Both the position numbers and the translations under genes were made by a program. Below are positions 1 to 64,000 of a DNA stretch of 64,000 bases, one piece after another. Numbering within the stretch: the first letter of the stretch is position 1; every line of letters starts with the position of its first letter. The stretch is from the IMG/VR virus record IMGVR_UViG_3300032116_014939, positions 124,001-188,000 of that record. One strand, written 5' to 3'. The notes beneath the pieces are model-generated. The model did not search any database, was not told the DNA's origin, and was given only the letters and a program-made list of their open reading frames with translations.

Positions 1-806
1 TGATTCTTTAAAACAGAAATTTTTGTTCTGATAGCATAAGATACTGTTCTACCATTTTTAGTTGCCGTAATGTGATTAATACCAGCATTTTTCTGATTAC
101 CAAACAAGAATACAAGAGCCGATGCCAACCAAAGAGCCTCACCACCTTTTGCCTTAATTGTTGGTTGTCCAAATGGATTGTCAGGTAATTCAACCCACGG
201 TTGATTAACTACCACTAGTGTATTTGTATATGGATAGTCTTCTTTACGAGATTTGGTAATACGAGCTTGGATACCCATACCAATCTTATCTGCTAATACA
301 GATGCGTTATGTTGTTTACCACCTTTACCATCAAAGGTCATCTTACAAGGAACTGAACCAACAGAATCCCAAAGGAAACAAAGAGAATAAGGAATATTAC
401 CTTTTTCTTGTTCGTCTAATAATTCGTTGATGTAGTCTGTAACCTGTTCGATGTAATCAAAATTATCATTAAAAATAAATTGTCCGTCCCACTCACCGTC
501 AACCATCTCAGCCTTAAGACCAAGTTCTACTGCGTGGTTCCAACTCCATTTTTTCTCGGTGATAATGAAAACAGGCAAATGCCCCTTCTGCTGAGTAGAC
601 ACAGCGGCTTTGACAAGCGCGGTCGTTTTTGAAGAGTTCGAGTGACCCAAGAACATGTTGATGTTACCCAAAGCAGGGCCAGGTAAACCGCAACTATTAT
701 GGAAAGCTTCACCGACTTCATAAAAGTCTGTTTCTTTATATTTTGTCTTGGTTGAATATTTGTCTTTGATTGCATCTAACGAAAATTCTTTTTTCTTTAT
801 TGCCAT
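1..806 (-). CDS. uvsX: RecA/UvsX-like recombinase, partial (runs off the left edge; absent from the ORF track)
   Basis: Manual translation from ATG 806: MAIKKKEFSLDAIK...NMFLGHSNSSKTTALVKAA (P-loop)...FLWDSVGS (Walker B)...VVNQ...KAKGGEALW (RecA GG motif). Adjacent to the SSB gene. Confidence 0.85.
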   Translation of the reverse strand, partial: MAIKKKEFSLDAIKDKYSTKTKYKETDFYEVGEAFHNSCGLPGPALGNINMFLGHSNSSKTTALVKAAVSTQQKGHLPVFIITEKKWSWNHAVELGLKAEMVDGEWDGQFIFNDNFDYIEQVTDYINELLDEQEKGNIPYSLCFLWDSVGSVPCKMTFDGKGGKQHNASVLADKIGMGIQARITKSRKEDYPYTNTLVVVNQPWVELPDNPFGQPTIKAKGGEALWLASALVFLFGNQKNAGINHITATKNGRTVSYAIRTKISVLKN

Positions 807-848
807 AAATGTCTATGCGTTTAAATTGTTTGTTGTTTAAAAATAGCA

Positions 849-887
849 AAGGTTGGACACTTTGTGTATATTAGTGTCCAACCTTTT
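849..887. terminator. 14-bp perfect inverted repeat between ssb and uvsX (terminator or processing hairpin)
   Basis: AAAGGTTGGACACT-N11-AGTGTCCAACCTTT. Confidence 0.6.
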
Positions 888-892
888 ATAAA

Positions 893-1732
893 TTAGAATG
901 GTAAATCACCATCCGGCTCAGCCTCAGCCTGTGGGTCAACATATGAACCACCGATAGTACCTTCATCAGATGAACTATCACCGTAAACATATTTACCTAA
1001 ATCAGATGACCATCTTGGAGTTTCTCCACGAGCAATTGCCTCCAAGTACTCAACAGGTTTTTTAGAGTAAACATCTGCCCAAGTAAGTGGGTCTTCAATC
1101 CATGACTTAGCCGTTTCAGCATCTGTGTGAACAGGTGATGGGTCGTCATGCATAACTGTTTGAATAACTGTATAAGTTGCCCCTTTTGGAGTCTTAGCCT
1201 TTGTTAACTCAATGATAAGGTCACGTCCATTAACAGGGTCAGTGATATCACCTTTAGCTTTCCAAATCGGAATAATTTTGTCAAGGATACCTTCGTTCTT
1301 GTAATTGTGTTTAAAACGCCAGAACTTAACTCCGTCCGCTTCATTATCACGGTCAATTACTTTAACGATGTAAAATTTACGAGGTTTGTAAGACTTTGCG
1401 AGTTCTTTATCAGACTCTTTACCTGTTGACATTAATTCATCATGAATTTCAGTCAAAGGTGAACGCTCGTTGTCGTTCTTTCCTGGGTCATAGATTTTAT
1501 TCCATTTACCCTCAACTTGTACTTCGTGATACCATACTTCTTTGAAAGGTGATGACCCATCAGGTGTAGGTAGAATACGAAGACGTTTCTGTCCTGAGTT
1601 CTCATTTTGCGTTAAAATTGCTGCAAAATATTTTTTCATTCTGTCTTCTTGAGACATTTTGTTTGCAGAGTTACCTCCACTTTTCGCTTTTTCGTACTGA
1701 GCGAGTACAGCATCTAAGGAATTTGTCGCCAT
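893..1732 (-). CDS. ssb: Single-stranded DNA-binding protein, T4 gp32-like
   Basis: RLRILP...PFKEVWYH, KPRKFYIVKVIDR, GVKFWRF, GRDLII core; acidic tail ending DGDLPF. Confidence 0.85.
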   Translation of the reverse strand: MATNSLDAVLAQYEKAKSGGNSANKMSQEDRMKKYFAAILTQNENSGQKRLRILPTPDGSSPFKEVWYHEVQVEGKWNKIYDPGKNDNERSPLTEIHDELMSTGKESDKELAKSYKPRKFYIVKVIDRDNEADGVKFWRFKHNYKNEGILDKIIPIWKAKGDITDPVNGRDLIIELTKAKTPKGATYTVIQTVMHDDPSPVHTDAETAKSWIEDPLTWADVYSKKPVEYLEAIARGETPRWSSDLGKYVYGDSSSDEGTIGGSYVDPQAEAEPDGDLPF

Positions 1733-1761
1733 TTTGTGTATATAATTTATTAGTTAATATT

Positions 1762-1793
1762 CAAGTATAAGTGTGTCAGCCGTGATAATCAAA
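1762..1793 (-). promoter_or_regulatory. Bacteroidota-type housekeeping promoter upstream of ssb
   Basis: Minus strand TTTG-N20-TATACTTG, matching the -33/-7 consensus TTTG-N19-21-TAnnTTTG. Confidence 0.6.
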
Positions 1794-1801
1794 TTTGAAA
1801 T

Positions 1802-2467
1802 TTAGAATTTCAAAGGTTTGTATTGTGTTTCTTCTCCGTAATCGTTAAAAGTTGTTTTAATTTCTGAAGGAGTGAAATCTTCAACTTCATCAGTTGTTAA
1901 AATATATTCATTTTTTCCTGATTTTTCAATATCTTCTTGTTTGTCAACAAAAAAATCAGTTAATTTTTGATTAAATGGCCCTGAGTCTAAACTTCTTAAT
2001 TCAAGTTTTTCTTGTGGAGTTTTTTCTCTGTATTTTTCAATCTTAGCCTCGATATCATTTAATTTAGTAAAAATATTTTCCATATTACTTAACTTACTTT
2101 CTAAATCAGTTAATTGATTAAATAAGTTATTAAAATATTCTTCTTGTTTTGTTTCAATATTTTGTTGTGATTTTACTAAATCAGTAATTTCTAATTCTTC
2201 AGTTTCAGAAGATTCCCCTTCATCACCTACTTTTTCAACATCAGGGTCATTTGCAACATCAATAGGTTGAGCATCCGCCGGTGGAGGTGTCACTCCCGCT
2301 TCAGGTGCCGGTGGTAAAGCTCCAGCGTCAGGTGCTGCAGGTGCCGCCAATGGGTCTTCACCAGGTACAGGTGGTAATCCCGCTTCTTGTTCGGTGATAT
2401 AATTATTAATCTTATTATATCTTTTTAATTCTTCCAAAATTGTTTCTGAAATTCCCATTTTAACCAT
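1802..2467 (-). CDS. Late hypothetical protein, Pro/Ala-rich linker plus coiled coil (possible head internal or scaffold protein)
   Basis: N-terminal ILEELKRYNKINNYITEQ; PPVPGEDPLAAPAAPDAGALPPAP tract; heptad region LFNQLTDLESKLSNMENIFTKLNDIEAKIEKY. Confidence 0.7.
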   Translation of the reverse strand: MVKMGISETILEELKRYNKINNYITEQEAGLPPVPGEDPLAAPAAPDAGALPPAPEAGVTPPPADAQPIDVANDPDVEKVGDEGESSETEELEITDLVKSQQNIETKQEEYFNNLFNQLTDLESKLSNMENIFTKLNDIEAKIEKYREKTPQEKLELRSLDSGPFNQKLTDFFVDKQEDIEKSGKNEYILTTDEVEDFTPSEIKTTFNDYGEETQYKPLKF

Positions 2468-2684
2468 TTAATAATTGTTTGAAACCTTGAGTTGTTTCTA
2501 CGTTTATTTTTTTATTAGTATTAAGAGTATTATTAACTCTCTCAATTAAACCATCTTTCATTCTGATTGTATAACAATCACCAGTATCTAAATCACACAC
2601 CTCTTTAAAACCATTTCCTTTGTCAGTTTCAGTAATTCTTGTACTCTTACCTAAGTATCTGTCTAAAATTTGTTTAGTGTTCAT
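2460..2684 (-). CDS. Hypothetical late protein
   Basis: 74 aa ORF directly downstream of a TATTTATA motif, coupled to the next gene; CDLDTGDC motif. Confidence 0.7.
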   Translation of the reverse strand: MNTKQILDRYLGKSTRITETDKGNGFKEVCDLDTGDCYTIRMKDGLIERVNNTLNTNKKINVETTQGFKQLLNG

Positions 2685-2697
2685 AATATTATTTTAT

Positions 2698-2705
2698 TAT
2701 AAATA
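2698..2705 (-). promoter_or_regulatory. Putative late promoter TATTTATA
   Basis: Motif recurs just upstream of most structural genes. Confidence 0.65.
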
Positions 2706-2721
2706 TTCGTCAATAATGAAA

Positions 2722-5700
2722 TTACTCACTAATAGGAATAATACTTTGGTAAATATCAAATCCTTTTTTAATTTTACTTAACAGTTTTTGATAATTTTCG
2801 TTATTGGTTTGTATATAGTCATTAAAAATTGTTGGAGTATTAACTACTTTATTATAAGGGAAATATTCTATCCAAAATTTTGAAAATTCATTTGCAAACG
2901 TATCTTTGTTTATTATATCATTTACGTTATTATTAATGTAATCAGGGTATGCCGCAATCATAAAATCATATAAACTGTTTTCTCTTTCAAAGACTGCATA
3001 TGTTTGTGTATATTGGCTGGTGTTAGTTAAACACATGAAATTTGAAGTAATATAGTTTTTAAGTTCACCATGGTAATCGTAATCTAATGTTACTCCCGCG
3101 ATATTATTACCAAAAAACTGCAAACGATTTGTTGTTTCATTTATAGATAATCCTGATTCAATCCAACAACTAATAAAAATACAAAGTCGAACTTTATCAG
3201 TTGTAGGCAATACTTTAATTGCCGAAACAATAACATCAACACCTTCATTTTTAGTAAGCCCTGTGTATTTTGTATAATTAGAGTAAGCTTCATCTTTATT
3301 ACAATTTGGGGTATTAGACATTATTTTACCACCAATTATAGAATTAGTTATACTATTTTTTATTTGTACAGAATTGTTTGGTATACCTGTAGTAGACCCA
3401 CCTTGATTTTTAAATGTACTACCTAAATTAGTTAATAATTGTTTTTTAATTGTTTGGAAAAGTGTATCCACTTTTGGTAATGTAGCAACCGCCTGTCTTG
3501 TACCCGTAAATGATGTTGTAAAATCATCTAATCCTATACTATGGTTCACTTCAGTAATAAAATAAGACCCTGCAAATAATGGTATATTTCTTAAAACAAA
3601 ATACATTGATGGTTGAATCATTACGTTACCCATTGATTCAACAGACGCAGCGTAACTTCTAGTTTTATAAATGTTATATAAACTAACACTTTGTGTTGAT
3701 GTTTGAATTCCAGCACTTGAGTTAGCTAAATTATACTCAGCCATTAAGGATTCACTTGTTGCCTTACCTAAATCCTGACTTACATTTATTTTTTTGAAAA
3801 CTCCTTGATTTTGTAATTCAAAGTCAACCGCAAAACCAACTATTCTATTTTCTAAAGAAAAGTTTCTTTTTTGAGACGCATCAACCCCAACAGAATTTTC
3901 AGCACATATTGTAATATCTAAACCATCATCTTTATATCCATTAAGTTTGGATTTGTTATCCGTTTGTTGTGAAGGTTTATCAACAAATATATTTAACATT
4001 TTTGGTTTTGAGCTTTGATAATCAACAGTATCAAATGTTCCAAATAAATTGTTCGCAAATTCATTTGGTTCAGTATTTTTTGAAGTATCATCCTGTCCAG
4101 TTGGAGTTTGTCTTCCATAAAAATTAATGTATGATGGCATTAAAAAACTAACAAAATTATGGTCTTTTATTATTGAACCGACAACTGTAAAAACGTTTGA
4201 TTTAAGATTTGCACCTTTTAAATACGAATTAACTTTTGTAATATCAACAAATATATCACCAACATTTCTATTTGCTCTGTCAACAAATAAATAATCTTTA
4301 AATAAAGGAGCGTCAGAGTTTTCATCAATTTTTGTATAATCATTTCCAGCAATCCATTTATCATTAATTGCTTTAAACATATCATATAATTCAACTTTAC
4401 TTTGAAACCCTTCTAAAACCGAATCAATTTTTTCAGTATTTGTATTACCACCACCTAATTTTTTTTGTAAAGATGTGATAAAATTTGTGAAAGTTTCACC
4501 CGATAAATTATCAGTAATATTTAAATAAGTGTCTATTTTATTTTTAAAAACATCAATATTTCCAGAATTACCCAAAATTGATGTTGTTCCATACATTTTA
4601 ATTAAATTTCTAAATAATTTAATATTATCAACTGTAAAACCTATATTGAAAACTCTAAAGAAGTTAGTTAAATAATTTTCAGAAGCGTCGTAGTTTAATC
4701 CATCAATTGTTGAAAATCCGACATAAAGTTCCATAGTATTCCACTCGTTTGGATATAGAGCCTTTGATTCACTATAAGTTATACCAAAGTTAGTCGGCAC
4801 TGAATTTGGCGTTATCTCATAGTTTGGGATATTATATCGATTTACTATTTCAGGAGACGGATTTGATGAGAGTATATTAAACAAATTTTTATCAAACCCA
4901 GTCGGATTTCCTCGTTTAATTAAAATATCGTATTGTAACGAGTTTGTTATTGTTGTACTAACATCATAACTTTGTGAAATGGCAATACTTTTAACAATTT
5001 CGTTATAGTTAACTCCAATAATATTCTCAGATTTTTCATTATAGAATGTTATTTTTTTAAGTATTGACTCAAAAGAATAAACACTTGAACTTCCCTGATT
5101 TGCAAATTTTAAAAATTCAATTTCAAAATTATTTAATTCTTCAGTATCAAAAACAGAAAATAATTCTTCAATGTTTGAATAAATAAATTCAGAAAATAAT
5201 TCAAAACTTACTTGTTCTTGTTTATCGGAATAAACTTTTTTAAGATATTCATTATAACTAGATTTTCTAATTGGTGTTGTATTAAAATACCCATAGTTAG
5301 GTGCTCCCCAAAATAACCTTACCGAACCGTTATGAATACTTGGATTGTTTGAAAGTGAGATTATGTTATTATTATTGCCGTCAAAACATTCTTTTTTAAT
5401 TTGATTAGTTGTTGTACCAAAAGAAGGACATATTGTATAAGACTCCTCACCTTCCGAATTACTAACTTTAATTAAAACAGTCCAAGTTTTTAAATTAATG
5501 TTTGAAGATTGGATATTTGATTGGTCAGCATTAAATAAAATAATTTCTCGGTTATCAAGTGCGGTTTGTAATGCGTTTTGTATATCTAATGAAGTTGTGA
5601 CTGAGTTTGGGTTATATAAATAAGAACCATTATGTAAAAAATAAAAATCATTTACCAGTTTTGGATAAAATCCAATATGATAATTTATTGATGATGTTTG

Positions 5701-8700
5701 GGTATTTTCTAATGTAATTGATGTTGTATTAAATGTTTCTGAAGACAAAACATAAGTAGTTGATGCCAAATTGTTAATCGGGTCAAAATTATTTAAATAA
5801 TTAAAATTAGTCCAAATAGGTGTAATATAATCAGTCCCATCATTAACATAATTTTTATATCGGTTCCAAATTGAACCTAATTTCAAAATCCAAAAGTATG
5901 GTAACCTATGAACACCACCAAATTTCTTTAAACCAGCAAAAATAAAATCAGAATATGTATTTAAATTATTTTCAAATGACAAATATCTTTCTTTTAATGT
6001 TGATAAAGGTAAACTGTTTAAGAAAAGATAAGACGCTTCTAAATAGGCACTACTTTGACCATTTAAAGTTGCGTTAATACCTTTTTGTATTGCGTTAATA
6101 AAATAAGGTGTATTAAGAATTGAAGTTGTTTGTTTATTGGTTAATTCAGAGTCAATGTAATTAATAAACCCTTCTGTCGGTAAAAATTCTGTAGATTTTC
6201 TATTATTATAAAAAGTTTGTAAATCAACAGGTAGTGTTATTTCATTAGACCTCCAATTATAATCAGTATATGGTCGTAGTTTTGTTTTATTACCATTAGT
6301 ACCGACAACTGAAGAGTCTTCAAAATTTGTAACTTTTTTAAAGTATGTGTTATAATAAATTGAAAACTCTGTTGAGTTTATGTTTTTAAACTTTGTATTA
6401 TTTTGTCCCGCAGCTAAATTAGCGTAATTCCAATTTGAATCAATATATGGATATGTATCAGTAAAACTAATGTCATTATGGACATTAGAATTTAAATAAT
6501 TTACCATGTATTTTTCTTTGTCATTGGTTATTTGAATTGTTGGTAAATCTTCAAATAAAATTTTATTCGGATTTTCATTAACTTCTCTTTTTAAATAATC
6601 AGTTACAAAATACCCTTGTGAATAAATTGAATAATCCTGTTGTAAATTAACAAGTTCAGAAAAATAAGAATCTTTAGTAAAGTTCGATGTTTTAAAAAGA
6701 AAATTTAATCTTGGTGAATTTTCTCGATTACCCGAATTTAAAGCGTTAAATACATTCAGACTTTCTGTTTCAGCTAAGTAGTTTAATATATTTTGATTAG
6801 TTGAACTGTCATTATTTTTTTGAAATCCGTTATATTGTGTTATTGTTTGAATTCTTTCCCAAACTTCATATAAAAATTTACTTTCAGTTAAATTACTATA
6901 TGGCTCATTACTTGGTAACGTATCAAACCCTGAAATTAAAATTCGATTAATACCTTCATTAGTCGGTGTTGGTGGGATTGGGGGTATTTCTCTTTGTAAA
7001 TAACCTTTTAAAAACTCTTCGACAAACTCGACTTCAGGCCAAATAGTATAATTATTTCCTTTAGTTATCGATATAACTGAATTATCGCCAGGATATTGTA
7101 TTTCAAATTTCACTTGACCATCAATATTTTTTTCAACTACAAATTGAGGCCAAGGATATACAGGTGATAACTGTGATGCAGAATCATTTTTAGTTACTAA
7201 CTTTTTTATTTCACTGTTTCTAACATCAAATGCTTTTTTATGAACATCTTGCATTAATCTTAAAAAGGCCTCTGCAGATGCCATGATAACCGCAACTACA
7301 TTTCTTATTGTTGGTGAAAATCCTAATCCACTTGTTGTTTGTATAAAACTTGATAATTCTTTAGTAAGTTTATCTTCAATTAATGTTTTTTTATCATTTA
7401 ATATTTTATCTAACTCATATGTTAAATCTAAAAATCTACTTGCCCCATCAAATTGAAATAAAAATCCAACTTCACTTTCTTTAAAAATATTTTTTAAATT
7501 ATCAATCTCATTGACAATTGATGTGACTTGGTCTTGATTTACTGTTTCCACATTATTTCTTTGTTTATATGTTTCAACATAATCAATATTAGTATCATCA
7601 GTTCTTATATTTTGAATATCTATTGGGTTTTCAATTTTATATTCACCTGAACCAAAAGTTGTATTATTTTTTAAATTTTCATTATTTTGTGTAATAATTG
7701 ATTGTAATTTAGAATATTGGGAATCAATATCACTGATTGCAACTGTATCTAATTTTTGAAAATTTGATAACTTATAAGTGTAGATTTTATATCTGACATT
7801 ATTGATTGGGTTTGAAATAAAGAAATTCGTAGCATCTAAATTTAGATTAAACCACGAAGTAGTAAAATTATAAATTTCTCCACGATATTGTGTTAAATCT
7901 TGTGAGTATGTATCAATATCATTAAGCGGTGTTAGATTTGATTGACCAAATTTTGCTAAACTATAATTGATAAAATTATCCAATTTTGTTGATAACTGTT
8001 GTACCGTTAATTCGGGGAAATCTTTCGGAATTAATCCTAAGTTTTTATAATCAGTATAAACATCTCTAATCTTTTCATACCCAAGTTGAGTTATTTGTTG
8101 GGTATTAGTTTGTGTTTGATTTCCAGTATTTTCACCTTGTGACACATTAGTTCTTTTAAGATACATCTGTGGAACCGCAAAAAGTTCCGCCATTGTAATA
8201 TCGGTTAACACATTAAACTTATAACCAATCATTACCAAACTAATATCAAAATTACCTGTAGATGAATTAAATGAAGATGTAAATTTTTGTAAAATTAATG
8301 GGTATCTAACCGCCTTACCATAGTAACCTTTAAGTGTTAAATAAAATGTTGGGTATGGTAAATTAAAAAACGCAGAATATGGTGAATTTTCACCACTTTC
8401 AAATAGAGCTCTACCTTTAATATCTTCTAAATTTATTGTAATTGTTGGGATATAACTTAAACCTACTCGGTATGAAATCCCTTTTATTCCAAGAAGTTGA
8501 TTAGCAATTTGGTTTTGATTAGCAGTTGTGTCTTGTATTCCCGTCCATTCAGTAGTTAACGCACCTGTCCCTGTAGGATTTAAAAAATTCATACTTGCCA
8601 ATGAAACTGTTTTTACAGTGGTTTTGTCCGCCCCTGAAATTAGTCTACTTCTTGGTTCAAGGTCACACTCTAAATTAGCGTAATAAATTAAGTTTTCTTG

Positions 8701-8811
8701 TTTTATATTTCTATCTTCCGCATTACCATATTGGTTAGTAACCTTATTTGGGTTAATAACAAAAATGTTATCACATGTACTTGGAAAAACGTATATATTC
8801 TCACTGTCCAT
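2722..8811 (-). CDS. Baseplate hub protein (T4 gp27/P2 gpD-like) with large insertions and a possible C-terminal muralytic domain
   Basis: N-terminal GIKGISYRVG...PTITINLEDIKG; C-terminal hub signature GSYFITEVNHSIG..FTTSFTGTR; follows the gpU/gpX-like genes. Confidence 0.65.
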   Translation of the reverse strand: MDSENIYVFPSTCDNIFVINPNKVTNQYGNAEDRNIKQENLIYYANLECDLEPRSRLISGADKTTVKTVSLASMNFLNPTGTGALTTEWTGIQDTTANQNQIANQLLGIKGISYRVGLSYIPTITINLEDIKGRALFESGENSPYSAFFNLPYPTFYLTLKGYYGKAVRYPLILQKFTSSFNSSTGNFDISLVMIGYKFNVLTDITMAELFAVPQMYLKRTNVSQGENTGNQTQTNTQQITQLGYEKIRDVYTDYKNLGLIPKDFPELTVQQLSTKLDNFINYSLAKFGQSNLTPLNDIDTYSQDLTQYRGEIYNFTTSWFNLNLDATNFFISNPINNVRYKIYTYKLSNFQKLDTVAISDIDSQYSKLQSIITQNNENLKNNTTFGSGEYKIENPIDIQNIRTDDTNIDYVETYKQRNNVETVNQDQVTSIVNEIDNLKNIFKESEVGFLFQFDGASRFLDLTYELDKILNDKKTLIEDKLTKELSSFIQTTSGLGFSPTIRNVVAVIMASAEAFLRLMQDVHKKAFDVRNSEIKKLVTKNDSASQLSPVYPWPQFVVEKNIDGQVKFEIQYPGDNSVISITKGNNYTIWPEVEFVEEFLKGYLQREIPPIPPTPTNEGINRILISGFDTLPSNEPYSNLTESKFLYEVWERIQTITQYNGFQKNNDSSTNQNILNYLAETESLNVFNALNSGNRENSPRLNFLFKTSNFTKDSYFSELVNLQQDYSIYSQGYFVTDYLKREVNENPNKILFEDLPTIQITNDKEKYMVNYLNSNVHNDISFTDTYPYIDSNWNYANLAAGQNNTKFKNINSTEFSIYYNTYFKKVTNFEDSSVVGTNGNKTKLRPYTDYNWRSNEITLPVDLQTFYNNRKSTEFLPTEGFINYIDSELTNKQTTSILNTPYFINAIQKGINATLNGQSSAYLEASYLFLNSLPLSTLKERYLSFENNLNTYSDFIFAGLKKFGGVHRLPYFWILKLGSIWNRYKNYVNDGTDYITPIWTNFNYLNNFDPINNLASTTYVLSSETFNTTSITLENTQTSSINYHIGFYPKLVNDFYFLHNGSYLYNPNSVTTSLDIQNALQTALDNREIILFNADQSNIQSSNINLKTWTVLIKVSNSEGEESYTICPSFGTTTNQIKKECFDGNNNNIISLSNNPSIHNGSVRLFWGAPNYGYFNTTPIRKSSYNEYLKKVYSDKQEQVSFELFSEFIYSNIEELFSVFDTEELNNFEIEFLKFANQGSSSVYSFESILKKITFYNEKSENIIGVNYNEIVKSIAISQSYDVSTTITNSLQYDILIKRGNPTGFDKNLFNILSSNPSPEIVNRYNIPNYEITPNSVPTNFGITYSESKALYPNEWNTMELYVGFSTIDGLNYDASENYLTNFFRVFNIGFTVDNIKLFRNLIKMYGTTSILGNSGNIDVFKNKIDTYLNITDNLSGETFTNFITSLQKKLGGGNTNTEKIDSVLEGFQSKVELYDMFKAINDKWIAGNDYTKIDENSDAPLFKDYLFVDRANRNVGDIFVDITKVNSYLKGANLKSNVFTVVGSIIKDHNFVSFLMPSYINFYGRQTPTGQDDTSKNTEPNEFANNLFGTFDTVDYQSSKPKMLNIFVDKPSQQTDNKSKLNGYKDDGLDITICAENSVGVDASQKRNFSLENRIVGFAVDFELQNQGVFKKINVSQDLGKATSESLMAEYNLANSSAGIQTSTQSVSLYNIYKTRSYAASVESMGNVMIQPSMYFVLRNIPLFAGSYFITEVNHSIGLDDFTTSFTGTRQAVATLPKVDTLFQTIKKQLLTNLGSTFKNQGGSTTGIPNNSVQIKNSITNSIIGGKIMSNTPNCNKDEAYSNYTKYTGLTKNEGVDVIVSAIKVLPTTDKVRLCIFISCWIESGLSINETTNRLQFFGNNIAGVTLDYDYHGELKNYITSNFMCLTNTSQYTQTYAVFERENSLYDFMIAAYPDYINNNVNDIINKDTFANEFSKFWIEYFPYNKVVNTPTIFNDYIQTNNENYQKLLSKIKKGFDIYQSIIPISE

Positions 8812-9124
8812 AATAATAGAAATATTCTTTCACTGCTGTTTTATAATCTAACAAAGAACTCAATAAAGGGAATGGTATATTCAGCACGGCATTATCAGGA
8901 ATATTTAATTCAGAACCACTATATTGTGGATTTGACTGTAATATCAACCAACCATAAAATGGTGAGTTATAATATAACTGAGAAACTTTATCTAATCTTG
9001 ATACCCCTAACTTATAGATGTATTTCTTATCAGTAGTTTTTAATGGAATATTAACAAAAGGGATATATGTAGTTGTTCCATCAACAGTAAAATTTTGGTA
9101 TCTATTGTAATATTCGTTAGCCAT
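8801..9124 (-). CDS. LysM/P2 gpX-like baseplate protein
   Basis: YIYKLGVSRLDKVSQLYYNSPFYGWLILQSNP...LNIP pattern; canonical position before the hub. Confidence 0.7.
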   Translation of the reverse strand: MANEYYNRYQNFTVDGTTTYIPFVNIPLKTTDKKYIYKLGVSRLDKVSQLYYNSPFYGWLILQSNPQYSGSELNIPDNAVLNIPFPLLSSLLDYKTAVKEYFYYYGQ

Positions 9125-12100
9125 CAGTCAAAAATTATTTTTCCGTTAAAGGTCGTTTTATCTAAATTAACATTCACATTCGAATACAAATTTTTCAAAT
9201 TTTCGTTTTGTGTAGGAGTCGCACCTGCACTTGTATAAGAGAAATTTCTTGTTTTTCCAACAATACTTTGGTTTGACACTTGTGGATTATAATTTTTATA
9301 ACTTAAATAGTCAGGTGAATTAAAGAAAGTGTCAACCTTATTTGTTTGTGCATTTTTTTCAACTGTAAAACTTGAGACTAATCCATTAATTGTAGTTTCG
9401 ACAATACTTTTTGTTAACTGTACAGTATCTGAAACTAAATTTAAAGTTAAATTATTAATTAAACTTTGCCTTGAATTGTTATCAATTATTTCATTACAGA
9501 AAAGAGTGAAAAATCTATTTAAATTACCCGCAATATTTTGACTTGATATAGGTGTAAATGTTGTACTTGGAGTTGTCACGTCAATAATAATATCATTAGA
9601 ATTCAATAATGTATAGTATGATTGAACGTCAGAGGCTAATTTAATATAGTCAGTTCTTATTGAGGTTAGTGTATCACTTGCCCCGTCAGGTAATCCTGTA
9701 AGAGTATAAACATAAGGACTTCCAAGTGATGTGATTTTACCATCAGTCGCTGAACATATTAAATCAAGTTTTCTATAATTTTGATATATTCCAACTTGTG
9801 TATTAGAAACACTTTGTATTTGACTAGATATTTTAGAAATGATATTATTAACCTGATTTGATACTTGGGATATATAATTAGCCCTTACCGCTCTAATGTC
9901 CGATGTTGATACATTATTAACAATTAATGCTGAAATTAAAAAATCAGTTCCATTAGTAATTTCAGTACTTAGTTCATTTGCAACATTTAAAAGATAATTG
10001 TTGTAATTAACCATTTTACCAAGTATCTTAACGTTTGTAACGGGTGTATCTAAACTATTCAATGAACCTGTTACAAACTGTTTTTCAGAACTTACTTGTT
10101 TATAAACACCATAGTTTGTGGTTTGAACAATTTTTGTCACAAAACTTTCAATATTATTAAAATAGTTTTGAGTATAGACAACTGTGTTATCAAACAAACC
10201 ACCGTATAATAATGTACCCGTTTCAACACCACCTGAAGTTTGTGAATTAGTAATATTCCCAGCTTGTGTACCCCCATTATTTGTTATTTGGGTATTAAGT
10301 TGATTACTCATAGAAGGTGTTGAATTCGCAAATGCCGCATTTGCCTGACTAATATTACTTGATTGTTGATTACTTAAAATGAAAGATTCAACATTAGTAT
10401 CATCAGTTGCATCCGCTCTTTCATCGTATACTTCAGTATTTGCATAAAAATTAAAACTCAAAGCATTTTGAAGTTTTTCAATTGGTTCTTTTAGTCCGTG
10501 ACCACCAATCATTTTAAAACCAAGTTTAACATTAACAATCGCTGGTTGCACACCAATTCCTTCAGGATTAAAATCTAATTGTTCATAAGTAAACGATAAT
10601 GTATCAGGTACAATTTTACAATTATAAAAATCACCAACTCTTAAAATTAAAATTGGAGGTCTACCAAAATTAGTATTAAATGCGTCTTTGTTTTTAACAC
10701 CTCCTTGATTATCAGTTGTTGTAGGTATGGTTCTACCTGGTCTTACACATTGATTTAAAAATGTAATTCTTGAGTTAAAACCTTCAGGTGTTATAGAATG
10801 GAATAATGGATTAAAAAATTTAATTCTTTGTTTAATACCATCATATAAAAATGGGTCAGAGTTTTTTATCGTTTCAAAATAATTTTGTTCATTTAAAAGT
10901 TCTCTAATAAGTCTTTTTGTTACATTTTTTAATTTACTCTGAAAATCGGCAACAGGTACTTGTTTTAATCCAAAAGTATTATTATAACCTTCACTCACCG
11001 ATTTAGCAACTTTTGTACCAAATGGTGTATACGGTTGTACAGTAATTTTACTGATAACCAAAGTACTACAAGCAACACGGATTACATTATATTCATCGGC
11101 AATATTATTACCATTACAATTATAAGTTTGACTACTATCTTTAGGTTTGTAATTATCAATAGTTCCAGAGTTAACATCAATTTTTAATCTTCTGGAGTCA
11201 ACATACTCTGAAATATTTGTACCTTGATATACAAGTTGATTAAAATATTCAATAATACTTTGTTTTCTATCTTCACCTAAATTTTGTGATTCAGGCCCCG
11301 AAATACCACCAACACCAAAATTAGTAGCCTTTAAATCTATTTTAACCTCATTGTTATTAACTAAAGCATCCGCAATTTCTTGAGCTAATTCAATAAAATT
11401 ATTGTAATTTGGAGTTATTGTATTTTCTAAAAAACTTTTAGAAGCATCAATACCATCAAAAGATTCAGAGTTTATATTTGTGACAAGTTGGTTATATATG
11501 TTTTCATATGATTGGTCATAGTTACTATTTTCTGTAGTATCAGCATTAAAATATATTCCGTTACCAACATATGAACTTAAATTAGGTAATTCTTTTGGCC
11601 CTGAATTATCCTCTTGTGGTATTTGTGTTAGAGCGTCTACTTTATCACTTTCTGACGTATCTAAACTTTCCAATACCTGTTGATAAACTTCGTCAATAGT
11701 ACCTAAACTTAATGAACTAAATTTCTGAGCTAATTCATATATATCATACCTTTGACATCCTGCAAAAAATGAATCAACTACCGATGTTATAGTTGAGTTA
11801 GATTGATTTTGTAATTCTTTATTAACAATTAAATTTAACACGGACGGATGGTCAACAATAATTTTAAAATTTATACTACCCGACCTTTTAGTATTTTTAT
11901 AAGTATATATTGGTTCAGGTCTACCGATAAAATCAGTTTCATTAAATGATGGTGTAGAACTATCATCAAAAGTTAAATCGTATGGAGGGAACCACATAAT
12001 TCTACCACCATTAGGCCCTTTTTCTGCCGATGGAAGTTGATTATATTCAGGTGTGTCTTTCCAAGCTAAGTTTTCTAAAGACAACATGTATTTTTTTACC

Positions 12101-13902
12101 TGTCCGTTAATGACATTTGTCCCACCATTTTTAAAAGGTGTAATATTAAGATTGTAGGTACTATCTAAAACAGAATAAGTAAACCTTCTAATGTTACCAT
12201 TAGTTTCTAAACCTGAGTCATTAGCAACTGTTTTTTGTAAATTAGCATAAGTGTAATAAGGTTTATCTTTTGTAAAGATTCTACAATATTCTTGTCCTAC
12301 CTCAGTACCTGAGTTATTAACATATTTTTTAACTTTTGAACCTTTGGTTAATATTTTATAACCATCTGAAAATACTTTAGACACTTGATTAATTGCGTTT
12401 CCAACATGTCCCAATCTATCAGCACCTTGAGCAGGTGTTGAGTTAATTAATCGTTGTGTAACATCTAAAATAGAACCAGGTCTAAATGTATAGTTAGTAG
12501 ATAAAACTTGATTGTAAGAAGACGCTAACGGTGTAAAATTTGGATTATTACTTAACAACTGTCCACCTTGTCCAACATTTCTTCCAGCTTCAGGTTTTGT
12601 AAATTCTGTAATCCAAACAAATCCTCCATCAAAAGAAGGTTTTTGTTCGTAATTTAATCCAGCTAATCCAAACTGAAAATTTTGGTCACCTTCATATAAT
12701 ATACCAACCTTATCAGGCCCATATACAGGAGCTTGTGTTGGTATTCCAAAAGCGTCTATAGGCGAAGCGTTTGGTGGTGATACAACATTTGTAATGTCCG
12801 TTTCTTGTCTACCAACATAAAGGTTACCTATTGAAGTAAAATTATCAAATAAATTATTAATAAAATTACCAACCTGTGTAGATGTTATAGCGTAGTTAGG
12901 TTTAAACCTATTGTAGTTAAGTGCGTTAAATAAAACCGATTTTGTACCAGCACCTGTATTTTGTAAAAATTTAATTGACGGGTTTGGTCTGTTTGTAATA
13001 TTTCCACCACCCAAATTACCAATAGCTTGTAGTGGTCGTAATCTTAATATTTCAGTATCAGAAAAATAACTTCCCTCAATAGGTGAAGCGGGTAAATAAG
13101 TACCACTTAACTTTTGTATGAAAAACGCAGCGTAATCTAATAGACCGTCAGGTTTTGTAATAGTATAATCTCTATAAACAAAAGGTTCTTGACCTGTGGC
13201 TAACAACGTCGCATTAAATGGATTAGTTAAAGTATCAAGATTAATTGCTCCAATAGTATTTCTTTCAATTTCTCTAGCAATACGGGCTTGTGTAGCTTCT
13301 CTCAAACTTTGAGCCGCCAATTGTTGTAAAAATGAGTCGTTAGCTAATGCGGCGTCACCAAATAATATTTCGTAATTAGTATAATCTCCCTGAACAAATA
13401 TGATTGGAGCAACTTTACCATCACCATATATTTGTGAACCAGCAGGTAACTTACCTAAAATTAAATCAGATGTAACGAATAAATCCTCATAACCATCAGG
13501 TGGTAAATACCTATTAACAACTTCAGCATCATCAATAAATGCCTCATTGAATAAATCCATTCTTGATGTTTGTAAGTCATATGGTTGTGATGTACCTAAA
13601 GGGTTATTTTCAGTACTTCCTCCACCAGGAAGAACCGTATTATCAACAACTAATGCCCCATCAAAAAATTGACCTGCGGGACTATACAAATTCATTCTTG
13701 TACTATACGCAGGTTCAACATATAAGTTTGAACTTACACTTTCAGAATCTGCCGGTGAATTGTCTTGTAATTTAATTGGATAGTTTTGTAACCCTTGGGG
13801 TGAAGTAAAATTACCCTGAATACTATACGGTGCTAAATTCCTTGCAACTAATGCTTTTCTAAATTGTTCCGAATTGTTGAATGATAAGAATTCTACAGCC
13901 AT
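9124..13902 (-). CDS. Large baseplate/tail-tube-initiator protein (P2 gpU/gp48-like domain split by an insertion)
   Basis: WFPPYDLTF...FIGRPEPIYTYKNTKRSGSINF and RPPILILRVGDFY...SFTY...P.IVNVKLGF halves; lies between tape measure and LysM genes. Confidence 0.55.
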   Translation of the reverse strand: MAVEFLSFNNSEQFRKALVARNLAPYSIQGNFTSPQGLQNYPIKLQDNSPADSESVSSNLYVEPAYSTRMNLYSPAGQFFDGALVVDNTVLPGGGSTENNPLGTSQPYDLQTSRMDLFNEAFIDDAEVVNRYLPPDGYEDLFVTSDLILGKLPAGSQIYGDGKVAPIIFVQGDYTNYEILFGDAALANDSFLQQLAAQSLREATQARIAREIERNTIGAINLDTLTNPFNATLLATGQEPFVYRDYTITKPDGLLDYAAFFIQKLSGTYLPASPIEGSYFSDTEILRLRPLQAIGNLGGGNITNRPNPSIKFLQNTGAGTKSVLFNALNYNRFKPNYAITSTQVGNFINNLFDNFTSIGNLYVGRQETDITNVVSPPNASPIDAFGIPTQAPVYGPDKVGILYEGDQNFQFGLAGLNYEQKPSFDGGFVWITEFTKPEAGRNVGQGGQLLSNNPNFTPLASSYNQVLSTNYTFRPGSILDVTQRLINSTPAQGADRLGHVGNAINQVSKVFSDGYKILTKGSKVKKYVNNSGTEVGQEYCRIFTKDKPYYTYANLQKTVANDSGLETNGNIRRFTYSVLDSTYNLNITPFKNGGTNVINGQVKKYMLSLENLAWKDTPEYNQLPSAEKGPNGGRIMWFPPYDLTFDDSSTPSFNETDFIGRPEPIYTYKNTKRSGSINFKIIVDHPSVLNLIVNKELQNQSNSTITSVVDSFFAGCQRYDIYELAQKFSSLSLGTIDEVYQQVLESLDTSESDKVDALTQIPQEDNSGPKELPNLSSYVGNGIYFNADTTENSNYDQSYENIYNQLVTNINSESFDGIDASKSFLENTITPNYNNFIELAQEIADALVNNNEVKIDLKATNFGVGGISGPESQNLGEDRKQSIIEYFNQLVYQGTNISEYVDSRRLKIDVNSGTIDNYKPKDSSQTYNCNGNNIADEYNVIRVACSTLVISKITVQPYTPFGTKVAKSVSEGYNNTFGLKQVPVADFQSKLKNVTKRLIRELLNEQNYFETIKNSDPFLYDGIKQRIKFFNPLFHSITPEGFNSRITFLNQCVRPGRTIPTTTDNQGGVKNKDAFNTNFGRPPILILRVGDFYNCKIVPDTLSFTYEQLDFNPEGIGVQPAIVNVKLGFKMIGGHGLKEPIEKLQNALSFNFYANTEVYDERADATDDTNVESFILSNQQSSNISQANAAFANSTPSMSNQLNTQITNNGGTQAGNITNSQTSGGVETGTLLYGGLFDNTVVYTQNYFNNIESFVTKIVQTTNYGVYKQVSSEKQFVTGSLNSLDTPVTNVKILGKMVNYNNYLLNVANELSTEITNGTDFLISALIVNNVSTSDIRAVRANYISQVSNQVNNIISKISSQIQSVSNTQVGIYQNYRKLDLICSATDGKITSLGSPYVYTLTGLPDGASDTLTSIRTDYIKLASDVQSYYTLLNSNDIIIDVTTPSTTFTPISSQNIAGNLNRFFTLFCNEIIDNNSRQSLINNLTLNLVSDTVQLTKSIVETTINGLVSSFTVEKNAQTNKVDTFFNSPDYLSYKNYNPQVSNQSIVGKTRNFSYTSAGATPTQNENLKNLYSNVNVNLDKTTFNGKIIFD

Positions 13903-13915
13903 CTATACTTTTTTC

Positions 13916-13923
13916 TATAAATA
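13916..13923 (-). promoter_or_regulatory. Putative late promoter TATTTATA
   Basis: 13 nt upstream of ATG 13902. Confidence 0.65.
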
Positions 13924-13940
13924 GAATAGAAATAATTTTA

Positions 13941-15956
13941 TTACGTTGCAGTTAGACCATAATCAGAACCAACTACTCCAATTTTTTCTCTTAATGTTCT
14001 TAAAGTGTCGTCATTATTAAACGCTGATAGTATAGCATTTTTAATTTGAGGGTCATTAGAATTAGCATTTACATTTAATGTTAAAACCAATTCTTTTTTA
14101 CCTGATGTTGTATTATTTACCGCTTGTCCTTCATTTGAAGGTAATAACGGACCTACATTACCACCTATTGAAGATGCTAAGGCTTTTTGATTAACCGCCA
14201 TCAACATATCCCCTTTATCTAAACTATAATGCATTCCGTCAGCAGTAATCGCAATATCTTTTTTCTCTTCAGTTATTCCAAGTTTTTCTTTAGCCCAATT
14301 AGTAACCGCACTTCCAAGTATTGTAAGTTTAGTGACCGCATTACCAAAATCACCTACATTTATACCAAATTTTTTAGCACCTTCTTCAAATGAACTTGAA
14401 GCTTTCAATGCTTCTGAAATTACAACTTTAGTAGTGTTTTCGGTTGCGATTTTAACGGCATCATCCATTATTGGTTTTAAAGTTTCAAATCCTTGTGAAA
14501 AATCAGCTAATAATGATGTAATTTCAGTTATAGATATGTCACCTGATACAACTTTATTTACACGACCTTGTATATCCCCAATCAACTGTTGTGAGTTGTC
14601 TTTTCCTTTTTGGGTTGTTAGGCTAAAAGTTTCAAATCCGCTTTTTAAAATTTCTGTTTGCCCATTTACAGCATTTCTTAAAAATTCATTACCTTCTTTA
14701 GAAATTGCATATTGAGTCGATAATAAAGACGTTAAAGCGTTTTGTTGAGCAACTAACGTATTTGCAGCTCCAAGTTGGTCTTTAGCCAAATCAACCATCT
14801 GTGAACCACTATCTTTTTTTTGAAACTCCTGTTGTTGAGCTATTAGGTCAATATCACCTTTTTGTAAATTATTTAAAGCTTGTGTTGTAACGGCACCATT
14901 TGCATCTTTATAAGTTACTTCATATTTACCACTATTTTTATTAAATTCCGCAATATTTGCCAACATCATTTTTTGGTCTTCAGGAACATTTTCAAGACCT
15001 TTAAAATCAATCTCGCCCATTTTCTTTTCAATCTTAGCGGATTCAATTGCCATTTTTTCAAACTCCGCTCTGTCAATACCTAAAGAGTCAGCAACTTCTT
15101 TTAACTGTCTTCTAGCTTCAGGCATGATTTGGAACGTACCAGTTTTTTCATCAAATTTTGTAAAAGTTTTAGATAGTTCAGATAATTGATTTTGTAACTC
15201 AGGTACATTATTTTGAGCTAAATCCATTAATTTTAATGGGTCTAATAACGCACTTGATGTCGCCCCTAACCTTTGTAAAGTCGAAGCAACGTCTATTGCC
15301 GACTCAGGTGAAAAAAGTTTGTCAGCAACATTAAGAGTTTGAGCCATATCAACTCTCATAGCCGCCGCTTTTGCCGCCATTTTTGCCATACCTTCAACAC
15401 CTGTACCAAACCCGTACCTGTTCATTTTGTCTAAATTAGTAACTACCATTGCTGAAACTACTTGGGCATTTACACCCATATTTTGTGCGGTTGATACTAC
15501 TTTAGTCATTTCATCACTAATATGGGTAGTTTCCATACCCGCATTTCTAAATGAACTTTCTAATGTTTTTGCAGCAACACCTGTTACTTGTTGAGCAGCA
15601 TATAATTGTGTAATATTTTCAGTTGTTAAAACAATATTTCTATTAGTAACTTCATTAAATTCTTTCTGAAGGGTGTTAATTGCCTCTTGATTACCACCCA
15701 TTAAACTGATTTCAGTGTTTGCTCTACCTAATTGATTTTTTAAAATTTCAGCATAACTACTTGTAACACCCATACCTCTTATTAATGAAGAGGTACTTTT
15801 ATCCATATTAATTAAAGCATTTGCTCCCCCTTCAATAGATTTTTTAATTAATTCTGAATTTTTTAAAACATCAGTTTGATATAATATCAAATCTTTATAA
15901 CCAAGTGTTATATTTTCAGGATTTGGGACATTTGCATCCAGAGGAGTGTTTTGCAT
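13941..15956 (-). CDS. Tape measure protein
   Basis: Ala/Gln/Lys-rich helical protein after tube and chaperone genes; MAKMAAKAAAMRVDM repeat-like region. Confidence 0.7.
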   Translation of the reverse strand: MQNTPLDANVPNPENITLGYKDLILYQTDVLKNSELIKKSIEGGANALINMDKSTSSLIRGMGVTSSYAEILKNQLGRANTEISLMGGNQEAINTLQKEFNEVTNRNIVLTTENITQLYAAQQVTGVAAKTLESSFRNAGMETTHISDEMTKVVSTAQNMGVNAQVVSAMVVTNLDKMNRYGFGTGVEGMAKMAAKAAAMRVDMAQTLNVADKLFSPESAIDVASTLQRLGATSSALLDPLKLMDLAQNNVPELQNQLSELSKTFTKFDEKTGTFQIMPEARRQLKEVADSLGIDRAEFEKMAIESAKIEKKMGEIDFKGLENVPEDQKMMLANIAEFNKNSGKYEVTYKDANGAVTTQALNNLQKGDIDLIAQQQEFQKKDSGSQMVDLAKDQLGAANTLVAQQNALTSLLSTQYAISKEGNEFLRNAVNGQTEILKSGFETFSLTTQKGKDNSQQLIGDIQGRVNKVVSGDISITEITSLLADFSQGFETLKPIMDDAVKIATENTTKVVISEALKASSSFEEGAKKFGINVGDFGNAVTKLTILGSAVTNWAKEKLGITEEKKDIAITADGMHYSLDKGDMLMAVNQKALASSIGGNVGPLLPSNEGQAVNNTTSGKKELVLTLNVNANSNDPQIKNAILSAFNNDDTLRTLREKIGVVGSDYGLTAT

Positions 15957-15966
15957 GTTTTTTATT

Positions 15967-15974
15967 TATAAATA
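15967..15974 (-). promoter_or_regulatory. Putative late promoter TATTTATA
   Basis: 10 nt upstream of tape measure ATG. Confidence 0.65.
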
Positions 15975-15975
15975 A

Positions 15976-16158
15976 TCAACTTTCTGTTTTAGAATTTAAT
16001 TCAATAATCCTATCAACCAAAAATCTTCTCTGGTAAGTTGGTATTTTTAAAAAATCGGTATACGACATATGCAATTGTCGTGACAACAGAATATATTCTT
16101 CTAATAAAAATTTTAGATACTCAGAAGAAAGGACGAAAAAACTCCGCCCCAAAGGCAA
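15976..16158 (-). CDS. Tail assembly chaperone second ORF (gpT/gp51-like), probably made as a frameshift fusion
   Basis: Overlaps the upstream gene in the +1 frame; only a TTG start; SYTDFLKIPTYQRRFLVDRI pattern. Confidence 0.65.
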   Translation of the reverse strand: MPLGRSFFVLSSEYLKFLLEEYILLSRQLHMSYTDFLKIPTYQRRFLVDRIIELNSKTES

Positions 16159-16873
16159 TACGTGTGAGTACCTTTTTTCCGGATGGGGCTGTTACTTCTC
16201 TTATTAAATCTAAACCTGGTGAATTATCCGACAAAAATTTTGTAATGTATTTAGAATCCATGATTGGCATTTTTTCAATAAACTTAACAATTTCACCTTT
16301 ATCTGTACTTCCGTTTATTGAAACTATTTGTTTTGATAACCTCCATGTTACTTTCGGTACTACCATATTTTTAGGATATGACTCTTCTCTTTCATTTAAT
16401 TCTTTAATATCCCCAAAAGTAAGTATTTTTAATTTAACTACAGTATTTGACTTAGGTAATGTCGTTTCAAAAAACCCATTTTCATCAGGTTCAACATTTG
16501 TTTTAATAAAATCAACCTCATCTAAAATTTCAGTGTGTTCAAATTCTTTACCTGTTTCAGGGTCAACCAATGATAGTTTATATTCAGGTGTAAATGATGT
16601 GTTTCTTAAAAACAACAAAATTGCCTGTATATCACCGTCTAACATATCTTCAATTTTCAAATCAGGTTCATAAACTTTATTTCTAACCAAATTATAAATA
16701 ATCTGGTCACCACCCATATTTGACGCACTTGATAATATATTTTCATCAGAAGCGGTTAAAAAACCAACCTTAACTGATTTCTTTTTATTTTTATAAAATT
16801 TTCCCTGACTTGGTAATTGGATTACGTCGTGAGGTAAATTGAAATTCATTTGATTTACACTATTGTCTTCCAT
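16121..16873 (-). CDS. Tail/baseplate hub assembly chaperone (T4 gp26-like)
   Basis: LPHDVIQLPSQGKFY...LTASDENIL...DIQAILLFLRNTSF; ends FGAEFFRPFF; between tube and tape measure genes. Confidence 0.75.
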   Translation of the reverse strand: MEDNSVNQMNFNLPHDVIQLPSQGKFYKNKKKSVKVGFLTASDENILSSASNMGGDQIIYNLVRNKVYEPDLKIEDMLDGDIQAILLFLRNTSFTPEYKLSLVDPETGKEFEHTEILDEVDFIKTNVEPDENGFFETTLPKSNTVVKLKILTFGDIKELNEREESYPKNMVVPKVTWRLSKQIVSINGSTDKGEIVKFIEKMPIMDSKYITKFLSDNSPGLDLIREVTAPSGKKVLTRIAFGAEFFRPFF

Positions 16874-16916
16874 AGTTTTTGTTTATAAAATAGTTTAAAA
16901 TTATCTTTATGTAAAT

Positions 16917-16939
16917 AAAAAACCCACATTACTGTGGGT
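16917..16939 (-). terminator. Intrinsic terminator after the tail tube gene
   Basis: Minus strand ACCCACA-GTAA-TGTGGGT followed by TTTTTATTT. Confidence 0.8.
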
Positions 16940-16963
16940 CTTAATATAATATTTGTAATTGTA

Positions 16964-17452
16964 TTAGTAAAGTAAAACACAATAGTCAGGACGAAGAGTC
17001 AAAGTAATATCTGCCAAACCATCATCAGTATAGGCAATTGAACCAAAATCAACGTCAGTTAAGAAACATTGGATTAATGACCACTTTTCAATAACAACCC
17101 CTGTTGGGTCTAACATTTCAAGTTCCACATCTTTTTTGTAACCCGCAGCATATCCCATACGACCTGTTACTTCTTCAGCGTGTAATCTTACCCACTCCAT
17201 CATAGCCTGAGCAGCTGATGGCCCGATTGGGTCAAGAAGTTTAACCTGAATAGTATTCCACTCATACATACCCGCAACATATCTTTTGGTATTCAAAAAT
17301 GGAATATCATTTGATTTAATAGTAATTTTAGGTCGAGAAGCAGATTGAACAAACCACTCGTTTATTCCCAATGAATCAGGAAATCTCAAAATGAACCTGT
17401 TTTTCTTTTTGGGTTCATATGGAAAGGGCATTTTGGTTAACAAATCAGCCAT
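16964..17452 (-). CDS. Tail tube protein (T4 gp19-like)
   Basis: YEPKKKNRFILRF...SASRPK...EWNTIQVKLLDPI...YKKDVELEMLDPTGVVIEKW; downstream of the sheath gene. Confidence 0.85.
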   Translation of the reverse strand: MADLLTKMPFPYEPKKKNRFILRFPDSLGINEWFVQSASRPKITIKSNDIPFLNTKRYVAGMYEWNTIQVKLLDPIGPSAAQAMMEWVRLHAEEVTGRMGYAAGYKKDVELEMLDPTGVVIEKWSLIQCFLTDVDFGSIAYTDDGLADITLTLRPDYCVLLY

Positions 17453-17485
17453 ATTATTTTGTTTTTAAATTTTCTTTTATTTTAT

Positions 17486-17493
17486 TATAAATA
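17486..17493 (-). promoter_or_regulatory. Putative late promoter TATTTATA (second copy at 17561-17568)
   Basis: Upstream of tail tube ATG. Confidence 0.65.
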
Positions 17494-17568
17494 GTGTCAA
17501 TTAAATATTTTTCTATTTACTTTGAACTTTTTTTCAGTCAAACTTGCTATAAGTCCAGTTTATAAATA

Positions 17569-18384
17569 TTAATATAATTTCTTTTCTCCTCCATGTGTTG
17601 ATATTGTTTGAATAATATTTTCCGGGTCTTTTGATAATTCATCTTTAACTTTTTCTAAATTTCTTAAATCATCATCTGAAAAACCTATTTTAGGTATGAA
17701 TCTATTACTAATATCATCTTTAAACATTACAGGTTTCTTTAATAGATTTGCTAAATATTTTACATATTGTTGAAATTCTCTTAAAGCTTCAACCTTTCCT
17801 TTTTCAGGACTTTGAGCAGAACCGGCTCCAAATGTTACAGGATAATACTTATTCATATCCATATAAGCATTTATAAGTTCTTTGTCTGTCATATCTTCTT
17901 CACCGGCAAACTTTCTAAACTTTCTTAAATTTTTAACCAATTCTTTTTTAGATATTCCTCTAAAATTAGTTTCAATCATATTTTCAATTGCCCTACGTAA
18001 AGCCAATGGTGAATGTCCTCTTGCTGTAACTATTGAAAAAATTGAACCCCCATTAATCGCCTCAACAAAGTCATCCCATGCTGGGCCTTCTTTCGCCATC
18101 ATTGCATCAATAATGAACCTCTTATCCCCTTTGGTTCCAAAATTTCTGAATGGGTCGTCAGCAAATCCTACAACAGTTTTCTTTTTATATTCAAAAGGTT
18201 CAACCCCAACCTTTACACGATATTCCGCAAAGTCTTCAGTTGACATACCAACTTCTTCACCATCTTCTGTACGAAGTATTATTTGTGTCGGCATTGTAAG
18301 AATATTATCATCCCAATCAAATGCATAATATTTTAAATCGGGTGTGATTTCTTCATTAAATTCTTCTACTAAAAATATTTTCAT
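17569..18384 (-). CDS. HAD-superfamily phosphatase
   Basis: Motif I FDWDDN, motif II IVTARG, motif IV GFSDDD. Confidence 0.75.
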   Translation of the reverse strand: MKIFLVEEFNEEITPDLKYYAFDWDDNILTMPTQIILRTEDGEEVGMSTEDFAEYRVKVGVEPFEYKKKTVVGFADDPFRNFGTKGDKRFIIDAMMAKEGPAWDDFVEAINGGSIFSIVTARGHSPLALRRAIENMIETNFRGISKKELVKNLRKFRKFAGEEDMTDKELINAYMDMNKYYPVTFGAGSAQSPEKGKVEALREFQQYVKYLANLLKKPVMFKDDISNRFIPKIGFSDDDLRNLEKVKDELSKDPENIIQTISTHGGEKKLY

Positions 18385-18387
18385 ATC

Positions 18388-18395
18388 TATAAATA
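18388..18395 (-). promoter_or_regulatory. Putative late promoter TATTTATA
   Basis: 3 nt upstream of HAD gene ATG. Confidence 0.6.
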
Positions 18396-18406
18396 TTATG
18401 TAAAAT

Positions 18407-18433
18407 AAAAACCCCCACTTTCGTGAGGGTTTT
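18407..18433 (-). terminator. Intrinsic terminator after the tail sheath gene
   Basis: Minus strand CCCTCAC-GAAA-GTGGGGG then TTTTTATTTT (GNRA loop, one G-U pair). Confidence 0.8.
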
Positions 18434-18451
18434 CAATTATTTTATCGTTGA

Positions 18452-21400
18452 TTAAATATTTTCAAACGATGCTCCTGTTGGAGTAATTAAGAACTCAATG
18501 TCTATGAATTCAAGAGCTTTAGTTGGTTTGATATAAATCTTACCTACTAATTGGTTAGCATCTAAGTCTTCAGGTGTGTTTTGAACAGTAACTCTGAAGT
18601 CATATAAACCTCTGTCTCTTCTAATCGAATCTAAGATTGGATTAACTGAATCTAAGAACTGTTGTCTTACTAAGTTGTCGTTTTGTTCAAACAACAATCT
18701 TACCGCTACCGCTGAAATCAACTTACGAGCTTGTAATAACAATCTTCTTACGTTAATTCTGTCAAGAGCTGACTCTCTAATTTGAAGAGTTTTGTTACCC
18801 CAAATTACAGTTCCAACGTCGTTGAAAGTTGCAATTGGGTTAATTCTTCCCTTATAAAGAGTATCTCTATCTTCTTGAGTTAATCTCTTTCTTGCTCTGA
18901 TAGCATTTACAATACCTCTTGTGTAACCCGCAGTTGCGAACCATGGGAACGCTATATTGTCAGTTAACGCTAAGTTTCTTGTAACTTCAGCAGTTGATGG
19001 AATATAGATTTGAGTATTGTTTACCGTGTCACGAGTAAGAACCCATGGATAGTAAGTTGCTGTGTAATTAGAGTCAATTCCTGTATTTTCTAAATTATCA
19101 ACCGCTTCTTGTGGGTAAATTAAATTATCCATTGAAGTTGATGGTTGTAATAAGTTAAAGTCAGGAGTTGTACAGATGTAGATTGAATCCGCTCTGTCGT
19201 TTTCAACAATATCGATTGTTGCAGAAACTAAATCACTATTGTTAACATAGTCAACACCAGGTGTTACAAGAACATTGATGTTTGTTACTTCAGGATTTGC
19301 AAATGATTGTACACCTAACAAGTATGCGTAATAGTCAGTATTTGCGTAATCAACTGTGTTATCACCAACTGTGATTTGTTTAAATGCTCCCCATCCTGTA
19401 GCATCTGTGTACGGTGCACAAGATAGAGCTCCTTGTTTATATCCTGTGTTTCCTAAACGGAATCTGTCAGCGTTTGTTCTATATTCTCTGTATATATCCC
19501 ATCCGTCAAATCCTGCTTGAACAAGGAATGTAAACTTACGAGAATATAAGAAGTAATATGGACTTGTTTGTGACGTAGGTTCTGAACTAAATGAACCAGC
19601 TCCAACTTCAAATGCTGTTTGACCACTGTTTTGGTAAACATTTGCTATAACAATAGAAGTCGCTCCTGAATCCATGTGGAAACCTTTTGTAACATTTGGC
19701 CAAAATACGTGAGAAGGTGGTGTACAAGTTGCCGAATTTGGATTTGGCATCCCTTTGTATTGGAAGAAATCAGGGTCATAACCTGGTGCGTCTGATGAGA
19801 ACGCTACCGCTGAAGAAATACCTAAATAAGTTCTTCTTATGTTATCACCTGAACTAGCAGTAGTGTTAGAACCGTTAGAAGTTGTTCCAAATGGTGGGTT
19901 GTAAATAACTTCACCAGGATAGTCGTATTTTGTTTTGAAGATTTGGAATGGTGATTTTGCACCTGTGTAAGTTCTTGTTACAAAACCTTCAAATCCACAA
20001 GGAAGTGCATCTACAGGTGCCTCTTCATTTACTTCTACAAAAATATATTTCGACTGTACTGCATATTCACCATCAGATGAACCAACTTTTTTAGCCACAT
20101 AACTATTTTCAGCCGGGTCCATACTACAGTTTGTAAACTTCTCTAAAACAACAGGATTCGCATCTGTATCAAAGAAATCACGAACAATAAGGTCAAATGT
20201 ACCATTGTTAAATGATATGTTTGCAACGGACACTTTAATTTCAGTGTTCGCAGCATTACCATCAGCAATTGTATAAACTTTAAACAATCTATAAACTAAA
20301 TTACCACGTAATTCCGAAACAACCCACGGAGATTCAGGTGTTTGGTATTGCTCAAGATAATAAGCGATAGATGATGTATCATTATTTCTCGCTTCAGGTA
20401 AAGAAATTAAACTACAATTCAAACCACGAATATAACCTTTATTATAACCGTAATTTAATAATGTCGGATAACGCTCTTCAACAAACAACGGAACTTCAGT
20501 TCTATCTTTAGCGAAGTTCTCAACACCAAATACTTTAGAAATATAGTTAGCGTTACCCGCATTAAACGAAGTTTCAAATTGGAATGCTGAATTTTCATAA
20601 GTTAAACCTGAAATCAAGAATGTACTAAATGGATTTTTAGTAACTCCCGAATAAGAACCTGTACAAATCATTTGTACGTCTGAAGTACCTGTTACTTGGT
20701 AATCAGGGCCGTTTTGTGTCGATGAATAATTTGTAATACCTCTTGAACGTAAAGTTGCCACAACTAAATCATTATAACCTGAATAAGTTAAACCTGAGAA
20801 GTTATAGATATTACCTGTTATAGAACCACTATAAGAACCTGACGTACCAGTTATTGTACTAATTCTACTAAAGAACGAATAACCATTGTAATTTTCACCT
20901 GTTGTTGGAGGTGTAAATGTAGCATAATACCATACATCATTAACTTCAGAACAATAATCAATACTTGAAGCACTTATTGCATTAACACCAAATACGTTTG
21001 TAGATGCTGAATATCCAGCAGCAATGTTTGCCGTAACTTGAGCTCCCGAAACCGCTCCAAAATAATAGATGGAAGATGCTGAAGTTGAATTAGAACCAAT
21101 TACACCAAAAATTTGACTCTGAAGTTGAGCATAAATAGTTGATGAACCTCCACTATATGTTGTATAAGGAGTTGTTGCATTTGTAATTCCAACAGGTAAA
21201 CCTGTAATTGTTACTGTTGATGTTGAAGCCGTTGTACCAACAAATGTTGCGGTAAATGGTGTTGCAGTACCTGTAAGTGCAACAGTATTACAATCTACAT
21301 TAGCCACAGTTGTAATAGACCAAGATGGCCCTGCGTCATAACCTGATAATCCTAAGATTCTTGTTACAAACAATTGGTTAGATTGTTGAAGATATGACTT

Positions 21401-21643
21401 AGCAATATATGCTGCCTCATATTTTGGGATTTGTGTGTTCACAAATTTTTCAGGAGTAGTACCGCCGAAATAGGTTTCAAACTCTCCATAACTTGTGATG
21501 AAGATTGGTTCAAAAGCTGGGCCTTTTAAGGTTTCTCCAGCTATACCCAACGTGGTAATCCCAACACTTTGTGAAACAAATGATAAGTCTCTTTCTGATG
21601 TATATACACCTGGCGAGACGAAAACTTTGTTTGATGTTGCCAT
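18452..21643 (-). CDS. Tail sheath protein (T4 gp18-like), extended
   Basis: FVSPGVYTSERD start; C-terminal PWFATAGYTRG, LYKGRINPI, WGNKTLQ, LDRINVRRLL, IYIKPTKALEFIDIEF. Confidence 0.95.
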   Translation of the reverse strand: MATSNKVFVSPGVYTSERDLSFVSQSVGITTLGIAGETLKGPAFEPIFITSYGEFETYFGGTTPEKFVNTQIPKYEAAYIAKSYLQQSNQLFVTRILGLSGYDAGPSWSITTVANVDCNTVALTGTATPFTATFVGTTASTSTVTITGLPVGITNATTPYTTYSGGSSTIYAQLQSQIFGVIGSNSTSASSIYYFGAVSGAQVTANIAAGYSASTNVFGVNAISASSIDYCSEVNDVWYYATFTPPTTGENYNGYSFFSRISTITGTSGSYSGSITGNIYNFSGLTYSGYNDLVVATLRSRGITNYSSTQNGPDYQVTGTSDVQMICTGSYSGVTKNPFSTFLISGLTYENSAFQFETSFNAGNANYISKVFGVENFAKDRTEVPLFVEERYPTLLNYGYNKGYIRGLNCSLISLPEARNNDTSSIAYYLEQYQTPESPWVVSELRGNLVYRLFKVYTIADGNAANTEIKVSVANISFNNGTFDLIVRDFFDTDANPVVLEKFTNCSMDPAENSYVAKKVGSSDGEYAVQSKYIFVEVNEEAPVDALPCGFEGFVTRTYTGAKSPFQIFKTKYDYPGEVIYNPPFGTTSNGSNTTASSGDNIRRTYLGISSAVAFSSDAPGYDPDFFQYKGMPNPNSATCTPPSHVFWPNVTKGFHMDSGATSIVIANVYQNSGQTAFEVGAGSFSSEPTSQTSPYYFLYSRKFTFLVQAGFDGWDIYREYRTNADRFRLGNTGYKQGALSCAPYTDATGWGAFKQITVGDNTVDYANTDYYAYLLGVQSFANPEVTNINVLVTPGVDYVNNSDLVSATIDIVENDRADSIYICTTPDFNLLQPSTSMDNLIYPQEAVDNLENTGIDSNYTATYYPWVLTRDTVNNTQIYIPSTAEVTRNLALTDNIAFPWFATAGYTRGIVNAIRARKRLTQEDRDTLYKGRINPIATFNDVGTVIWGNKTLQIRESALDRINVRRLLLQARKLISAVAVRLLFEQNDNLVRQQFLDSVNPILDSIRRDRGLYDFRVTVQNTPEDLDANQLVGKIYIKPTKALEFIDIEFLITPTGASFENI

Positions 21644-21677
21644 TTTTATTTTAAATGTTTTTGAAAATTTATTTATT

Positions 21678-21685
21678 GATAAATA
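21678..21685 (-). promoter_or_regulatory. Putative late promoter TATTTATC for the sheath gene
   Basis: Same motif, 34 nt upstream of ATG. Confidence 0.6.
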
Positions 21686-21721
21686 TTGTCTTTTTATTCA
21701 AAAACTAATACGTTAAGTAAC

Positions 21722-21729
21722 TATTTATA
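21722..21729 (+). promoter_or_regulatory. Putative late promoter TATTTATA, divergent from the sheath promoter
   Basis: Upstream of the small ORF at 21764. Confidence 0.55.
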
Positions 21730-21763
21730 AAACAGTAGGAATAAATTCTACCTTTTTTCTACC

Positions 21764-21913
21764 TTGAAAATTAAGAACATTAAAATATCACCTGAGAGTC
21801 ACGAAATCTTAAAAAACTATTGTAACAAACATGGTTACAAAATTCATAAGTTTTTAGAAAAATTAATTATTGATACGTGTGTTGAAAAAAAAGATATTTA
21901 TGGGGAGAATTAA
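21764..21913 (+). CDS. Small ribbon-helix-helix-like DNA-binding protein (49 aa, not in the ORF track)
   Basis: TTG start; MKIKNIKISPESHEILKNYCNKHGYKIHKFLEKLIIDTCVEKKDIYGEN: alternating beta strand then two helices with a Gly turn; fills an otherwise empty gap. Confidence 0.6.
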   Translation: MKIKNIKISPESHEILKNYCNKHGYKIHKFLEKLIIDTCVEKKDIYGEN

Positions 21914-22962
21914 AGTATTGTGGAAACTAATTTTATAGTACTACTTAAACTTCCATTTGTTTTAACGACAGTAATTGATAATTCATCACTATCATTAATT
22001 TGTATATAACCTGTTAACAACTGTGTTGAACTATCACCGTAATATAAACCATTAATGTATATTGCATAAGAGTTAACATTTTCACTACCCTCAACCTTTA
22101 TGTTTGCAGTATAATTAAAAGTTTGAGTATATGCGGTGGTACCTACAGGATAATTTGCATTAAATTGGTATTGGTCAGGATTTGGGGGTAGTACCTTTTT
22201 TTTAACTTTTTTCTTTCTATTATCTAACTCAACCATAATCAAACTTCTACTAATTGCAGGTTTAACTTGGTATTCTTCTTCATCACTTAAAAACCCTTGT
22301 AAAGTAAAAGCGTAAGATTGGATGTAGTATCTTCTTTTTTCAACATCCATAACAGATTCATCTGAAATTTCATCTAAAGTTATTGGAATATAATGTCCTT
22401 TTATTTTAGTATAAGCCTGACGAGATGAAAATTTTTCAATAACAATTTGATTGAATTTATTCAATTCTCTCATTCTATTACAAATAATTTTAACAGAATA
22501 TTTTATATCTACAGGAACTGGCTGGGGAATTGTGTATATATCCATACCTTTTCTTTGTCCGTCCCAAGTCGGTACCGCAGCGTAATAAAATTGTTTTCTA
22601 TTAGGTATCGTATATTTTAAAGACGGTAATGTACCATATTTTACTTCAGGAGTTCTTACAGTTGTTATAATTGGTGGTTCAACGTTTTTATCTATGTTGT
22701 TAAAATCCCAAGTTTGTGTAAATTGAGCCCAGTTTTGAGTCGTCATTAAAATATCTACAACTTTAACTATTTTACCACTAACAACAGTTTTTAAATCATT
22801 TTTAACAAAATCTAAAAACCCTCTATCTAAATCTTCATGTAAAATAGATTTAGGCAAGTAAGTTCCATCCTTATTGATATCTTCAAGAAGTTCTAATCTT
22901 CGTTCATAACCAATAGGTGGGTATGTAAGGGGTAAAGTTTTTTTAATTTTAGGTAATCCCAT
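21910..22962 (-). CDS. Tail terminator / sheath stabiliser (T4 gp15-like)
   Basis: DLDRGF, PPIIT, PQPVPVDIKYSVKI, QIVIEKF, RRYYIQSYAFTLQG; next to the neck gene. Confidence 0.65.
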   Translation of the reverse strand: MGLPKIKKTLPLTYPPIGYERRLELLEDINKDGTYLPKSILHEDLDRGFLDFVKNDLKTVVSGKIVKVVDILMTTQNWAQFTQTWDFNNIDKNVEPPIITTVRTPEVKYGTLPSLKYTIPNRKQFYYAAVPTWDGQRKGMDIYTIPQPVPVDIKYSVKIICNRMRELNKFNQIVIEKFSSRQAYTKIKGHYIPITLDEISDESVMDVEKRRYYIQSYAFTLQGFLSDEEEYQVKPAISRSLIMVELDNRKKKVKKKVLPPNPDQYQFNANYPVGTTAYTQTFNYTANIKVEGSENVNSYAIYINGLYYGDSSTQLLTGYIQINDSDELSITVVKTNGSLSSTIKLVSTIL

Positions 22963-23477
22963 TATAATCCTCTAAATTCGTTTTCCATTACAGGAGATGC
23001 GTTTATTGTTCTATAAAACGGTTTGTATCCTGCATAAGTATGTTTGTTATCTGAAACAACACGTCCGTCATTATTAACTACATAATATCTAACTCTACTT
23101 TCAGTTTCGTAATAACCAATATAATCACCATATTCTATATCAACTCCTAATTCATCAAGGTGTGATTGATATACTGATATTCTTGCGTTTCCCGGCTCTA
23201 ACTGATTAATCTTACTTGTCCCAAGAAATTTATTTTCAGGGGCAACAATTTGTAAAAAAGCCTTAAACTCAACAGGTGGTAAAAATTTAATTCCGTCAAC
23301 AGACGCTTCACCATATACATCATCTACATTTGTCTTCTGTTTGTCAACACGATATAATACAAGAGTGAAGTTCATATCACCTTCTAACCATTCTCTACCC
23401 ATGTTGATATCCAAATTGTAATCTTCTGCACCGAAAAATTTACCTAATCTTGTTATTGGAACTATTCTATTTGACAT
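22962..23477 (-). CDS. Neck / head-closure protein (T4 gp14-like); start moved to ATG 23477
   Basis: MSNRIVP...LYRVD...DDVYGEA...LDELGVDIEYGDYI; TATTTATC motif at 23481-23488 immediately upstream. Confidence 0.7.
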   Translation of the reverse strand: MSNRIVPITRLGKFFGAEDYNLDINMGREWLEGDMNFTLVLYRVDKQKTNVDDVYGEASVDGIKFLPPVEFKAFLQIVAPENKFLGTSKINQLEPGNARISVYQSHLDELGVDIEYGDYIGYYETESRVRYYVVNNDGRVVSDNKHTYAGYKPFYRTINASPVMENEFRGL

Positions 23478-23534
23478 ATTGATAAATATTTCTTTTTTGA
23501 TTATTATTATAGTTGTATAGTTAATTAAAATATT

Positions 23535-25295
23535 TTGACGACTTCTACGGGACATTTAAGTGTTGAGCAACAAGCAATATCCATTCTTGAAAATTATCAA
23601 GGCTCAAATAACTATATCCTTAAATTAAAGAAACAAATTGAGTCAAATAAAAAGTATGTCCCAACAAGAGCTCAATGTGATTATGTTATTGACTATAATT
23701 CAGTAGTTCCAAAAGTCGCTAAGAAATGGGTTGAGATTGACTCATACTTTTCACAAAAACTTGTTGCCGATAATCCATTCATTAAGGAACCTGATAAAAT
23801 TTACGTTGAAAAGATTTTAATTGAAAAAGATAAATCATATCATATTTGGGGTAAGATTTTTAGTGGTGAAACTATTCATGATTTTTGGATACCAAAAGCG
23901 GCGGTTATCAAACAATACACCGAAAACTTGGTTGACGTTGATTACTCAAAATACGAAAACCGTCCACCACTTACTCACCAAAAAGAAGCAATTGAAAAGT
24001 TATTAAAAAACGACAAGTTTATTTTAGCAGATGACATGGGACTTGGTAAAACAACAAGTACTGTTATTGCTTCGTTAGAAAGTGGAGCTAATAGAGTGTT
24101 AATTATTTGTCCAGCGTCTCTCAAAATAAATTGGGAAAGAGAAATCAAAAACTATACTGACAAATCAGTTTATATCTGTGAGGGTAAGAAGTTTGAACAA
24201 GCGGACTACGTTATTGTTAACTACGACATTCTTAAAAACTTCCATGACCCAAAAGATAAGTTAAACTCAATAATTCTTAATTCAAAGTTTGATTTAGTTG
24301 TTATAGATGAAGCACATTATGTTTCAAACGCTCAAGCTCAAAGAACAAAGATTATAATGGATGTAACCAAGAATATTAAAAAATTATGGTTACTAACGGG
24401 AACACCAATGACTTCTCGTCCAATGAATTATTACAATATCTTAAAACTTATTGATAGTCCTGTAAGTCAAAACTGGCAAGCATACGCAATTAGATATTGT
24501 GGTGGATATCAGTTTAGAGTTGGTGGTAAAAAGATTTGGAATGTTACAGGAGCGTCAAACTTGGAAGAGTTGAGAGAAAGGACTTCTCGTCAAATTTTAA
24601 GAAGATTAAAAACTGATGTTTTAGATTTACCTGAAAAAATTATGACTCCTGTTTACCTTCGTTTGAAATCAAGGTTATATGAAGGATTGATGGGTGAGTA
24701 TTATGATTGGTATAACAACAGACAAGACGAATCAAAGTCATTATCTGTTCAGTTTACAAAACTGATGAAAGTAAGACAAGTAATTGCCGAAGAAAAAATA
24801 CCAATTACAATTGAACTTGCTGAGAACATTATCGAACAAGGTAAAAAAGTTATTATCTTTAGTAACTTTACCGAACCACTTAAAAAGATACACGAACATT
24901 TTGGTAAAAAATCTGTTTATTTAGATGGGTCAACATCAAAACCTGCAAGACAAGATGCGGTTGACAAGTTCCAAGAGAGTGATAAAATACAAGTTTTTTG
25001 TGGTAATATGAAAGCCGCAGGTGTTGGATTAACACTTACTGCGGGTGAAGCTGTTATTATGAATGACCTATCATTTGTACCGGCAGAACATTCCCAAGCT
25101 GAAGACCGAGCATACAGATACGGACAAAAAAATTCAGTTTCAGTATATTACCCACTATTTGAAAATACAATTGAGGGTGTTATCTACGACATTCTGATAA
25201 AGAAGAAACAGATTATTGGTACGGTTATGGGTGATGTTGATGAAAATTCTGTAGATATTGTTGAACAAATACTTAACGAAATCAATAGTAAGTAA
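23535..25295 (+). CDS. SNF2-family (HARP/SMARCAL1-like) helicase
   Basis: LADDMGLGKT, IDEAH, LTGTP, KVIIFS, AAGVGLTLT, QAEDRAYRYGQ. Confidence 0.92.
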   Translation: MTTSTGHLSVEQQAISILENYQGSNNYILKLKKQIESNKKYVPTRAQCDYVIDYNSVVPKVAKKWVEIDSYFSQKLVADNPFIKEPDKIYVEKILIEKDKSYHIWGKIFSGETIHDFWIPKAAVIKQYTENLVDVDYSKYENRPPLTHQKEAIEKLLKNDKFILADDMGLGKTTSTVIASLESGANRVLIICPASLKINWEREIKNYTDKSVYICEGKKFEQADYVIVNYDILKNFHDPKDKLNSIILNSKFDLVVIDEAHYVSNAQAQRTKIIMDVTKNIKKLWLLTGTPMTSRPMNYYNILKLIDSPVSQNWQAYAIRYCGGYQFRVGGKKIWNVTGASNLEELRERTSRQILRRLKTDVLDLPEKIMTPVYLRLKSRLYEGLMGEYYDWYNNRQDESKSLSVQFTKLMKVRQVIAEEKIPITIELAENIIEQGKKVIIFSNFTEPLKKIHEHFGKKSVYLDGSTSKPARQDAVDKFQESDKIQVFCGNMKAAGVGLTLTAGEAVIMNDLSFVPAEHSQAEDRAYRYGQKNSVSVYYPLFENTIEGVIYDILIKKKQIIGTVMGDVDENSVDIVEQILNEINSK

Positions 25296-25296
25296 G

Positions 25297-25304
25297 TATT
25301 TATA
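25297..25304 (+). promoter_or_regulatory. Putative late promoter TATTTATA
   Basis: 4 nt upstream of SOD ATG. Confidence 0.65.
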
Positions 25305-25308
25305 ATTA

Positions 25309-26814
25309 ATGAAATCGTTAAATTTAGTATCAGAGTCATTAGTTAGTCGTATATTAGGTGAGGAAACTCAACCTGAAACCAAATTCTTTATTAACGAAAT
25401 GAAAACCATAGGTATTGATAAATTACCTTACGGTTACGCATCATTAAGAAGATTTATTGACCCTGAAACAATGAAGTTTCATTATCAGAAACATTACAAA
25501 GGGTATGTTAAAAAATTAAATTCAGCTCTTCGTAAAAAAGATTATGGGGATGTTGAATTAGAAAACATTGTTAAACAAATTTCAAAGTATAATACAACAA
25601 TAAGAAACAACGCAGGTGGAGCATTTAATCACGCATTGTTTTGGAAGATGTTATCACCAACCCCACAAAAACCAAGTGGTGAAGTGTTTGAAAAGATTGT
25701 TAAACAATTTGGAACATATCGTAACTTCAAAACTAAATTTGAAGAAATCTCAAGAAAAAGATTTGGTTCAGGATGGTGTTGGTTAGTATTAACCGATACT
25801 GGTAGATTAAAAGTTATGTCGACTTCAAATCAGGATAATCCACTTATGAACATAATAAACAAGGGTGGTTTTCCGTTGTTAGGTTTAGATTTGTGGGAAC
25901 ACGCTTATTATTTAAAATACCAAAACAAAAGAGACGAATATATTGAAAATTTTTGGGACGTAATTAATTGGGAATTTGTTAACGAGTTATACAAATCAAA
26001 AACTGAAAAAAAATTGAACGAATCAATTTCACCAAAAAAACTTTTATACGAAAACGTATCTGATTATTCAGATATTTTTAGTAACAACAAAAATGTTCTT
26101 TGGACTTATAGAAGATGTATTGACAATACACTGAAAAGAGTTTTATCTGATAAATGGTATGAAAACAATCAACACTCTGAAGGTTCATCTTCAGGTATTT
26201 ACGATTTAGAAGCTCCTGGTCGTTCAGTAATTAATAAATTAAATACAAACTATATTGGGTTTAAAATTTTAGTTGATGATTTAAATGTGGTACTTACAAA
26301 ATTAAATAAACCCACATTAAATTTTATTGGGGTAACACCTTCACAACAAGTAGAAGAAATAAACAAATTTTGTGAGTATTTGGGTTTTTTTGGTGAAAGA
26401 ATTTTTAAAGGGTCTAAAACTCTTGATAAAATTATGAAACTTTTAAAAAGAACACATGACAAAGGTGGTCAACTTGAAGAGTATGTTGCAAAAAAAATCA
26501 ATCAAGAATTTGGTGAAGGAACTGCTACTGTAGTAGGTAGTTTAGGTTCAAAAGAAGATTTTGCAGGAACTGATTTAACAGTAAATTTTGATAACAAAAT
26601 ACAAAACGCTCAAGTAAAACCAATTTTAAGTATGGAAGTAATTGAAGGTTTCTATCATATCAAAATCAAAGGGTTTGTTAAAAAATTCAATACCGACTTG
26701 TTAATTTTCTCAAATCTTAATAAAGAAGTTTACATTTTTAAAAACAAAACTGTTGCTTTTAGTTCAAGTATGTTTAAAATTCCAACACAAGATTTAATTT
26801 ATACTCTGAATTGA
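25309..26814 (+). CDS. sod: Fe/Mn superoxide dismutase fused to a C-terminal PD-(D/E)XK-like domain
   Basis: FHYQKHYKGYV, NNAGGAFNHALFW, FGSGWCWL, NQDNP, DLWEHAYY; C-terminal EDFAGTDL...AQVK. Confidence 0.85.
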   Translation: MKSLNLVSESLVSRILGEETQPETKFFINEMKTIGIDKLPYGYASLRRFIDPETMKFHYQKHYKGYVKKLNSALRKKDYGDVELENIVKQISKYNTTIRNNAGGAFNHALFWKMLSPTPQKPSGEVFEKIVKQFGTYRNFKTKFEEISRKRFGSGWCWLVLTDTGRLKVMSTSNQDNPLMNIINKGGFPLLGLDLWEHAYYLKYQNKRDEYIENFWDVINWEFVNELYKSKTEKKLNESISPKKLLYENVSDYSDIFSNNKNVLWTYRRCIDNTLKRVLSDKWYENNQHSEGSSSGIYDLEAPGRSVINKLNTNYIGFKILVDDLNVVLTKLNKPTLNFIGVTPSQQVEEINKFCEYLGFFGERIFKGSKTLDKIMKLLKRTHDKGGQLEEYVAKKINQEFGEGTATVVGSLGSKEDFAGTDLTVNFDNKIQNAQVKPILSMEVIEGFYHIKIKGFVKKFNTDLLIFSNLNKEVYIFKNKTVAFSSSMFKIPTQDLIYTLN

Positions 26815-26822
26815 TATTTATA
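26815..26822 (+). promoter_or_regulatory. Putative late promoter TATTTATA
   Basis: 15 nt upstream of the neck gene ATG. Confidence 0.65.
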
Positions 26823-26837
26823 TAAAAATATCATTTC

Positions 26838-27968
26838 ATGAATACAATAATCGCAGAACCTTACAGAAGTCAACTATACACAAAAGTTAGACACGTATTA
26901 GGTGCACCAATTCGTTCAATTGAATTAGAAGATGAACAAATGGACTCAATCTTAGAATTTTCTATCGGAGATTATGCTCAGTATGTACAAGATTGGTTAA
27001 TTGAATCACAATGGACATCATTAAATAATCTAAATTTAGACACACAATCTTTATCAAGAGCTTTTGTAACAAAAAGTTTGGATTTTGAAAATAGATATGC
27101 TCAGGCTTATTCCAAAATAGTTGGGTTACAATCATCACCTCTTGGGGATTGGGTTCTTAAAAAAGATTATATCACATTAGTTCCAAATCAACAAATTTAT
27201 GAAATTCCAGCAGGTCGTGAAATTAATGAATTATTATGGTTTACACCAACCGCTCTTAATAATGTATTATTTGACCCATGGAGTTTTGGTGCGTTAGGTG
27301 GATATGGTATGGCAGGGCCAGCAGGTTATTCTCAAATGGGTTATACTGGTTCATACTTTATGATGCCAGCGTTTGATATGTTGTTAAGATTACAAGAAAT
27401 TAATATTCAAAGAAGAATTATTGCAGGTGATTTAACTTATAGAATAACAGGTTTACCTAATGGTAAAAAGGCAATTCATTTGATGCAAACACCTGGTGGT
27501 AAATTTGACTTCGGTAACTCATCATTAAGAAATTCACAAGTTTGGTATTGGTATTATGATGTTGGCCCTGAGGATAGAGACGCTTGTTTGGCCGCAAATC
27601 CTGATATTATTAAACTACCTTCAGATGTACCTATGAACTCAATTGCATGGGCGGATTTAAATGAACCGGCACAACAATGGGTTAGAAGATATTTTGTAGC
27701 AGGATGTAAAGAAACATTAGCCAAAGTAAGAGGAAAATACTCAGGAAACTTAAAAACACCTGATTCTGAATTAACAATGGATTACGCTTCATTGGCAACT
27801 GAGGGTAAAGATGAAAAAACAAAACTTATTGAAGAATTAATTGGTGCCGACGGTAGATTGACAAGATTACGTCCTGAAAAAATAATGGAACGAGAAGCAT
27901 TAATTGCTGAAAATCTAAACAAACAAATGAAGTTTAGAGCGTTCCCAAGAAATATGTATGTTATTTAA
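26838..27968 (+). CDS. Neck / head-tail adaptor protein (T4 gp13-like)
   Basis: VRHVLGAPIRSIELEDEQM; WVRRYFVAGCKETLAKVRGKYSG...EGKDEK. Confidence 0.75.
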   Translation: MNTIIAEPYRSQLYTKVRHVLGAPIRSIELEDEQMDSILEFSIGDYAQYVQDWLIESQWTSLNNLNLDTQSLSRAFVTKSLDFENRYAQAYSKIVGLQSSPLGDWVLKKDYITLVPNQQIYEIPAGREINELLWFTPTALNNVLFDPWSFGALGGYGMAGPAGYSQMGYTGSYFMMPAFDMLLRLQEINIQRRIIAGDLTYRITGLPNGKKAIHLMQTPGGKFDFGNSSLRNSQVWYWYYDVGPEDRDACLAANPDIIKLPSDVPMNSIAWADLNEPAQQWVRRYFVAGCKETLAKVRGKYSGNLKTPDSELTMDYASLATEGKDEKTKLIEELIGADGRLTRLRPEKIMEREALIAENLNKQMKFRAFPRNMYVI

Positions 27969-27971
27969 TTT

Positions 27972-28307
27972 ATGAGTGTTCAAAAATCAATTCCGATGAG
28001 AAGAGTCATCGGAAACCAAGTATTAACAACTTCTGAAGTATGTATGATTTCGGATGAAAAATATACAACTGAAGGTGAAAGTGTTGTAATTACAAAAGAA
28101 TTAGATGAAATTGAAATTGTTTTAAATCATAACAATACTGACCATGTAATAGTAAAAGCACTTACTAATACAAAAATCAAACCCATTGAGGGTTTGATTG
28201 ATGAAGAGTTTAATGAAATTAATATTGAAAAGGGAGCTTGTGTTGAACTATACTACGCATTTGGTTCTTGGTTTATAGTTTCATCAGACGGGTTGAAACA
28301 GTATTAA
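27972..28307 (+). CDS. Hypothetical beta-rich late protein
   Basis: Co-directional ORF 3 nt after the neck gene. Confidence 0.7.
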   Translation: MSVQKSIPMRRVIGNQVLTTSEVCMISDEKYTTEGESVVITKELDEIEIVLNHNNTDHVIVKALTNTKIKPIEGLIDEEFNEINIEKGACVELYYAFGSWFIVSSDGLKQY

Positions 28308-31099
28308 ACCATTTCTTCCCATCCTTCTTCCGCTAATTCATAAATGTATTCAGGGTCAATTCCTCGTTTACCCCAATACACCATTTCTTGGTCTGTAATA
28401 GTTAACAAATCTTCAATACTATCTTGGTCGGCAGGTTCAAAAGGAACACCATTAATTAGTTTACATTGTTCTTTGGTAAATAAAGCTCTGTCTTTAGGGT
28501 CGGTAACAATTAGATTATTTCTAACTTCTTCATTAAACACAATTAACAAAGGTTCAATTCTTTTATTAAATGTAACAATCGCTCTAGCTACGTTATATTC
28601 ACCTGTCATATCAGGATTTGATTCCAATTCAGATGGGTCAAGACGATAACAATTAAGTTTTACATACGATTCAACCATTTCACGAGGTATTTTACCATAT
28701 CCTTCCATCATATTATCCAAATCAGATTGTGACCATCCTTTTTTAGGTTTATTAACCTTTTGAACGTCACCATGTGATGCTTTCACACCATTGTTCACAT
28801 AGAATATCACATCACCTAAACTAACCGCAATTCCATCTCTCATTGCCAATTCCATATGAGCCATACGAGACATTTCATTACCGGCCTTGGTCTTTTCCTT
28901 TGAACGTTTGTTATAATCATCAATTGATAATTTAACTTTCGCTCTTTGGGCAATCTTCATTAAAGGAATTTGTTGGTTAAAGATTACTTCTAAATATTCA
29001 TAATACCACTCAACAAATGCTTGTCCATTACCTTCTAACAACATCTTAATTCCTTTATCCAAAAAGTCCTCAATGTAAAGTGGTAATTTCTTACTCTTGA
29101 TTGAGTTACCTGTGAGTTTAATCTTACCATTATGTTCCATTGTTGCGTAGTTCTTACGAGCAATGTTCATACAGGATTTCCAAGTTCCATCACAATCAAG
29201 TCCCATAGCCCCTTTCATAAACATATCGTTAAACTCGGCAACATCAGCGTCGTAACCTGTGTATTCTTTACCTTCTTTAACTAACCAATTTTTACCCTTA
29301 CCGATGTATCTTCTATCATCAACACCACCTTCAGGTAACGAGAAATTCATACCATCCGTATCACATACAAGTGGGGTATATCCTCGTTTCATAAAGAAAC
29401 GTAACATCTGACGAAGGTATTGTCGTCCTGTACAGGTAATCTGTTCACCCATATACATGTCACCCCAGTGATATACTTGTGGAGCGGATAACGCTCCGAA
29501 CATTGAGTTGATGAAAATCTTAATTGGTAATTGTTTTCTGTCGTAAGATGTTGCTTGTTTTTTATCAATATCCTGATATTCTTTCGCCAAGTTTTTATAC
29601 TTGATACGAGTATTACGGAAGTAATTTAACATTCCTTTCATTGCTCCTGTAATATCACAAGTTGGGAATACATCGTGAACAAGTTGTATTGACGGATAAA
29701 GTGATGAGAAGTCAAGTTTCAATACATCTGTTGAATAACCTACTTTAAGTAGTCGTGATAAACCACCAACAAATTCTGTCTTTTCATTCTTAGCAGGAAT
29801 AGCCAACATGTGTTTATAAGACCATGCTCTCATTTGGATTTCCCATAATGTTGCAGTTCCCATTGTAGAAACCCTTTCATATGTTGTTGGAACCAAAGAT
29901 GCAAGTAAGAATGAACCCTGATTGAATTCTTCATCAACCGTTAAAGTTTCCTCCAAGTCATCGTCAAGATATCGTTCAACCAAATCATCACCTGTTGTTT
30001 TGATATATATGTTTGAATGTTTAGAACACGCTTCGTCAATCTTTGGGTCAACCCCCACTTTTTTATATTTTCCGTTTTGAATGTTTAACCAAAACTCTTC
30101 TTTCTTTGCATAAAATGGACCAATATCTGTGTGGTCAATATAAACACGGTCAGGTGCTTCAGCCTTAATGTATTGGGTAATATATTTCAAACCCGCAGAT
30201 TTGATAGATGAGTTGATTGCCTGAGCTCTTCTAACTGCGTGTAACGTATCAACAACGTTATAACCCCACATAGATGTCTGATTAAATCTCTCAACCTCAT
30301 TTGCAAGTTTTAATAAACTTTCAGATTGTTTAATTGGATTGATTGGATTAAGAGTTTTGGCAACTTTCTTAATATCCAACTTTAAAGCTTTGGCTCTTTC
30401 AAATAACCAAAACCAGTCAAAGTTAAATCCGTTATAAGACGCGATGATACTTGGTTTAAGTTCATCTATGGTATTAAAAAATTTAATAATACCTTCTCTT
30501 TCTTGTTCTTCAGTTGAACACTCAATTACCTGACTAAAACCTTTATTGGTTTTCATTCCTATCATGAATATACGACCATCCTTTGGTTCTAATGCGGTCG
30601 TCTCTAAGTCAAATACAAACCTCGTAATACTGTTGTAATCGTCAAATCCCTTGAATAATCGTTTTTCTTTTGTAACCAAGAATTGTTCAACAGGTGGTAA
30701 TATTAATACTAAACCTTTTGTTGTTTCACCCCATGGGTCAACACCACCATCTCTAAAAAATTGGATGAGAGAACGATATCCGTTTAAGGATTTAACCATA
30801 AAGGTTAAACCTTTTTCTAATCTTTCGTTACCATCAGTTCTTAATTTTTCAATGACAATTTTATGTTTTGTCATTGCCTCTTTTTGTAATGCTTTTGAGG
30901 ATTTATAAAAATTTAACCCACGTAAATCACCTACCCAAGCAAATGGGATGAAGGTATCTTTTTTAATTTGTTTTCCGTGAATTGGGTGTTCGATAATTTT
31001 CCAAACACAATCTTTGACGTAATCGTATTCGACACTGACGATATATTTTTCGTCATCATTTCCCTGAAGGAAATTTTCAATTTCTTCGTTTGATATCAT
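28304..31099 (-). CDS. polB: DNA polymerase family B
   Basis: Exo I FDLETT, Exo II YNGFNFD; polymerase DFSSLYPS, KIFINSMFG, CDTDG. Confidence 0.95.
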   Translation of the reverse strand: MISNEEIENFLQGNDDEKYIVSVEYDYVKDCVWKIIEHPIHGKQIKKDTFIPFAWVGDLRGLNFYKSSKALQKEAMTKHKIVIEKLRTDGNERLEKGLTFMVKSLNGYRSLIQFFRDGGVDPWGETTKGLVLILPPVEQFLVTKEKRLFKGFDDYNSITRFVFDLETTALEPKDGRIFMIGMKTNKGFSQVIECSTEEQEREGIIKFFNTIDELKPSIIASYNGFNFDWFWLFERAKALKLDIKKVAKTLNPINPIKQSESLLKLANEVERFNQTSMWGYNVVDTLHAVRRAQAINSSIKSAGLKYITQYIKAEAPDRVYIDHTDIGPFYAKKEEFWLNIQNGKYKKVGVDPKIDEACSKHSNIYIKTTGDDLVERYLDDDLEETLTVDEEFNQGSFLLASLVPTTYERVSTMGTATLWEIQMRAWSYKHMLAIPAKNEKTEFVGGLSRLLKVGYSTDVLKLDFSSLYPSIQLVHDVFPTCDITGAMKGMLNYFRNTRIKYKNLAKEYQDIDKKQATSYDRKQLPIKIFINSMFGALSAPQVYHWGDMYMGEQITCTGRQYLRQMLRFFMKRGYTPLVCDTDGMNFSLPEGGVDDRRYIGKGKNWLVKEGKEYTGYDADVAEFNDMFMKGAMGLDCDGTWKSCMNIARKNYATMEHNGKIKLTGNSIKSKKLPLYIEDFLDKGIKMLLEGNGQAFVEWYYEYLEVIFNQQIPLMKIAQRAKVKLSIDDYNKRSKEKTKAGNEMSRMAHMELAMRDGIAVSLGDVIFYVNNGVKASHGDVQKVNKPKKGWSQSDLDNMMEGYGKIPREMVESYVKLNCYRLDPSELESNPDMTGEYNVARAIVTFNKRIEPLLIVFNEEVRNNLIVTDPKDRALFTKEQCKLINGVPFEPADQDSIEDLLTITDQEMVYWGKRGIDPEYIYELAEEGWEEMV

Positions 31100-31156
31100 A
31101 AAATTTAAAATGGTGTATTTGCTTCCGAAATTAAGGTCGGAATTTACCTTGTATGG

Positions 31157-31188
31157 TAAGTTTAACCAATCAAATATTATAAGTCAAA
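31157..31188 (-). promoter_or_regulatory. Candidate Bacteroidota-type promoter for polB
   Basis: Minus strand TTTG-N20-TAAACTTA, a near match to the consensus. Confidence 0.4.
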
Positions 31189-31194
31189 TTAAAT

Positions 31195-34119
31195 TTAAGC
31201 TTGTTTCTGAATTTGTATTTTGTTTTCTGCGGTAAATGTTCTGGCTGAGAATGTGTAAAGACTTTCACCAGCGTAGTCTATAGTTTGATTTACACCATTA
31301 CAATCCACATAATTTAAAGTTAAGTCAGGTGGTAATGTTTGACAATAAGTCGTCGCTTGGAAATTATAACAACTTGTAGATGAATAAGTTCCTAAATCAA
31401 TTAAATCAAATCCGTCAGGTGATGCTGGACCTGATATCCATCGTGGCGGATAACTCGCGTAAGACACAACTGTCATATAACCAATATCACTAAGAGAACC
31501 TAAAGTTTGACTAACATAATTACCATTAATATCTCTATATTGAACAACCATACTTGATACTGAACAGTCACCATTCTTTTCATTACCAATCACATACATA
31601 TTTAAAGGTTCCGCAGGTGATGGTGATGGAGTTAAACTAACTGTAGGAGTTACCGTTGGTGTTTTAGTTACTGTTGGCGTGTTAGTTGGGGTTGATGTTA
31701 TTGTTGGAGTTTGTGTAACTGTTGGTGTATTTGTAGGAGTTTGACTTGGAGTTACAGTATTAGTTGGAGTTTGAGTTACAGTTGCGGTATTAGTAGGGGT
31801 TTGGGTTACGGTAGGAGTATTTGTTGGTGTATTTGTTGGTGTTTCAGTATTAGTTGGAGTAGGTGTTGTTGTTGGTGTTGGAGACGCGTAAATTGTTGGA
31901 GTAACCGATGGTGTTGGCGTAATAGTTGGAGTAACTGATGGTGTTGGTGTGACGGTAGGTGTCGGTGTTGGTGTTGGTCTACTTGGGTCAAAACAAGTTA
32001 AAATTAAAGTTTGGTCATCCTCAATTAAATGTAAATAAAAGTTATTATAACAACAATTAGGTATTGTAGTATTGTTAACTGTAAATGGGAATGTCTGACC
32101 TGATGTAATCAAATATCTTGGATTTGATTCTGAAACATCATAATATAAATTAAATGTTCTATCGGCAAAAGTAGTTGAGGTAACTGTAAGATTATTACCT
32201 GAAACTAATAAACAAATATCGTTAATTAATCCGTCAGAACAATCGGGACATCCGTAGTCAAAAAGTAAAAACGGACTTTTTAAAATATCAAAATTATGTA
32301 TAACTTCAGGATAACTTAATGGTTCTGTATACATTCTGAATTGAGAAATTGCACCATCAAACGTTCCACCAAAAGTTGGTTCTAATAGTATATTGGTTGT
32401 TAAACCTGATAATGAAGTTCCTGACAATGTTTGATTTGGCATAACCTCAGGGTCTTGCATGTATGTCAATCCTGTTAAGGTTGTTGGACATCCGGTAAAA
32501 GTTAAACTCTCTCTTAAACCTTGTGTTCCACCACCCCAAGAAATATTAAATGGAACACCTAATTGTTTTTCTTTTTCTGTATTTAGAGCTCTTGGGATTA
32601 CCTCTTCAAATCCGTTAATAACATAGAATAATCTTCCGTTAATATAGATTTTTAACACACCTAATCTATCTTCTCTCTCAATTAACCATCTTTCATTTAG
32701 GTTAACTATCTCAACTTGTTCCGCAGGTGTTGAACCTGTATGTGTTATTGGTGGTTCGATTAATAATACGGTATTATTTGATAAACTATCAACATATTCT
32801 GTATCACTAATTAGTCCTAACCCTCCTCTGTAATATAAATCACAAGTATCAAAATAAGTACTTCTTTCCCACACACAATCTACTAAAATCCAATGTTCTT
32901 TTGTTGTATAATCAGAATTTAAACTTTCACAATAATCAAAAATTTGATTTGATGAACAATATTCAGTAATAGTATATCCTGTTTGATATGTAATACCTGT
33001 TGTTGGACAAGTACCAGTAGTGACACATCCACCTGTAAATGTTAATACTTTAACACAAACTTTTGGATTTTTAGGGTCACCTGATAACCTCAATGAAAAT
33101 GAATTTGACATTGAATCGTATAACGGGTCTTTGTCACTATTTGGAACTTGGGTGGTTGCGTTACACCCACAATTACAATCTGTATTATGTTGTGGACTAT
33201 AAACCAAAGGTTCATATACTTCAACACATCTTGAATTGGTCACACCCGTGTTTGAACAAGCACAAGTTTCTAAACATCCACTTAAAACACTTGTAACTCT
33301 TGTGTATCCACTATCTGAAGATGGTGAACCTGATGCGTGATGGTAGAATTTATTTTCAGCTCTCGCCCCAAAGTAGAAAAAAGTATTTTCATTTTCAGGA
33401 TATGTTAAATTTAAAGTTGTTTGAGATGATGTCGGCGCAAATTCATCAACATATCTTGGTCTAATTAACATTTCAACAGTCCATCCTTCGTTTGTTCTAC
33501 TTGGAAATGTTTCGTAGTCATATCCAAACAATCTAAAGAAACCTTGATAAAACCCTCCATACAATTGATTGTAATATGTAATAGTATAACCTGATTCTGA
33601 AACCATATTATACAAAGTTTGTTTTGTATTTCCTGAAAATCTTTCGTTTGGAGGATTCGTATATCCAGTTACCTGAAATAATTTTGTTCTTCTATCAAAA
33701 TAATATCTATCCCACTTACTTGACCCAGTAAATAAACCCATTGTGTAATTAATTGTTTCACCTGTCATCTGTGGTACTAAACCATTATCTATGCCTGTTA
33801 ATCCAATATCACATAATGTAGATGCGGTTAAACAATTTAAATCATCATTTAGTGGATTGTAATAATTTAATGAAACTAAAGTATTACCTGATAAAAAATC
33901 ACCATAGTTAATTGTTAGTTCTTGTGATGATAAAGGATTATTTAAATCAAAATAAATAGGTAATCTATTACCATCATTATAACCAATAAGATTAGTTGAA
34001 AATACAACTTCTTCGTTATAATCTTTTTCATCCGATGCTAAACAAATGTCAAAAATTTTTGGGACAGGTTTAACATACCACTTTTTAAAATTGAATTGAT
34101 TTATATTCTGTTGAGCCAT
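31195..34119 (-). CDS. Virion structural protein with LamG/ConA-like region, Cys-rich segments and Pro-Thr linker
   Basis: GWTVEMLIR, LKIYING, FGGTFDGAISQFRMYTEPLS (LamG-like); ~120 aa TPT tract; late promoter at 34126-34133. Confidence 0.65.
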   Translation of the reverse strand: MAQQNINQFNFKKWYVKPVPKIFDICLASDEKDYNEEVVFSTNLIGYNDGNRLPIYFDLNNPLSSQELTINYGDFLSGNTLVSLNYYNPLNDDLNCLTASTLCDIGLTGIDNGLVPQMTGETINYTMGLFTGSSKWDRYYFDRRTKLFQVTGYTNPPNERFSGNTKQTLYNMVSESGYTITYYNQLYGGFYQGFFRLFGYDYETFPSRTNEGWTVEMLIRPRYVDEFAPTSSQTTLNLTYPENENTFFYFGARAENKFYHHASGSPSSDSGYTRVTSVLSGCLETCACSNTGVTNSRCVEVYEPLVYSPQHNTDCNCGCNATTQVPNSDKDPLYDSMSNSFSLRLSGDPKNPKVCVKVLTFTGGCVTTGTCPTTGITYQTGYTITEYCSSNQIFDYCESLNSDYTTKEHWILVDCVWERSTYFDTCDLYYRGGLGLISDTEYVDSLSNNTVLLIEPPITHTGSTPAEQVEIVNLNERWLIEREDRLGVLKIYINGRLFYVINGFEEVIPRALNTEKEKQLGVPFNISWGGGTQGLRESLTFTGCPTTLTGLTYMQDPEVMPNQTLSGTSLSGLTTNILLEPTFGGTFDGAISQFRMYTEPLSYPEVIHNFDILKSPFLLFDYGCPDCSDGLINDICLLVSGNNLTVTSTTFADRTFNLYYDVSESNPRYLITSGQTFPFTVNNTTIPNCCYNNFYLHLIEDDQTLILTCFDPSRPTPTPTPTVTPTPSVTPTITPTPSVTPTIYASPTPTTTPTPTNTETPTNTPTNTPTVTQTPTNTATVTQTPTNTVTPSQTPTNTPTVTQTPTITSTPTNTPTVTKTPTVTPTVSLTPSPSPAEPLNMYVIGNEKNGDCSVSSMVVQYRDINGNYVSQTLGSLSDIGYMTVVSYASYPPRWISGPASPDGFDLIDLGTYSSTSCYNFQATTYCQTLPPDLTLNYVDCNGVNQTIDYAGESLYTFSARTFTAENKIQIQKQA
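31615..31985 (-). repeat. Coding Thr-Pro low-complexity repeat (mucin-like)
   Basis: PTPTPTPTVTPTPSVTPTIT...TPTNTPTVTQTPTNT...; degenerate 6/12-nt periodicity. Confidence 0.9.
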
Positions 34120-34125
34120 TCTATT

Positions 34126-34153
34126 GATAAATAGTTAAATCCAAGTATTTATA
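34126..34153. promoter_or_regulatory. Back-to-back divergent late promoters
   Basis: TATTTATC on minus (34126-34133) and TATTTATA on plus (34146-34153) in a 47-nt intergenic gap. Confidence 0.65.
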
Positions 34154-34166
34154 TGTAAAAAGCCAA

Positions 34167-35036
34167 ATGGAATTTAATAAAGAATATTTTAGTTCACCAT
34201 ATTACTTCTATATCAAAGAGGGGAAGCAAGATATTTCTGTATATTTTAGTGTTTCTAATACATTAACTGAAGCCAGAAAAAAAGATGAAGTTGTTAAATT
34301 CGACAAGAAAGATAAAAAAGAGGTTGAAAAAACAATTTCAAAAATTCAAAAAGAAAAAAAATTAAAAAATAATTCTGACGTTAAAAAAACTTTAAATAAG
34401 AAAAAAGACGAATTAGAAGAATTAGTTGATTATGATGGAAGTTTTTTAAGTTCTAAAATTCCAATTTTTAATCCTTATCTTTCACCAAAGAGTACAATGG
34501 ACCAGGAGGTTGTTGCAACAAGACAAACAAACAATCCTGTTACTCGTGGATATCGTGTATATTGGGGTGAGGGTGAGGAAGAAACTGACGAGGTAATTAA
34601 TGAAACTGACTTTTCAGATGCATTTGGATATGAAGAAACAAAAGACAAAAATGGCCCTGAAACTTTCAAAACATTTGTTAAAGAGTTAGGTTTAGATAAA
34701 GAAGAGGCGGCTGAAAGAACAAGACAACAAGGTAAAGAACCTGACGCTAAAAAACATAGACAAAAATTAGAAAGAGTTCCCAAAAAAATTAAAAAACAAA
34801 AAGGTTTTATTGATAGAATGACTATTTCTGAAAAAGAAAATTTGGAAGAAGAGAAAAAAGAAATGATGAAAAAAATGGTTGAAGATATAGTTCTTAAGAA
34901 AAAATCAGGTGACAAAGAAATGGGTAAGAAAAGTGGGTTGAGTAAAGTCCTTATGAAAAATTTAGAAAATATTAAAAAATTGGCCGACAAAGAAGGTATT
35001 GAAATAAATGACTTGGTTAAAATACTTAAGAAATGA
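34167..35036 (+). CDS. Highly charged late hypothetical protein
   Basis: K/E-rich ORF downstream of the late motif. Confidence 0.8.
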   Translation: MEFNKEYFSSPYYFYIKEGKQDISVYFSVSNTLTEARKKDEVVKFDKKDKKEVEKTISKIQKEKKLKNNSDVKKTLNKKKDELEELVDYDGSFLSSKIPIFNPYLSPKSTMDQEVVATRQTNNPVTRGYRVYWGEGEEETDEVINETDFSDAFGYEETKDKNGPETFKTFVKELGLDKEEAAERTRQQGKEPDAKKHRQKLERVPKKIKKQKGFIDRMTISEKENLEEEKKEMMKKMVEDIVLKKKSGDKEMGKKSGLSKVLMKNLENIKKLADKEGIEINDLVKILKK

Positions 35037-35449
35037 ATAGTGAAATGTATGGAAATACATACGAGGTTCCTCACAACGTATTATCGTCTTTAGAAAATTT
35101 TAAAGACGAAAAAACTATTCATAATATTTTTACAAATGGATTTTTAACATATCAAAATATGAAGAAAATACTTCATGATATTGATAATGGTAAATTTGGT
35201 AATAAAGATTTAAGTACTTTAAAATCATTTATAACACAAAATTTAGATTCAGATAGAGGAAGTATTAAGAGACAAAAAAGAGATGCTTCGGATTCAGGAA
35301 TGCAAAACCAATATTTATCAACACATAGAAAAGATAATGTTAGGGATTTAAACAGACCTTCTAAAAGTCATCACTCTATTTATGAAGATTACAATAAAGA
35401 AGTTGTAGATAATTTAAAAAGAATAAACGAAATAATGAAAAAATTATAA
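35033..35449 (+). CDS. Hypothetical late protein
   Basis: Coupled ORF (ATGA overlap); ends NLKRINEIMKKL. Confidence 0.75.
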   Translation: MNSEMYGNTYEVPHNVLSSLENFKDEKTIHNIFTNGFLTYQNMKKILHDIDNGKFGNKDLSTLKSFITQNLDSDRGSIKRQKRDASDSGMQNQYLSTHRKDNVRDLNRPSKSHHSIYEDYNKEVVDNLKRINEIMKKL

Positions 35450-35453
35450 AATT

Positions 35454-35747
35454 ATGGCATCAAAAGTTCCAATAGATTTAAACCAACCAGATAATACTTT
35501 AAGTGCTATTGCCGAAAAAGTTAGAAAAGACTTGGTTACAAGAAATGATTATAAATCAAATGCTAATGAATATGGTGTAACTAATCCTGACGCTATCTCT
35601 GATGGTGACGGTAAAGGAAGAGGAACAGGAGTATTTTTAGATATATTTAATGGTGGTACATCTACAGACCAAGTTACTAAAGTTGATAATATTAAACTAA
35701 ACAAATACAGTTCAAAAAATCCTTATAATTCACCTTCAACAGAATGA
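35454..35747 (+). CDS. Hypothetical late protein
   Basis: Coupled ORF; DAISDGDGKGRGTG motif. Confidence 0.75.
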   Translation: MASKVPIDLNQPDNTLSAIAEKVRKDLVTRNDYKSNANEYGVTNPDAISDGDGKGRGTGVFLDIFNGGTSTDQVTKVDNIKLNKYSSKNPYNSPSTE

Positions 35748-36136
35748 AGCTTTACAACGTCATAAAACAACTTATTTTTGAAGCAAGTAGTGAAGAAATT
35801 ACTAATGCAATAAAAAATAGAAATGTTGCAATAATTTACTATGACGGAGAAGATAACGGTGGTAAGGGACTTCGTGTTATTGAACCTTTTTGTTACGGAA
35901 CATCAAAAAGAGGTAACAAAGTAATAAGAGCATGGGAAAGAGAAGGTGCTTCACACACCGCAACAATAGGTGACCAACCATTACCAGGTTGGAGATTATT
36001 TAGGGTGGATAGAATTGGAAGCTTTTCATCTGACCCACGTGAAAAATTTGATGTAATAAGACCAAATTACAATCCTGAAGATAAAGGAATGGTCGGATTA
36101 AGAGTATGTACAAAATTTGAATTAGAAAATGAATGA
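35744..36136 (+). CDS. Stand-alone WYL-like domain protein
   Basis: IIYY...RVIEPFCYG...VIRAW...GWRLFRVDRI. Confidence 0.7.
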   Translation: MKLYNVIKQLIFEASSEEITNAIKNRNVAIIYYDGEDNGGKGLRVIEPFCYGTSKRGNKVIRAWEREGASHTATIGDQPLPGWRLFRVDRIGSFSSDPREKFDVIRPNYNPEDKGMVGLRVCTKFELENE

Positions 36137-36701
36137 TTTAATGCAAAAACTAATGTTGTCTAAAGAAATTATGAATAGACACGACGAAATGGACAAGGGA
36201 AGTTCATCTAAAAGGTCATCATCAACTCAACAATTAGTTAGAGAATATGATGAGGCTCCTATACCCGCAACTTATAATATACCACAAGAATTTTTAGCAC
36301 AAGAACAACCAAAAGCAGTTGCCCCAAAAGTTATGACAGAAGATAGAATAAAAAATTCTAAACTACCTGACGCAATCAAAAGATTGATGATGGAACACCC
36401 AATAGACCAACCACAACAATATCAGGCAACAATTTCAGATGATGTTATTGAAAAAGCCGCAAGACTAATGGGTAATAACAAAACCCAAGTTGCAGAATCA
36501 AAAAAACAAGAACCATCATACACATCTAACGGATTATCTGCGTCGGATATTAAAAAAATTGTAAGGGAAACGGTTGAAGAAGTTTTAAGTGAAAATGGAC
36601 TTCTTGTTGAGTCTTCTCAAAAATCAAATGAAATTATGACTATCAAAGTAGGTAAACACATTTTTGAAGGTAAAATTTCAAAAGTTAAAAAAGTTCAATA
36701 A
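36129..36701 (+). CDS. Hypothetical late protein
   Basis: DIKKIVRETVEEVL segment; last gene before the terminator. Confidence 0.75.
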   Translation: MNDLMQKLMLSKEIMNRHDEMDKGSSSKRSSSTQQLVREYDEAPIPATYNIPQEFLAQEQPKAVAPKVMTEDRIKNSKLPDAIKRLMMEHPIDQPQQYQATISDDVIEKAARLMGNNKTQVAESKKQEPSYTSNGLSASDIKKIVRETVEEVLSENGLLVESSQKSNEIMTIKVGKHIFEGKISKVKKVQ

Positions 36702-36723
36702 AATTAAATACACTAAAAATTTT

Positions 36724-36749
36724 GTCCTCCTTGTGAGGACTTTTTTTTT
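36724..36749 (+). terminator. Intrinsic terminator
   Basis: GTCCTC-CTTGT-GAGGAC followed by 9 T. Confidence 0.85.
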
Positions 36750-36792
36750 GTTATAGTTGAATTATAAATGTCTTTCTATTATCTTTTAGATT

Positions 36793-38007
36793 ATGAAAGA
36801 AAAAATTAAAGTTTTAGTTATCCCTTCTGACACTACAGGTGTTGGAAGATTTAGGTCAATCACTCCTCATACTCATTTACAATCAAAATACGGTGAAGAT
36901 TTTCATGTTGATATTGAATTCAACCCTGATTTGACTAATATAAATTATTTTAAGGATTATCAAATAATTCACTATCACCGTTCTCTTGGTCAAGATATGG
37001 ATAAGTCAGTACAAATAGTACCGATTCTTAATTCTTTGGGCATTATTACTATCTGTGATTTAGATGATTACTGGTTACCTGGCAAAGAACATCCTCTTCA
37101 TCAGTTGATTGTACAAGAAAAAATACATGAAAAAATTATTGCAAATTTAAAAGTTGCTCAATATGTAACTACAACAACTGAGTTATTTGCGGATGAAATA
37201 CGTAAATACAATAAAAATGTTGTAATTTTTCCAAATGCAATTGACCAAAATGAAGCTCAATTTAAAGAACCTACTGAAGAATCTGATTTAGTTAGAATTG
37301 GTTGGTTAGGTGGTTCATCTCACTTACATGATTTAAAACTTCTTGACGGTATGGTTTCAAAACTATCAGACATACAAAAAAATCTTCAATTTGTTGTTTG
37401 TGGTTTTGACACACGTGGTATGATGACAGAAATTAATCAGGCAACTGGAGAACAAACAAGAAGACCAATTAAACCACACGAAACTGTATGGTATGATTAC
37501 GAAAAGATTTTTACAAACAATTACTCAATTGTTACACCTGAATATAAAAAACATTTAGAACTTTTTGTTCAAACACCTTACGAAAATGAACAAAACCAAC
37601 CATACAGAAGAGTTTGGACAAAACCTGTTACATCTTATGCTCGTAATTATTCAAAATTTGACATATCTTTGGCACCAATTAAACAACATATGTTTAACAA
37701 AGTAAAATCACAACTTAAAGTTATTGAAGCAGGTTTTTATAAAAAAGCATTAATCGCCAGTAACTATGGGCCATATACTATTGATTTAAAACACGCAATG
37801 AAAAATGGTGAATTTACTGATGGTAACGCTCTTTTAGTTGATGACGCAAGAAATCATAGTGATTGGGCTAAATATGTTAAAAAATTGGTTCAAAACCCAA
37901 ATATGAGAATTGACATGGGTGAAAGATTATATGAATATGTTTCACAAAGATATAGTTTAGATGTAGTAACAAAAACAAGAGCAGAATTTTATAAATCAAT
38001 CGTATGA
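36793..38007 (+). CDS. Glycosyltransferase, GT-B fold (GT4-like)
   Basis: GVGRFR, DLDDYW, IFPNAID, RIGWLGGSSH, DISLAP...KSQLKVIEAG..ALIASNYGPY. Confidence 0.85.
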   Translation: MKEKIKVLVIPSDTTGVGRFRSITPHTHLQSKYGEDFHVDIEFNPDLTNINYFKDYQIIHYHRSLGQDMDKSVQIVPILNSLGIITICDLDDYWLPGKEHPLHQLIVQEKIHEKIIANLKVAQYVTTTTELFADEIRKYNKNVVIFPNAIDQNEAQFKEPTEESDLVRIGWLGGSSHLHDLKLLDGMVSKLSDIQKNLQFVVCGFDTRGMMTEINQATGEQTRRPIKPHETVWYDYEKIFTNNYSIVTPEYKKHLELFVQTPYENEQNQPYRRVWTKPVTSYARNYSKFDISLAPIKQHMFNKVKSQLKVIEAGFYKKALIASNYGPYTIDLKHAMKNGEFTDGNALLVDDARNHSDWAKYVKKLVQNPNMRIDMGERLYEYVSQRYSLDVVTKTRAEFYKSIV

Positions 38008-38702
38008 TAAAACACCCATTACACAAAATTTTATTTATTGACATTGAAACTGTCGGGGTTTCAAGTAACTATGAAAATTTTAAAAAGGATTATCCTGAAC
38101 TTCATTTCCAATTTATCAATTATTTAGATTGGTTTCAAAAAAGGTTTCCTGAAGACGCTGAAAAAAGTATTGATGAAATTTTTGTTAATCGTGCGGCTTT
38201 AGTTCCTGAGTTCTCAAAGATTGTTTGTGTTTCAGTAGGATTTCTTGACCCAAAGGGTGACATTAAAAAACAAAGTTTTTTTAACTCAGATGAAAAAGTA
38301 TTACTTACAGATGTAAACACATTGTTAAATCGAGTTGATAAGTTAGGTTTTATCCTTTGTGGACATAATCTTAAAAACTTTGATATTCCTGTATTGGCAA
38401 AAAGAATGTTAGTTAATGGTATTTTACCATCATCTATCCTTCCATCTTACGATACTAAACCTTGGGAGATTAAAGCAATTGATACAAAAGAAATTTGGCA
38501 ATATGGACAATTTGGAGCAATAAGTTCATTAGAACTAATGTGTGTATCTCTTGGTGTTGAGACTTCTAAAAATATGGAAGTCACGGGAAATAAAGTTCAC
38601 AACGCATTTTGGAATAAAAACAAATACCAAGAAATCCAAGATTATTGTGAGAAAGATGTTGAAGTACTAATTAAAGTTTTAATAAAATTAACAAATTTAT
38701 GA
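38004..38702 (+). CDS. Stand-alone PolB-type 3'-5' exonuclease (DEDD)
   Basis: FIDIET, GHNLKNFDIP, IDT, YCEKDV. Confidence 0.85.
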   Translation: MIKHPLHKILFIDIETVGVSSNYENFKKDYPELHFQFINYLDWFQKRFPEDAEKSIDEIFVNRAALVPEFSKIVCVSVGFLDPKGDIKKQSFFNSDEKVLLTDVNTLLNRVDKLGFILCGHNLKNFDIPVLAKRMLVNGILPSSILPSYDTKPWEIKAIDTKEIWQYGQFGAISSLELMCVSLGVETSKNMEVTGNKVHNAFWNKNKYQEIQDYCEKDVEVLIKVLIKLTNL

Positions 38703-39283
38703 GTGAAAAATTTAATTTTGCAAGAGAATTAGAAGAATTAAAAAAATTGGTTGATGACTTTAGTCAATTACAGGAACAAGAATTAAATGATGAATTAGGG
38801 TTCGATATTAAGGAATTTGAGGATGCAAATCAATTTATTGGGGATGGAAAAATTACAATAAATTTTGTTTCAACGAATGAAAAAGAATTGAATTACGCGT
38901 ACGAATCAGACAGTGGATTTGATTTATACGCAAATGAAGAAGTTAAAATACCTGCATTTGGTAGGGCTTTAGTTCCAACAGGTGTTTCAGTTGATTTACC
39001 CCAAGACTTTGAGATACAAGTTAGGTCAAAGAGCGGTTTAGCCATCAATCAAGGGTTAATGGTTTTAAACTCCCCAGGAACTGTAGATGAAGGTTATACT
39101 GGTGAAATTAAAGCCATTATTTTTAATACAAACAACCATGAATTTGTGATAACAAAAGGTATGAAAGTCGCTCAAGCGGTAGTTGCAAGATGTATTACAG
39201 GTAGATGGGTTAATTTGAAAAAAGTAGATAAAATAGAAGAAAAAGATAGAGGTAGTAAAGGTTTTGGGAGTACAGGGATATGA
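38699..39283 (+). CDS. dut: Trimeric dUTPase
   Basis: DSGFDL, KSGLA, GTVDEGYTGEI, VAQ, RGSKGFGSTG. Confidence 0.92.
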   Translation: MSEKFNFARELEELKKLVDDFSQLQEQELNDELGFDIKEFEDANQFIGDGKITINFVSTNEKELNYAYESDSGFDLYANEEVKIPAFGRALVPTGVSVDLPQDFEIQVRSKSGLAINQGLMVLNSPGTVDEGYTGEIKAIIFNTNNHEFVITKGMKVAQAVVARCITGRWVNLKKVDKIEEKDRGSKGFGSTGI

Positions 39284-40785
39284 TAACAATAATATACTCA
39301 ACACATAAAGACGAAAATTATAATAAAAAATTTAAACAACATTTATTAGAAAGTGTTGATTTGAAAAATGTTCAAATATTAGAATACCAAAACAATAATC
39401 AATATTCGTTGGCTCAAATTTATAATAGTGGAATAACAGAATCAAATTATGATATTGTTGTTTGTTGTCATAATGATATTAAATTAGAAAAAGGATGGGG
39501 TAAAAAATTATTAAGAGATTTTGAAGAAAATCTTGATTTTGGTATTTTAGGTAAGGCTGGTTCATGTTATTTTCCTAAATCAGGTGTTTATTGGGAAAAT
39601 ATGCACAATACAATGGTCGGTCATGTGTATCACCAACCTGAAGGTCAACCAAAGTGGATTAGTAAATACTCGGCCAAATTACCTAAACCAATACCAGTTG
39701 TCACATTAGACGGATTATTTTTATCGTTTAATAAAAATAAAATAAAACACACATTTGATGAAACTATTGGTAAATTTCATTTTTATGACCACCCGTTTTG
39801 TTTGAGTAATTTTTTGGATGGTGTTAAATTAGGGGTAACTTTTTCATTCGATATTACACACCAATCTGTTGGTCAACCAAACCATGAATTTTATAATAGT
39901 AAAATTACATTTTTAGAAAAATACGGACAATTTTTGCCTATTGTAATTTATCCCGAAATTTATATCCCAAGAATACAAAGAAAACCAATAAAAATTGATG
40001 GTAAAGTTGCAATTATTATCCCACATAAAGATAATTTTTCTTTATTAAAAAAATGTATTTTATCTTATTTTGATAATTGTGATGAAACTATTTTTGATAT
40101 TTTTGTTGCGGATACGGGTTCTTCTAAACTTGAAAAAAAAGCTATTAAAAATTTTATATTTAATTATTCAAATATAAAGTTGATTGAATATGATTATTAT
40201 AATTTTGCAAAAATTAATAATGATGTAGTTAAAAATCATTTATTTAACGAACATACGTACATTTTATTTAGTAACAATGATATTGAACTTTTAAATGATG
40301 TGATTTATGGTATGTTAAAAATACATAAGACTATTCCCGCAGTTGGTACTGTTGGTTGTAGATTACATTTTAAAAATAAATTAATCCAACATGATGGAGT
40401 AATCATTGTAAGTGATAAAGAAAATAAAATTCAAATGCACCATAGTGGTATTAATTCTCATTATAACTTTCAAAATCAAATAAAAAAAGTACCAATCACT
40501 ACAGGTGCTCTTATGATGGTATATAGAAAGGTTTTTGAAAAATTAAATTATTTTAATGAATCATATACTGAATGTTTTGAAGATGTTGAATTTAATTTAA
40601 AATGTTTGATAAATGGATATACTAATTATTTAGATGGTAATTTAGTATCATATCACTATGAAAGTCAAACAAGAAATTTAAATTATGATAAAAATGAAAG
40701 AGTGATTGAAGATTATAAAAAAACATTATCGCCTTTTATTTCAAACAATTTTAATAAATTACAAAAATTTATATTATCAATCTAA
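39280..40785 (+). CDS. Two-domain GT-A (GT2-like) glycosyltransferase
   Basis: Domain 1 CCHND...TLDGLFL...FHFYD; domain 2 IIIPHKD...VADTGS...YNFAKINN...FSNNDI...TGALMM...FEDVEF. Confidence 0.85.
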   Translation: MITIIYSTHKDENYNKKFKQHLLESVDLKNVQILEYQNNNQYSLAQIYNSGITESNYDIVVCCHNDIKLEKGWGKKLLRDFEENLDFGILGKAGSCYFPKSGVYWENMHNTMVGHVYHQPEGQPKWISKYSAKLPKPIPVVTLDGLFLSFNKNKIKHTFDETIGKFHFYDHPFCLSNFLDGVKLGVTFSFDITHQSVGQPNHEFYNSKITFLEKYGQFLPIVIYPEIYIPRIQRKPIKIDGKVAIIIPHKDNFSLLKKCILSYFDNCDETIFDIFVADTGSSKLEKKAIKNFIFNYSNIKLIEYDYYNFAKINNDVVKNHLFNEHTYILFSNNDIELLNDVIYGMLKIHKTIPAVGTVGCRLHFKNKLIQHDGVIIVSDKENKIQMHHSGINSHYNFQNQIKKVPITTGALMMVYRKVFEKLNYFNESYTECFEDVEFNLKCLINGYTNYLDGNLVSYHYESQTRNLNYDKNERVIEDYKKTLSPFISNNFNKLQKFILSI

Positions 40786-41672
40786 TGGAAGAGAAAAAAT
40801 TAAAAATTTTATTTGGGTGTCTTTTATACCGAGACTTCACAGGTTCTGAAATGTATGTATTTGAACTTTGTAAAAATTTAGTTAAAAACGGACATGATGT
40901 TAGTGTAGTTTCACCTTCAATAGAAGGTCCAATAAGATACCTATCAGAATCATTAGGAATTAAAGTTTACGATTTCAACAATGCCCCTGTTCATGAAAAT
41001 TTTGATATAATACACGGACAACATTATCCTGTTGTTGAAATTTTGGTACACGCATTCCCAAACACACCAATAATTACAACAATTCATTCTGAAGTTATTG
41101 AATTAGAAAATCCAGTAATTTCTCCAAATATTAAAAAATACATCTGTATAAGACCTGAAATTAAACAACATATTATTAATAATTTTAAAATTGATATTAA
41201 TTCAACTACAATTATTTATAACCCAATAGATGAATCAAGATTTAATCAAAACAATACTGAAAATTCTAACTCAGTACTTTTTGTCGGTACTATAGATTAT
41301 TTACGTAAAAATTCAATTTTTGATATTTCAGATTATTGTGAAAAAAACAATAAAGAACTTTGGTTAGTTGGTAAAAACCACTCAAATTATTTGAATGAAC
41401 TAACAACTAAACCACATGTTAAATACTTTAGTGAAACAAGTTCTGTTGAGGAGTTCACAAAAAAATGTGGTGAAACTGCGGGTATATTATTGGGTAGAAC
41501 AACTATTGAAGGATGGATGTGTGGCAAAAAGGGTTGGATTTATAATATCAATAGTAATGGGAATATTATTGATAAAAAATTACACGATGTCCCTGAAAAT
41601 ATTGGTCAATTTGAATCGTCAAATGTTTGTAAAGAAATAACAAACGAATATATTAAAATATTAAATCAATGA
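40785..41672 (+). CDS. Glycosyltransferase, GT-B fold (GT4-like)
   Basis: FTGSEMYVFEL, DIIHGQH, IYNPID, LFVG, GRTTIEGWMCG. Confidence 0.8.
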   Translation: MEEKKLKILFGCLLYRDFTGSEMYVFELCKNLVKNGHDVSVVSPSIEGPIRYLSESLGIKVYDFNNAPVHENFDIIHGQHYPVVEILVHAFPNTPIITTIHSEVIELENPVISPNIKKYICIRPEIKQHIINNFKIDINSTTIIYNPIDESRFNQNNTENSNSVLFVGTIDYLRKNSIFDISDYCEKNNKELWLVGKNHSNYLNELTTKPHVKYFSETSSVEEFTKKCGETAGILLGRTTIEGWMCGKKGWIYNINSNGNIIDKKLHDVPENIGQFESSNVCKEITNEYIKILNQ

Positions 41673-42727
41673 AAAAAACAATCATAACTATCACCGGTAT
41701 TAGACCCGATTTTATAAGAATGTCTGAAATTTTTAAAAAATTAGATAACAATTTTAATCATATATTAATACACACAGGACAACATTATGATAAAATGTTA
41801 TCTGATGTATTTTTTGATGAGTTATCAATACGTAAACCTGATTTTAATTTAGAAATCGGCTCAAAGGGAAAAGAACATTTTCACCAACAGGCAGATTTAT
41901 CTGTCAAAATAATTGACTTAATCCGTAATGAAAATATAAATCCTGATTTAATAATTTTTTTAGGTGATTCAAATTCGGCTTTAGCATCGGTACCTCTTAA
42001 AAAAGAGGGGTATAAAATTGCCCACATTGAGGCAGGTATGAGGTCGGGTGATAAAAGAATGCTTGAAGAAATTAATAGAATTGTTTGTGACCATTGTAGT
42101 GACCTTTTGTTTGTTTATCATGATAATTACAAAGAAAAATTGATTAGAGAATCAATTAATCCAAAATCAATTTATGTTGTAGGAAATACAATTAAAGAGG
42201 TTGCAAATAAAATAGAATTAAATAAATCTAAAAAAAATAATAAAATAATTTTAGATATTCATAGACCTGAAAATTTTAATAGTAAGGAACGTTTAAAAAA
42301 CATATTAAACTATGCTAATATTTGTTCCCAAAGATTTGGGATACCTGTTGAAATGTTATCATTTAAAAGAACTATTGATAAAATATCCGAATTTAATTTA
42401 GATTTAGAAAATATTAAAGTAATTGATTTATTATCTTTTAAAAATTATATAAATGAAATGTACCATTCTAAGTTTATAATTTCAGATTCAGGTACAGCTC
42501 AAGAAGAACCTTGTTTATTTAATACTCCAGTTATTGTCCCAAGAGATTTTACTGAAAGACCTGAATCGGTTGAATCTGGATGTTCATATATGATTAATGT
42601 AAACGAATTAGATGTTTCGTGGATTGAGTCATTTAATTATCTATCAAATTATAACTCAAACACAGATTGGTTAGGAGATGGTAAAACATCCGACAAAATT
42701 ATTGAAATATTAAAAGAAAAATTATGA
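41669..42727 (+). CDS. wecB: UDP-N-acetylglucosamine 2-epimerase (non-hydrolysing; WecB/FnlC family)
   Basis: GIRPD, HTGQHY, HIEAGMRS, HRPEN, SDSG..QEE, RDFTERPE. Confidence 0.9.
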   Translation: MKKTIITITGIRPDFIRMSEIFKKLDNNFNHILIHTGQHYDKMLSDVFFDELSIRKPDFNLEIGSKGKEHFHQQADLSVKIIDLIRNENINPDLIIFLGDSNSALASVPLKKEGYKIAHIEAGMRSGDKRMLEEINRIVCDHCSDLLFVYHDNYKEKLIRESINPKSIYVVGNTIKEVANKIELNKSKKNNKIILDIHRPENFNSKERLKNILNYANICSQRFGIPVEMLSFKRTIDKISEFNLDLENIKVIDLLSFKNYINEMYHSKFIISDSGTAQEEPCLFNTPVIVPRDFTERPESVESGCSYMINVNELDVSWIESFNYLSNYNSNTDWLGDGKTSDKIIEILKEKL

Positions 42728-43533
42728 TTTCCATTGTTACTGCGTATCACAATCGAAAAAAAATATTTATTAAAACATTAGAAAGTTTTAAAAAAAGTAG
42801 TTTTACTGATTTTGAAGTTATCGCTGTCGATGACTGTAGTCACGAAGATGAAAGATTAGAAGATTTGGTAGACGAATTTCCTTTTTTAAAAATTGTTAGA
42901 TTAGAAAAAAAAGATAAATGGTATGTAAATCCATGTGTTCCTTTTAACGTCGGATTTAACCACGCATCAGGTGATAAAATTATTATACAAAATCCTGAAT
43001 GTTTACATTCAGATGATATTTTAAATTTTGTAAACGAAAATTTAATTGATAATGATTATTTATCATTTGCTTGTTATTCTTTAAGTGAAATTCAAACATC
43101 GGCAGTGTTACAACTTAATGATTTTAAATCATTTATTAACCCCTCAACATATAAAAAAATATCAGTAGTTAATGATGGTGATGAAGGATGGTATAATCAT
43201 TCATTATATCGACCAAAATCTTATCATTTTTGTACCGCAATAACTAAAAAAGATTTAAAAGAATTAGGAGGATTTGACGAAAGATTTGCAACTGGAGTAG
43301 CGTTTGATGATGATGAATTTATACATAGAATTCGTCTTAAATTAAATGTAAGGTTTATTGATGATTTTGTTGCTCTTCATTTATGGCATTACGGAAATGA
43401 TAAAAATGCAACAGTAACAAATAGAGTAAATATGGATAATAAATTTTGGGAAATGTGGAATAAAAATAATTACTTATTCAATTATGTGACTAAAATTGAA
43501 AATAAATACACAATTAATAATTTAATTAAATGA
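42724..43533 (+). CDS. GT2 glycosyltransferase
   Basis: ISIVTAYHNR, IAVDDCS, GGFDERF...DDDEF. Confidence 0.85.
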   Translation: MISIVTAYHNRKKIFIKTLESFKKSSFTDFEVIAVDDCSHEDERLEDLVDEFPFLKIVRLEKKDKWYVNPCVPFNVGFNHASGDKIIIQNPECLHSDDILNFVNENLIDNDYLSFACYSLSEIQTSAVLQLNDFKSFINPSTYKKISVVNDGDEGWYNHSLYRPKSYHFCTAITKKDLKELGGFDERFATGVAFDDDEFIHRIRLKLNVRFIDDFVALHLWHYGNDKNATVTNRVNMDNKFWEMWNKNNYLFNYVTKIENKYTINNLIK

Positions 43534-44324
43534 AAATAGTAGGATTTACACAATTAAGAAATGAATTATCAAAAGGAAATTTACATAATTGGTTAAAACA
43601 AATGTTTGAAATATGTGAATACGTTTATGTATACGACCAAAATTCTGATGATGGTAGTAAAGAAATTTATAAAAATTTTTCTAATTTACGAGTAATTGAG
43701 TCAGAAATAAATGATTTTAAAAATGAAATATCGTGTAAGAAAAAATTGTTAGATACTCTACTACTTGAGCAACCTGACACTGAATTTATTATATGGTTAG
43801 ATGGTGATTCACTTTTAGATAGTCGTTTAACTAATGATAACAATAAAATTTTAATTGATATTTGTAACTACGCTAAAAACAATAATATTGACGGTATATT
43901 GTTGGGTCATTACAATCTATGGAGAAGTGACATCCACTATAGAATAGATAACGCTTATCATAGTTTAAGTCATGGGGTTTGTGCAATATGGAGAAATAAT
44001 AAAAATTTAAATTTTCAGTCAATTCACGGGTTACACCAACCTCAATATCCAAATGGAATTGTAACAACCATTAAAATACCTTATAGTATAATACATAGAG
44101 GTTTTGCGACTGACTATCAAATTATTACTAAATATAATGTTTATAAAAGTTATGGCCAAGACGGATGGGCACTTGAGAGATTATTAGACGAAACTACGTT
44201 AGAAGTTGTTGAATTAGATACTAATATATTACCTTCATGGTTTAAAATTACTGACGCAACTAATCCAAAAGAAAAAGAAAAAATAATTAATATTTTTAAA
44301 AAACAAAATGAAGAAATCAATTGA
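43530..44324 (+). CDS. GT2-like glycosyltransferase
   Basis: RNE, YDQNSDDGS, WLDGD, IIHRG. Confidence 0.75.
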   Translation: MKIVGFTQLRNELSKGNLHNWLKQMFEICEYVYVYDQNSDDGSKEIYKNFSNLRVIESEINDFKNEISCKKKLLDTLLLEQPDTEFIIWLDGDSLLDSRLTNDNNKILIDICNYAKNNNIDGILLGHYNLWRSDIHYRIDNAYHSLSHGVCAIWRNNKNLNFQSIHGLHQPQYPNGIVTTIKIPYSIIHRGFATDYQIITKYNVYKSYGQDGWALERLLDETTLEVVELDTNILPSWFKITDATNPKEKEKIINIFKKQNEEIN

Positions 44325-45033
44325 AATTATTTCATTAATTTTTAAATCAGTAGAATACTTAGATTTAATACATAAAGAATTAACTAGTGAAAAATGTAAA
44401 GTTAATGGTTGGGATGTCTCAATAAGAATTGTCGCAAATGATGCAACAGATGAGATTATAAATAAATTAACAAAATTAGATATACCATATTCAATTTATA
44501 ATGACCCAATTCCTAATGATTATTATTTAAATAGAGTTTATAGATGTTGGAATTACGCCGGTAAAACTAGTAAATCAGATAATATTTGTTTTGTTAATTC
44601 AGATATGGTCTTTAGTAATGGATGGTTAGAAAATTTATTAAAACATCACGATGGTACTAATATACCAACATCTAGATTAGTTGAGAGTGGTAAAATGAGG
44701 AGTGGAACTTATGGTATTAGTATTGATTGTGGTAAAAGTCCTAAAAAAATTGATTATGAACTTTGGGAAAAAGTTAATACATCTATGAGGGAGGATAACA
44801 TTTATTCAGGTGGTTTATACATGCCATGTATTTTTGAAAAAACTCGATTTATTGAAAGTGGTATGTATCCTGAAGGTAACATTTATACTGATGGAGTTGG
44901 TACTTTAAATGGGTTTGTTCAAAGTGGAGATGACTGGTATTTTAGAAAATTAGAATCAACTTATGGGATGAGACATGTTACAGTATTTGATTCATTAGTT
45001 TATCATATACAAGAAGGTGAAAAAGACGATTAA
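44308..45033 (+). CDS. GT-A-like glycosyltransferase
   Basis: FVNSDMVFSNGWLENL, SGDDWYF, LVYHIQEGE. Confidence 0.7.
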   Translation: MKKSIEIISLIFKSVEYLDLIHKELTSEKCKVNGWDVSIRIVANDATDEIINKLTKLDIPYSIYNDPIPNDYYLNRVYRCWNYAGKTSKSDNICFVNSDMVFSNGWLENLLKHHDGTNIPTSRLVESGKMRSGTYGISIDCGKSPKKIDYELWEKVNTSMREDNIYSGGLYMPCIFEKTRFIESGMYPEGNIYTDGVGTLNGFVQSGDDWYFRKLESTYGMRHVTVFDSLVYHIQEGEKDD

Positions 45034-45057
45034 AATATTAAAGATATACAAAATAAA

Positions 45058-45468
45058 ATGGAAAAAATATATTCTAAAATTAATGGAGAACTCCTTCATC
45101 AAATTGTGAGATTATCTGATGTTACTTCTGAACGAACTGATTTAAGCTTAGATAAAAACTACCTTCAATGTGCCAGTTTAAAATTATCTAAAGGACATAC
45201 ATTTAAACCTCACAAACATAATATAATCCCAAGACATGATGAAAATTACATACCTCAGGAAAGTTGGTGTGTTATAAAAGGAAAGGTAAAATGTATTTTC
45301 TATGACATTGATGATAATATAATTGCGGAACCTATATTATCCGCAGGTGATATTAGTTTTACATTTAATGGTGGTCATAATTATTTGATTTTAGAAGACG
45401 ATACTATTGTATATGAATACAAAACAGGGCCATATTTTGGTCAAACAATTGATAAAACTTTTATTTGA
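45058..45468 (+). CDS. Cupin-fold protein (WbuC-like)
   Basis: PHKH...QESW...GGHNY...EYKTGPY. Confidence 0.75.
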   Translation: MEKIYSKINGELLHQIVRLSDVTSERTDLSLDKNYLQCASLKLSKGHTFKPHKHNIIPRHDENYIPQESWCVIKGKVKCIFYDIDDNIIAEPILSAGDISFTFNGGHNYLILEDDTIVYEYKTGPYFGQTIDKTFI

Positions 45469-45992
45469 TGAAAATAGGTAGTGATGTTGTTTTAGATTTA
45501 GATATAATAATAAAAGAAAAAAATAATTGTGTTATAGGTAGTCATGTTGCAATAGATAAAGGATTTTATTGTACAACAAAATTATATATTGGTGATTATA
45601 CACATATTAGTCCTTATGTAACAATTATAGGTGGTAAAAACTCAGATTTTACGGCCAAAGGGTTTAATAACATAATGGCCGGAGCTAGAATTGTATGTGG
45701 TTCAGATAGATTTGATGATAGTGGATTATTTGGAGCGATGATACCTGAAGAATTAAAAGGTACTCAAATAATTAAACCTGTTCTTATGGAAGAATTTTCT
45801 AATATCGGAACAAATTCTATTGTATTACCCGGCTCAAGATTAAGACGTGGTGTTCTATTATCCGCAGGTAGTTTATTAATGGGTGATACTGAAGAATGGG
45901 GGGTATATAAGGGAAATCCAGCAATTTTAGTTAAAAAAATAGATAGTACAAGAATACTTTACAACGCGAAAAAATTAGGATATAATTATTAA
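45465..45992 (+). CDS. Left-handed beta-helix sugar acetyltransferase
   Basis: Hexapeptide repeats; IGTNSIVLPG...GVYKGNPA. Confidence 0.85.
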   Translation: MMKIGSDVVLDLDIIIKEKNNCVIGSHVAIDKGFYCTTKLYIGDYTHISPYVTIIGGKNSDFTAKGFNNIMAGARIVCGSDRFDDSGLFGAMIPEELKGTQIIKPVLMEEFSNIGTNSIVLPGSRLRRGVLLSAGSLLMGDTEEWGVYKGNPAILVKKIDSTRILYNAKKLGYNY

Positions 45993-45996
45993 TCTT

Positions 45997-46605
45997 ATGG
46001 AACAAGTGAATATGGATACTGTGACGGAATTTGAAAAAAAGATATCACAATTTTACAACGCCCCTTACGCAGTTGCTGTAGATAGTTGTACTCATGGTAT
46101 AGAGTTATGTTTAAGATTAACAAATACTACTAAAATTAACGTCCCATTACGAACTTATTTATCCGTACCCATGTTGTCTAAAAAATTGGGGATTGGATTA
46201 GAATGGAGAGATGAAAAATGGGAAGATTACTACACTTTAAATTACGAAGAAAAAAAAATAATTGACGCAGCAGTACTGTGGAAAAAAGACAGTTATATTC
46301 CAAATACGTATATGTGTTTAAGTTTTCAATTTCAAAAACATTTAAGTTTAGGTAGAGGTGGAATGATTCTTTTGGACAACGAACAAGATGCTATTCAGTT
46401 AAAAAAAATGAGTTATGACGGTAGACTACCCAATATTCCATGGAGAGAACAAAATATCGATACAATGGGTTACCATTACTATATGACTCCTGAAACCGCT
46501 AAATTAGGATTAGATAAATTATCTAATGCCATTAATACAAATCCTAGAAAATGGAAATATGAGGATTGGCCAGATTTGACTAAAATGAATTTTTTTAAAA
46601 GTTAA
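45997..46605 (+). CDS. Short DegT/DnrJ/EryC1/StrS PLP sugar aminotransferase
   Basis: YAVAVDSCTHG, IIDAA, SFQFQKHL (PLP Lys), GRGGM, GYHYYM; only 202 aa. Confidence 0.85.
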   Translation: MEQVNMDTVTEFEKKISQFYNAPYAVAVDSCTHGIELCLRLTNTTKINVPLRTYLSVPMLSKKLGIGLEWRDEKWEDYYTLNYEEKKIIDAAVLWKKDSYIPNTYMCLSFQFQKHLSLGRGGMILLDNEQDAIQLKKMSYDGRLPNIPWREQNIDTMGYHYYMTPETAKLGLDKLSNAINTNPRKWKYEDWPDLTKMNFFKS

Positions 46606-46614
46606 AAATAAAAT

Positions 46615-47586
46615 ATGATTAAACGTGCATTTATAACCGGTGTGGGTGGCCAAGATGGGTCATATCTAGCGGAATATCTTTTATCATTAGGATATGAAGT
46701 TCATGGTATTATACGAAGAAATTCTACACCTGAACACCAACAAAGTAGACTTGACGAAATTCGAGACAAAATAAATATATATTATGGTGACTTGTTAGAC
46801 CAATCTAATATTGAAAGATTATTAAGTGAAATACAACCTGACGAAATATACAACTTAGCCGCTCAAAGTCATGTACGTATTAGTTACGATATCCCACAAT
46901 TTACATCACAAGTTAATTCTTTAGGTGTTTTAAATATTTTAGATGCTTATCGTAGAGTTTGTCCTAACGCAAAATTTTATCAAGCAAGTAGTTCGGAAAT
47001 GTTTGGAAGTTCGGTAGACCCTGATGGGTACCAAAGAGAAACAACTCATATGAATCCAGTTTCACCATATGGATGTAGTAAAGTATTTGGGTATAATATT
47101 GTTCGAAATTATAGAAACGCATATAATTTACATGCTAATAATGGTATTTTATTCAATCATGAATCTCCTCGTAGAGGTTCTAATTTTGTTACTAATAAAG
47201 TAGTTAAAGCCGCGGTGATGATAAGTTTAGGTTTATCTGATAAATTAGAACTTGGTAACATGGATTCATATAGAGATTGGGGACATTCCAAAGACTATGT
47301 AAAAGCAATGCATTTAATATTACAACAGGATAAACCAGTCGACTTAGTTGTGGCAACTGGGGAGTCAAGGTCAGTTAGAGATATGTGTGAATATGTTTTT
47401 AGTAAATTAAATTTAAATTATAAAGACTATGTTGTTCAAAATGATAAGTTTTTACGTCCTGAAGAATTACCATACCTTAAAGGTGACTCAAGTAAAATTA
47501 GGTCTTTAGGATGGAAACCTGAATATAGTTTTGAGACAATGATGGATGAAATGATTGATTATTGGTTAAACATTTATAAAAAATAA
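46615..47586 (+). CDS. gmd: GDP-mannose 4,6-dehydratase
   Basis: ITGVGGQDGSYLAE, NLAAQSHV, QASSSEMFG, SPYGCSK, ILFNHES, RDWGH. Confidence 0.95.
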   Translation: MIKRAFITGVGGQDGSYLAEYLLSLGYEVHGIIRRNSTPEHQQSRLDEIRDKINIYYGDLLDQSNIERLLSEIQPDEIYNLAAQSHVRISYDIPQFTSQVNSLGVLNILDAYRRVCPNAKFYQASSSEMFGSSVDPDGYQRETTHMNPVSPYGCSKVFGYNIVRNYRNAYNLHANNGILFNHESPRRGSNFVTNKVVKAAVMISLGLSDKLELGNMDSYRDWGHSKDYVKAMHLILQQDKPVDLVVATGESRSVRDMCEYVFSKLNLNYKDYVVQNDKFLRPEELPYLKGDSSKIRSLGWKPEYSFETMMDEMIDYWLNIYKK

Positions 47587-47594
47587 AACATACT

Positions 47595-48518
47595 ATGGAT
47601 AATAAAATTGGGTGGTTAGTTAACGATACACTTACGTGTATTCCAAACACGAGAACATTTTGGCATGACCTATTAGAATGGTTTCCAGGCCTTCAAGATA
47701 AATGTGACGGATATACAAGTTATGCAATATTAGCTGATAAAATAGAATCTATTAGAGAGCGCCCTGATTATATAATTAGAAATGGAAGTTATTTTCGTAA
47801 ACTTAATATTGATGTCCCAACATTCTGTCTAATACAAGATACTATGGATAATCCAATGCAAACTGAAGTTATAAATTCATGTACTTGTGTTGTATTTGCG
47901 TCTAAACAAACGTATAATCTTTATAAAGAAAGAATTAATCCAAAAAATGTAAGAGTAATTGAACAATCATCAGATTTTAATTTTTTTAAACCTATTCCTG
48001 AAAGACATCCAGAAGTTTTACCTAATTCAATTATTTTTATAGGTGATTCTTCTCATGAAAAAAAAGGATTTCATAGAGTTTTAAACCTCATTGAAACAAT
48101 GACGGATTTTAATTTTTGTTTAGTAATGAAAGATAATACAACTATTGACGCAATTCCTGAACATAATAGAAATAGAGTAAGAATATTTAACAGAGTTGAC
48201 ACAAATACAGTTAGACTTTTAATAAATTCATCAGTGTGTGGTATTTGTACATCAGGAAATGAAGAAGGTCATTTTGCAGGAATTGAAATAGGTGCATGTG
48301 ACATACCAATGGTTGCAAGACCTATGGGATGTTATTTAGATAGACAAGATGATAAAACATGGGGGTTAGTATCTAACGATGAAAATTTTCCTGAAACAAT
48401 AAGATACGTTATTAGTAATCGAAATCTTTTTTCACCACGAGAATATTATTCAAAAGAATATACTTTAGAACGTTGTCGTGAAAAATGGAATAATTTAATT
48501 AATGAATTTGTTAAATAA
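47595..48518 (+). CDS. Glycosyltransferase, GT-B fold (GT4-like)
   Basis: FIGDSSHEKKG, EEGHFAGIEIGACDIPMVA. Confidence 0.75.
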   Translation: MDNKIGWLVNDTLTCIPNTRTFWHDLLEWFPGLQDKCDGYTSYAILADKIESIRERPDYIIRNGSYFRKLNIDVPTFCLIQDTMDNPMQTEVINSCTCVVFASKQTYNLYKERINPKNVRVIEQSSDFNFFKPIPERHPEVLPNSIIFIGDSSHEKKGFHRVLNLIETMTDFNFCLVMKDNTTIDAIPEHNRNRVRIFNRVDTNTVRLLINSSVCGICTSGNEEGHFAGIEIGACDIPMVARPMGCYLDRQDDKTWGLVSNDENFPETIRYVISNRNLFSPREYYSKEYTLERCREKWNNLINEFVK

Positions 48519-48525
48519 TACATAT

Positions 48526-49350
48526 ATGAAATTTACGGTAGAAATAAAATCTGGTTTATGTAATGTTTTAAAATCTTTTGTCACCGCTTTAAGTATAGGT
48601 GAAACTAATATTTTACCTAGATTTGACGCACATTTTGACGCTGATTATCGAGAAATTTTAGATGATAGTTTAATTTGCCATAACCCACACGAATTTGGTA
48701 ATTCTTTTATTTCTGCAAGATTTTTAGTTTTAAAATCAGAAGAAACAGAACAACCTGATTTAATAAACGACGCTAAAGCTTTAGGTGACCACCCTAATAT
48801 CGTAAATAAATCACTTTCTTATTTATTTTCAACACATTCAATTGATTGGTTTTTTAATAGAAATTTAATATGTGATACAGTATTTAACAGAATACAAAAA
48901 GGAATTAGTAAAATTAAATGGAGACCTGAAGTTTTATCCGAAGTTGATAGAGTGTCAAAACATTTTGAATACCCATTACTTACCATACAAATAAGAACTT
49001 GGACTCATCAATTTGACCCTCCAAACTGTACAAGTATTCGAGACGGAGTTATTAGAGATTATAATTTTGAAACTTATAAAAATGCAATTAATGAATTTTT
49101 ACCAAAAGTAAAAACTATTTTTCTTACTTCAGATAACGACAGTGTTTTACCTGAATATTTAGAATATTTAAAAGACTACAATGTAATAACTTACACTAAA
49201 CCAGATAATGTTACTCAAATGCAATATTCTACAGCAACTATGTTAATAGCCTCAAAATGTGATATGTTGGTTTGTAATCGTCTTAGTACATTTTCAGAAT
49301 GTATTTGGTGGTTTGGCGGATGTAAAGCCGAAACAATACCTGTTTTTTAA
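48526..49350 (+). CDS. Fucosyltransferase-like GT-B protein (NodZ/POFUT/GT11-like); alternative start 48502
   Basis: GLCNVLK, TIQIRT, IFLTSDN, MLIASKCDMLVCNRLSTFS. Confidence 0.6.
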   Translation: MKFTVEIKSGLCNVLKSFVTALSIGETNILPRFDAHFDADYREILDDSLICHNPHEFGNSFISARFLVLKSEETEQPDLINDAKALGDHPNIVNKSLSYLFSTHSIDWFFNRNLICDTVFNRIQKGISKIKWRPEVLSEVDRVSKHFEYPLLTIQIRTWTHQFDPPNCTSIRDGVIRDYNFETYKNAINEFLPKVKTIFLTSDNDSVLPEYLEYLKDYNVITYTKPDNVTQMQYSTATMLIASKCDMLVCNRLSTFSECIWWFGGCKAETIPVF

Positions 49351-49415
49351 GATGAATAAAAACAACACTTAATGTTTACTGTATCCATATTTTTTATTAA
49401 TTTAAAATAAAAAAT

Positions 49416-49949
49416 ATGGATAAATTTGCATACGGACATGAAGTTCACACGGACATGATAGTCCAAATAGTTAAATCAATTAATTGTAAAAATTATTTAG
49501 AATTAGGTGTATATGATGGGTCAACTTTTGAAAAAGTTTCAGAAGTAGTACCTAGGGTAATTGGGGTTGATATTATTGATTTTAGAAGAAATAAAAACAT
49601 TGGTGAGTTCCATCAAACATCAACACAAGACTTTTTAAATAATTTTAATGAAATAGTAGATGTTATTTTCATAGATGCTGACCATGCGTTTGAAGCGGTT
49701 AAATTAGATTTCAAAGCATCACTTAAAAATTTAAATGAATTTGGGGTAATTATTTTACATGATACTGACCCAATTTCTGAAAAATATATTACCCGAGAAC
49801 ACTGTGAGGATTCTTATAAAATGATAGATTGGATTAAAACTGAATATCCTGAGATGGATATTTTTACATTCCCCATATCCGAAGCGGGTTTAACAATTGT
49901 CAAACGTTCTATTGACAGACGTGTTAGTAAATTTTTAAATAATGGATAA
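49416..49949 (+). CDS. Class I SAM-dependent methyltransferase
   Basis: YLELGVYDG, IGVD, DVIFIDADH, GVIILHD. Confidence 0.85.
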   Translation: MDKFAYGHEVHTDMIVQIVKSINCKNYLELGVYDGSTFEKVSEVVPRVIGVDIIDFRRNKNIGEFHQTSTQDFLNNFNEIVDVIFIDADHAFEAVKLDFKASLKNLNEFGVIILHDTDPISEKYITREHCEDSYKMIDWIKTEYPEMDIFTFPISEAGLTIVKRSIDRRVSKFLNNG

Positions 49950-49972
49950 TAAAAAAATAAATTAAAATTACC

Positions 49973-50626
49973 ATGAATAAAGAATATACTATAATTATAC
50001 CAAGCAATAGAGACTCTTTAAAAGATGAATTAATTACTCATTTAAAAAACATGGATGAAGAATCAATTTGGAAAAATGGTCACGGATACCCATCTTTCTC
50101 AAAATTAATTAATGATTGTGTTGTTGAATCACCAACAGAAACCATTATTATTTGTAATGACAAAGCTAGACCTAAAAAAGAACATATTGAAAAAATTTTA
50201 ACTCTTTTAGAACAAGGATATGGGTTTGTTGGATTATATGCGTGGGGGTTTTTTGGTTTTAAAAAAGAATTATTTAGAAATATTGGGTTTATGGATGAAA
50301 GATTTATTGGGGGTAATTATGAAGATAGTGATTACCTAAGAAGAATGATGGAGGGCAATATTGCCATGTATAATTCATTTGAAATAGATTATATCTCTAT
50401 GAGTTCAGGATGGAACATATCAAATACAAAAAACCATTTTGATAAAAAATGGGAGCATGGTGATTTACCAGGTGATAAATATGTAAAACGATTATTACCA
50501 GAAGAAACTTATGATTATAACATAGGTGAAAAAACAAACATAAAATTTCTACCATGGTCTGATTCATTTTTTAGTATTGACGTAGGTAAATCAGAAACAT
50601 TCATGGATTACAAAATAAAAATATAA
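49973..50626 (+). CDS. GT-A-like glycosyltransferase (short)
   Basis: IIIPSNR, IGFMDERFIGGNYEDSDY. Confidence 0.7.
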   Translation: MNKEYTIIIPSNRDSLKDELITHLKNMDEESIWKNGHGYPSFSKLINDCVVESPTETIIICNDKARPKKEHIEKILTLLEQGYGFVGLYAWGFFGFKKELFRNIGFMDERFIGGNYEDSDYLRRMMEGNIAMYNSFEIDYISMSSGWNISNTKNHFDKKWEHGDLPGDKYVKRLLPEETYDYNIGEKTNIKFLPWSDSFFSIDVGKSETFMDYKIKI

Positions 50627-50648
50627 AATAAATAAATTATATAAAATA

Positions 50649-51623
50649 ATGAAAGAAAAAGTTTTATTAGTAGGTGGTGCCGGTTACATCGGAGGATTAA
50701 CATCAGATTATCTTATTAGAGAAGGGTTTGATATAACTATTTACGATAATTTATTATATGAAAATAGGTATTTAAAAGATGTTTCTTTTATTTATGGAGA
50801 CATTAGAGATACTGATAAACTTTATGAAGTATCTAAAGATTTTGATATTATAGTTTTAATGGCTGCTTTAGTTGGTGACCCGGCTTGTAGTGTTGACCCA
50901 TTTTTAACTGAAGAAATTAATTATAATTCTATTAAAAATTTTTGTGATATTGTTTCACCCGATAAACATTTAATTTTCATGTCTACGTGTTCAGTTTACG
51001 GGGCTCAAGATGGTATATTAGATGAATTAAGTGAAACAAATCCATTATCATCATATGCATCAACAAAACTTAAAGCCGAAAAACACATTTTAGACAAAAA
51101 TGGGACAATTTTTAGATTAGGAACTGTATTTGGTCTTGGTGACACATATTCTAGAATTAGAATGGATTTAGTTGTTAATGTATTAACTATGAAGGCGGTA
51201 AAAGAAGGTACTATAACTATTAATGGAGGTGAACAATGGAGACCAATAATAGCAGTTAAAGATATTGCGGGATATATTACAGAGGCCTGTAAAGAAAAGT
51301 ATCCGGGAATTTTTGTTTTATCAAAAGAAAATGTTATAATTAAAGAACTAGGTGAACGTGTTGCTAAAATAGTACCTAATACTAAAGTAACGTACACTGA
51401 AATATCTTTTCAAGATGCTAGAAATTATCGTGTTGATAATTCAAAATCTTTAAAAGTTTTTAAATATAAACCAATTACAACCGTTGAGGATGAGGTATTA
51501 AGAATGGTAACTTTATTTGAAGAAAATAGAATTGAAAACCCTGAAGATAAAGTTTACCACAATGGAGCGTTTTTAACAAATAAAAAAAATCAAAAAGAAT
51601 TATTATGGACACAAAAAAATTAA
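50649..51623 (+). CDS. NAD-dependent nucleotide-sugar epimerase/dehydratase (extended SDR)
   Basis: GGAGYIG, STCSVYG, YASTK, RLGTVFG. Confidence 0.9.
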   Translation: MKEKVLLVGGAGYIGGLTSDYLIREGFDITIYDNLLYENRYLKDVSFIYGDIRDTDKLYEVSKDFDIIVLMAALVGDPACSVDPFLTEEINYNSIKNFCDIVSPDKHLIFMSTCSVYGAQDGILDELSETNPLSSYASTKLKAEKHILDKNGTIFRLGTVFGLGDTYSRIRMDLVVNVLTMKAVKEGTITINGGEQWRPIIAVKDIAGYITEACKEKYPGIFVLSKENVIIKELGERVAKIVPNTKVTYTEISFQDARNYRVDNSKSLKVFKYKPITTVEDEVLRMVTLFEENRIENPEDKVYHNGAFLTNKKNQKELLWTQKN

Positions 51624-52024
51624 TGAATGGTGGTATCTCTGTTGATGATAGAGGTTCGGTTAGATTTGTTAATGATTTCAATTTTGAAAATGTAAAGAGA
51701 TTTTACCAAGTTGAGAATCATAGACAAGGATTTATAAGAGCGTGGCATGGTCATAAAAAAGAAGGGAAATATGTTTATGTATCTAGTGGTACCGCACTTA
51801 TTGGAATTGTTAATATGGAAACTGAAGAAATTACAAAATATATTTTAAGTGCAAGACAACCAAAAGTATTATTTATCCCACCGAATCATTATAATGGTTT
51901 TAAAAATTTGGAAGAAAATACTTCAGTTATTTTCTTTTCTACTACATCATTAGAAGAAAGTTTAGGTGACGATATAAGATTACCACATGATAATTGGAAT
52001 ATATGGGAAGAAGATTTTAGATAA
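51605..52024 (+). CDS. rmlC: dTDP-4-dehydrorhamnose 3,5-epimerase-like cupin
   Basis: DDRG, IRAWHGH, LFIPP..YNGF. Confidence 0.75.
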   Translation: MDTKKLMNGGISVDDRGSVRFVNDFNFENVKRFYQVENHRQGFIRAWHGHKKEGKYVYVSSGTALIGIVNMETEEITKYILSARQPKVLFIPPNHYNGFKNLEENTSVIFFSTTSLEESLGDDIRLPHDNWNIWEEDFR

Positions 52025-52049
52025 AAAAAATAAAAAAAGTAAAAAAATT

Positions 52050-52874
52050 ATGAAAATTTATATTTTAGGTTCAAAAGGTATGTTAGGTAAATATGTTTAC
52101 ACTTATTTATCTGAAAAATTTAATGTTAATGAAATTAACAGAGATGTTCTTGACGCATCTCAACAGACAGAAAAAACATTAGAAGAAATTTTAATCAATT
52201 GTGGAGTAAATCAGGGTGATGTTATTATAAATTGTATTGGTACAATTAAACCAAGAGTTGACCAATTAGGTGACTTAAACGCAATTTTAGTAAACTCAGT
52301 TTTTCCAAGATTATTAGCTAATGTTTGTGAGAAAAATGAATGGAATATGATTCATCCAACAACTGATTGTGTCTTTTCAGGTAAAAAAGGTAGATATGAT
52401 GAAAAAGATAAATATGATGTTGATGATGTATATGGTATGTCTAAAGCTATGGGAGAACCAAGTAATTGTACAATAATAAGAACTTCAATAATTGGTGAAG
52501 AAGTTAATCAACATAGGTCTTTAGTTGAATGGGTTAAAAGTCAAAAAAATAATACAGTTAATGGTTTTTTAAATCATTTTTGGAATGGTATTACTTGTTT
52601 AGAATGGGCTAAATTAGTGGAAAAAATTATTGATAACAAAGATTTTTGGAAAGGGATTAAACATTTTGTTTCACCAACTCAAGTTACAAAATACGATTTA
52701 GTAAAAATGATATCAAATTCATATGAATTAAATATTGGTATTAACGCCATGAATTCAGAATTAACTGTTGATAGAACTTTATCGACTATTTTTGATACAA
52801 AATATGATATACCTGAGTTGGAATTTCAAATAAATGAAATGCAATCATTCTCAAAAAAGTTACACAAAAATTAA
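52050..52874 (+). CDS. rmlD: dTDP-4-dehydrorhamnose reductase-like; start moved to ATG 52050
   Basis: GSKGMLG, TTDCVFSG, YGMSK, RTSIIG. Confidence 0.85.
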   Translation: MKIYILGSKGMLGKYVYTYLSEKFNVNEINRDVLDASQQTEKTLEEILINCGVNQGDVIINCIGTIKPRVDQLGDLNAILVNSVFPRLLANVCEKNEWNMIHPTTDCVFSGKKGRYDEKDKYDVDDVYGMSKAMGEPSNCTIIRTSIIGEEVNQHRSLVEWVKSQKNNTVNGFLNHFWNGITCLEWAKLVEKIIDNKDFWKGIKHFVSPTQVTKYDLVKMISNSYELNIGINAMNSELTVDRTLSTIFDTKYDIPELEFQINEMQSFSKKLHKN

Positions 52875-52877
52875 ATA

Positions 52878-53618
52878 ATGACAAGAAAAAAAACAATTAG
52901 CAAAGACAGTCAGTATATTCCTACTGAAGCTAAACCAAAAATGTCGAAAAAAGACCAAATTAGTGGGATGATTAAAAAGAGTAAAGATAAATTCTTAACT
53001 CAAAGTCAGAGAGAGTACTATGATAAATTGAAGAAAAATCAAATAACAATTTGTTCAGGTCCGGCAGGTGTTGGTAAAAGTTTTATAGCAATGAAAGCAG
53101 CGGTTGATTTAATTGCCGACCATACGTCACCTTACGAAAAAATTATCATTGTTAGACCAGCGGTTGAAGCTGAAGAAAAACTTGGTTCATTACCTGGTAA
53201 TGTTGAAGAAAAATTAGACCCGTATATCTTCCCATCATATTATCTATTAAATAAAATTATAGGTAAAGAGGCGAGAGAAAAATTAAAACAAATGGAAGTT
53301 ATTGAGGTTTTCGCATTGGCATATATGAGAGGGATGAATATTGATAATTCTATTTTAATATTTGAAGAAGCTCAAAATGCTACGCCAAAACAAATGAAGT
53401 TATTATTAACTCGTATTGGTACCGATAGCAAATTTTTTATATCAGGTGATTTAGAACAAACTGACAGATATAAAGATAAAAAACATTCAGGTTTATGGGA
53501 TGCTATTGAGAAATTTAAAAACATTTCAGAGATTGGAGTTCATGAATTTGGAGATGATGATGTTGTTAGAAATCCATTAATTACTGAAATATTAAAAAGG
53601 TATGAAGATAGGAATTGA
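52878..53618 (+). CDS. phoH: PhoH-family ATPase
   Basis: GPAGVGKS, RPAVE, LGSLPG, YMRG, EEAQN, GDLEQ.D, VVRNPL. Confidence 0.95.
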   Translation: MTRKKTISKDSQYIPTEAKPKMSKKDQISGMIKKSKDKFLTQSQREYYDKLKKNQITICSGPAGVGKSFIAMKAAVDLIADHTSPYEKIIIVRPAVEAEEKLGSLPGNVEEKLDPYIFPSYYLLNKIIGKEAREKLKQMEVIEVFALAYMRGMNIDNSILIFEEAQNATPKQMKLLLTRIGTDSKFFISGDLEQTDRYKDKKHSGLWDAIEKFKNISEIGVHEFGDDDVVRNPLITEILKRYEDRN

Positions 53619-54228
53619 TATTAACGGAGTTTTAAGGGATACTATTGGTAAGTTTAAAACAACCTATAATAAATTTCTAATTGAAAAAAGTGACGGGTTT
53701 GAGGAAGATGAGGTGTCGTTTAACTATGAGATAATTGAACCAATTGATAGTTTAGATTTATCCAAACATTTTTTATTTCCTTCAAAAGAAGAAATGTTTT
53801 CATTCATGTTTGAAGAATGTCCTATGGAAATATTTGGTCATTCACCATCAAGTGAAATGACAACATTTGTGGATTTCAACGACATATATGTTAAACACAG
53901 AGATAATATTCAGTTCACTATTATATCAGATGAAATTTCAAAATCAAAACCCGCAACTTTATTTTTTTTATCAAAATTTGGTTGTTTGGTTGAAAGAATT
54001 ATTTTCTATAATGAAGTAACAAAAAAAGAAGTTTTAAATGAATTTGATTTAATAGTTACTTCTAACCCTGAAATTATTATTAATTACAATAATAAAGTTG
54101 TTAAATATAAAACACTTTATAATGAAAAAATAAACTCGTCTAAAACTATTGAAAAGTTAAAGGAATTAGACGAAATAATCTCAAATATTACAGATGTTAA
54201 AAATACTAGGGGAACATTACTATATTGA
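53602..54228 (+). CDS. 5'(3')-deoxyribonucleotidase-like HAD protein
   Basis: MKIGIDINGVLRD motif I. Confidence 0.65.
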   Translation: MKIGIDINGVLRDTIGKFKTTYNKFLIEKSDGFEEDEVSFNYEIIEPIDSLDLSKHFLFPSKEEMFSFMFEECPMEIFGHSPSSEMTTFVDFNDIYVKHRDNIQFTIISDEISKSKPATLFFLSKFGCLVERIIFYNEVTKKEVLNEFDLIVTSNPEIIINYNNKVVKYKTLYNEKINSSKTIEKLKELDEIISNITDVKNTRGTLLY

Positions 54229-54457
54229 TTTGGAGTCTGCTCAATCAATTATTAATATAGACACACCAAACTCATCAGGTTCAACTGAACAACAGATAGG
54301 TGTGGTTCAATACGAAATAATTAAAATGATGCTAGAGGTAGTCTTGAGTGAAACTGAAGAAGTTGATGAAACTTTAGGAGATAAAGCATCAGCATCAATA
54401 CCATTTAAATTGGCATTTAACACTTTATTAAATAATAAAATAATTCAAAAATACTAA
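54194..54457 (+). CDS. Hypothetical protein
   Basis: Coupled ORF inside the operon. Confidence 0.7.
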   Translation: MLKILGEHYYIDLESAQSIINIDTPNSSGSTEQQIGVVQYEIIKMMLEVVLSETEEVDETLGDKASASIPFKLAFNTLLNNKIIQKY

Positions 54458-54460
54458 AAC

Positions 54461-55519
54461 ATGGAAGAAACAATTAAAAAAATTGAAGATTCAATTAAAA
54501 ATTTGAGTGAAAAAAAATCAAGAATTTATTTTTTCGCTCAAGATACTTTAGGGAACGCTAAAGCGTCAATCAAATACATTTATGATATGGCATTAACACT
54601 TAAAAATGCCGGTTATAATGTCATTATTTTACATGAAAAACCTAATTATTTTGGAGTACAAAGTTGGTTAGGAAATAAATATGATTCTATTCCCCACCAA
54701 TCAGTAGAAGGACAAAATTTACAAATAGCGCCTGAAGATTTTATGATTATTCCTGAAATTTTTGGTTACGTTATGAGTCAATTAACAAACTTACCTTGTA
54801 CTAAAATCGTATTGTCACAGTCTTATGACTATATATTTGAAACTCTTCAACCAGGACAAACTTGGCAACAATTTAACTTTACAAAGTGTATCACAACTTC
54901 AGAAGAGCAAAAAAATTATGTTTCAAAATTAATGAGAATGAGTGCTGTTGACGTTATTGAACCAGTAATCGATGAGAATTTTGTTGTTTCTGAAAAACCT
55001 GTTAAACCAATTATTTCGGTTGTGTTTAGAGAACAAAGAGATTCAATTAATTTTATCAAGTCGTTCTATCAAAAGTATCCACAATTTAGATGGATTACTT
55101 TCCGTGATTTAAGAGGTTTATCTCAAGAAGAATTTGCAAGTTCATTAAGAGAATCTATGTTGTCAGTATGGAACGATAGAATTAGTTCTTTTGGTACCTT
55201 CCCATTAGAATCTATGAAGAGTGGTGTAGCAGTTATGGGTGTAGTTCCAAAACTAATTCCAAGTTGGTTAAGCGAAGAAAACGGAATTTGGATACAAGAT
55301 GAAATAAAACTTGTAGACTATGTTGCAGATTTTGTTCAAAATTGGTTAGAAGATAATGTTTCTGAAAATCTTTACAAGAATGGTATTGAAACTTCGGAAA
55401 AATATAGTGATGTAGAAAAATTTGAAAAGACAATTTTATCAACGTTTGAAGGTTATCTTCAAGTTATAAAAGAAAATTTTGAAACTGAATTAAATAAACT
55501 ACAATTAATTGAAAATTAA
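54461..55519 (+). CDS. Glycosyltransferase, GT-B-like
   Basis: IIPEIF, VLSQ, FGTFPLESMKSG acceptor/donor loop. Confidence 0.7.
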   Translation: MEETIKKIEDSIKNLSEKKSRIYFFAQDTLGNAKASIKYIYDMALTLKNAGYNVIILHEKPNYFGVQSWLGNKYDSIPHQSVEGQNLQIAPEDFMIIPEIFGYVMSQLTNLPCTKIVLSQSYDYIFETLQPGQTWQQFNFTKCITTSEEQKNYVSKLMRMSAVDVIEPVIDENFVVSEKPVKPIISVVFREQRDSINFIKSFYQKYPQFRWITFRDLRGLSQEEFASSLRESMLSVWNDRISSFGTFPLESMKSGVAVMGVVPKLIPSWLSEENGIWIQDEIKLVDYVADFVQNWLEDNVSENLYKNGIETSEKYSDVEKFEKTILSTFEGYLQVIKENFETELNKLQLIEN

Positions 55520-55523
55520 TATT

Positions 55524-56330
55524 ATGGAAAATATTTTAGATTTAAGTGTTATATTACCTATTAAAAGTATGGTAATGAGAGATTTTGAGGATTTCTTTAA
55601 AAAATCAATTGAGTCTGTACAATCTCAAGAGTTCTTACCAAAAAACTTAATTATAGTTCATGGTAAAGATAAAAATTTATCGGATTATTTGAAAAAATAT
55701 GATTTTCAAAATCTTAAAGTAACAACTTTTGAATTTGATGGAGAACCAAATTTTTCAAATCAGGTTAATTTTGGAATTACAAAAGCTGAAACTAAATGGG
55801 TTAGTATTCTAGAAGTTGACGATGAATACTCAAAAATTTGGTTTAAAAATGTAAAAAAATATTTAGATTCATATTCTGATGTTGACGCATTTTTACCTAT
55901 CGTAGTTGAGGTAGATAATAAATTAACCTTCCAAGGATTTACAAACGAAGCTACATTTGCGGCTAATTTCTCACAAGAAATGGGATATCTAACAAATGAA
56001 ACTTTATTACAATATCAAAATTTTCAAACATCAGGAATGGTATTCAAAAAATCTCTAATTGAAGATTTTGGTGGATTTAAACCAAGCATTAAATTAACAT
56101 TTGTTTATGAATTGTTACTTCGTTTAACGTACAATTCGGCTAAAATTATGACTATTCCTAAAATTGGTTACAAACACACTAATTTAAGAGAAGGTTCTAT
56201 TTTTTGGGAATACAAAAATGGTGAAACCAAACTTGAAGAAAATGAGGTTAAGTTTTGGGTATCTTCAGCTAAAAAAGAATATTTTTTTAGTGAAGACAGA
56301 AACATAAAATTTGTTCCTGAAAATGCTTAA
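55524..56330 (+). CDS. GT2 glycosyltransferase
   Basis: LSVILP, QVNFGI, ILEVDDEY, GGFKPS, YKHTN. Confidence 0.8.
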   Translation: MENILDLSVILPIKSMVMRDFEDFFKKSIESVQSQEFLPKNLIIVHGKDKNLSDYLKKYDFQNLKVTTFEFDGEPNFSNQVNFGITKAETKWVSILEVDDEYSKIWFKNVKKYLDSYSDVDAFLPIVVEVDNKLTFQGFTNEATFAANFSQEMGYLTNETLLQYQNFQTSGMVFKKSLIEDFGGFKPSIKLTFVYELLLRLTYNSAKIMTIPKIGYKHTNLREGSIFWEYKNGETKLEENEVKFWVSSAKKEYFFSEDRNIKFVPENA

Positions 56331-57067
56331 TGATATTAAGCGCCAGCTCAATAGAAATTGCCGTTAAGACGAAAAAAAAATCTAGCGGTGAAAATTACTT
56401 TGACATAAGAGAAGAGAATGCGGTCAGAATGTTTCTGACTGCTTCTACTTTTGAAGAAAAAAATAAGATTTATAATGAATATTTAAGACATCCTTTAGAT
56501 AAAATGATTTCTTCAATTATTCGTAGATATAAATTATACAGAAAAGATATGGATTTTATTGAAATTCATACTGATACACATTCATTTTTGATGACAAAAA
56601 TTGACAAATTTAGTCCATCAAAAGAAAAGAAAGCTTATTCATATTTTGGAACTATTTGCAAGAATTATCTTATGGGTCAAATATTAAAAGACCAAAAAGA
56701 ACAAAATAGAAAAATTTCCTATGAAGATATATCAGGTGATTTAGAAAATTCTCCTGAAATGGTTTATTACTTAGATGTTGAACCATCTGAAGAAGTTAAT
56801 TTAATACCAATATTAATTGATTATATTAAAGAAACTATTGAAATTGATGATTTAAACGAAAGTGAAATAAAATTAGGTATTTCATTAGTTGAGATTATGG
56901 AAAATTATGAGACAATTTTTCCAGCAACTGATAACAATAAATTTAATAAAAATATTATTTTATTATCGCTCAGAGAGATGACAAATATGTCAACAAAAGA
57001 AATAAGAGCGTCAATGAAAAAGTTCAAAAAAATATATACTGCTCTACTCCAAGTTAATCCTGAATAA
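56330..57067 (+). CDS. Phage RNA polymerase sigma factor (T4 gp55-like late sigma candidate)
   Basis: Sigma region 2-like KIDKFSPSKEKKAYSYFGTICKNYL; NYF...E.A N-terminus. Confidence 0.7.
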   Translation: MILSASSIEIAVKTKKKSSGENYFDIREENAVRMFLTASTFEEKNKIYNEYLRHPLDKMISSIIRRYKLYRKDMDFIEIHTDTHSFLMTKIDKFSPSKEKKAYSYFGTICKNYLMGQILKDQKEQNRKISYEDISGDLENSPEMVYYLDVEPSEEVNLIPILIDYIKETIEIDDLNESEIKLGISLVEIMENYETIFPATDNNKFNKNIILLSLREMTNMSTKEIRASMKKFKKIYTALLQVNPE

Positions 57068-57083
57068 AAAATGTCATAAAAAA

Positions 57084-57091
57084 TATTTATA
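57084..57091 (+). promoter_or_regulatory. Putative late promoter TATTTATA
   Basis: 3 nt upstream of ATG 57095. Confidence 0.65.
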
Positions 57092-57094
57092 AGT

Positions 57095-57457
57095 ATGACA
57101 AAACCAAAAAAGAAACAAATAAATTTTACACAGGACTCAATTTTAGCTCTGATGCAGGAAATTTATAATGAGTTAGTTGAACAACGCTCCACCGCAATTA
57201 GAATTCAAAATAAAATGATTTCTATGATGAAAGAGCCTGAAGACATGACTGTTATAGGCCCGGTTATTGAAAAACAACAAAAAATCATAAATGATTGTGT
57301 TGAGAAAAAACTTACGTTATCTAAGTTACAATCAGGTATATGGGAAAAAAGAAGTAATTCCGAAGAAACTTTTGATATTTCATCTATGGATGATGATATT
57401 CTACAGGGTCTAATTTCAAAGGATATAAATTCAGATATTGAAAAATTTAATCTGTAA
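57095..57457 (+). CDS. Hypothetical helical late protein
   Basis: ORF after the late motif, coupled to the next gene. Confidence 0.75.
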   Translation: MTKPKKKQINFTQDSILALMQEIYNELVEQRSTAIRIQNKMISMMKEPEDMTVIGPVIEKQQKIINDCVEKKLTLSKLQSGIWEKRSNSEETFDISSMDDDILQGLISKDINSDIEKFNL

Positions 57458-59379
57458 TGGCAGAGGATATCAGACAAGGTTTTAAAGAAAGTAAAGCAAG
57501 GGCTAAAGCCGTCAAAACTTTTACGCAAGTACAAAAGGATTATGAAGGGTTTATACAGAACAATACTGATAGATTACAAAAAAAAGCGGAAAACATTCAA
57601 ATAAATTTAGATTCCGCAACAATTTCAAGAAAAATTAAAGAAAAAACAAGTAATTCGTTTGAAGAATTAATTGATTTAATTGGTCAAACAAATACTAACC
57701 CAAATAATGATTTTTTTATTAATATTTTAAAAAATCAATTACAGAATTTACCAACTTTAATTGAAGGTATTATCGAAGAGTGTGTTTTTAGCTCATTGAA
57801 TTGTTCTAATGAACAAACTTATTTAACAAATCAAGAACTATATATTCAAGTAAGTGAAATTGATTTATTTAATCAACTTAAATTAAGTCCTGATAGTTCC
57901 ATTGGTGCTTCAATATATGAAAAAATACCGTATGACCCATTAGCATCAAGAAGAAGTACTAACAGGTTTTTATACGAATTAATTCAAACACCATCAGTTC
58001 CGCAAGTTTACTACGGTTCATCAGGTCAAGAATTATTTAAAATTTCTTTTGAAACTTTTAACGGAGTTACTCAGGGGAATTATTTTAAAGTAGTTTTATA
58101 CCAAAGAATAAATGCTCCAAATAGAGTAACAGATTTTATTATTGATTATTATAAAACTCTAAAAATGTTAGATTTTAATAATGCGATAAATAAAATAGTT
58201 GATTTAATTTTAAACATAACAAAATTTAATTCAAATACCGGACCTTCAAAATATAATGATTGGTTAAAATTCACTAGAATACTTGAAAGAATTTTAGGAA
58301 TGTGTTTTGATTCTAACCAAGAGATTGATGTTGGGGGTATTGCAAAATATCCTGAATATGATGATGTTACTGACACATTTTTTGAATTTACACCAAATGA
58401 AATTTCTCAAATTGAGAACGAAATTTCTATCATAAGACAGGGTTATGTTGAATTTATTGATTGTAATAATGTTCAATTACCAATTAGTGATGTTGATTAT
58501 GTTTTTGACACTATAAGTGAAGTCAATGAAGATGGAAGTAATATTAATACAATATTTCAAGATATCTATTTTAATTTATCTAATGATGATAGATGGCAAT
58601 TACAAGGTATTTCTCTTGATTACGCTTGGAATCAAGGAATAATTAAAAACTTTGTTAAAGGTGCAATGATGTCAATTTTATCACCAAAAGTCCTATTACC
58701 TTTTGTGGTTATGTCTAAAGCACTTTCAACCACTGTTTCCAATTTAGATGAAAACATTGTAAACGATTTAGAAGCAAGTTCACCAGGAATGATGCAGTTT
58801 GCAAAATTGAACAGAAAAATGATAATCTGTGCTACCTCAAAAATAGGTGCGTTATTTATTGAAGCATTATATGAACAATTCAAACAGGATATTCTTAAAT
58901 TAGTTAAATCAATATTAAGAGATTTGATTGTGACTAAAACAAAAATGCAAAAAAATGCAATTCAATCAATTTTAGATAATACAGAGGCAATTATTAGAGG
59001 AGTAGTTAGTTTAGTTAATGACTATCGAAGTTGTAAATCACTACTTAATGCAATTTTTAATCTATTAAAATTAACTCCAATACCTAGAAAATATATTTTA
59101 CCAACACCATTTTTATATTTAACTGAATATCTATCTGGAGTTTTACCTCAAAAAGAAGTTGTTGAATACATTTTACAAATGCAACAACTTGGGATACCAA
59201 CAGGCCCGGGTATTAATGGTGAGCCTGACTTAGGAACCCTTGAGAAAATTGCGGTCTTTACAGCATCTTTTAATGAAAGGACTAAAAATGGTAAAATTGA
59301 AGGTGTTATAGTTACTGAAACAATTTCACCTACAGGTCAACCAACAGGAAATGTAAGAGTAACAGGAAAATATTTTTAA
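57457..59379 (+). CDS. Hypothetical virion/baseplate-associated protein
   Basis: 640 aa ORF in the late operon before the spike-like gene. Confidence 0.7.
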   Translation: MAEDIRQGFKESKARAKAVKTFTQVQKDYEGFIQNNTDRLQKKAENIQINLDSATISRKIKEKTSNSFEELIDLIGQTNTNPNNDFFINILKNQLQNLPTLIEGIIEECVFSSLNCSNEQTYLTNQELYIQVSEIDLFNQLKLSPDSSIGASIYEKIPYDPLASRRSTNRFLYELIQTPSVPQVYYGSSGQELFKISFETFNGVTQGNYFKVVLYQRINAPNRVTDFIIDYYKTLKMLDFNNAINKIVDLILNITKFNSNTGPSKYNDWLKFTRILERILGMCFDSNQEIDVGGIAKYPEYDDVTDTFFEFTPNEISQIENEISIIRQGYVEFIDCNNVQLPISDVDYVFDTISEVNEDGSNINTIFQDIYFNLSNDDRWQLQGISLDYAWNQGIIKNFVKGAMMSILSPKVLLPFVVMSKALSTTVSNLDENIVNDLEASSPGMMQFAKLNRKMIICATSKIGALFIEALYEQFKQDILKLVKSILRDLIVTKTKMQKNAIQSILDNTEAIIRGVVSLVNDYRSCKSLLNAIFNLLKLTPIPRKYILPTPFLYLTEYLSGVLPQKEVVEYILQMQQLGIPTGPGINGEPDLGTLEKIAVFTASFNERTKNGKIEGVIVTETISPTGQPTGNVRVTGKYF

Positions 59380-59380
59380 T

Positions 59381-59575
59381 ATGTCAGAAAAAATAAAAGA
59401 AATATTAGTTGAATATAAAACTAAATCAAACAAAGATTTGGTATTAGCAATGGATTTTTTATCAAAAGAATTTGATAATACCAAACATTTAGTTATTGAA
59501 TTAACAAAAAAAATTGATAAAATAGAATCAACATATAACAAAATTTTAAAAGAATATGAGTCAAGGAAGGGATGA
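59381..59575 (+). CDS. Small coiled-coil protein
   Basis: Heptad pattern LSKEFDNTKHLVIELTKKIDKIESTYNKIL. Confidence 0.65.
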   Translation: MSEKIKEILVEYKTKSNKDLVLAMDFLSKEFDNTKHLVIELTKKIDKIESTYNKILKEYESRKG

Positions 59576-61145
59576 CCAACAAAAACATAGGATATTATTT
59601 GGAGGTACTGTTACCCATAATGAAGACAAATATTCATTAGAACGTATTAGAGTTAAACCTGATTTTGAAATTTACCAACAAGTAATTGATTCACTTAAAG
59701 ATATTACAAAAAATGGTAAATCAGTTTTAAATGCTCAAGGTAATGATATTTTAGAAGAATTTTTTTACGAAGATGTCGACCCTTTTGTTTATATTCCTTT
59801 AATTCCTGTTCAATTAAATATTGTTCCTGAAAATAATGATTATGTTCATTTAATTTATTATAATTGGTCTGAAAATACAGGAAGAAAAAATCAATTTTAT
59901 ATTAAAGGCCCGATATCATCAGCAATGTCTGTTGCTCGTGAAAATTCAAACCAAACAAAAAGTATTATGGCGGCAGGGCCTAATGTTAAACCAGGTTTAC
60001 CATTAAAAAATTCAAATGGATACTTTTTTGAAAACACTAAAGGGGTATTTGCTGAACCAAAAGATTATGGAATTTATTCTAAAGGAAGGTCTGATATTAT
60101 TTTAAAAGATAATGAAGTTTTATTAAGGTCAAAAAAAACACCAATATTAAAAACAAATGAATACCCTGTAACGAATCCTAAAAGGTCTTTTTTACAATTA
60201 TCTAATTTTGATTCTAAAACAACCAAAGGGACACAAAAAACAATTACTCAAAATTCAACAGTATCTGAACAAATTGTTAAACTTGTTGAGTATGAAATTT
60301 ATTATGGATTGGATACTGAAGGCCCATTTTCAGGTAACATTAACATATATAATTTACCCGGAAAGTCCCCAAATACTTTAACAGATAGATTTACACAACA
60401 AACAGTTATTGACGATGTTACATATACGTATTTTTCACATTCTTTTAATAACATTGATACTCTACAAGAAGTATCTGATATAATTAATAAAGTGATATCA
60501 GGATTAAATGACGGACTAATTAATATTGATTACTTAACGCCAAGAGAAACTGTAAATGTTACAGATGTTAGATTTCCATTTTTCTTTAGACCATCATTAT
60601 CTTTACAAAAAAAATCACTAATTGGTAGTGACCTCGAAAAGAAAAATACAAATACTTTAATTTCATTAATAGCATTTCCGAAATCACAGAAATTAACAAA
60701 CCCTGGTTCAGGATTAATTTCAAGTAAAAATAAATACGGATTAAAAAAGGTTTCAAAGAAAGTAAAATACACTCCTAATGTAAGTCAAAACGGTGATTTT
60801 GGTTACGCAGTAATGGGGTCTGAAAAAATATTTTTAATATCTAACAATTCAAATATTCCAGGATTAGAAAAAATCCAATTAAAAAATTCAGATGTTTATG
60901 GTATTAATGAACCTACTTTATCAGGAAATTATTATAATTCAACAAACTCTATGGTTAGAGGAGAATCGTTAAAAGATTTATTGGCATTAATTGTGAGATT
61001 TTTATTAAATCATCAACACCTATATCATAGAGAAACTCCATTTGAATTAACAAGGGAAACTTCTCCAATATCTAAGACAAAATTAACATCTGAATGGAAA
61101 TTATTCGATACTAAAGTATTAAATCAAAATATTCGTATAAATTGA
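59556..61145 (+). CDS. Baseplate central spike-like protein (gp5/VgrG OB-fold N-terminus)
   Basis: GTVTHNEDKYSLERIRVK...PLIP..LNIVP...YVHLIY; GRSDIILKDNEVLLRS. Confidence 0.55.
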   Translation: MSQGRDDQQKHRILFGGTVTHNEDKYSLERIRVKPDFEIYQQVIDSLKDITKNGKSVLNAQGNDILEEFFYEDVDPFVYIPLIPVQLNIVPENNDYVHLIYYNWSENTGRKNQFYIKGPISSAMSVARENSNQTKSIMAAGPNVKPGLPLKNSNGYFFENTKGVFAEPKDYGIYSKGRSDIILKDNEVLLRSKKTPILKTNEYPVTNPKRSFLQLSNFDSKTTKGTQKTITQNSTVSEQIVKLVEYEIYYGLDTEGPFSGNINIYNLPGKSPNTLTDRFTQQTVIDDVTYTYFSHSFNNIDTLQEVSDIINKVISGLNDGLINIDYLTPRETVNVTDVRFPFFFRPSLSLQKKSLIGSDLEKKNTNTLISLIAFPKSQKLTNPGSGLISSKNKYGLKKVSKKVKYTPNVSQNGDFGYAVMGSEKIFLISNNSNIPGLEKIQLKNSDVYGINEPTLSGNYYNSTNSMVRGESLKDLLALIVRFLLNHQHLYHRETPFELTRETSPISKTKLTSEWKLFDTKVLNQNIRIN

Positions 61146-61153
61146 TATTTATC
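61146..61153 (+). promoter_or_regulatory. Putative late promoter TATTTATC
   Basis: 12 nt upstream of ATG 61166. Confidence 0.6.
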
Positions 61154-61165
61154 TAAAAAGAGTAA

Positions 61166-62671
61166 ATGTCAATACATCGTTCATATTTTAGTAGGAACAA
61201 TACAATAATTTCAAATAGTTTTACCAACACTGGTAAATCACCTTATACGCAATTATATTTTGGTTCAGCATCTGATGTAATTGCGTCCCCTGGATTTAGT
61301 AGATTTATCTTTGATTTAGATTTATCATTACTTGTACAAAAAATCCAAGACGGAATAATATCAACAGGATGTACAGGTTTTTCAGGTATCACTCATACAT
61401 TAAAAATGACCAACACATCTTCTTTTGATAAAGATGGGTTAAGTAATGAATACACATCACAAGGAAGATTAAGAGCAACATCATTTGACTTAGTTTTATT
61501 TAGAATACCTCTTACTTCAGGTAATACAGGAACTGCTCAAACGTGGGATGAAGGTGTTGGATATGATTACTATGATGTTCAACGTACTTTAAATTCAACT
61601 AATGGTTTATTATCACCAATAGCTTTACCACAAGATAAAGCATATTCTCAAAGACCTTCTAATTGGTATCAAACAACAACATTAGATAATTGGTCAACAC
61701 CCGGAATATACAATAATACAAACACAGGAACAGGGTCAACAATTAATTATTCGGCGTTAACAATTGTTGATACTCAACATTTTGAATTTGGGAATGAAGA
61801 TATTGAGTTTGATATGACAAATGAAATCAATCGAATTCTTACCGGTACAACAACTGGGTCAACAGGATGGGGAGTTGCTTTTTTACCCGAATTAGAAAAT
61901 TTAACAGGTTTAACTGAAAACTATTCAGTAGGATTTTTTACAAGGCATACCCAAACTTTCTACGAACCATTTCTTGAAACAAATTATAACGATTTAATAC
62001 TTGATAATCGAAACGCTTTTTATTCTTACAACAATAATAAATTATACTTGTATTCTTACATAGGTGGTGTACCAACAAATTTGGATAATTTACCGATTGT
62101 TACCTTAGAAAATAATCAAGGTAACACTATTGGTACTTATACGGGGTGTCAAATTACTCAAGGTGTTTATGAAATAACAACTAATTCTGTTTCAGCAACA
62201 ACACCTTGTATGTTTACAGATACTTGGTCAAATCTTTATTATAACGGTATACAAATACCTAATGTAGTTAATGATTTAACTGTTTTACCATACACTGGTT
62301 ATTTTACTCTTGGGCCTAATAGTCAAGACCCTGAACTTTTTGGTTTTGATTTTTACGGTATTAAACAAGATGAAAAAATATTAAATACTGATTTAAGAAA
62401 AGTTGGTGTTGTTGTTAAAAAAGCGTACACATCTAATCAAGTATTAACACCTGTAACTGTTTATTACCGAGTTTATGTTAAAGAGGGTCAAACAGAAGTA
62501 CAAGTTCAAGATTGGACACAAGTAAACAGAGCGTCAAATGAATATTATTTCATCTTTGATACAAGAGATAAAATACCTAATGAATATTCAATAGATATTA
62601 AAGTACTTACATCAGGTGAAGTAGATACTTATAAGAAAACACTAACATTCCAAATAGTTGATAAGAAATGA
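61166..62671 (+). CDS. Putative virion structural protein, beta-rich and Thr/Gly-rich
   Basis: SRFIFDLDL, TWDEGVG, FFTRHT; seven [ST]GxT motifs. Confidence 0.65.
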   Translation: MSIHRSYFSRNNTIISNSFTNTGKSPYTQLYFGSASDVIASPGFSRFIFDLDLSLLVQKIQDGIISTGCTGFSGITHTLKMTNTSSFDKDGLSNEYTSQGRLRATSFDLVLFRIPLTSGNTGTAQTWDEGVGYDYYDVQRTLNSTNGLLSPIALPQDKAYSQRPSNWYQTTTLDNWSTPGIYNNTNTGTGSTINYSALTIVDTQHFEFGNEDIEFDMTNEINRILTGTTTGSTGWGVAFLPELENLTGLTENYSVGFFTRHTQTFYEPFLETNYNDLILDNRNAFYSYNNNKLYLYSYIGGVPTNLDNLPIVTLENNQGNTIGTYTGCQITQGVYEITTNSVSATTPCMFTDTWSNLYYNGIQIPNVVNDLTVLPYTGYFTLGPNSQDPELFGFDFYGIKQDEKILNTDLRKVGVVVKKAYTSNQVLTPVTVYYRVYVKEGQTEVQVQDWTQVNRASNEYYFIFDTRDKIPNEYSIDIKVLTSGEVDTYKKTLTFQIVDKK

Positions 62672-63186
62672 AAAAAATAAAATTAAAAGAAAACGAATAT
62701 ATTAAATTATTAAAATTTGTTTTATCCGAAGCCTTTACTCCTGGTGAAGATAAAATTGACGCAATTTTAGATAAAATTAGTCAATCAGGTATGGAATCAA
62801 TTACACCTGAAGAAAGAAAAACTCTTGAGAAATTTACTAAAGGTATTTCAATTGAAGACGAACCGTCATCTAAAGAAGATGCTATAACAAAGGCAGGTGG
62901 TTTTTGGTCTTTTGAATTTCCAGGAATGCCATCGTTTAAATTTAGATATGAGTCAACTGAAGATAATGAGGATGAAAAAATACATACAGGGTATCTAACT
63001 GTTGATGATAGTGACTATTATGGTGAAATTTATTGTGACCCCGAAGGTAATTTTCAAACTTGTATGTTTGAAAACACAACTGAAGGAACAAATGTATTTG
63101 AAGATTATGAAGGTTTAGAACATGATATTGAAGTGTTTTTAGATGTAGTCTGTAATGACCTAAAAGAAGATGATATGATAGCTTAA
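62668..63186 (+). CDS. Late protein with a DUF6576-like helical segment
   Basis: DKIDAILDKISQSGMESITPEERKTL after the leader MKKIKLKENEYIKLLKFVLSEA. Confidence 0.65.
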   Translation: MKKIKLKENEYIKLLKFVLSEAFTPGEDKIDAILDKISQSGMESITPEERKTLEKFTKGISIEDEPSSKEDAITKAGGFWSFEFPGMPSFKFRYESTEDNEDEKIHTGYLTVDDSDYYGEIYCDPEGNFQTCMFENTTEGTNVFEDYEGLEHDIEVFLDVVCNDLKEDDMIA

Positions 63187-63187
63187 T

Positions 63188-63643
63188 ATGAAAAACTTAG
63201 ACAATTTAATTAAACAAGTATTAAAAGAACAAAATGAAAGATATATGTTTTTCAGTAATTTAGAACAAATGCACCGTCAATGTGAGATACTTTTATCTAT
63301 ACCTAAAGATGACGTTGAAAATATTTTAAACAATGGTCACGATTGGGCTCAAGACCACATTGCCGAATCTAAAAATAACTTAGACCAAGTATTTGATTTT
63401 ATGATGAATGAAATCAAAGGTGATAAGTTTAGTTCTGATGATGCAGTTAAACCTCAAGAAGATATCATGATGGAAGGTCGTAAAAAAGCAGGTACTAAAC
63501 TTTGTGCACGTGGTAAATCGGCAGCTAAAGCTAAATTTGATGTTTACCCTTCAGCATATGCTAATGGTTATGCGGTACAGGTATGTAAAGGTACAAAACC
63601 TGGTTTAGACGGAAAAAAACACTGTTCAGGGGCTTATTGTTAA
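63188..63643 (+). CDS. Two-domain late hypothetical protein with a basic C-terminal module
   Basis: Leader MKNLDNLIKQVLKEQ; C-terminal LCARGKSAAKAKFDVYPSAYANGYAVQVCKG. Confidence 0.75.
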   Translation: MKNLDNLIKQVLKEQNERYMFFSNLEQMHRQCEILLSIPKDDVENILNNGHDWAQDHIAESKNNLDQVFDFMMNEIKGDKFSSDDAVKPQEDIMMEGRKKAGTKLCARGKSAAKAKFDVYPSAYANGYAVQVCKGTKPGLDGKKHCSGAYC

Positions 63644-63651
63644 CAAAACAT

Positions 63652-63682
63652 TTTGAATTATTAAAAAAACATAGTATATTTG
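63652..63682 (+). promoter_or_regulatory. Bacteroidota-type housekeeping promoter
   Basis: TTTG-N19-TATATTTG, an exact consensus match. Confidence 0.7.
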
Positions 63683-63701
63683 TAGTCAAATCATAAATGA
63701 C

Positions 63702-64000
63702 ATGACTATAATAAAAAAACTATGGGTTAAATATCGTCTATATCTACGTCGATTAGACCGAGAAAGTACCGAATTTGACATTTATATGTCTAACGTGAGG
63801 AAATGTTCCACCATATGTAGAAAACTCATTCATTCGGAGGATTCTGAACTCATAATCGCTCCAATATCTGACAAAAAATATATCCGTAATGATAAATTAG
63901 GTATTTTTGTTACTATGGACGGTGGTCAAATAACTGTAACAAATCATACATACAGTTATTTTATTAAATTAAGTAAAAGTCAATGGGATAAATTGGTTAA
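63702..64000 (+). CDS. Hypothetical protein, partial (runs off the right edge; not in the ORF track)
   Basis: MTIIKKLWVKYRLYLRRLDRESTEFDIYMSNVRKCSTICRKLIHSEDSELIIAPISDKKYIRNDKLGIFV... open to the end of the window. Confidence 0.75.
   Translation, partial: MTIIKKLWVKYRLYLRRLDRESTEFDIYMSNVRKCSTICRKLIHSEDSELIIAPISDKKYIRNDKLGIFVTMDGGQITVTNHTYSYFIKLSKSQWDKLV

What the first reader, a model, noticed from the sequence alone, without database searches (positions are those of the whole stretch)
25309..26814. Superoxide dismutase - nuclease-like fusion laid out as a cleavable polyprotein
Seen: a Glu-rich leader, a complete Fe/Mn SOD with its metal ligands, a linker KKLNESISPKKLLYE (~26010-26050), then a ~250 aa domain with EDFAGTDL-x-AQVK (~26555-26620), resembling a PD-(D/E)XK core. 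It has its own late promoter. Inference: packaged cargo released as separate SOD and nuclease-like proteins, for oxidative protection of the virion or infected cell plus a DNA-acting effector. Phage SODs are known, but I do not recognise this architecture.
Basis: partly seen in the sequence, partly recalled or inferred. Interest (0 to 1): 0.65.

Follow-up and report, generated by a model that had tools for sequence, protein, structure and literature searches.

The report
Phage SOD fused to new nuclease
A freshwater jumbo phage encodes one protein that joins a short leader, a manganese superoxide dismutase and a previously undescribed nuclease-like module, with conserved protease-type cut sites at each joint, so it may be a natural way of loading enzymes into the phage head, though cleavage and packaging are still untested.

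Summary
The ORF (25309-26814, +, 501 aa) is real and conserved. It lies in a 242 kb T4-like jumbo phage from freshwater metagenomes. Its layout is a 30-aa leader, a complete Mn-type SOD (aa 36-226, all four metal ligands invariant), a flexible linker (234-251), and a 250-aa module I call X. X has a helical half and a C-terminal PD-(D/E)xK (restriction-endonuclease) fold. E390, D417, D422, Q435 and K437 are among the dozen or so positions at least 90% conserved across 57 X modules down to 19% identity. X matches nothing in Pfam, PHROGs, NCBIfam or PADLOC.

X is the core gene. It sits at the same locus (SNF2 helicase, X, gp13-like neck protein) either alone or fused to SOD. The SOD cassette sits exactly between the shared leader and X.

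(L/I)-x-E motifs are conserved at the module boundaries (E30 100%, E238 81-88%, E248 96-98%), in low-confidence, flexible segments. The phage encodes a T4 gp21-type prohead protease, which in T4 cuts after L/I-x-E. Its capsid protein carries FLINE|A at the position homologous to the T4 gp23 cut site, and the SOD-X leader ends FFINE|M.

The nuclease-like reading is supported. Cleavage and packaging are plausible but only circumstantial. The "late promoter" is not the T4 consensus.

The parts
25297..25304 (+). TATTTATA gene-start element in the 13-nt spacer between the helicase stop codon and the SOD-X start codon
   Evidence: Sequence read. The element recurs within 40-45 nt upstream of 38-39 of ~250 genes, at 3-6 or 10-17 nt from the ATG. 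It is not the T4 late consensus on this strand.
25309..26814 (+). SOD-X precursor gene, 501 aa (P0001)
   Evidence: ORF. Conserved fused homologues.
25309..25398 (+). 30-aa N-terminal leader ending F-F-I-N-E30; candidate capsid-targeting propeptide
   Evidence: The leader is exactly 30 aa in 135 of 147 family members, colinear between fused and stand-alone forms, and always ends (L/I/V)-x-E. pLDDT is below 50-55. E30 is invariant.
25414..25986 (+). Mn-type Fe/Mn superoxide dismutase core (aa 36-226); ligands H58, H108, D194, H198
   Evidence: Pfam PF00081 and PF02777. NCBIfam SOD[Mn] is the best model but scores below its equivalog cut-off. PDB MnSODs at E 4e-61. Ligands invariant.
26008..26061 (+). 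Flexible linker (aa 234-251) with two conserved (L/I)-x-E sites: L-N-E238 (26020-26022) and L-Y-E248 (26050-26052)
   Evidence: pLDDT below 50 at 234-251. Site conservation is 81-88% and 96-98% while neighbouring positions vary. The two-site pattern is kept in most very divergent fusions; one shows a single site.
26062..26454 (+). X module, helical sub-domain (aa 252-382) with the conserved G-R-S-V-I-N-K-L-N-T-N-Y motif; fold not assigned
   Evidence: AF2 pLDDT is mostly above 87. There is no convincing structural match. S306, N309 and N326 are at least 90% conserved family-wide.
26455..26811 (+). X module, PD-(D/E)xK (restriction-endonuclease-fold) sub-domain (aa 383-501)
26476..26619 (+). 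Candidate active site: E390 (helix alpha1), D417, D422 (start of strand), Q435-x-K437 (next strand)
   Evidence: D422 is invariant and E390, D417, Q435 and K437 are at least 90% conserved in 57 X modules down to 19% identity.
23535..25295 (+). Upstream neighbour: SNF2-family helicase (syntenic in relatives)
   Evidence: Pfam and PHROG hits. Synteny in L002, L003, L009 and L164.
26838..27968 (+). Downstream neighbour: T4 gp13-like neck protein (head-tail adaptor Ad2), with its own TATTTATA at 26815-26822
   Evidence: phrog_211 at E 2.3e-8. Homologues carry PF26809 Phage_T4_gp13. Motif.

Best explanation
The gene encodes a modular precursor of a T4-like freshwater jumbo phage, probably with a Bacteroidota host. 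The modules, in order, are a 30-aa leader, an active Mn superoxide dismutase, a flexible linker, and X. X is a conserved two-domain protein whose C-terminal half is a PD-(D/E)xK-fold nuclease with an E...D..D...Q-x-K active site. X is the ancestral core gene of this locus. SOD is a cassette that was inserted once, precisely between the leader and X, and has been inherited with X since. The most likely mechanism runs as follows. The leader acts like a T4 capsid-targeting propeptide and brings the precursor into the prohead core. The phage's gp21-type prohead protease then cuts after E30 and after E238 and/or E248. This releases separate SOD (about 23-24 kDa) and X (about 29 kDa) inside the capsid, from where they would leave with the DNA at infection. 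Shown here: the domain architecture, its conservation, the fold and conserved catalytic set of X, the shared leader, positional conservation of the (L/I)-x-E sites in flexible segments, and the presence of the protease and of a T4-like head module. Inferred: targeting, cleavage, packaging, ejection, and both enzyme activities.
For: Architecture and SOD. X fold: AF2 pLDDT 87, with only REase-fold matches over aa 383-501. Catalytic set conserved across 57 diverse X modules. X is the core gene: the same locus (helicase, X, gp13-like, ~115-aa ORF, PolB) holds the stand-alone form on a 332 kb contig and the fused form on a 305 kb contig. Leader: 30 aa in 135 of 147 members, colinear between both forms, ending (L/I/V)-x-E. 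Of six (L/I)-x-E sites in P0001, four are conserved; three of these lie at module boundaries (E30 1.0, E238 0.88, E248 0.96) and the fourth is the buried SOD D-x-W-E-H motif; Fisher p 0.006. Most divergent fusions keep two sites about 10 residues apart in otherwise variable linkers; one shows a single site. Leader and linker have pLDDT below 50, and pTM 0.48 shows independent modules. The genome encodes Peptidase_S77, the gp21 family (E 9e-28). gp21 cuts after L/I-X-E, and T4 internal-protein propeptides target proteins to the core and are then removed (PMC9026906). The phage MCP has FLINE60|A aligned opposite T4 gp23 FL-TE65|A, and this is conserved in a relative. The SOD-X leader ends FFINE30|M. 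The head module is collinear with T4, and a 236-aa ORF in the gp67/gp68 position has 12 LxE sites against 5.5 expected, mostly followed by S, N or T as in the SOD-X linker. The SOD and X halves co-diverge (Mantel r 0.82, p 5e-4), and all SOD fusions fall in one X subclade. Engineered CTS fusions package foreign enzymes, including nucleases, into T4 heads, where they are processed and then delivered (PMC9026906).
Confidence: 0.5

Rival explanations
1. The protein is an uncleaved, cytoplasmic bifunctional enzyme. It works as one chain during infection: SOD is tethered to a DNA-processing nuclease, for example to protect replicating or recombining phage DNA or a metal-dependent active site from oxidative damage. 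The leader is an N-terminal helix for oligomerisation or partner binding. The LxE motifs are by-products of Leu/Glu-rich helical and linker composition.
For: The gene sits between an SNF2 helicase and, three genes on, a family B DNA polymerase. The leader is predicted helical. No other ORF shares the leader. The extended motif is not enriched. Distant X proteins lack any leader. Co-divergence of the two halves fits a functional coupling equally well.
Against: This does not explain why Glu at positions 30, 238 and 248, with Leu or Ile two residues before, stand out in otherwise variable, low-confidence segments across sequences with only ~37-50% identity. It does not explain why the SOD cassette is bounded on both sides by the motif that the phage's own protease type recognises and that its MCP uses. 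pTM 0.48 gives no sign of a fixed SOD-X interface.
Confidence: 0.3
2. X is this clade's head-completion nuclease, a functional analogue or unrecognisably diverged relative of T4 gp4. It would act on packaged DNA at the portal so that the neck (gp13-like) and tail can join. SOD is an accessory passenger. This reading can coexist with either processing model.
For: T4 gp4 is a PD-(D/E)xK nuclease required for head completion, and T4-like 'group 2' jumbo phages typically carry it (PMC1189080, PMC7824862). X is a PD-(D/E)xK-fold protein encoded directly upstream of the gp13-like neck gene throughout the clade. No canonical gp4 (phrog_218, PF08722) was found in the 242 kb record or in five further partial genomes of the clade, 52-82% complete.
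Against: There is no sequence similarity between the X profile and T4 gp4, and X does not hit phrog_218 or PF08722. The best structural matches are Hjc and I-Ssp6803I; TnsA and T7 endonuclease I do not appear among the listed rows. X is twice the size of gp4 and has an extra helical domain. In the 735 kb phage X lies beside PhoH and radical-SAM genes, not neck genes. All genomes checked are incomplete.
Confidence: 0.3
3. X has the nuclease fold but is catalytically inactive, because Gln replaces the second acidic residue. It would serve as a DNA-binding or structural protein, for example an internal head protein or DNA-end binder.
For: Q435 is conserved in at least 90% of members where the classic motif has Asp or Glu. 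Only weak, sporadic hits to named nuclease families appear.
Against: The family keeps two to three acidic residues (E390, D417, D422) and the Lys. [quoted passage not shown] Near-invariance of exactly these residues across 19%-identity relatives is what an active site looks like.
Confidence: 0.2
4. The fusion is an artefact: an assembly chimera, a missed stop or frameshift, or two genes called as one.
For: None found. Some database 'stand-alone' entries are themselves truncated calls of fusions.
Against: The frame is open with no stops. The same fused architecture is found in dozens of independent assemblies from many studies and sources. DNA contigs from independent runs tile the gene, including the SOD/linker junction.
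Confidence: 0.01

Closest known systems
Fe/Mn superoxide dismutases (Pfam PF00081 + PF02777), Mn type; closest solved 6gsc and 5a9g, closest cellular homologues in Bacteroidota
   Same: Both domains are complete. All four metal ligands, Y66 and Q175 are conserved. The core aligns end to end with solved MnSODs at E 4e-61. The nearest cellular SODs are 47-53% identical and mostly from Chitinophagaceae, Sphingobacteriales and Flavobacteriaceae.
   Different: It carries a 30-aa leader and a 270-aa C-terminal extension. The phage SODs are closer to the window's SOD (at least 62% identical) than any cellular SOD is. Other phage SODs in GenBank phage records show no match to the X part.
PD-(D/E)xK nucleases: archaeal Hjc resolvases, I-Ssp6803I / PDDEXK_5 (PF11645), NhoI-type restriction enzymes
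   Same: The core fold over aa 383-501 is shared. The order is the same: acidic residue on helix 1, Asp at the start of a strand, and x-K on the next strand, with the 13-residue D-to-(E/Q) spacing I recall for Hjc.
   Different: No sequence-level membership in any named family. Gln replaces Asp/Glu in (D/E)-x-K. There is an extra conserved Asp (D417). The region after the third strand is all-beta. An additional 130-aa helical domain with its own conserved motif precedes the fold.
T4 gp4 head-completion nuclease (phrog_218, PF08722 TnsA-like)
   Same: It belongs to the PD-(D/E)xK superfamily, is encoded among head and neck genes of a T4-like phage, and no other candidate is detectable in this clade.
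   Different: No detectable homology. It falls in a different structural neighbourhood. It has about twice the length, an N-terminal leader and an optional SOD.
T4 internal head proteins (IPI-III, Alt) and engineered CTS fusions (Hong, Mullaney and Black, reviewed in PMC9026906)
   Same: An N-terminal propeptide ends in L/I-x-E. A gp21-type protease is present. In the engineered system a foreign enzyme placed behind a CTS or IPIII is packaged, processed and delivered; this included nucleases. The natural layout here, leader-cargo-site-resident protein, mirrors that design.
   Different: The leader is 30 aa rather than 10-19 and is not shared with other ORFs of the genome. There is no homology to the T4 IPs. 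Nothing has been shown experimentally.

Membership tests
Fe/Mn superoxide dismutase | Both Pfam domains (alpha-hairpin N domain and alpha/beta C domain) score above the curated cut-offs | tested here: met
   PF00081 scores 83 bits (cut-off 27) and PF02777 scores 142 bits (cut-off 20.9).
Fe/Mn superoxide dismutase | Four metal ligands (His, His, Asp, His) and the gateway Tyr | tested here: met
   H58, H108, D194, H198 and Y66 are invariant in 34 fusions. The D-x-W-E-H-A-Y-Y and N-N-A-G-G...N-H motifs align with solved MnSOD. Assigning these residues to ligand roles rests on established knowledge of the family.
Fe/Mn superoxide dismutase | Superoxide dismutation activity and metal specificity | not testable with these tools
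   Mn type is inferred from G103-G104 and Q175 and from the best matches being MnSODs. The NCBIfam equivalog cut-offs are not reached (195 bits against 363), so it is not an equivalog of E. coli SodA.
PD-(D/E)xK nuclease superfamily | Restriction-endonuclease-like alpha/beta core fold | tested here: met
PD-(D/E)xK nuclease superfamily | [quoted passage not shown] | tested here: inconclusive
   D422...Q435-x-K437, with Gln in place of D/E. E390 and D417 supply further conserved acidic residues. [quoted passage not shown] 3D clustering could not be measured because no coordinates were exposed.
PD-(D/E)xK nuclease superfamily | Metal-dependent phosphodiester cleavage | not testable with these tools
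   This requires a purified protein assay.
T4 gp4 head-completion nuclease (phrog_218 / PF08722) | Sequence membership in the family profile | tested here: not met
   X and P0016 give no PHROG or Pfam hit. hhalign of the X profile against T4 gp4 gives probability 0.1%.
T4 gp4 head-completion nuclease (phrog_218 / PF08722) | Required for head-tail joining; encoded with head and neck genes | tested here: inconclusive
   Adjacency to the gp13-like gene is conserved in the clade but not in the 735 kb phage. A requirement for morphogenesis cannot be tested here.
gp21-processed, capsid-targeted internal head proteins (T4 IP/Alt type) | N-terminal propeptide ending in L/I-x-E | tested here: met
   The leader ends I-N-E30. 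The site is invariant in fusions and 85% conserved in stand-alone forms. Its length is 30 aa, against 10-19 in T4.
gp21-processed, capsid-targeted internal head proteins (T4 IP/Alt type) | The same genome encodes a gp21-family protease with matching specificity | tested here: met
   PF03420 at E 9e-28 and phrog_207 at E 3e-44. The MCP carries I-N-E60|A at the position homologous to the T4 gp23 cut site. Specificity itself is inferred.
gp21-processed, capsid-targeted internal head proteins (T4 IP/Alt type) | Presence in the virion as a processed product; ejection into the host | not testable with these tools
   There is no cultured relative. Among GenBank phage records only two copies of the 735 kb uncultured-phage genome carry X.

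The most novel reading that the evidence does not exclude
This clade of jumbo phages has evolved a natural 'cargo cassette'. An enzyme (MnSOD) is inserted between a capsid-targeting propeptide and a resident internal nuclease, and each joint carries a prohead-protease site. The virion would then carry free, active SOD and a new type of PD-(D/E)xK nuclease and inject both with its DNA. That would be the first natural counterpart of the engineered T4 CTS packaging system, and the first phage shown to deliver an antioxidant enzyme. Other X fusions with unrelated N-terminal partners of 300-850 aa suggest that the same slot can hold other cargo.
Probability: 0.35. Interest if true: 0.75.

Novelty: new variant of a known kind. 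Interest (0 to 1): 0.55.

Why it matters
If the precursor is processed and packaged, three things follow. First, T4-type phages would be shown to load host-derived enzymes into the capsid simply by inserting them behind a propeptide, as a natural process. That gives a rule for predicting injected proteins in uncultured jumbo phages from sequence: a leader plus conserved L/I-x-E sites at domain joints. Second, there would be a testable case of a virus delivering superoxide dismutase at the moment of infection, which bears on oxidative stress in sunlit freshwater and on ROS-linked host responses. Third, a large and so far unannotated PD-(D/E)xK family would be defined: 370 representatives at 50% identity, always the C-terminal module, a core gene next to the neck gene in a clade that lacks a recognisable gp4. 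Even without processing, the finding corrects database annotation, since these proteins are currently labelled just 'superoxide dismutase' or 'hypothetical protein'.

Tried and rejected
1. T4 late promoter. TATAAATA is not on the coding strand before the gene, and its count in the window equals chance. The sigma-70 scan is not above shuffles.
2. X against Pfam, PHROGs, NCBIfam, PADLOC and PDB sequences, singly and as a profile. Nothing significant. A weak-hit survey over 57 members gave only sporadic REase hits.
3. Homology to T4 gp4. None.
4. Shared leader on other ORFs of the genome, in the manner of T4's CTS. None found.
5. Enrichment of the extended F-phi-phi-x-E motif near N-termini. None.
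6. Synteny of X with neck genes at long range. Not conserved in the 735 kb phage.
7. Polarity and number of SOD gains and losses. Not resolved. The states interleave within one subclade, partly because several 'stand-alone' database entries are truncated calls of fusions.
8. Expression. One near-identical contig in a freshwater metatranscriptome spans the SOD-X/gp13-like junction, but contigs cannot exclude DNA carry-over or show transcript ends.
10. 3D clustering of the catalytic residues. Not measurable, because model coordinates are not exposed.

No alternative genetic code was needed. The exhaustive protein search was used once, because the word search and family scans left X unexplained.
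Full report
**What is there**

The window is bases 124001-188000 of a 242,064-bp IMG/VR virus record that is about 82% complete. It is AT-rich, at about 30% GC.

The record encodes a T4-type head module that is collinear with T4:
- large terminase;
- portal;
- a 236-aa ORF in the position where T4 has gp67 and gp68;
- a gp21-family maturation protease (PF03420 E 9e-28; phrog_207 E 3e-44);
- an acidic scaffold-like protein;
- a gp23-type major capsid protein.

The window also holds a tail sheath and tail tube, a family B DNA polymerase and an SNF2 helicase.

Near-identical DNA occurs in freshwater and lake-water metagenomes from many independent studies.

The finding's ORF, 25309-26814 (+), is open and encodes 501 aa.

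**The SOD half**

Pfam places Sod_Fe_N at aa 36-116 and Sod_Fe_C at aa 122-226, both far above the cut-offs. The core aligns end to end with solved MnSODs at E 4e-61. H58, H108, D194, H198, Y66 and Q175 are invariant in 34 fusion homologues.

The G-G pair before the second His, the Gln in N-Q-D, and the ranking of Mn over Fe models point to a Mn-type enzyme. This assignment rests on established knowledge of the family.

The closest cellular SODs are 47-53% identical and come overwhelmingly from Bacteroidota. That hints at the donor or host lineage.

**The C-terminal module (X)**

Residues ~252-501 match nothing in Pfam, PHROGs, NCBIfam, PADLOC or PDB sequences.

An AlphaFold2 model built on 28 homologues is confident, with pLDDT 87 and pTM 0.79. 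Its second half, protein aa ~383-501, matches only restriction-endonuclease-fold proteins:
- other Hjc structures, HhaI, and tRNA-splicing endonucleases.

Foldseek's best PDB hit is I-Ssp6803I at E 1.9e-3. The only named Atlas neighbour is PF11645 PDDEXK_5. These scores are moderate, but every top match belongs to the same fold.

In 57 X modules reaching down to 19% identity, D422 is the single invariant residue. E390, D417, G420, Q435 and K437 are at least 90% conserved.

Their placement follows the canonical order of this fold: Glu on the long helix, Asp at the start of a strand, and Q-x-K on the next strand. The D-to-Q spacing is 13 residues, which I recall is the same as in Hjc.

Gln replaces the classic second acidic residue. 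The family still keeps two to three acidic residues and the Lys, which meets the minimum stated for the motif (PMC3384342).

The first half of X (aa 252-382) is helical and carries a strongly conserved G-R-S-x-x-N-x-x-N-T-N-Y motif. Its fold remains unassigned.

**X is the core gene and SOD is an insert**

Word-based searches found two forms of the family. One is fused to SOD, at about 501-519 aa. The other is alone, at about 278-294 aa, on contigs up to 332 kb.

Both forms occupy the same locus: sheath ... SNF2 helicase, [SOD-]X, gp13-like neck protein, a ~115-aa ORF, then PolB on the opposite strand.

The N-terminal leader is exactly 30 aa in 135 of 147 members. It is colinear between the two forms. 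SOD plus linker therefore sits precisely between the leader and X.

The exhaustive profile search found 370 representatives at E <= 1e-3. X is always the C-terminal module.

Besides SOD, X follows at least three other N-terminal regions of about 300, 580 and 850 aa. None has a significant Pfam match.

All SOD fusions fall in one X subclade (support 87/95). The other-partner fusions form a separate clade.

The SOD and X halves co-diverge (Mantel r 0.82, p 5e-4), and SOD evolves more slowly. This fits one old, vertically inherited fusion.

How many secondary losses occurred is unresolved, partly because several 'stand-alone' entries are truncated gene calls of fusions.

No cultured phage carries X. 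Among GenBank phage records only two copies of the 735 kb uncultured-phage genome have it. There X is leaderless and lies beside PhoH and radical-SAM genes.

**Is it a cleavable, packaged precursor?**

In T4, gp21 cuts after L/I-X-E. The 10-19-aa propeptides of the internal proteins target them to the prohead core and are then removed. Engineered fusions behind such a propeptide package foreign enzymes into the head, process them and deliver them. These included EcoRI and staphylococcal nuclease (PMC9026906).

The evidence here is as follows.
- P0001 has only six (L/I)-x-E sites.
- Four of the six are conserved among fusions that share less than 80% identity.
- E30 (100%) ends the leader. E238 (88%) and E248 (96%) lie in the linker. 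E197 is the buried SOD D-x-W-E-H motif.
- The two Glu positions and the P3 Leu before E238 stand out from poorly conserved linker positions, while P3 before E248 is less fixed. Most very divergent fusions keep two such sites about 10 residues apart; one shows a single site.
- A crude Fisher test of flexible against structured positions gives p 0.006.
- Stand-alone X proteins carry the same L-S-E at residue 30 in 85% of cases.
- In the full-length model the leader and aa 234-251 have pLDDT below 50. pTM 0.48 indicates independent modules.
- The phage's capsid protein has F-L-I-N-E60|A aligned opposite T4 gp23's F-L-T-E65|A. A relative whose SOD-X is about 50% identical has the same site. The SOD-X leader ends F-F-I-N-E30|M.
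- The 236-aa ORF between portal and protease has 12 L/I-x-E sites against 5.5 expected from its composition. That is the second-highest density of 211 ORFs. Most sites are followed by S, N or T, as in the SOD-X linker. This is what a gp21-shredded core protein would look like.

Several points weigh against the model.
- The motif is short and arises easily in Leu/Glu-rich helices.
- No other ORF shares the leader.
- An extended motif is not enriched near N-termini.
- Residues just after E30 are also invariant.
- Distant X proteins have no leader.
- Nothing experimental exists.

I put the processing and packaging model at about 0.5. The architecture is near certain, and an active nuclease is about 0.75.

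**The gp4 angle**

T4 gp4 is a PD-(D/E)xK head-completion nuclease that is typical of T4-like jumbo phages (PMC1189080, PMC7824862).

No phrog_218 or PF08722 homologue is found in this record or in five further partial genomes of the clade. X sits directly upstream of the gp13-like neck gene.

X is not detectably related to gp4, however, and its structural neighbours are different. X may be a functional analogue of gp4. This is a rival or complementary reading, not membership of the gp4 family.

**Promoter claim**

The spacer before the ATG contains TATTTATA. The T4 late consensus appears only on the opposite strand.

TATTTATA is nevertheless a real gene-start element. It lies 3-6 or 10-17 nt upstream of 38-39 genes, including the tail tube gene, SOD-X and the gp13-like gene. 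It is absent upstream of the MCP, sheath, PolB and helicase genes. Its timing class is unknown.

One near-identical contig in a freshwater metatranscriptome spans 26673-26888. This is compatible with transcription across the SOD-X/gp13-like junction but does not prove it.

**Verdict**

The nuclease-like reading is supported at the level of fold and conserved residues. The polyprotein and packaging idea is plausible and now rests on specific, testable sites.

The sequences are already in public databases, labelled 'superoxide dismutase' or 'hypothetical protein'. I found no description of the architecture or of the X family.

I rate it a new variant of known kinds, with interest 0.55.

Noticed in passing
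window 25297-25304, 26815-26822, 13916-13923, 15967-15974, 18388-18395, 34146-34153, 57084-57091 and genome-wide: TATTTATA, read on the coding strand, is a recurrent gene-start element. The 242 kb record holds 73 copies, and 38-39 of ~250 genes have one within 40-45 nt upstream. Spacing to the ATG falls in two classes, 3-6 nt and 10-17 nt, and the hexamer TATTTA is enriched 12-fold in positions -30 to -1. It is absent upstream of the MCP, sheath, PolB and SNF2 genes. It could be a phage promoter class or a translation-initiation signal in a host that uses little Shine-Dalgarno pairing.
   Followed up: partly
G000:C1:194750-195460 (-), outside the window (L172:1751-2461): A 236-aa ORF lies between the portal and the maturation protease, where T4 has gp67 and gp68. 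It has 12 (L/I)-x-E sites against 5.5 expected from its composition, the second-highest density of 211 ORFs, and most sites are followed by Ser, Asn or Thr. It is a likely prohead-core protein that the protease cuts into small peptides.
   Followed up: partly
window 2722-8811 (-) and 9124-13902 (-): Two giant ORFs of 2029 and 1592 aa lie next to the tail genes. The 1592-aa protein and the neighbouring 671-aa protein have no PHROG match. The 2029-aa protein was not scanned.
   Followed up: partly
L009 (CAYVBV010000039.1, a MAG labelled Polynucleobacter); L087 (a 302,595-bp contig in a MAG labelled Patescibacteria): L009 carries an SNF2 helicase followed by a 517-aa SOD-X fusion, so it is a phage contig binned into a bacterial MAG. 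L087, a 302 kb contig with a 49% identical SOD, may be another jumbo phage. It was not examined.
   Followed up: partly
L089:5962-6834 (LR756501.1, 735 kb uncultured phage): One of the largest phage genomes on record encodes a leaderless stand-alone X homologue of 290 aa with D...Q-x-K intact. It lies beside PhoH and radical-SAM genes, so the X family extends well beyond the T4-like clade.
   Followed up: partly
P0271 (1109 aa), P0322 (829 aa), P0305, P0275 and P0325 (~580 aa): In other, more distant phages X is the C-terminal module of larger proteins. Their N-terminal regions of 300-850 aa have no significant Pfam match. The three ~580-aa proteins share a homologous N-terminal region. These are possible alternative 'cargo' partners.
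   Followed up: partly
window 23535-23555: The SNF2 helicase ORF, as listed, starts at a TTG that overlaps by 21 nt the start of the divergently oriented 197-aa ORF (22962-23555, minus strand). The true start codons of both were not examined.
   Followed up: no
window 26673-26888: A 216-nt contig with one mismatch, from a freshwater metatranscriptome run (X17), bridges the 3' end of SOD-X and the start of the gp13-like gene. A marine RNA run (X20) holds a relative about 91% identical across the helicase/SOD-X junction. Neither proves transcription.
   Followed up: partly

What the first reader, a model, noticed from the sequence alone, without database searches (positions are those of the whole stretch)
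36793..56330. Phage-encoded, fully soluble glycosylation pathway (~11 GTs plus nucleotide-sugar synthesis)
Seen: a co-directional, tightly coupled ~20 kb operon with about 11 GT-A/GT-B glycosyltransferases, WecB, Gmd, a DegT aminotransferase, acetyltransferase, methyltransferase, two cupins, an SDR epimerase and RmlD. There is no flippase, Wzy, ABC exporter or undecaprenyl-phosphate priming transferase, and I see no obvious transmembrane protein. Established: O-antigen and capsule loci need such membrane components; giant eukaryotic viruses use similar soluble sets to glycosylate virion fibrils. Inference: the acceptor is cytoplasmic, most plausibly virion proteins (PT stalk, [ST]GxT motifs), giving a glycan coat. 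Alternatives are DNA hypermodification (dut, exonuclease and nucleotidase are interleaved) or rerouting of host surface glycans. The operon lacks a TATTTAT promoter at its start, so it is probably pre-late.
Basis: partly seen in the sequence, partly recalled or inferred. Interest (0 to 1): 0.85.

Follow-up and report, generated by a model that had tools for sequence, protein, structure and literature searches.

The report
Variable sugar-coat gene island in jumbo phage
An abundant, uncultured freshwater jumbo phage carries four conserved sugar-adding enzymes plus a fast-swapping 12 kb cassette of sugar-building genes with no membrane or export parts, so it probably builds a strain-specific glycan inside the cell, most likely on its own particles, though the target is unproven.

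Summary
Window 36793-57067 is one co-directional, tightly packed, pre-late operon. It has 11 glycosyltransferase-like proteins, WecB, Gmd, a mini DegT, an acetyltransferase, a methyltransferase, two cupins and two SDR enzymes. None has a predicted transmembrane segment.

The operon is composite. Twelve genes are conserved in order across the IMG/VR relatives examined: GT-B 404 aa, exonuclease, dUTPase, double GT-A 501 aa, PhoH, NT5C nucleotidase, an 87-aa ORF, Agt-like GT-B, GT2, a gp55-like late sigma, and 120- and 640-aa ORFs.

The 16 genes at 40785-52874 fill a hypervariable slot next to the double GT-A. In relatives this slot ranges from 32 bp to more than 10 kb, with 146 protein clusters among 302 ORFs. 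All recognised functions are glycan-related and none is polytopic. Strains 97-99% identical in DNA differ by whole cassettes.

About 170 kb of the roughly 242 kb genome shows no flippase, polymerase, exporter or priming transferase. It holds a canonical thymidylate synthase and no hydroxymethylase or TET.

The phage matches the recently described "moraphages". Cytoplasmic glycosylation of virion proteins is the best-supported reading (about 0.45). Host-glycan remodelling and DNA glycosylation remain possible.

The parts
36724..36740 (+). Terminator-like hairpin followed by T9. It separates the upstream late unit (34167-36701) from the operon.
   Evidence: sequence read
36793..38007 (+). Core GT-B glycosyltransferase, 404 aa, retaining GT4-like fold
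   Evidence: Weak Pfam GT1 hit. phrog_7162 at 1e-45. AF2 pLDDT 78.6. Top Foldseek hits are GlgM, MshA, HepE, PglA and BshA; no T4 alpha- or beta-GT in the top 50. Conserved at 60-69% in the IMG/VR relatives aligned. At least 7992 homologue clusters in the protein database.
38004..38702 (+). Core 3'-5' exonuclease (DNA_pol_B_exo2-like). A backbone gene, not part of the glycan pathway.
38699..39283 (+). Core dUTPase, a backbone gene. In relatives a second variable slot (slot A) lies between it and the next gene.
39280..40785 (+). Core bifunctional glycosyltransferase, 501 aa, with two GT-A domains. It is the anchor of both variable slots.
   Evidence: Pfam Glyco_tranf_2_5 plus Glycos_transf_2. 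Profile hit to K4 chondroitin polymerase at 4e-8. AF2 pLDDT 82.4. Foldseek hits: K4CP, heparosan synthase 2, ppGalNAc-Ts, Mimivirus R699. Present in 80 of 80 loci.
40785..52874 (+). Strain-specific glycan cassette of 16 genes filling hypervariable slot B
   Evidence: All 16 genes together occur only in the five 100%-identical IMG/VR contigs; relatives share at most a few cassette genes. Slot B measures 32 bp to more than 10 kb in relatives. The same cassette is assembled independently in at least 24 contigs.
40785..41672 (+). GT4-like glycosyltransferase, 295 aa
   Evidence: Pfam Glyco_transf_4 at 3e-14
41669..42727 (+). UDP-GlcNAc 2-epimerase (WecB-like), giving UDP-ManNAc
   Evidence: Pfam at 4.5e-67. 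TIGR00236 scores 206.6 bits, just under the 210 cut-off.
42724..43533 (+). GT2 glycosyltransferase
43530..44324 (+). GT2_4-like glycosyltransferase (weak support)
   Evidence: Pfam at 1e-4, below the gathering score
44308..45033 (+). GT2-like protein
   Evidence: No Pfam hit. Atlas feature score 0.99 with 211 shared features to viral GT2 clusters.
45058..45468 (+). WbuC-like cupin
   Evidence: TIGR04366 at 2.9e-9, below cut-off
45465..45992 (+). Hexapeptide-repeat sugar N-acetyltransferase-like protein (NeuD/PglB/VioB-like C-terminus)
45997..46605 (+). Mini DegT-like PLP protein, 202 aa against about 370 in canonical members. It keeps the SFxxxK Schiff-base lysine motif; its activity is uncertain.
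   Evidence: Homologues at about 30% identity in 28 loci.
46615..47586 (+). GDP-mannose 4,6-dehydratase (Gmd)
   Evidence: Pfam at 7e-112. TIGR01472 scores 380 bits against a 415 cut-off.
47595..48518 (+). GT1-like GT-B C-terminal domain (weak support)
48502..49350 (+). Fucosyltransferase-superfamily-like protein, a candidate GDP-6-deoxyhexose transferase
   Evidence: 181 homologue representatives. Profile A7 hits POFUT2 at 2.3e-4 and POFUT1 at 1.8e-3.
49416..49949 (+). SAM-dependent methyltransferase (Methyltransf_24)
49973..50626 (+). Unassigned 217-aa protein, possibly GT-A
   Evidence: Only a Glyco_tranf_2_2 hit at E 0.009
50649..51623 (+). SDR nucleotide-sugar C4-oxidoreductase or dehydratase
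   Evidence: Pfam Epimerase. Full-length hit to PDB 6vo6 at 1.9e-42.
51605..52024 (+). RmlC/FdtA-like cupin, a sugar 3,5-epimerase or ketoisomerase
51987..52874 (+). RmlD-like 4-ketoreductase
52878..53618 (+). Core PhoH, a backbone gene and the right border of slot B
53602..54228 (+). Core NT5C-type deoxyribonucleotidase, a backbone gene
   Evidence: Atlas scores 0.93-0.98 with NT5C clusters. Conserved.
54194..54457 (+). Core 87-aa ORF of unknown function; overlaps the preceding gene by 35 nt
   Evidence: No Pfam or PHROG hit. Hits in 53 of 80 loci at a median 53% identity, and kept in order in empty-slot-B relatives.
54461..55519 (+). Core GT-B glycosyltransferase, 352 aa, related to the Actinobacillus Agt/AmGGT family
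   Evidence: Profile A2 hits PDB 8xsg at E 8.6e-14; generic GT1/GT4 entries score 0.25 or worse. 8XSG is AmGGT per PMC12159676.
55509..56330 (+). Core GT2 glycosyltransferase, 273 aa
56330..57067 (+). gp55-like late sigma factor, the last gene of the operon
   Evidence: phrog_234 'late sigma transcription factor' at E 0.003. Conserved family A4. The late motif follows at 57084-57091.
31195..34119 (-). Late 974-aa Cys-rich protein with a PT-rich mucin-like linker of about 150 aa (residues ~715-860). It is a candidate glycan acceptor; this is inference only.
   Evidence: TATTTAT lies 8 nt upstream of its start. Homologues in relatives keep PT or poly-T linkers.

Best explanation
Shown: the locus is a pre-late operon of a T4-like freshwater jumbo phage. 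The conserved backbone encodes four soluble glycosyltransferases: a GT4-like GT-B, a two-domain GT-A, an Agt-like GT-B and a GT2. Backbone nucleotide-metabolism genes and the late sigma factor are interleaved with them.

Shown: hypervariable slots flank the two-domain GT-A, and cassettes of glycan-tailoring genes are swapped in and out of them. In this strain slot B holds 16 genes.

Inferred from the gene families, with no enzyme assayed: these 16 genes supply three nucleotide-sugar branches.
- UDP-ManNAc, through WecB.
- A GDP-4-keto-6-deoxymannose branch. Gmd makes the keto-sugar. The mini-DegT, acetyltransferase and cupin would convert it to an aminated, N-acetylated 6-deoxyhexose. A fucosyltransferase-like GT would transfer it.
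- A C4-oxidation, epimerisation and C4-reduction branch (SDR, cupin, RmlD-like) giving another deoxy or epimerised hexose. It is probably fed by the RmlA encoded elsewhere in the genome.
The cassette also holds six or seven further GTs and an O-methyltransferase.

Inferred: the four core GTs lay down a conserved core glycan from host UDP-sugars. The cassette enzymes extend and decorate it into a strain-specific oligosaccharide. Everything happens in the cytoplasm on an acceptor that never crosses the membrane.

Inferred: the most likely acceptors are Ser/Thr-rich surface regions of virion proteins made shortly afterwards from late promoters. One candidate is the PT-linker protein encoded next door. 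The result would be a variable glycan coat on the particle.
For: - Composite architecture and hypervariability.
- Island contents across the family are almost only GTs, sugar O-methyltransferases, acetyltransferases, aminotransferases and SDR, Gmd or epimerase enzymes.
- No polytopic membrane protein among 302 island ORFs or among the window ORFs from 34167 to 63643 that were scanned.
- No Wzx, Wzy, ABC exporter, Bac_transf or WecA family in about 106 kb downstream and 10 kb upstream of the window.
- Relatives with an empty slot B keep all four core GTs.
- The core 352-aa GT is specifically related to AmGGT/Agt, whose relative ApAgt elongates glucose on cytoplasmically glycosylated adhesins (PMC12159676).
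- The C-terminal GT-A domain of the 501-aa protein superposes on polypeptide GalNAc-transferases and on the Mimivirus collagen glucosyltransferase R699.
- A late protein with a 150-aa PT linker lies adjacent, and such linkers are conserved in relatives.
- Pre-late timing is supported by the motif positions and the sigma gene.
- Precedents: mycobacteriophage virion glycosylation, as cited in PMC12619734, and giant-virus soluble glycosylation machineries, from my own knowledge.
Against: - No glycan has been observed. This is an uncultured phage.
- The GT folds are generic. The same 501-aa protein matches K4 chondroitin polymerase and heparosan synthase best, and those act on lipid-linked acceptors destined for export.
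- GT4 neighbours include enzymes that act on lipids and on small molecules.
- PT linkers are common unglycosylated spacers.
- Soluble GTs are also the norm in O-antigen loci, so absence of transmembrane segments in the GTs themselves is weak evidence.
- About 30% of the genome was not inspected.
Confidence: 0.45

Rival explanations
1. Host envelope remodelling, the classical 'phage LPS genes' idea. The soluble phage GTs and nucleotide-sugar enzymes act at the inner face of the membrane on host undecaprenyl- or lipid-linked intermediates. They rely on the host's own priming transferase, flippase or ABC exporter and ligase. This would change the O-antigen or capsule of the infected cell, for example to block superinfection or grazing, or it would sabotage host envelope synthesis.
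For: - The best profile and fold matches of the core 501-aa GT are capsule polymerases (K4CP, PmHS2) that elongate lipid-anchored chains.
- Weak NCBIfam hits of the cassette GTs are to EPS, teichuronic-acid and colanic-acid GTs.
- GT4 neighbours include PglA, PimA and HepE.
- Similar clusters in cyanomyoviruses (P-SSM2, S-SCSM1, S-SCSM2R with 13 GTs) are conventionally read this way (PMC12801897).
Against: - Not one of 44 distinct islands (302 ORFs) carries a flippase, polymerase, exporter or priming transferase, although bacterial loci of this content almost always do.
- None was seen in about 170 kb of the genome.
- Cassette turnover between 97-99% identical strains would repeatedly have to stay compatible with host export specificity.
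- The phage is T4-like and lytic in its gene content. No integrase was seen in the parts read.
Confidence: 0.25
2. DNA hypermodification. Some or all of the conserved GTs glycosylate a hydroxylated pyrimidine in phage DNA, as in T-even, RB69 and DLP3 phages. The cassettes diversify the DNA glycan in an arms race with host nucleases.
For: - The core GTs are interleaved with dUTPase, exonuclease, NT5C nucleotidase and PhoH in a pre-late operon.
- A GT sits directly upstream of the gp55-like sigma, as alpha-gt does in T4 (my own recollection of the T4 map).
- Phages are now known to make their own nucleotide sugars and to add up to three sugars to DNA bases (PMC13326640; bioRxiv 10.1101/2023.12.21.572611).
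Against: - The only thymidylate-synthase homologue found passes the equivalog cut-offs for a true ThyA (340.6 bits against 325) and keeps the dUMP-specifying Asn in PFNIASY.
- No hydroxymethylase, 5mYOX/TET or JBP family appears in about 170 kb.
- The phage encodes its own EcoO109I-like nuclease with an N6/N4 methyltransferase. That pairing suggests protection by methylation rather than by bulk hypermodification.
- GT404 resembles GT4 enzymes, not T4 alpha- or beta-GT.
- Eleven GTs plus O-methylation and N-acetylation far exceed any known DNA glycan.
Confidence: 0.12
3. A free cytoplasmic product. The enzymes would make a soluble methylated oligo- or polysaccharide or a glycosylated small molecule. 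That product would act inside the infected cell, by analogy with the cytoplasmic polymethylated polysaccharides of mycobacteria, which need no exporter.
For: - The islands are unusually rich in FkbM, CmcI and other O-methyltransferases.
- Foldseek neighbours of GT404 include the methylmannose-polysaccharide mannosyltransferase, GlgM, and the MshA and BshA small-molecule GTs.
- Every part is soluble.
Against: - No obvious selective reason for strain-level hypervariability of an internal product.
- No lipid-carrier or acyl-transfer genes typical of those pathways were seen.
- No precedent in phages.
Confidence: 0.08

Closest known systems
Moraphages (freshwater jumbo phage lineage; Perez-Hernandez et al. 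2025, PMC12619734)
   Same: - Freshwater metagenomic origin, and contigs of 240-318 kb in the family.
- T4-like structural module.
- Shared gene content: dUTPase, PhoH, sigma factor, ClpA-like ATPase, a DnaJ-like Zn-finger protein (faint Pfam hit), a LysRS-like tRNA-synt_2 protein and glutamine synthetase.
- Four conserved GT families, as in their core orthogroups.
- The nearest GenBank relatives are LR7565xx huge phages.
   Different: Membership is inferred from gene content only, because their sequences are not in the tools. The paper notes four GT orthogroups and unspecified variable 'genomic islands' as future work. It does not describe the glycan cassette slots, their contents or the absence of export genes.
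Cell-wall / 'LPS' gene clusters of large cyanomyoviruses (P-SSM2, S-SCSM1, S-SCSM2R; PMC12801897)
   Same: - T4-like phages with a dozen or more GTs together with nucleotide-sugar epimerases and RmlC-like enzymes.
- Function unproven.
- Gene content varies between phages.
   Different: Those clusters include KdsA, KdsB and a PgaA export-protein homologue and are read as host-surface genes. Here there are no Kdo or export genes. The variable genes also sit in fixed slots next to a conserved two-domain GT, inside a conserved pre-late operon.
Mycobacteriophage virion glycosylation (Freeman et al. 2023, cited in PMC12619734 and PMC12801897)
   Same: Phage-encoded soluble GTs would modify virion proteins in the cytoplasm. 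This is the only demonstrated case in tailed phages.
   Different: Those systems have 2-4 GTs next to the structural genes and use host nucleotide sugars. Here there are 11 GTs, three sugar-nucleotide branches and cassette hypervariability. No sequence homology to the actinophage GTs was tested. Only a Gordonia phage GT appears, as a fold neighbour.
Giant-virus autonomous glycosylation machineries (chlorovirus capsid glycans, Mimivirus fibril clusters; my own knowledge, plus R699 in PMC9546862 and PMC12279948)
   Same: - Soluble virus-encoded GTs.
- Gmd, an aminotransferase, an N-acetyltransferase and rhamnose-type enzymes.
- Clade-specific gene clusters giving clade-specific glycans on the particle.
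- The two-domain GT-A is a fold neighbour of R699.
   Different: This is a bacterial virus with a different gene order. There is no homology beyond the fold and family level, and the acceptor is unknown.
T-even, RB69 and DLP3 DNA glycosylation (PMC13326640; Pyle et al. preprint 10.1101/2023.12.21.572611)
   Same: Early-expressed soluble GTs among nucleotide-metabolism genes. In RB69 and DLP3 the phage also makes its own nucleotide sugar.
   Different: No hydroxylated-pyrimidine synthase was found, and the ThyA is canonical. The GT folds are not AGT- or BGT-like in the top hits. The enzyme set is far larger.
Bacterial O-antigen and capsule loci
   Same: The same enzyme families (WecB, Gmd, DegT, hexapeptide acetyltransferase, RmlC/RmlD-like, GT2/GT4) and the same cassette-like diversity at a fixed locus.
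   Different: Every membrane step is missing: the priming phosphoglycosyl transferase, Wzx or ABC exporter, Wzy and Wzz, and the ligase.

Membership tests
Wzx/Wzy- or ABC-dependent O-antigen/capsule locus | Nucleotide-sugar synthesis genes plus several glycosyltransferases clustered together | tested here: met
Wzx/Wzy- or ABC-dependent O-antigen/capsule locus | Initiating polyprenyl-phosphate glycosyl-1-phosphate transferase (WecA or WbaP type, polytopic) | tested here: not met
   No protein with more than two hydrophobic 19-mers in the scanned window ORFs (34167-63643) or in 302 island ORFs. No such Pfam family among the operon and flanking ORFs scanned here, nor in the precomputed Pfam lists for about 116 kb beyond the window. 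About 30% of the genome is unseen.
Wzx/Wzy- or ABC-dependent O-antigen/capsule locus | Flippase or ABC exporter, polymerase, chain-length regulator | tested here: not met
T-even-type DNA glycosylation | Enzyme that creates a hydroxylated pyrimidine: a dCMP/dUMP hydroxymethylase or 5hoC synthase (ThyA homologue with altered specificity), or a methyltransferase plus TET/5mYOX | tested here: not met
   The single ThyA homologue is canonical: NF002496 scores 340.6 against a 325 cut-off, and the Asn in PFNIASY is retained. No TET or JBP family in about 170 kb. The remaining ~70 kb was not inspected.
T-even-type DNA glycosylation | GT of the T4 alpha-GT or beta-GT type | tested here: not met
   The top 50 Foldseek hits of the GT404 model are GT4-type enzymes and include no T4 AGT or BGT. 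The other core GTs were not modelled, except the 501-aa GT-A protein.
Mycobacteriophage-type virion glycosylation | Phage-encoded soluble GTs with no export machinery | tested here: met
Mycobacteriophage-type virion glycosylation | Glycans demonstrated on capsid or tail proteins | not testable with these tools
   Needs particles, and the phage is uncultured. Only candidate Ser/Thr/Pro-rich acceptor regions are seen.
Giant-virus-like autonomous glycosylation machinery | Virus-encoded nucleotide-sugar pathway (Gmd, aminotransferase, N-acetyltransferase, epimerase/reductase) plus soluble GTs, varying by clade | tested here: met
   This is similarity of kind, not homology of the locus.
Moraphage lineage (PMC12619734) | Aquatic jumbo phage of 200-307 kb with the core set: dUTPase, PhoH, sigma, ClpA, LysRS-like protein, T4-like structural genes, four GT orthogroups. 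Many members also have glutamine synthetase and DnaJ/DnaK. | tested here: inconclusive
   All listed genes are found in this phage.
dTDP-L-rhamnose pathway (RmlABCD) | RmlA, RmlB, RmlC and RmlD all present as equivalogs | tested here: inconclusive
   RmlA is a true equivalog but lies elsewhere in the genome (TIGR01207, 443 bits against a 360 cut-off). The cupin and the reductase in the cassette are far below the RmlC and RmlD cut-offs. The SDR is closest to PDB 6vo6, not to RmlB.

The most novel reading that the evidence does not exclude
An abundant freshwater jumbo-phage lineage carries a phage 'serotype locus'. A conserved four-GT core is joined by rapidly exchanged, exporter-free cassettes. 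Together they build strain-specific, O-antigen-like glycans directly on virion proteins such as mucin-like PT/poly-T linkers. Phage particles would then have glycan serotypes under diversifying selection.
Probability: 0.4. Interest if true: 0.8.

Novelty: new variant of a known kind. Interest (0 to 1): 0.62.

Why it matters
Large phages of aquatic bacteria often carry "LPS-like" gene sets whose target has never been shown. This locus gives that question a sharper form.

- **Conserved core.** The GT core is kept in the IMG/VR relatives examined, and its 404-aa GT has thousands of homologue clusters in public sequence data.
- **Fixed hot spot.** The variable genes are confined to slots beside one anchor gene.
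- **Recent turnover.** Near-identical strains differ only by cassette.
- **No export step.** None was found in any of 44 island variants.

This pattern is what diversifying selection on an exposed glycan would produce. It points to a cytoplasmic acceptor.

If the acceptor is the virion, phage particles in lakes would carry variable sugar coats. That would bear on adsorption, grazing and aggregation, and on how viral "species" are delimited. It would also extend virion glycosylation from actinophages and giant viruses to T4-like phages.

The cassettes are in addition a compact source of soluble GTs, sugar methyltransferases and a minimal DegT-like protein.

Tried and rejected
- **Closest phage by DNA.** Megablast of the region against GenBank phages found nothing. 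tblastn of the 974-aa PT-linker protein also found nothing.
- **Single-sequence PDB searches.** The 404- and 501-aa GTs gave no useful hit. Family profiles and AF2 models were needed.
- **Host or donor inference from Gmd.** A GTDB genome scan gave top hits of 63-77% on short "MAG" contigs that are probably misbinned phage. All other hits were 55% or lower with no consistent taxon, so no host call is made.
- **tRNAs.** None in the window.
- **Promoter and terminator scans.** The sigma-70-type scan is uninformative in this AT-rich DNA: 133 sites found against 133 expected. T4's TATAAATA motif is not enriched overall. Only its position next to late gene starts, as TATTTATA on the coding strand, is informative.
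- **Island junctions.** I looked for repeats or att-like sequences and found only seamless replacement, with a few retained bases.
- **The 640-aa protein (57457-59379).** I tested whether it could be an HMW1C/NGT-like protein N-glycosyltransferase. It has no Pfam or PHROG support, atlas hits are only viral hypotheticals, and it lies behind a late motif, so the idea was dropped.
- **A broken DegT gene.** I rejected this reading because the 202-aa form is conserved in 28 loci and keeps the lysine motif.
- **PDB 6vo6.** I could not verify from the literature tools that it is C. jejuni Cj1427. That identification is my recollection only.
- **Freeman et al. 2023.** The paper could not be opened.

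Full report
**What is in the window**

The window is AT-rich, about 29% G+C. It encodes a T4-like myovirus:
- a 1062-aa tail sheath, a family-B DNA polymerase and a UvsW-like helicase;
- just outside the window, a Gp23-type capsid protein, an S77 prohead protease, a T4-type portal and a large terminase;
- gp32, a DnaB-like helicase and ribonucleotide reductase.

It has no close relative among GenBank phages. Its sheath and its 404-aa GT find LR7565xx "huge phages" at 31-34% identity.

It is 100% identical over the query gene to five IMG/VR contigs, one of 242 kb. It belongs to a very large uncultured family:
- more than 600 sheath homologues at 60-82% identity, on contigs up to 318 kb;
- at least 7992 clusters of the 404-aa GT in the protein database.

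The same phage with the same cassette was assembled independently in at least 24 contigs, so the locus is not a chimera.

**Checking the observation**

From 36793 to 57067 there are 25 + strand ORFs, with gaps of -38 to +65 bp.

They also confirm the dUTPase, a PolB-exo-like exonuclease and PhoH. The "nucleotidase" is the NT5C-type protein at 53602.

GT status was established for eleven proteins at different strengths:
- Clear Pfam hits: 39280 (two GT-A domains), 40785, 42724 and 55509.
- Weak Pfam hits: 36793, 43530, 47595 and 49973.
- An AF2 model of 36793 (pLDDT 78.6) is a retaining GT4-like GT-B.
- A family profile of 54461 hits PDB 8xsg at E 8.6e-14.
- 44308 is GT2-like by the protein atlas.
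- 48502 has 181 homologue representatives. Their profile hits protein O-fucosyltransferases weakly, which marks it as fucosyltransferase-superfamily-like.

No ORF in the operon has a hydrophobic 19-mer above 1.6.

**The locus is a conserved backbone plus a cassette**

I compared all window proteins with 80 related IMG/VR loci by tblastn. Twelve genes are conserved in the same order at 30-78% identity:
- GT404, the exonuclease, the dUTPase and the double GT-A;
- PhoH, NT5C and an 87-aa ORF;
- GT352, GT2-273 and a 245-aa protein;
- 120- and 640-aa proteins.

The 16 genes between the double GT-A and PhoH (40785-52874) occur as a set only in the identical contigs. Only fragments of the set, such as the cupin, acetyltransferase, mini-DegT and Gmd module in L043 and L056, recur elsewhere.

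In relatives the distance between the double GT-A and PhoH runs from 32 bp to 9.5 kb, and beyond 10 kb in some. There are 44 distinct configurations among the 80 loci.

The 302 ORFs in these islands fall into 146 clusters, 95 of them singletons. Pfam scans of 133 cluster representatives return almost only glycan chemistry:
- GT2, GT4, GT11, GT47 and GT92;
- FkbM, CmcI and other methyltransferases;
- Gmd, SDR epimerases and reductases, DegT;
- hexapeptide and GNAT acetyltransferases;
- UDP-glucose dehydrogenase, WbqC, a cytidylyltransferase and WecB.

None of the 302 ORFs is polytopic.

A second slot lies between the dUTPase and the double GT-A. It is empty in the window. In relatives whose slot B is empty it holds methyltransferases and GT2s. 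Every relative examined in this way therefore has the four core GTs plus some tailoring genes.

L010 and L019 are 97-99% identical in flanking DNA. L010 has slot B filled and slot A empty; L019 is the reverse. The replacement is clean, down to a few retained bases. Cassette turnover is therefore fast relative to point substitution.

**Timing**

A terminator-like hairpin with a T9 tail precedes the operon.

The motif TATTTAT(A) lies 4-25 nt upstream of the starts of structural genes on both strands. Examples are at 13917, 15968, 17487, 18389 and 21679 (minus strand), at 25297, 26815, 34146, 57084 and 61146 (plus strand), and at 34127 for the PT-linker protein. It is absent at 36793.

The last gene of the operon (56330-57067) weakly matches the T4 gp55 late-sigma PHROG and is highly conserved. 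An operon that encodes the late sigma must be expressed before late genes.

**Sugar chemistry (inferred from gene families, not assayed)**

- **UDP-ManNAc branch.** WecB would give UDP-ManNAc.
- **GDP branch.**
  - Gmd gives GDP-4-keto-6-deoxymannose.
  - The adjacent WbuC-like cupin, hexapeptide acetyltransferase and DegT-like protein resemble a perosamine-type amination and N-acetylation branch.
  - The DegT-like protein is only 202 aa. It lacks the C-terminal domain and about 40 internal residues, though it keeps the SFxxxK lysine motif and is conserved in 28 loci. Its activity is uncertain.
  - The fucosyltransferase-like 48502 downstream is a plausible transferase for a GDP-6-deoxyhexose.
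- **Oxidation, epimerisation and reduction branch.**
  - The last three genes form a C4-oxidation, epimerisation and C4-reduction trio.
  - The SDR matches PDB 6vo6 over its full length at 1.9e-42.
  - The cupin is RmlC/FdtA-like and the reductase is RmlD-like.
  - A true RmlA (443 bits against a 360 cut-off) and a second RmlC-like fragment lie elsewhere in the genome.

**Looking for what would refute a cytoplasmic acceptor**

I walked along a 132.7 kb contig of the same phage using the precomputed Pfam annotations. This covered about 106 kb downstream and 10 kb upstream of the window. With the window, that is roughly 170 of 242 kb.

Not found: a flippase, polymerase, ABC exporter or priming transferase.

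Found:
- a thymidylate-synthase homologue, which is canonical: it is above the equivalog cut-offs and the dUMP-specifying Asn is retained;
- no TET, JBP or hydroxymethylase family;
- an EcoO109I-like nuclease with an N6/N4 methyltransferase.

These results weaken both rivals but do not eliminate them.

**What the conserved GTs resemble**

- **GT404** is a generic retaining GT4 (GlgM, MshA, HepE, PglA, BshA, TarM, SdgB). T4 alpha- and beta-GT are not among its top 50 hits.
- **The double GT-A** matches the two-domain polymerases K4CP and PmHS2 best. It also matches polypeptide GalNAc-transferases, Mimivirus R699 (a collagen glucosyltransferase) and LH3.
- **GT352** is specifically closer to AmGGT (8XSG) than to generic GT4 enzymes. 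AmGGT's relative ApAgt elongates glucose on adhesins that a cytoplasmic N-glycosyltransferase has primed (PMC12159676).

This mix is compatible with protein glycosylation but does not prove it.

**Candidate acceptors**

The divergently transcribed late gene 31195-34119 encodes a 974-aa Cys-rich protein. It has a PT-rich linker of about 150 aa and 13 [ST]GxT motifs where about 2 are expected. Homologues in relatives keep PT or poly-T linkers. The tail sheath also has a Thr-rich insertion. These are leads only.

**Relation to what is known**

Gene content matches the "moraphages" described in 2025. Those are freshwater jumbo phages of 200-307 kb with dUTPase, PhoH, sigma, ClpA, a LysRS-like VOG, glutamine synthetase, DnaJ and four core GT orthogroups. 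That paper lists the GTs without resolving their role and flags unexplored variable islands.

Comparable "cell-wall gene" sets exist in large cyanomyoviruses, with up to 13 GTs. Virion glycosylation is demonstrated in mycobacteriophages. DNA polyglycosylation with phage-made nucleotide sugars is demonstrated in RB69 and DLP3.

The new elements here are:
- the fixed two-slot cassette architecture around a conserved two-domain GT;
- its rapid turnover;
- the family-wide absence of any export step.

**Verdict**

The feature is real and well defined. It is a conserved four-GT core with a hypervariable, exporter-free glycan cassette in a pre-late operon of an abundant freshwater jumbo phage.

My estimates for the target are:
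- virion proteins glycosylated in the cytoplasm, about 0.45;
- host-envelope remodelling through host carriers, about 0.25;
- DNA glycosylation, about 0.12;
- a free cytoplasmic glycan, about 0.08.

The remainder is unassigned.

Noticed in passing
window 25309-26814 (+): A 501-aa protein has an N-terminal half that is a complete Fe/Mn superoxide dismutase (Sod_Fe_N plus Sod_Fe_C). It is fused to an unassigned C-terminal half and sits behind a late-type TATTTATA motif, so it may be a virion-associated SOD.
   Followed up: no
window 56330-57067 (+), and motif sites such as 13917, 15968, 18389, 25297, 26815, 34127, 34146, 57084, 61146: A gp55-like late sigma gene closes the operon. A TATTTAT(A) motif lies 4-25 nt upstream of structural gene starts on both strands. 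It is probably the late promoter of this lineage and resembles the complement of T4's TATAAATA.
   Followed up: partly
L040 6253-9970; L019 8269-9994: A second hypervariable slot lies between the dUTPase and the double GT-A. It is filled with methyltransferases and GT2s in relatives whose main slot is empty, and it is empty in the window.
   Followed up: yes
L027 and L028, about 7464-8687: The homologue of the conserved 404-aa GT carries an in-frame TAA at codon 18, inside a 4-residue insertion in the Gly-rich N-terminal motif. This occurs in two contigs from different samples. It could be a pseudogene or an alternative start.
   Followed up: partly
L250 1-899 / L251 9328-10870 (same phage, JGI Ga0315900_10000115): The phage encodes an EcoO109I-family restriction endonuclease next to an N6/N4 DNA methyltransferase, a complete type II R-M pair in a lytic-type jumbo phage.
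   Followed up: no
L254 1-2476 and 5522-5971: There are PAS-domain histidine kinases (528 and 440 aa), a response regulator and a cREC_REC protein, which together look like a phage-borne two-component system.
   Followed up: no
L253 4856-5971, 7263-8129, 8982-10001; L252 4695-5702; L249 6503-8290: Other auxiliary genes lie elsewhere in the genome:
- a canonical ThyA with a ~37-aa insert;
- a bona fide RmlA far from the glycan cassette;
- glutamine synthetase;
- adenylosuccinate synthetase;
- a PPK2-lysozyme fusion protein.
   Followed up: partly
window 18452-21643 (-): The tail sheath is unusually long (1062 aa). It has N-terminal insertions that include a Thr-rich stretch (21 S/T/P in a 40-residue window starting at residue 123). 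Only the C-terminal ~330 aa match sheath families.
   Followed up: no
L165, L166, L167 (GTDB genome contigs): Contigs binned as Gammaproteobacteria or Altibacter MAGs carry Gmd at 63-77% identity to the phage gene. They are probably misbinned phage contigs of this lineage.
   Followed up: no
window 45997-46605 (+): A conserved minimal DegT-like family of about 200 aa keeps the PLP-lysine motif but lacks the C-terminal domain. It recurs in 28 related islands.
   Followed up: partly
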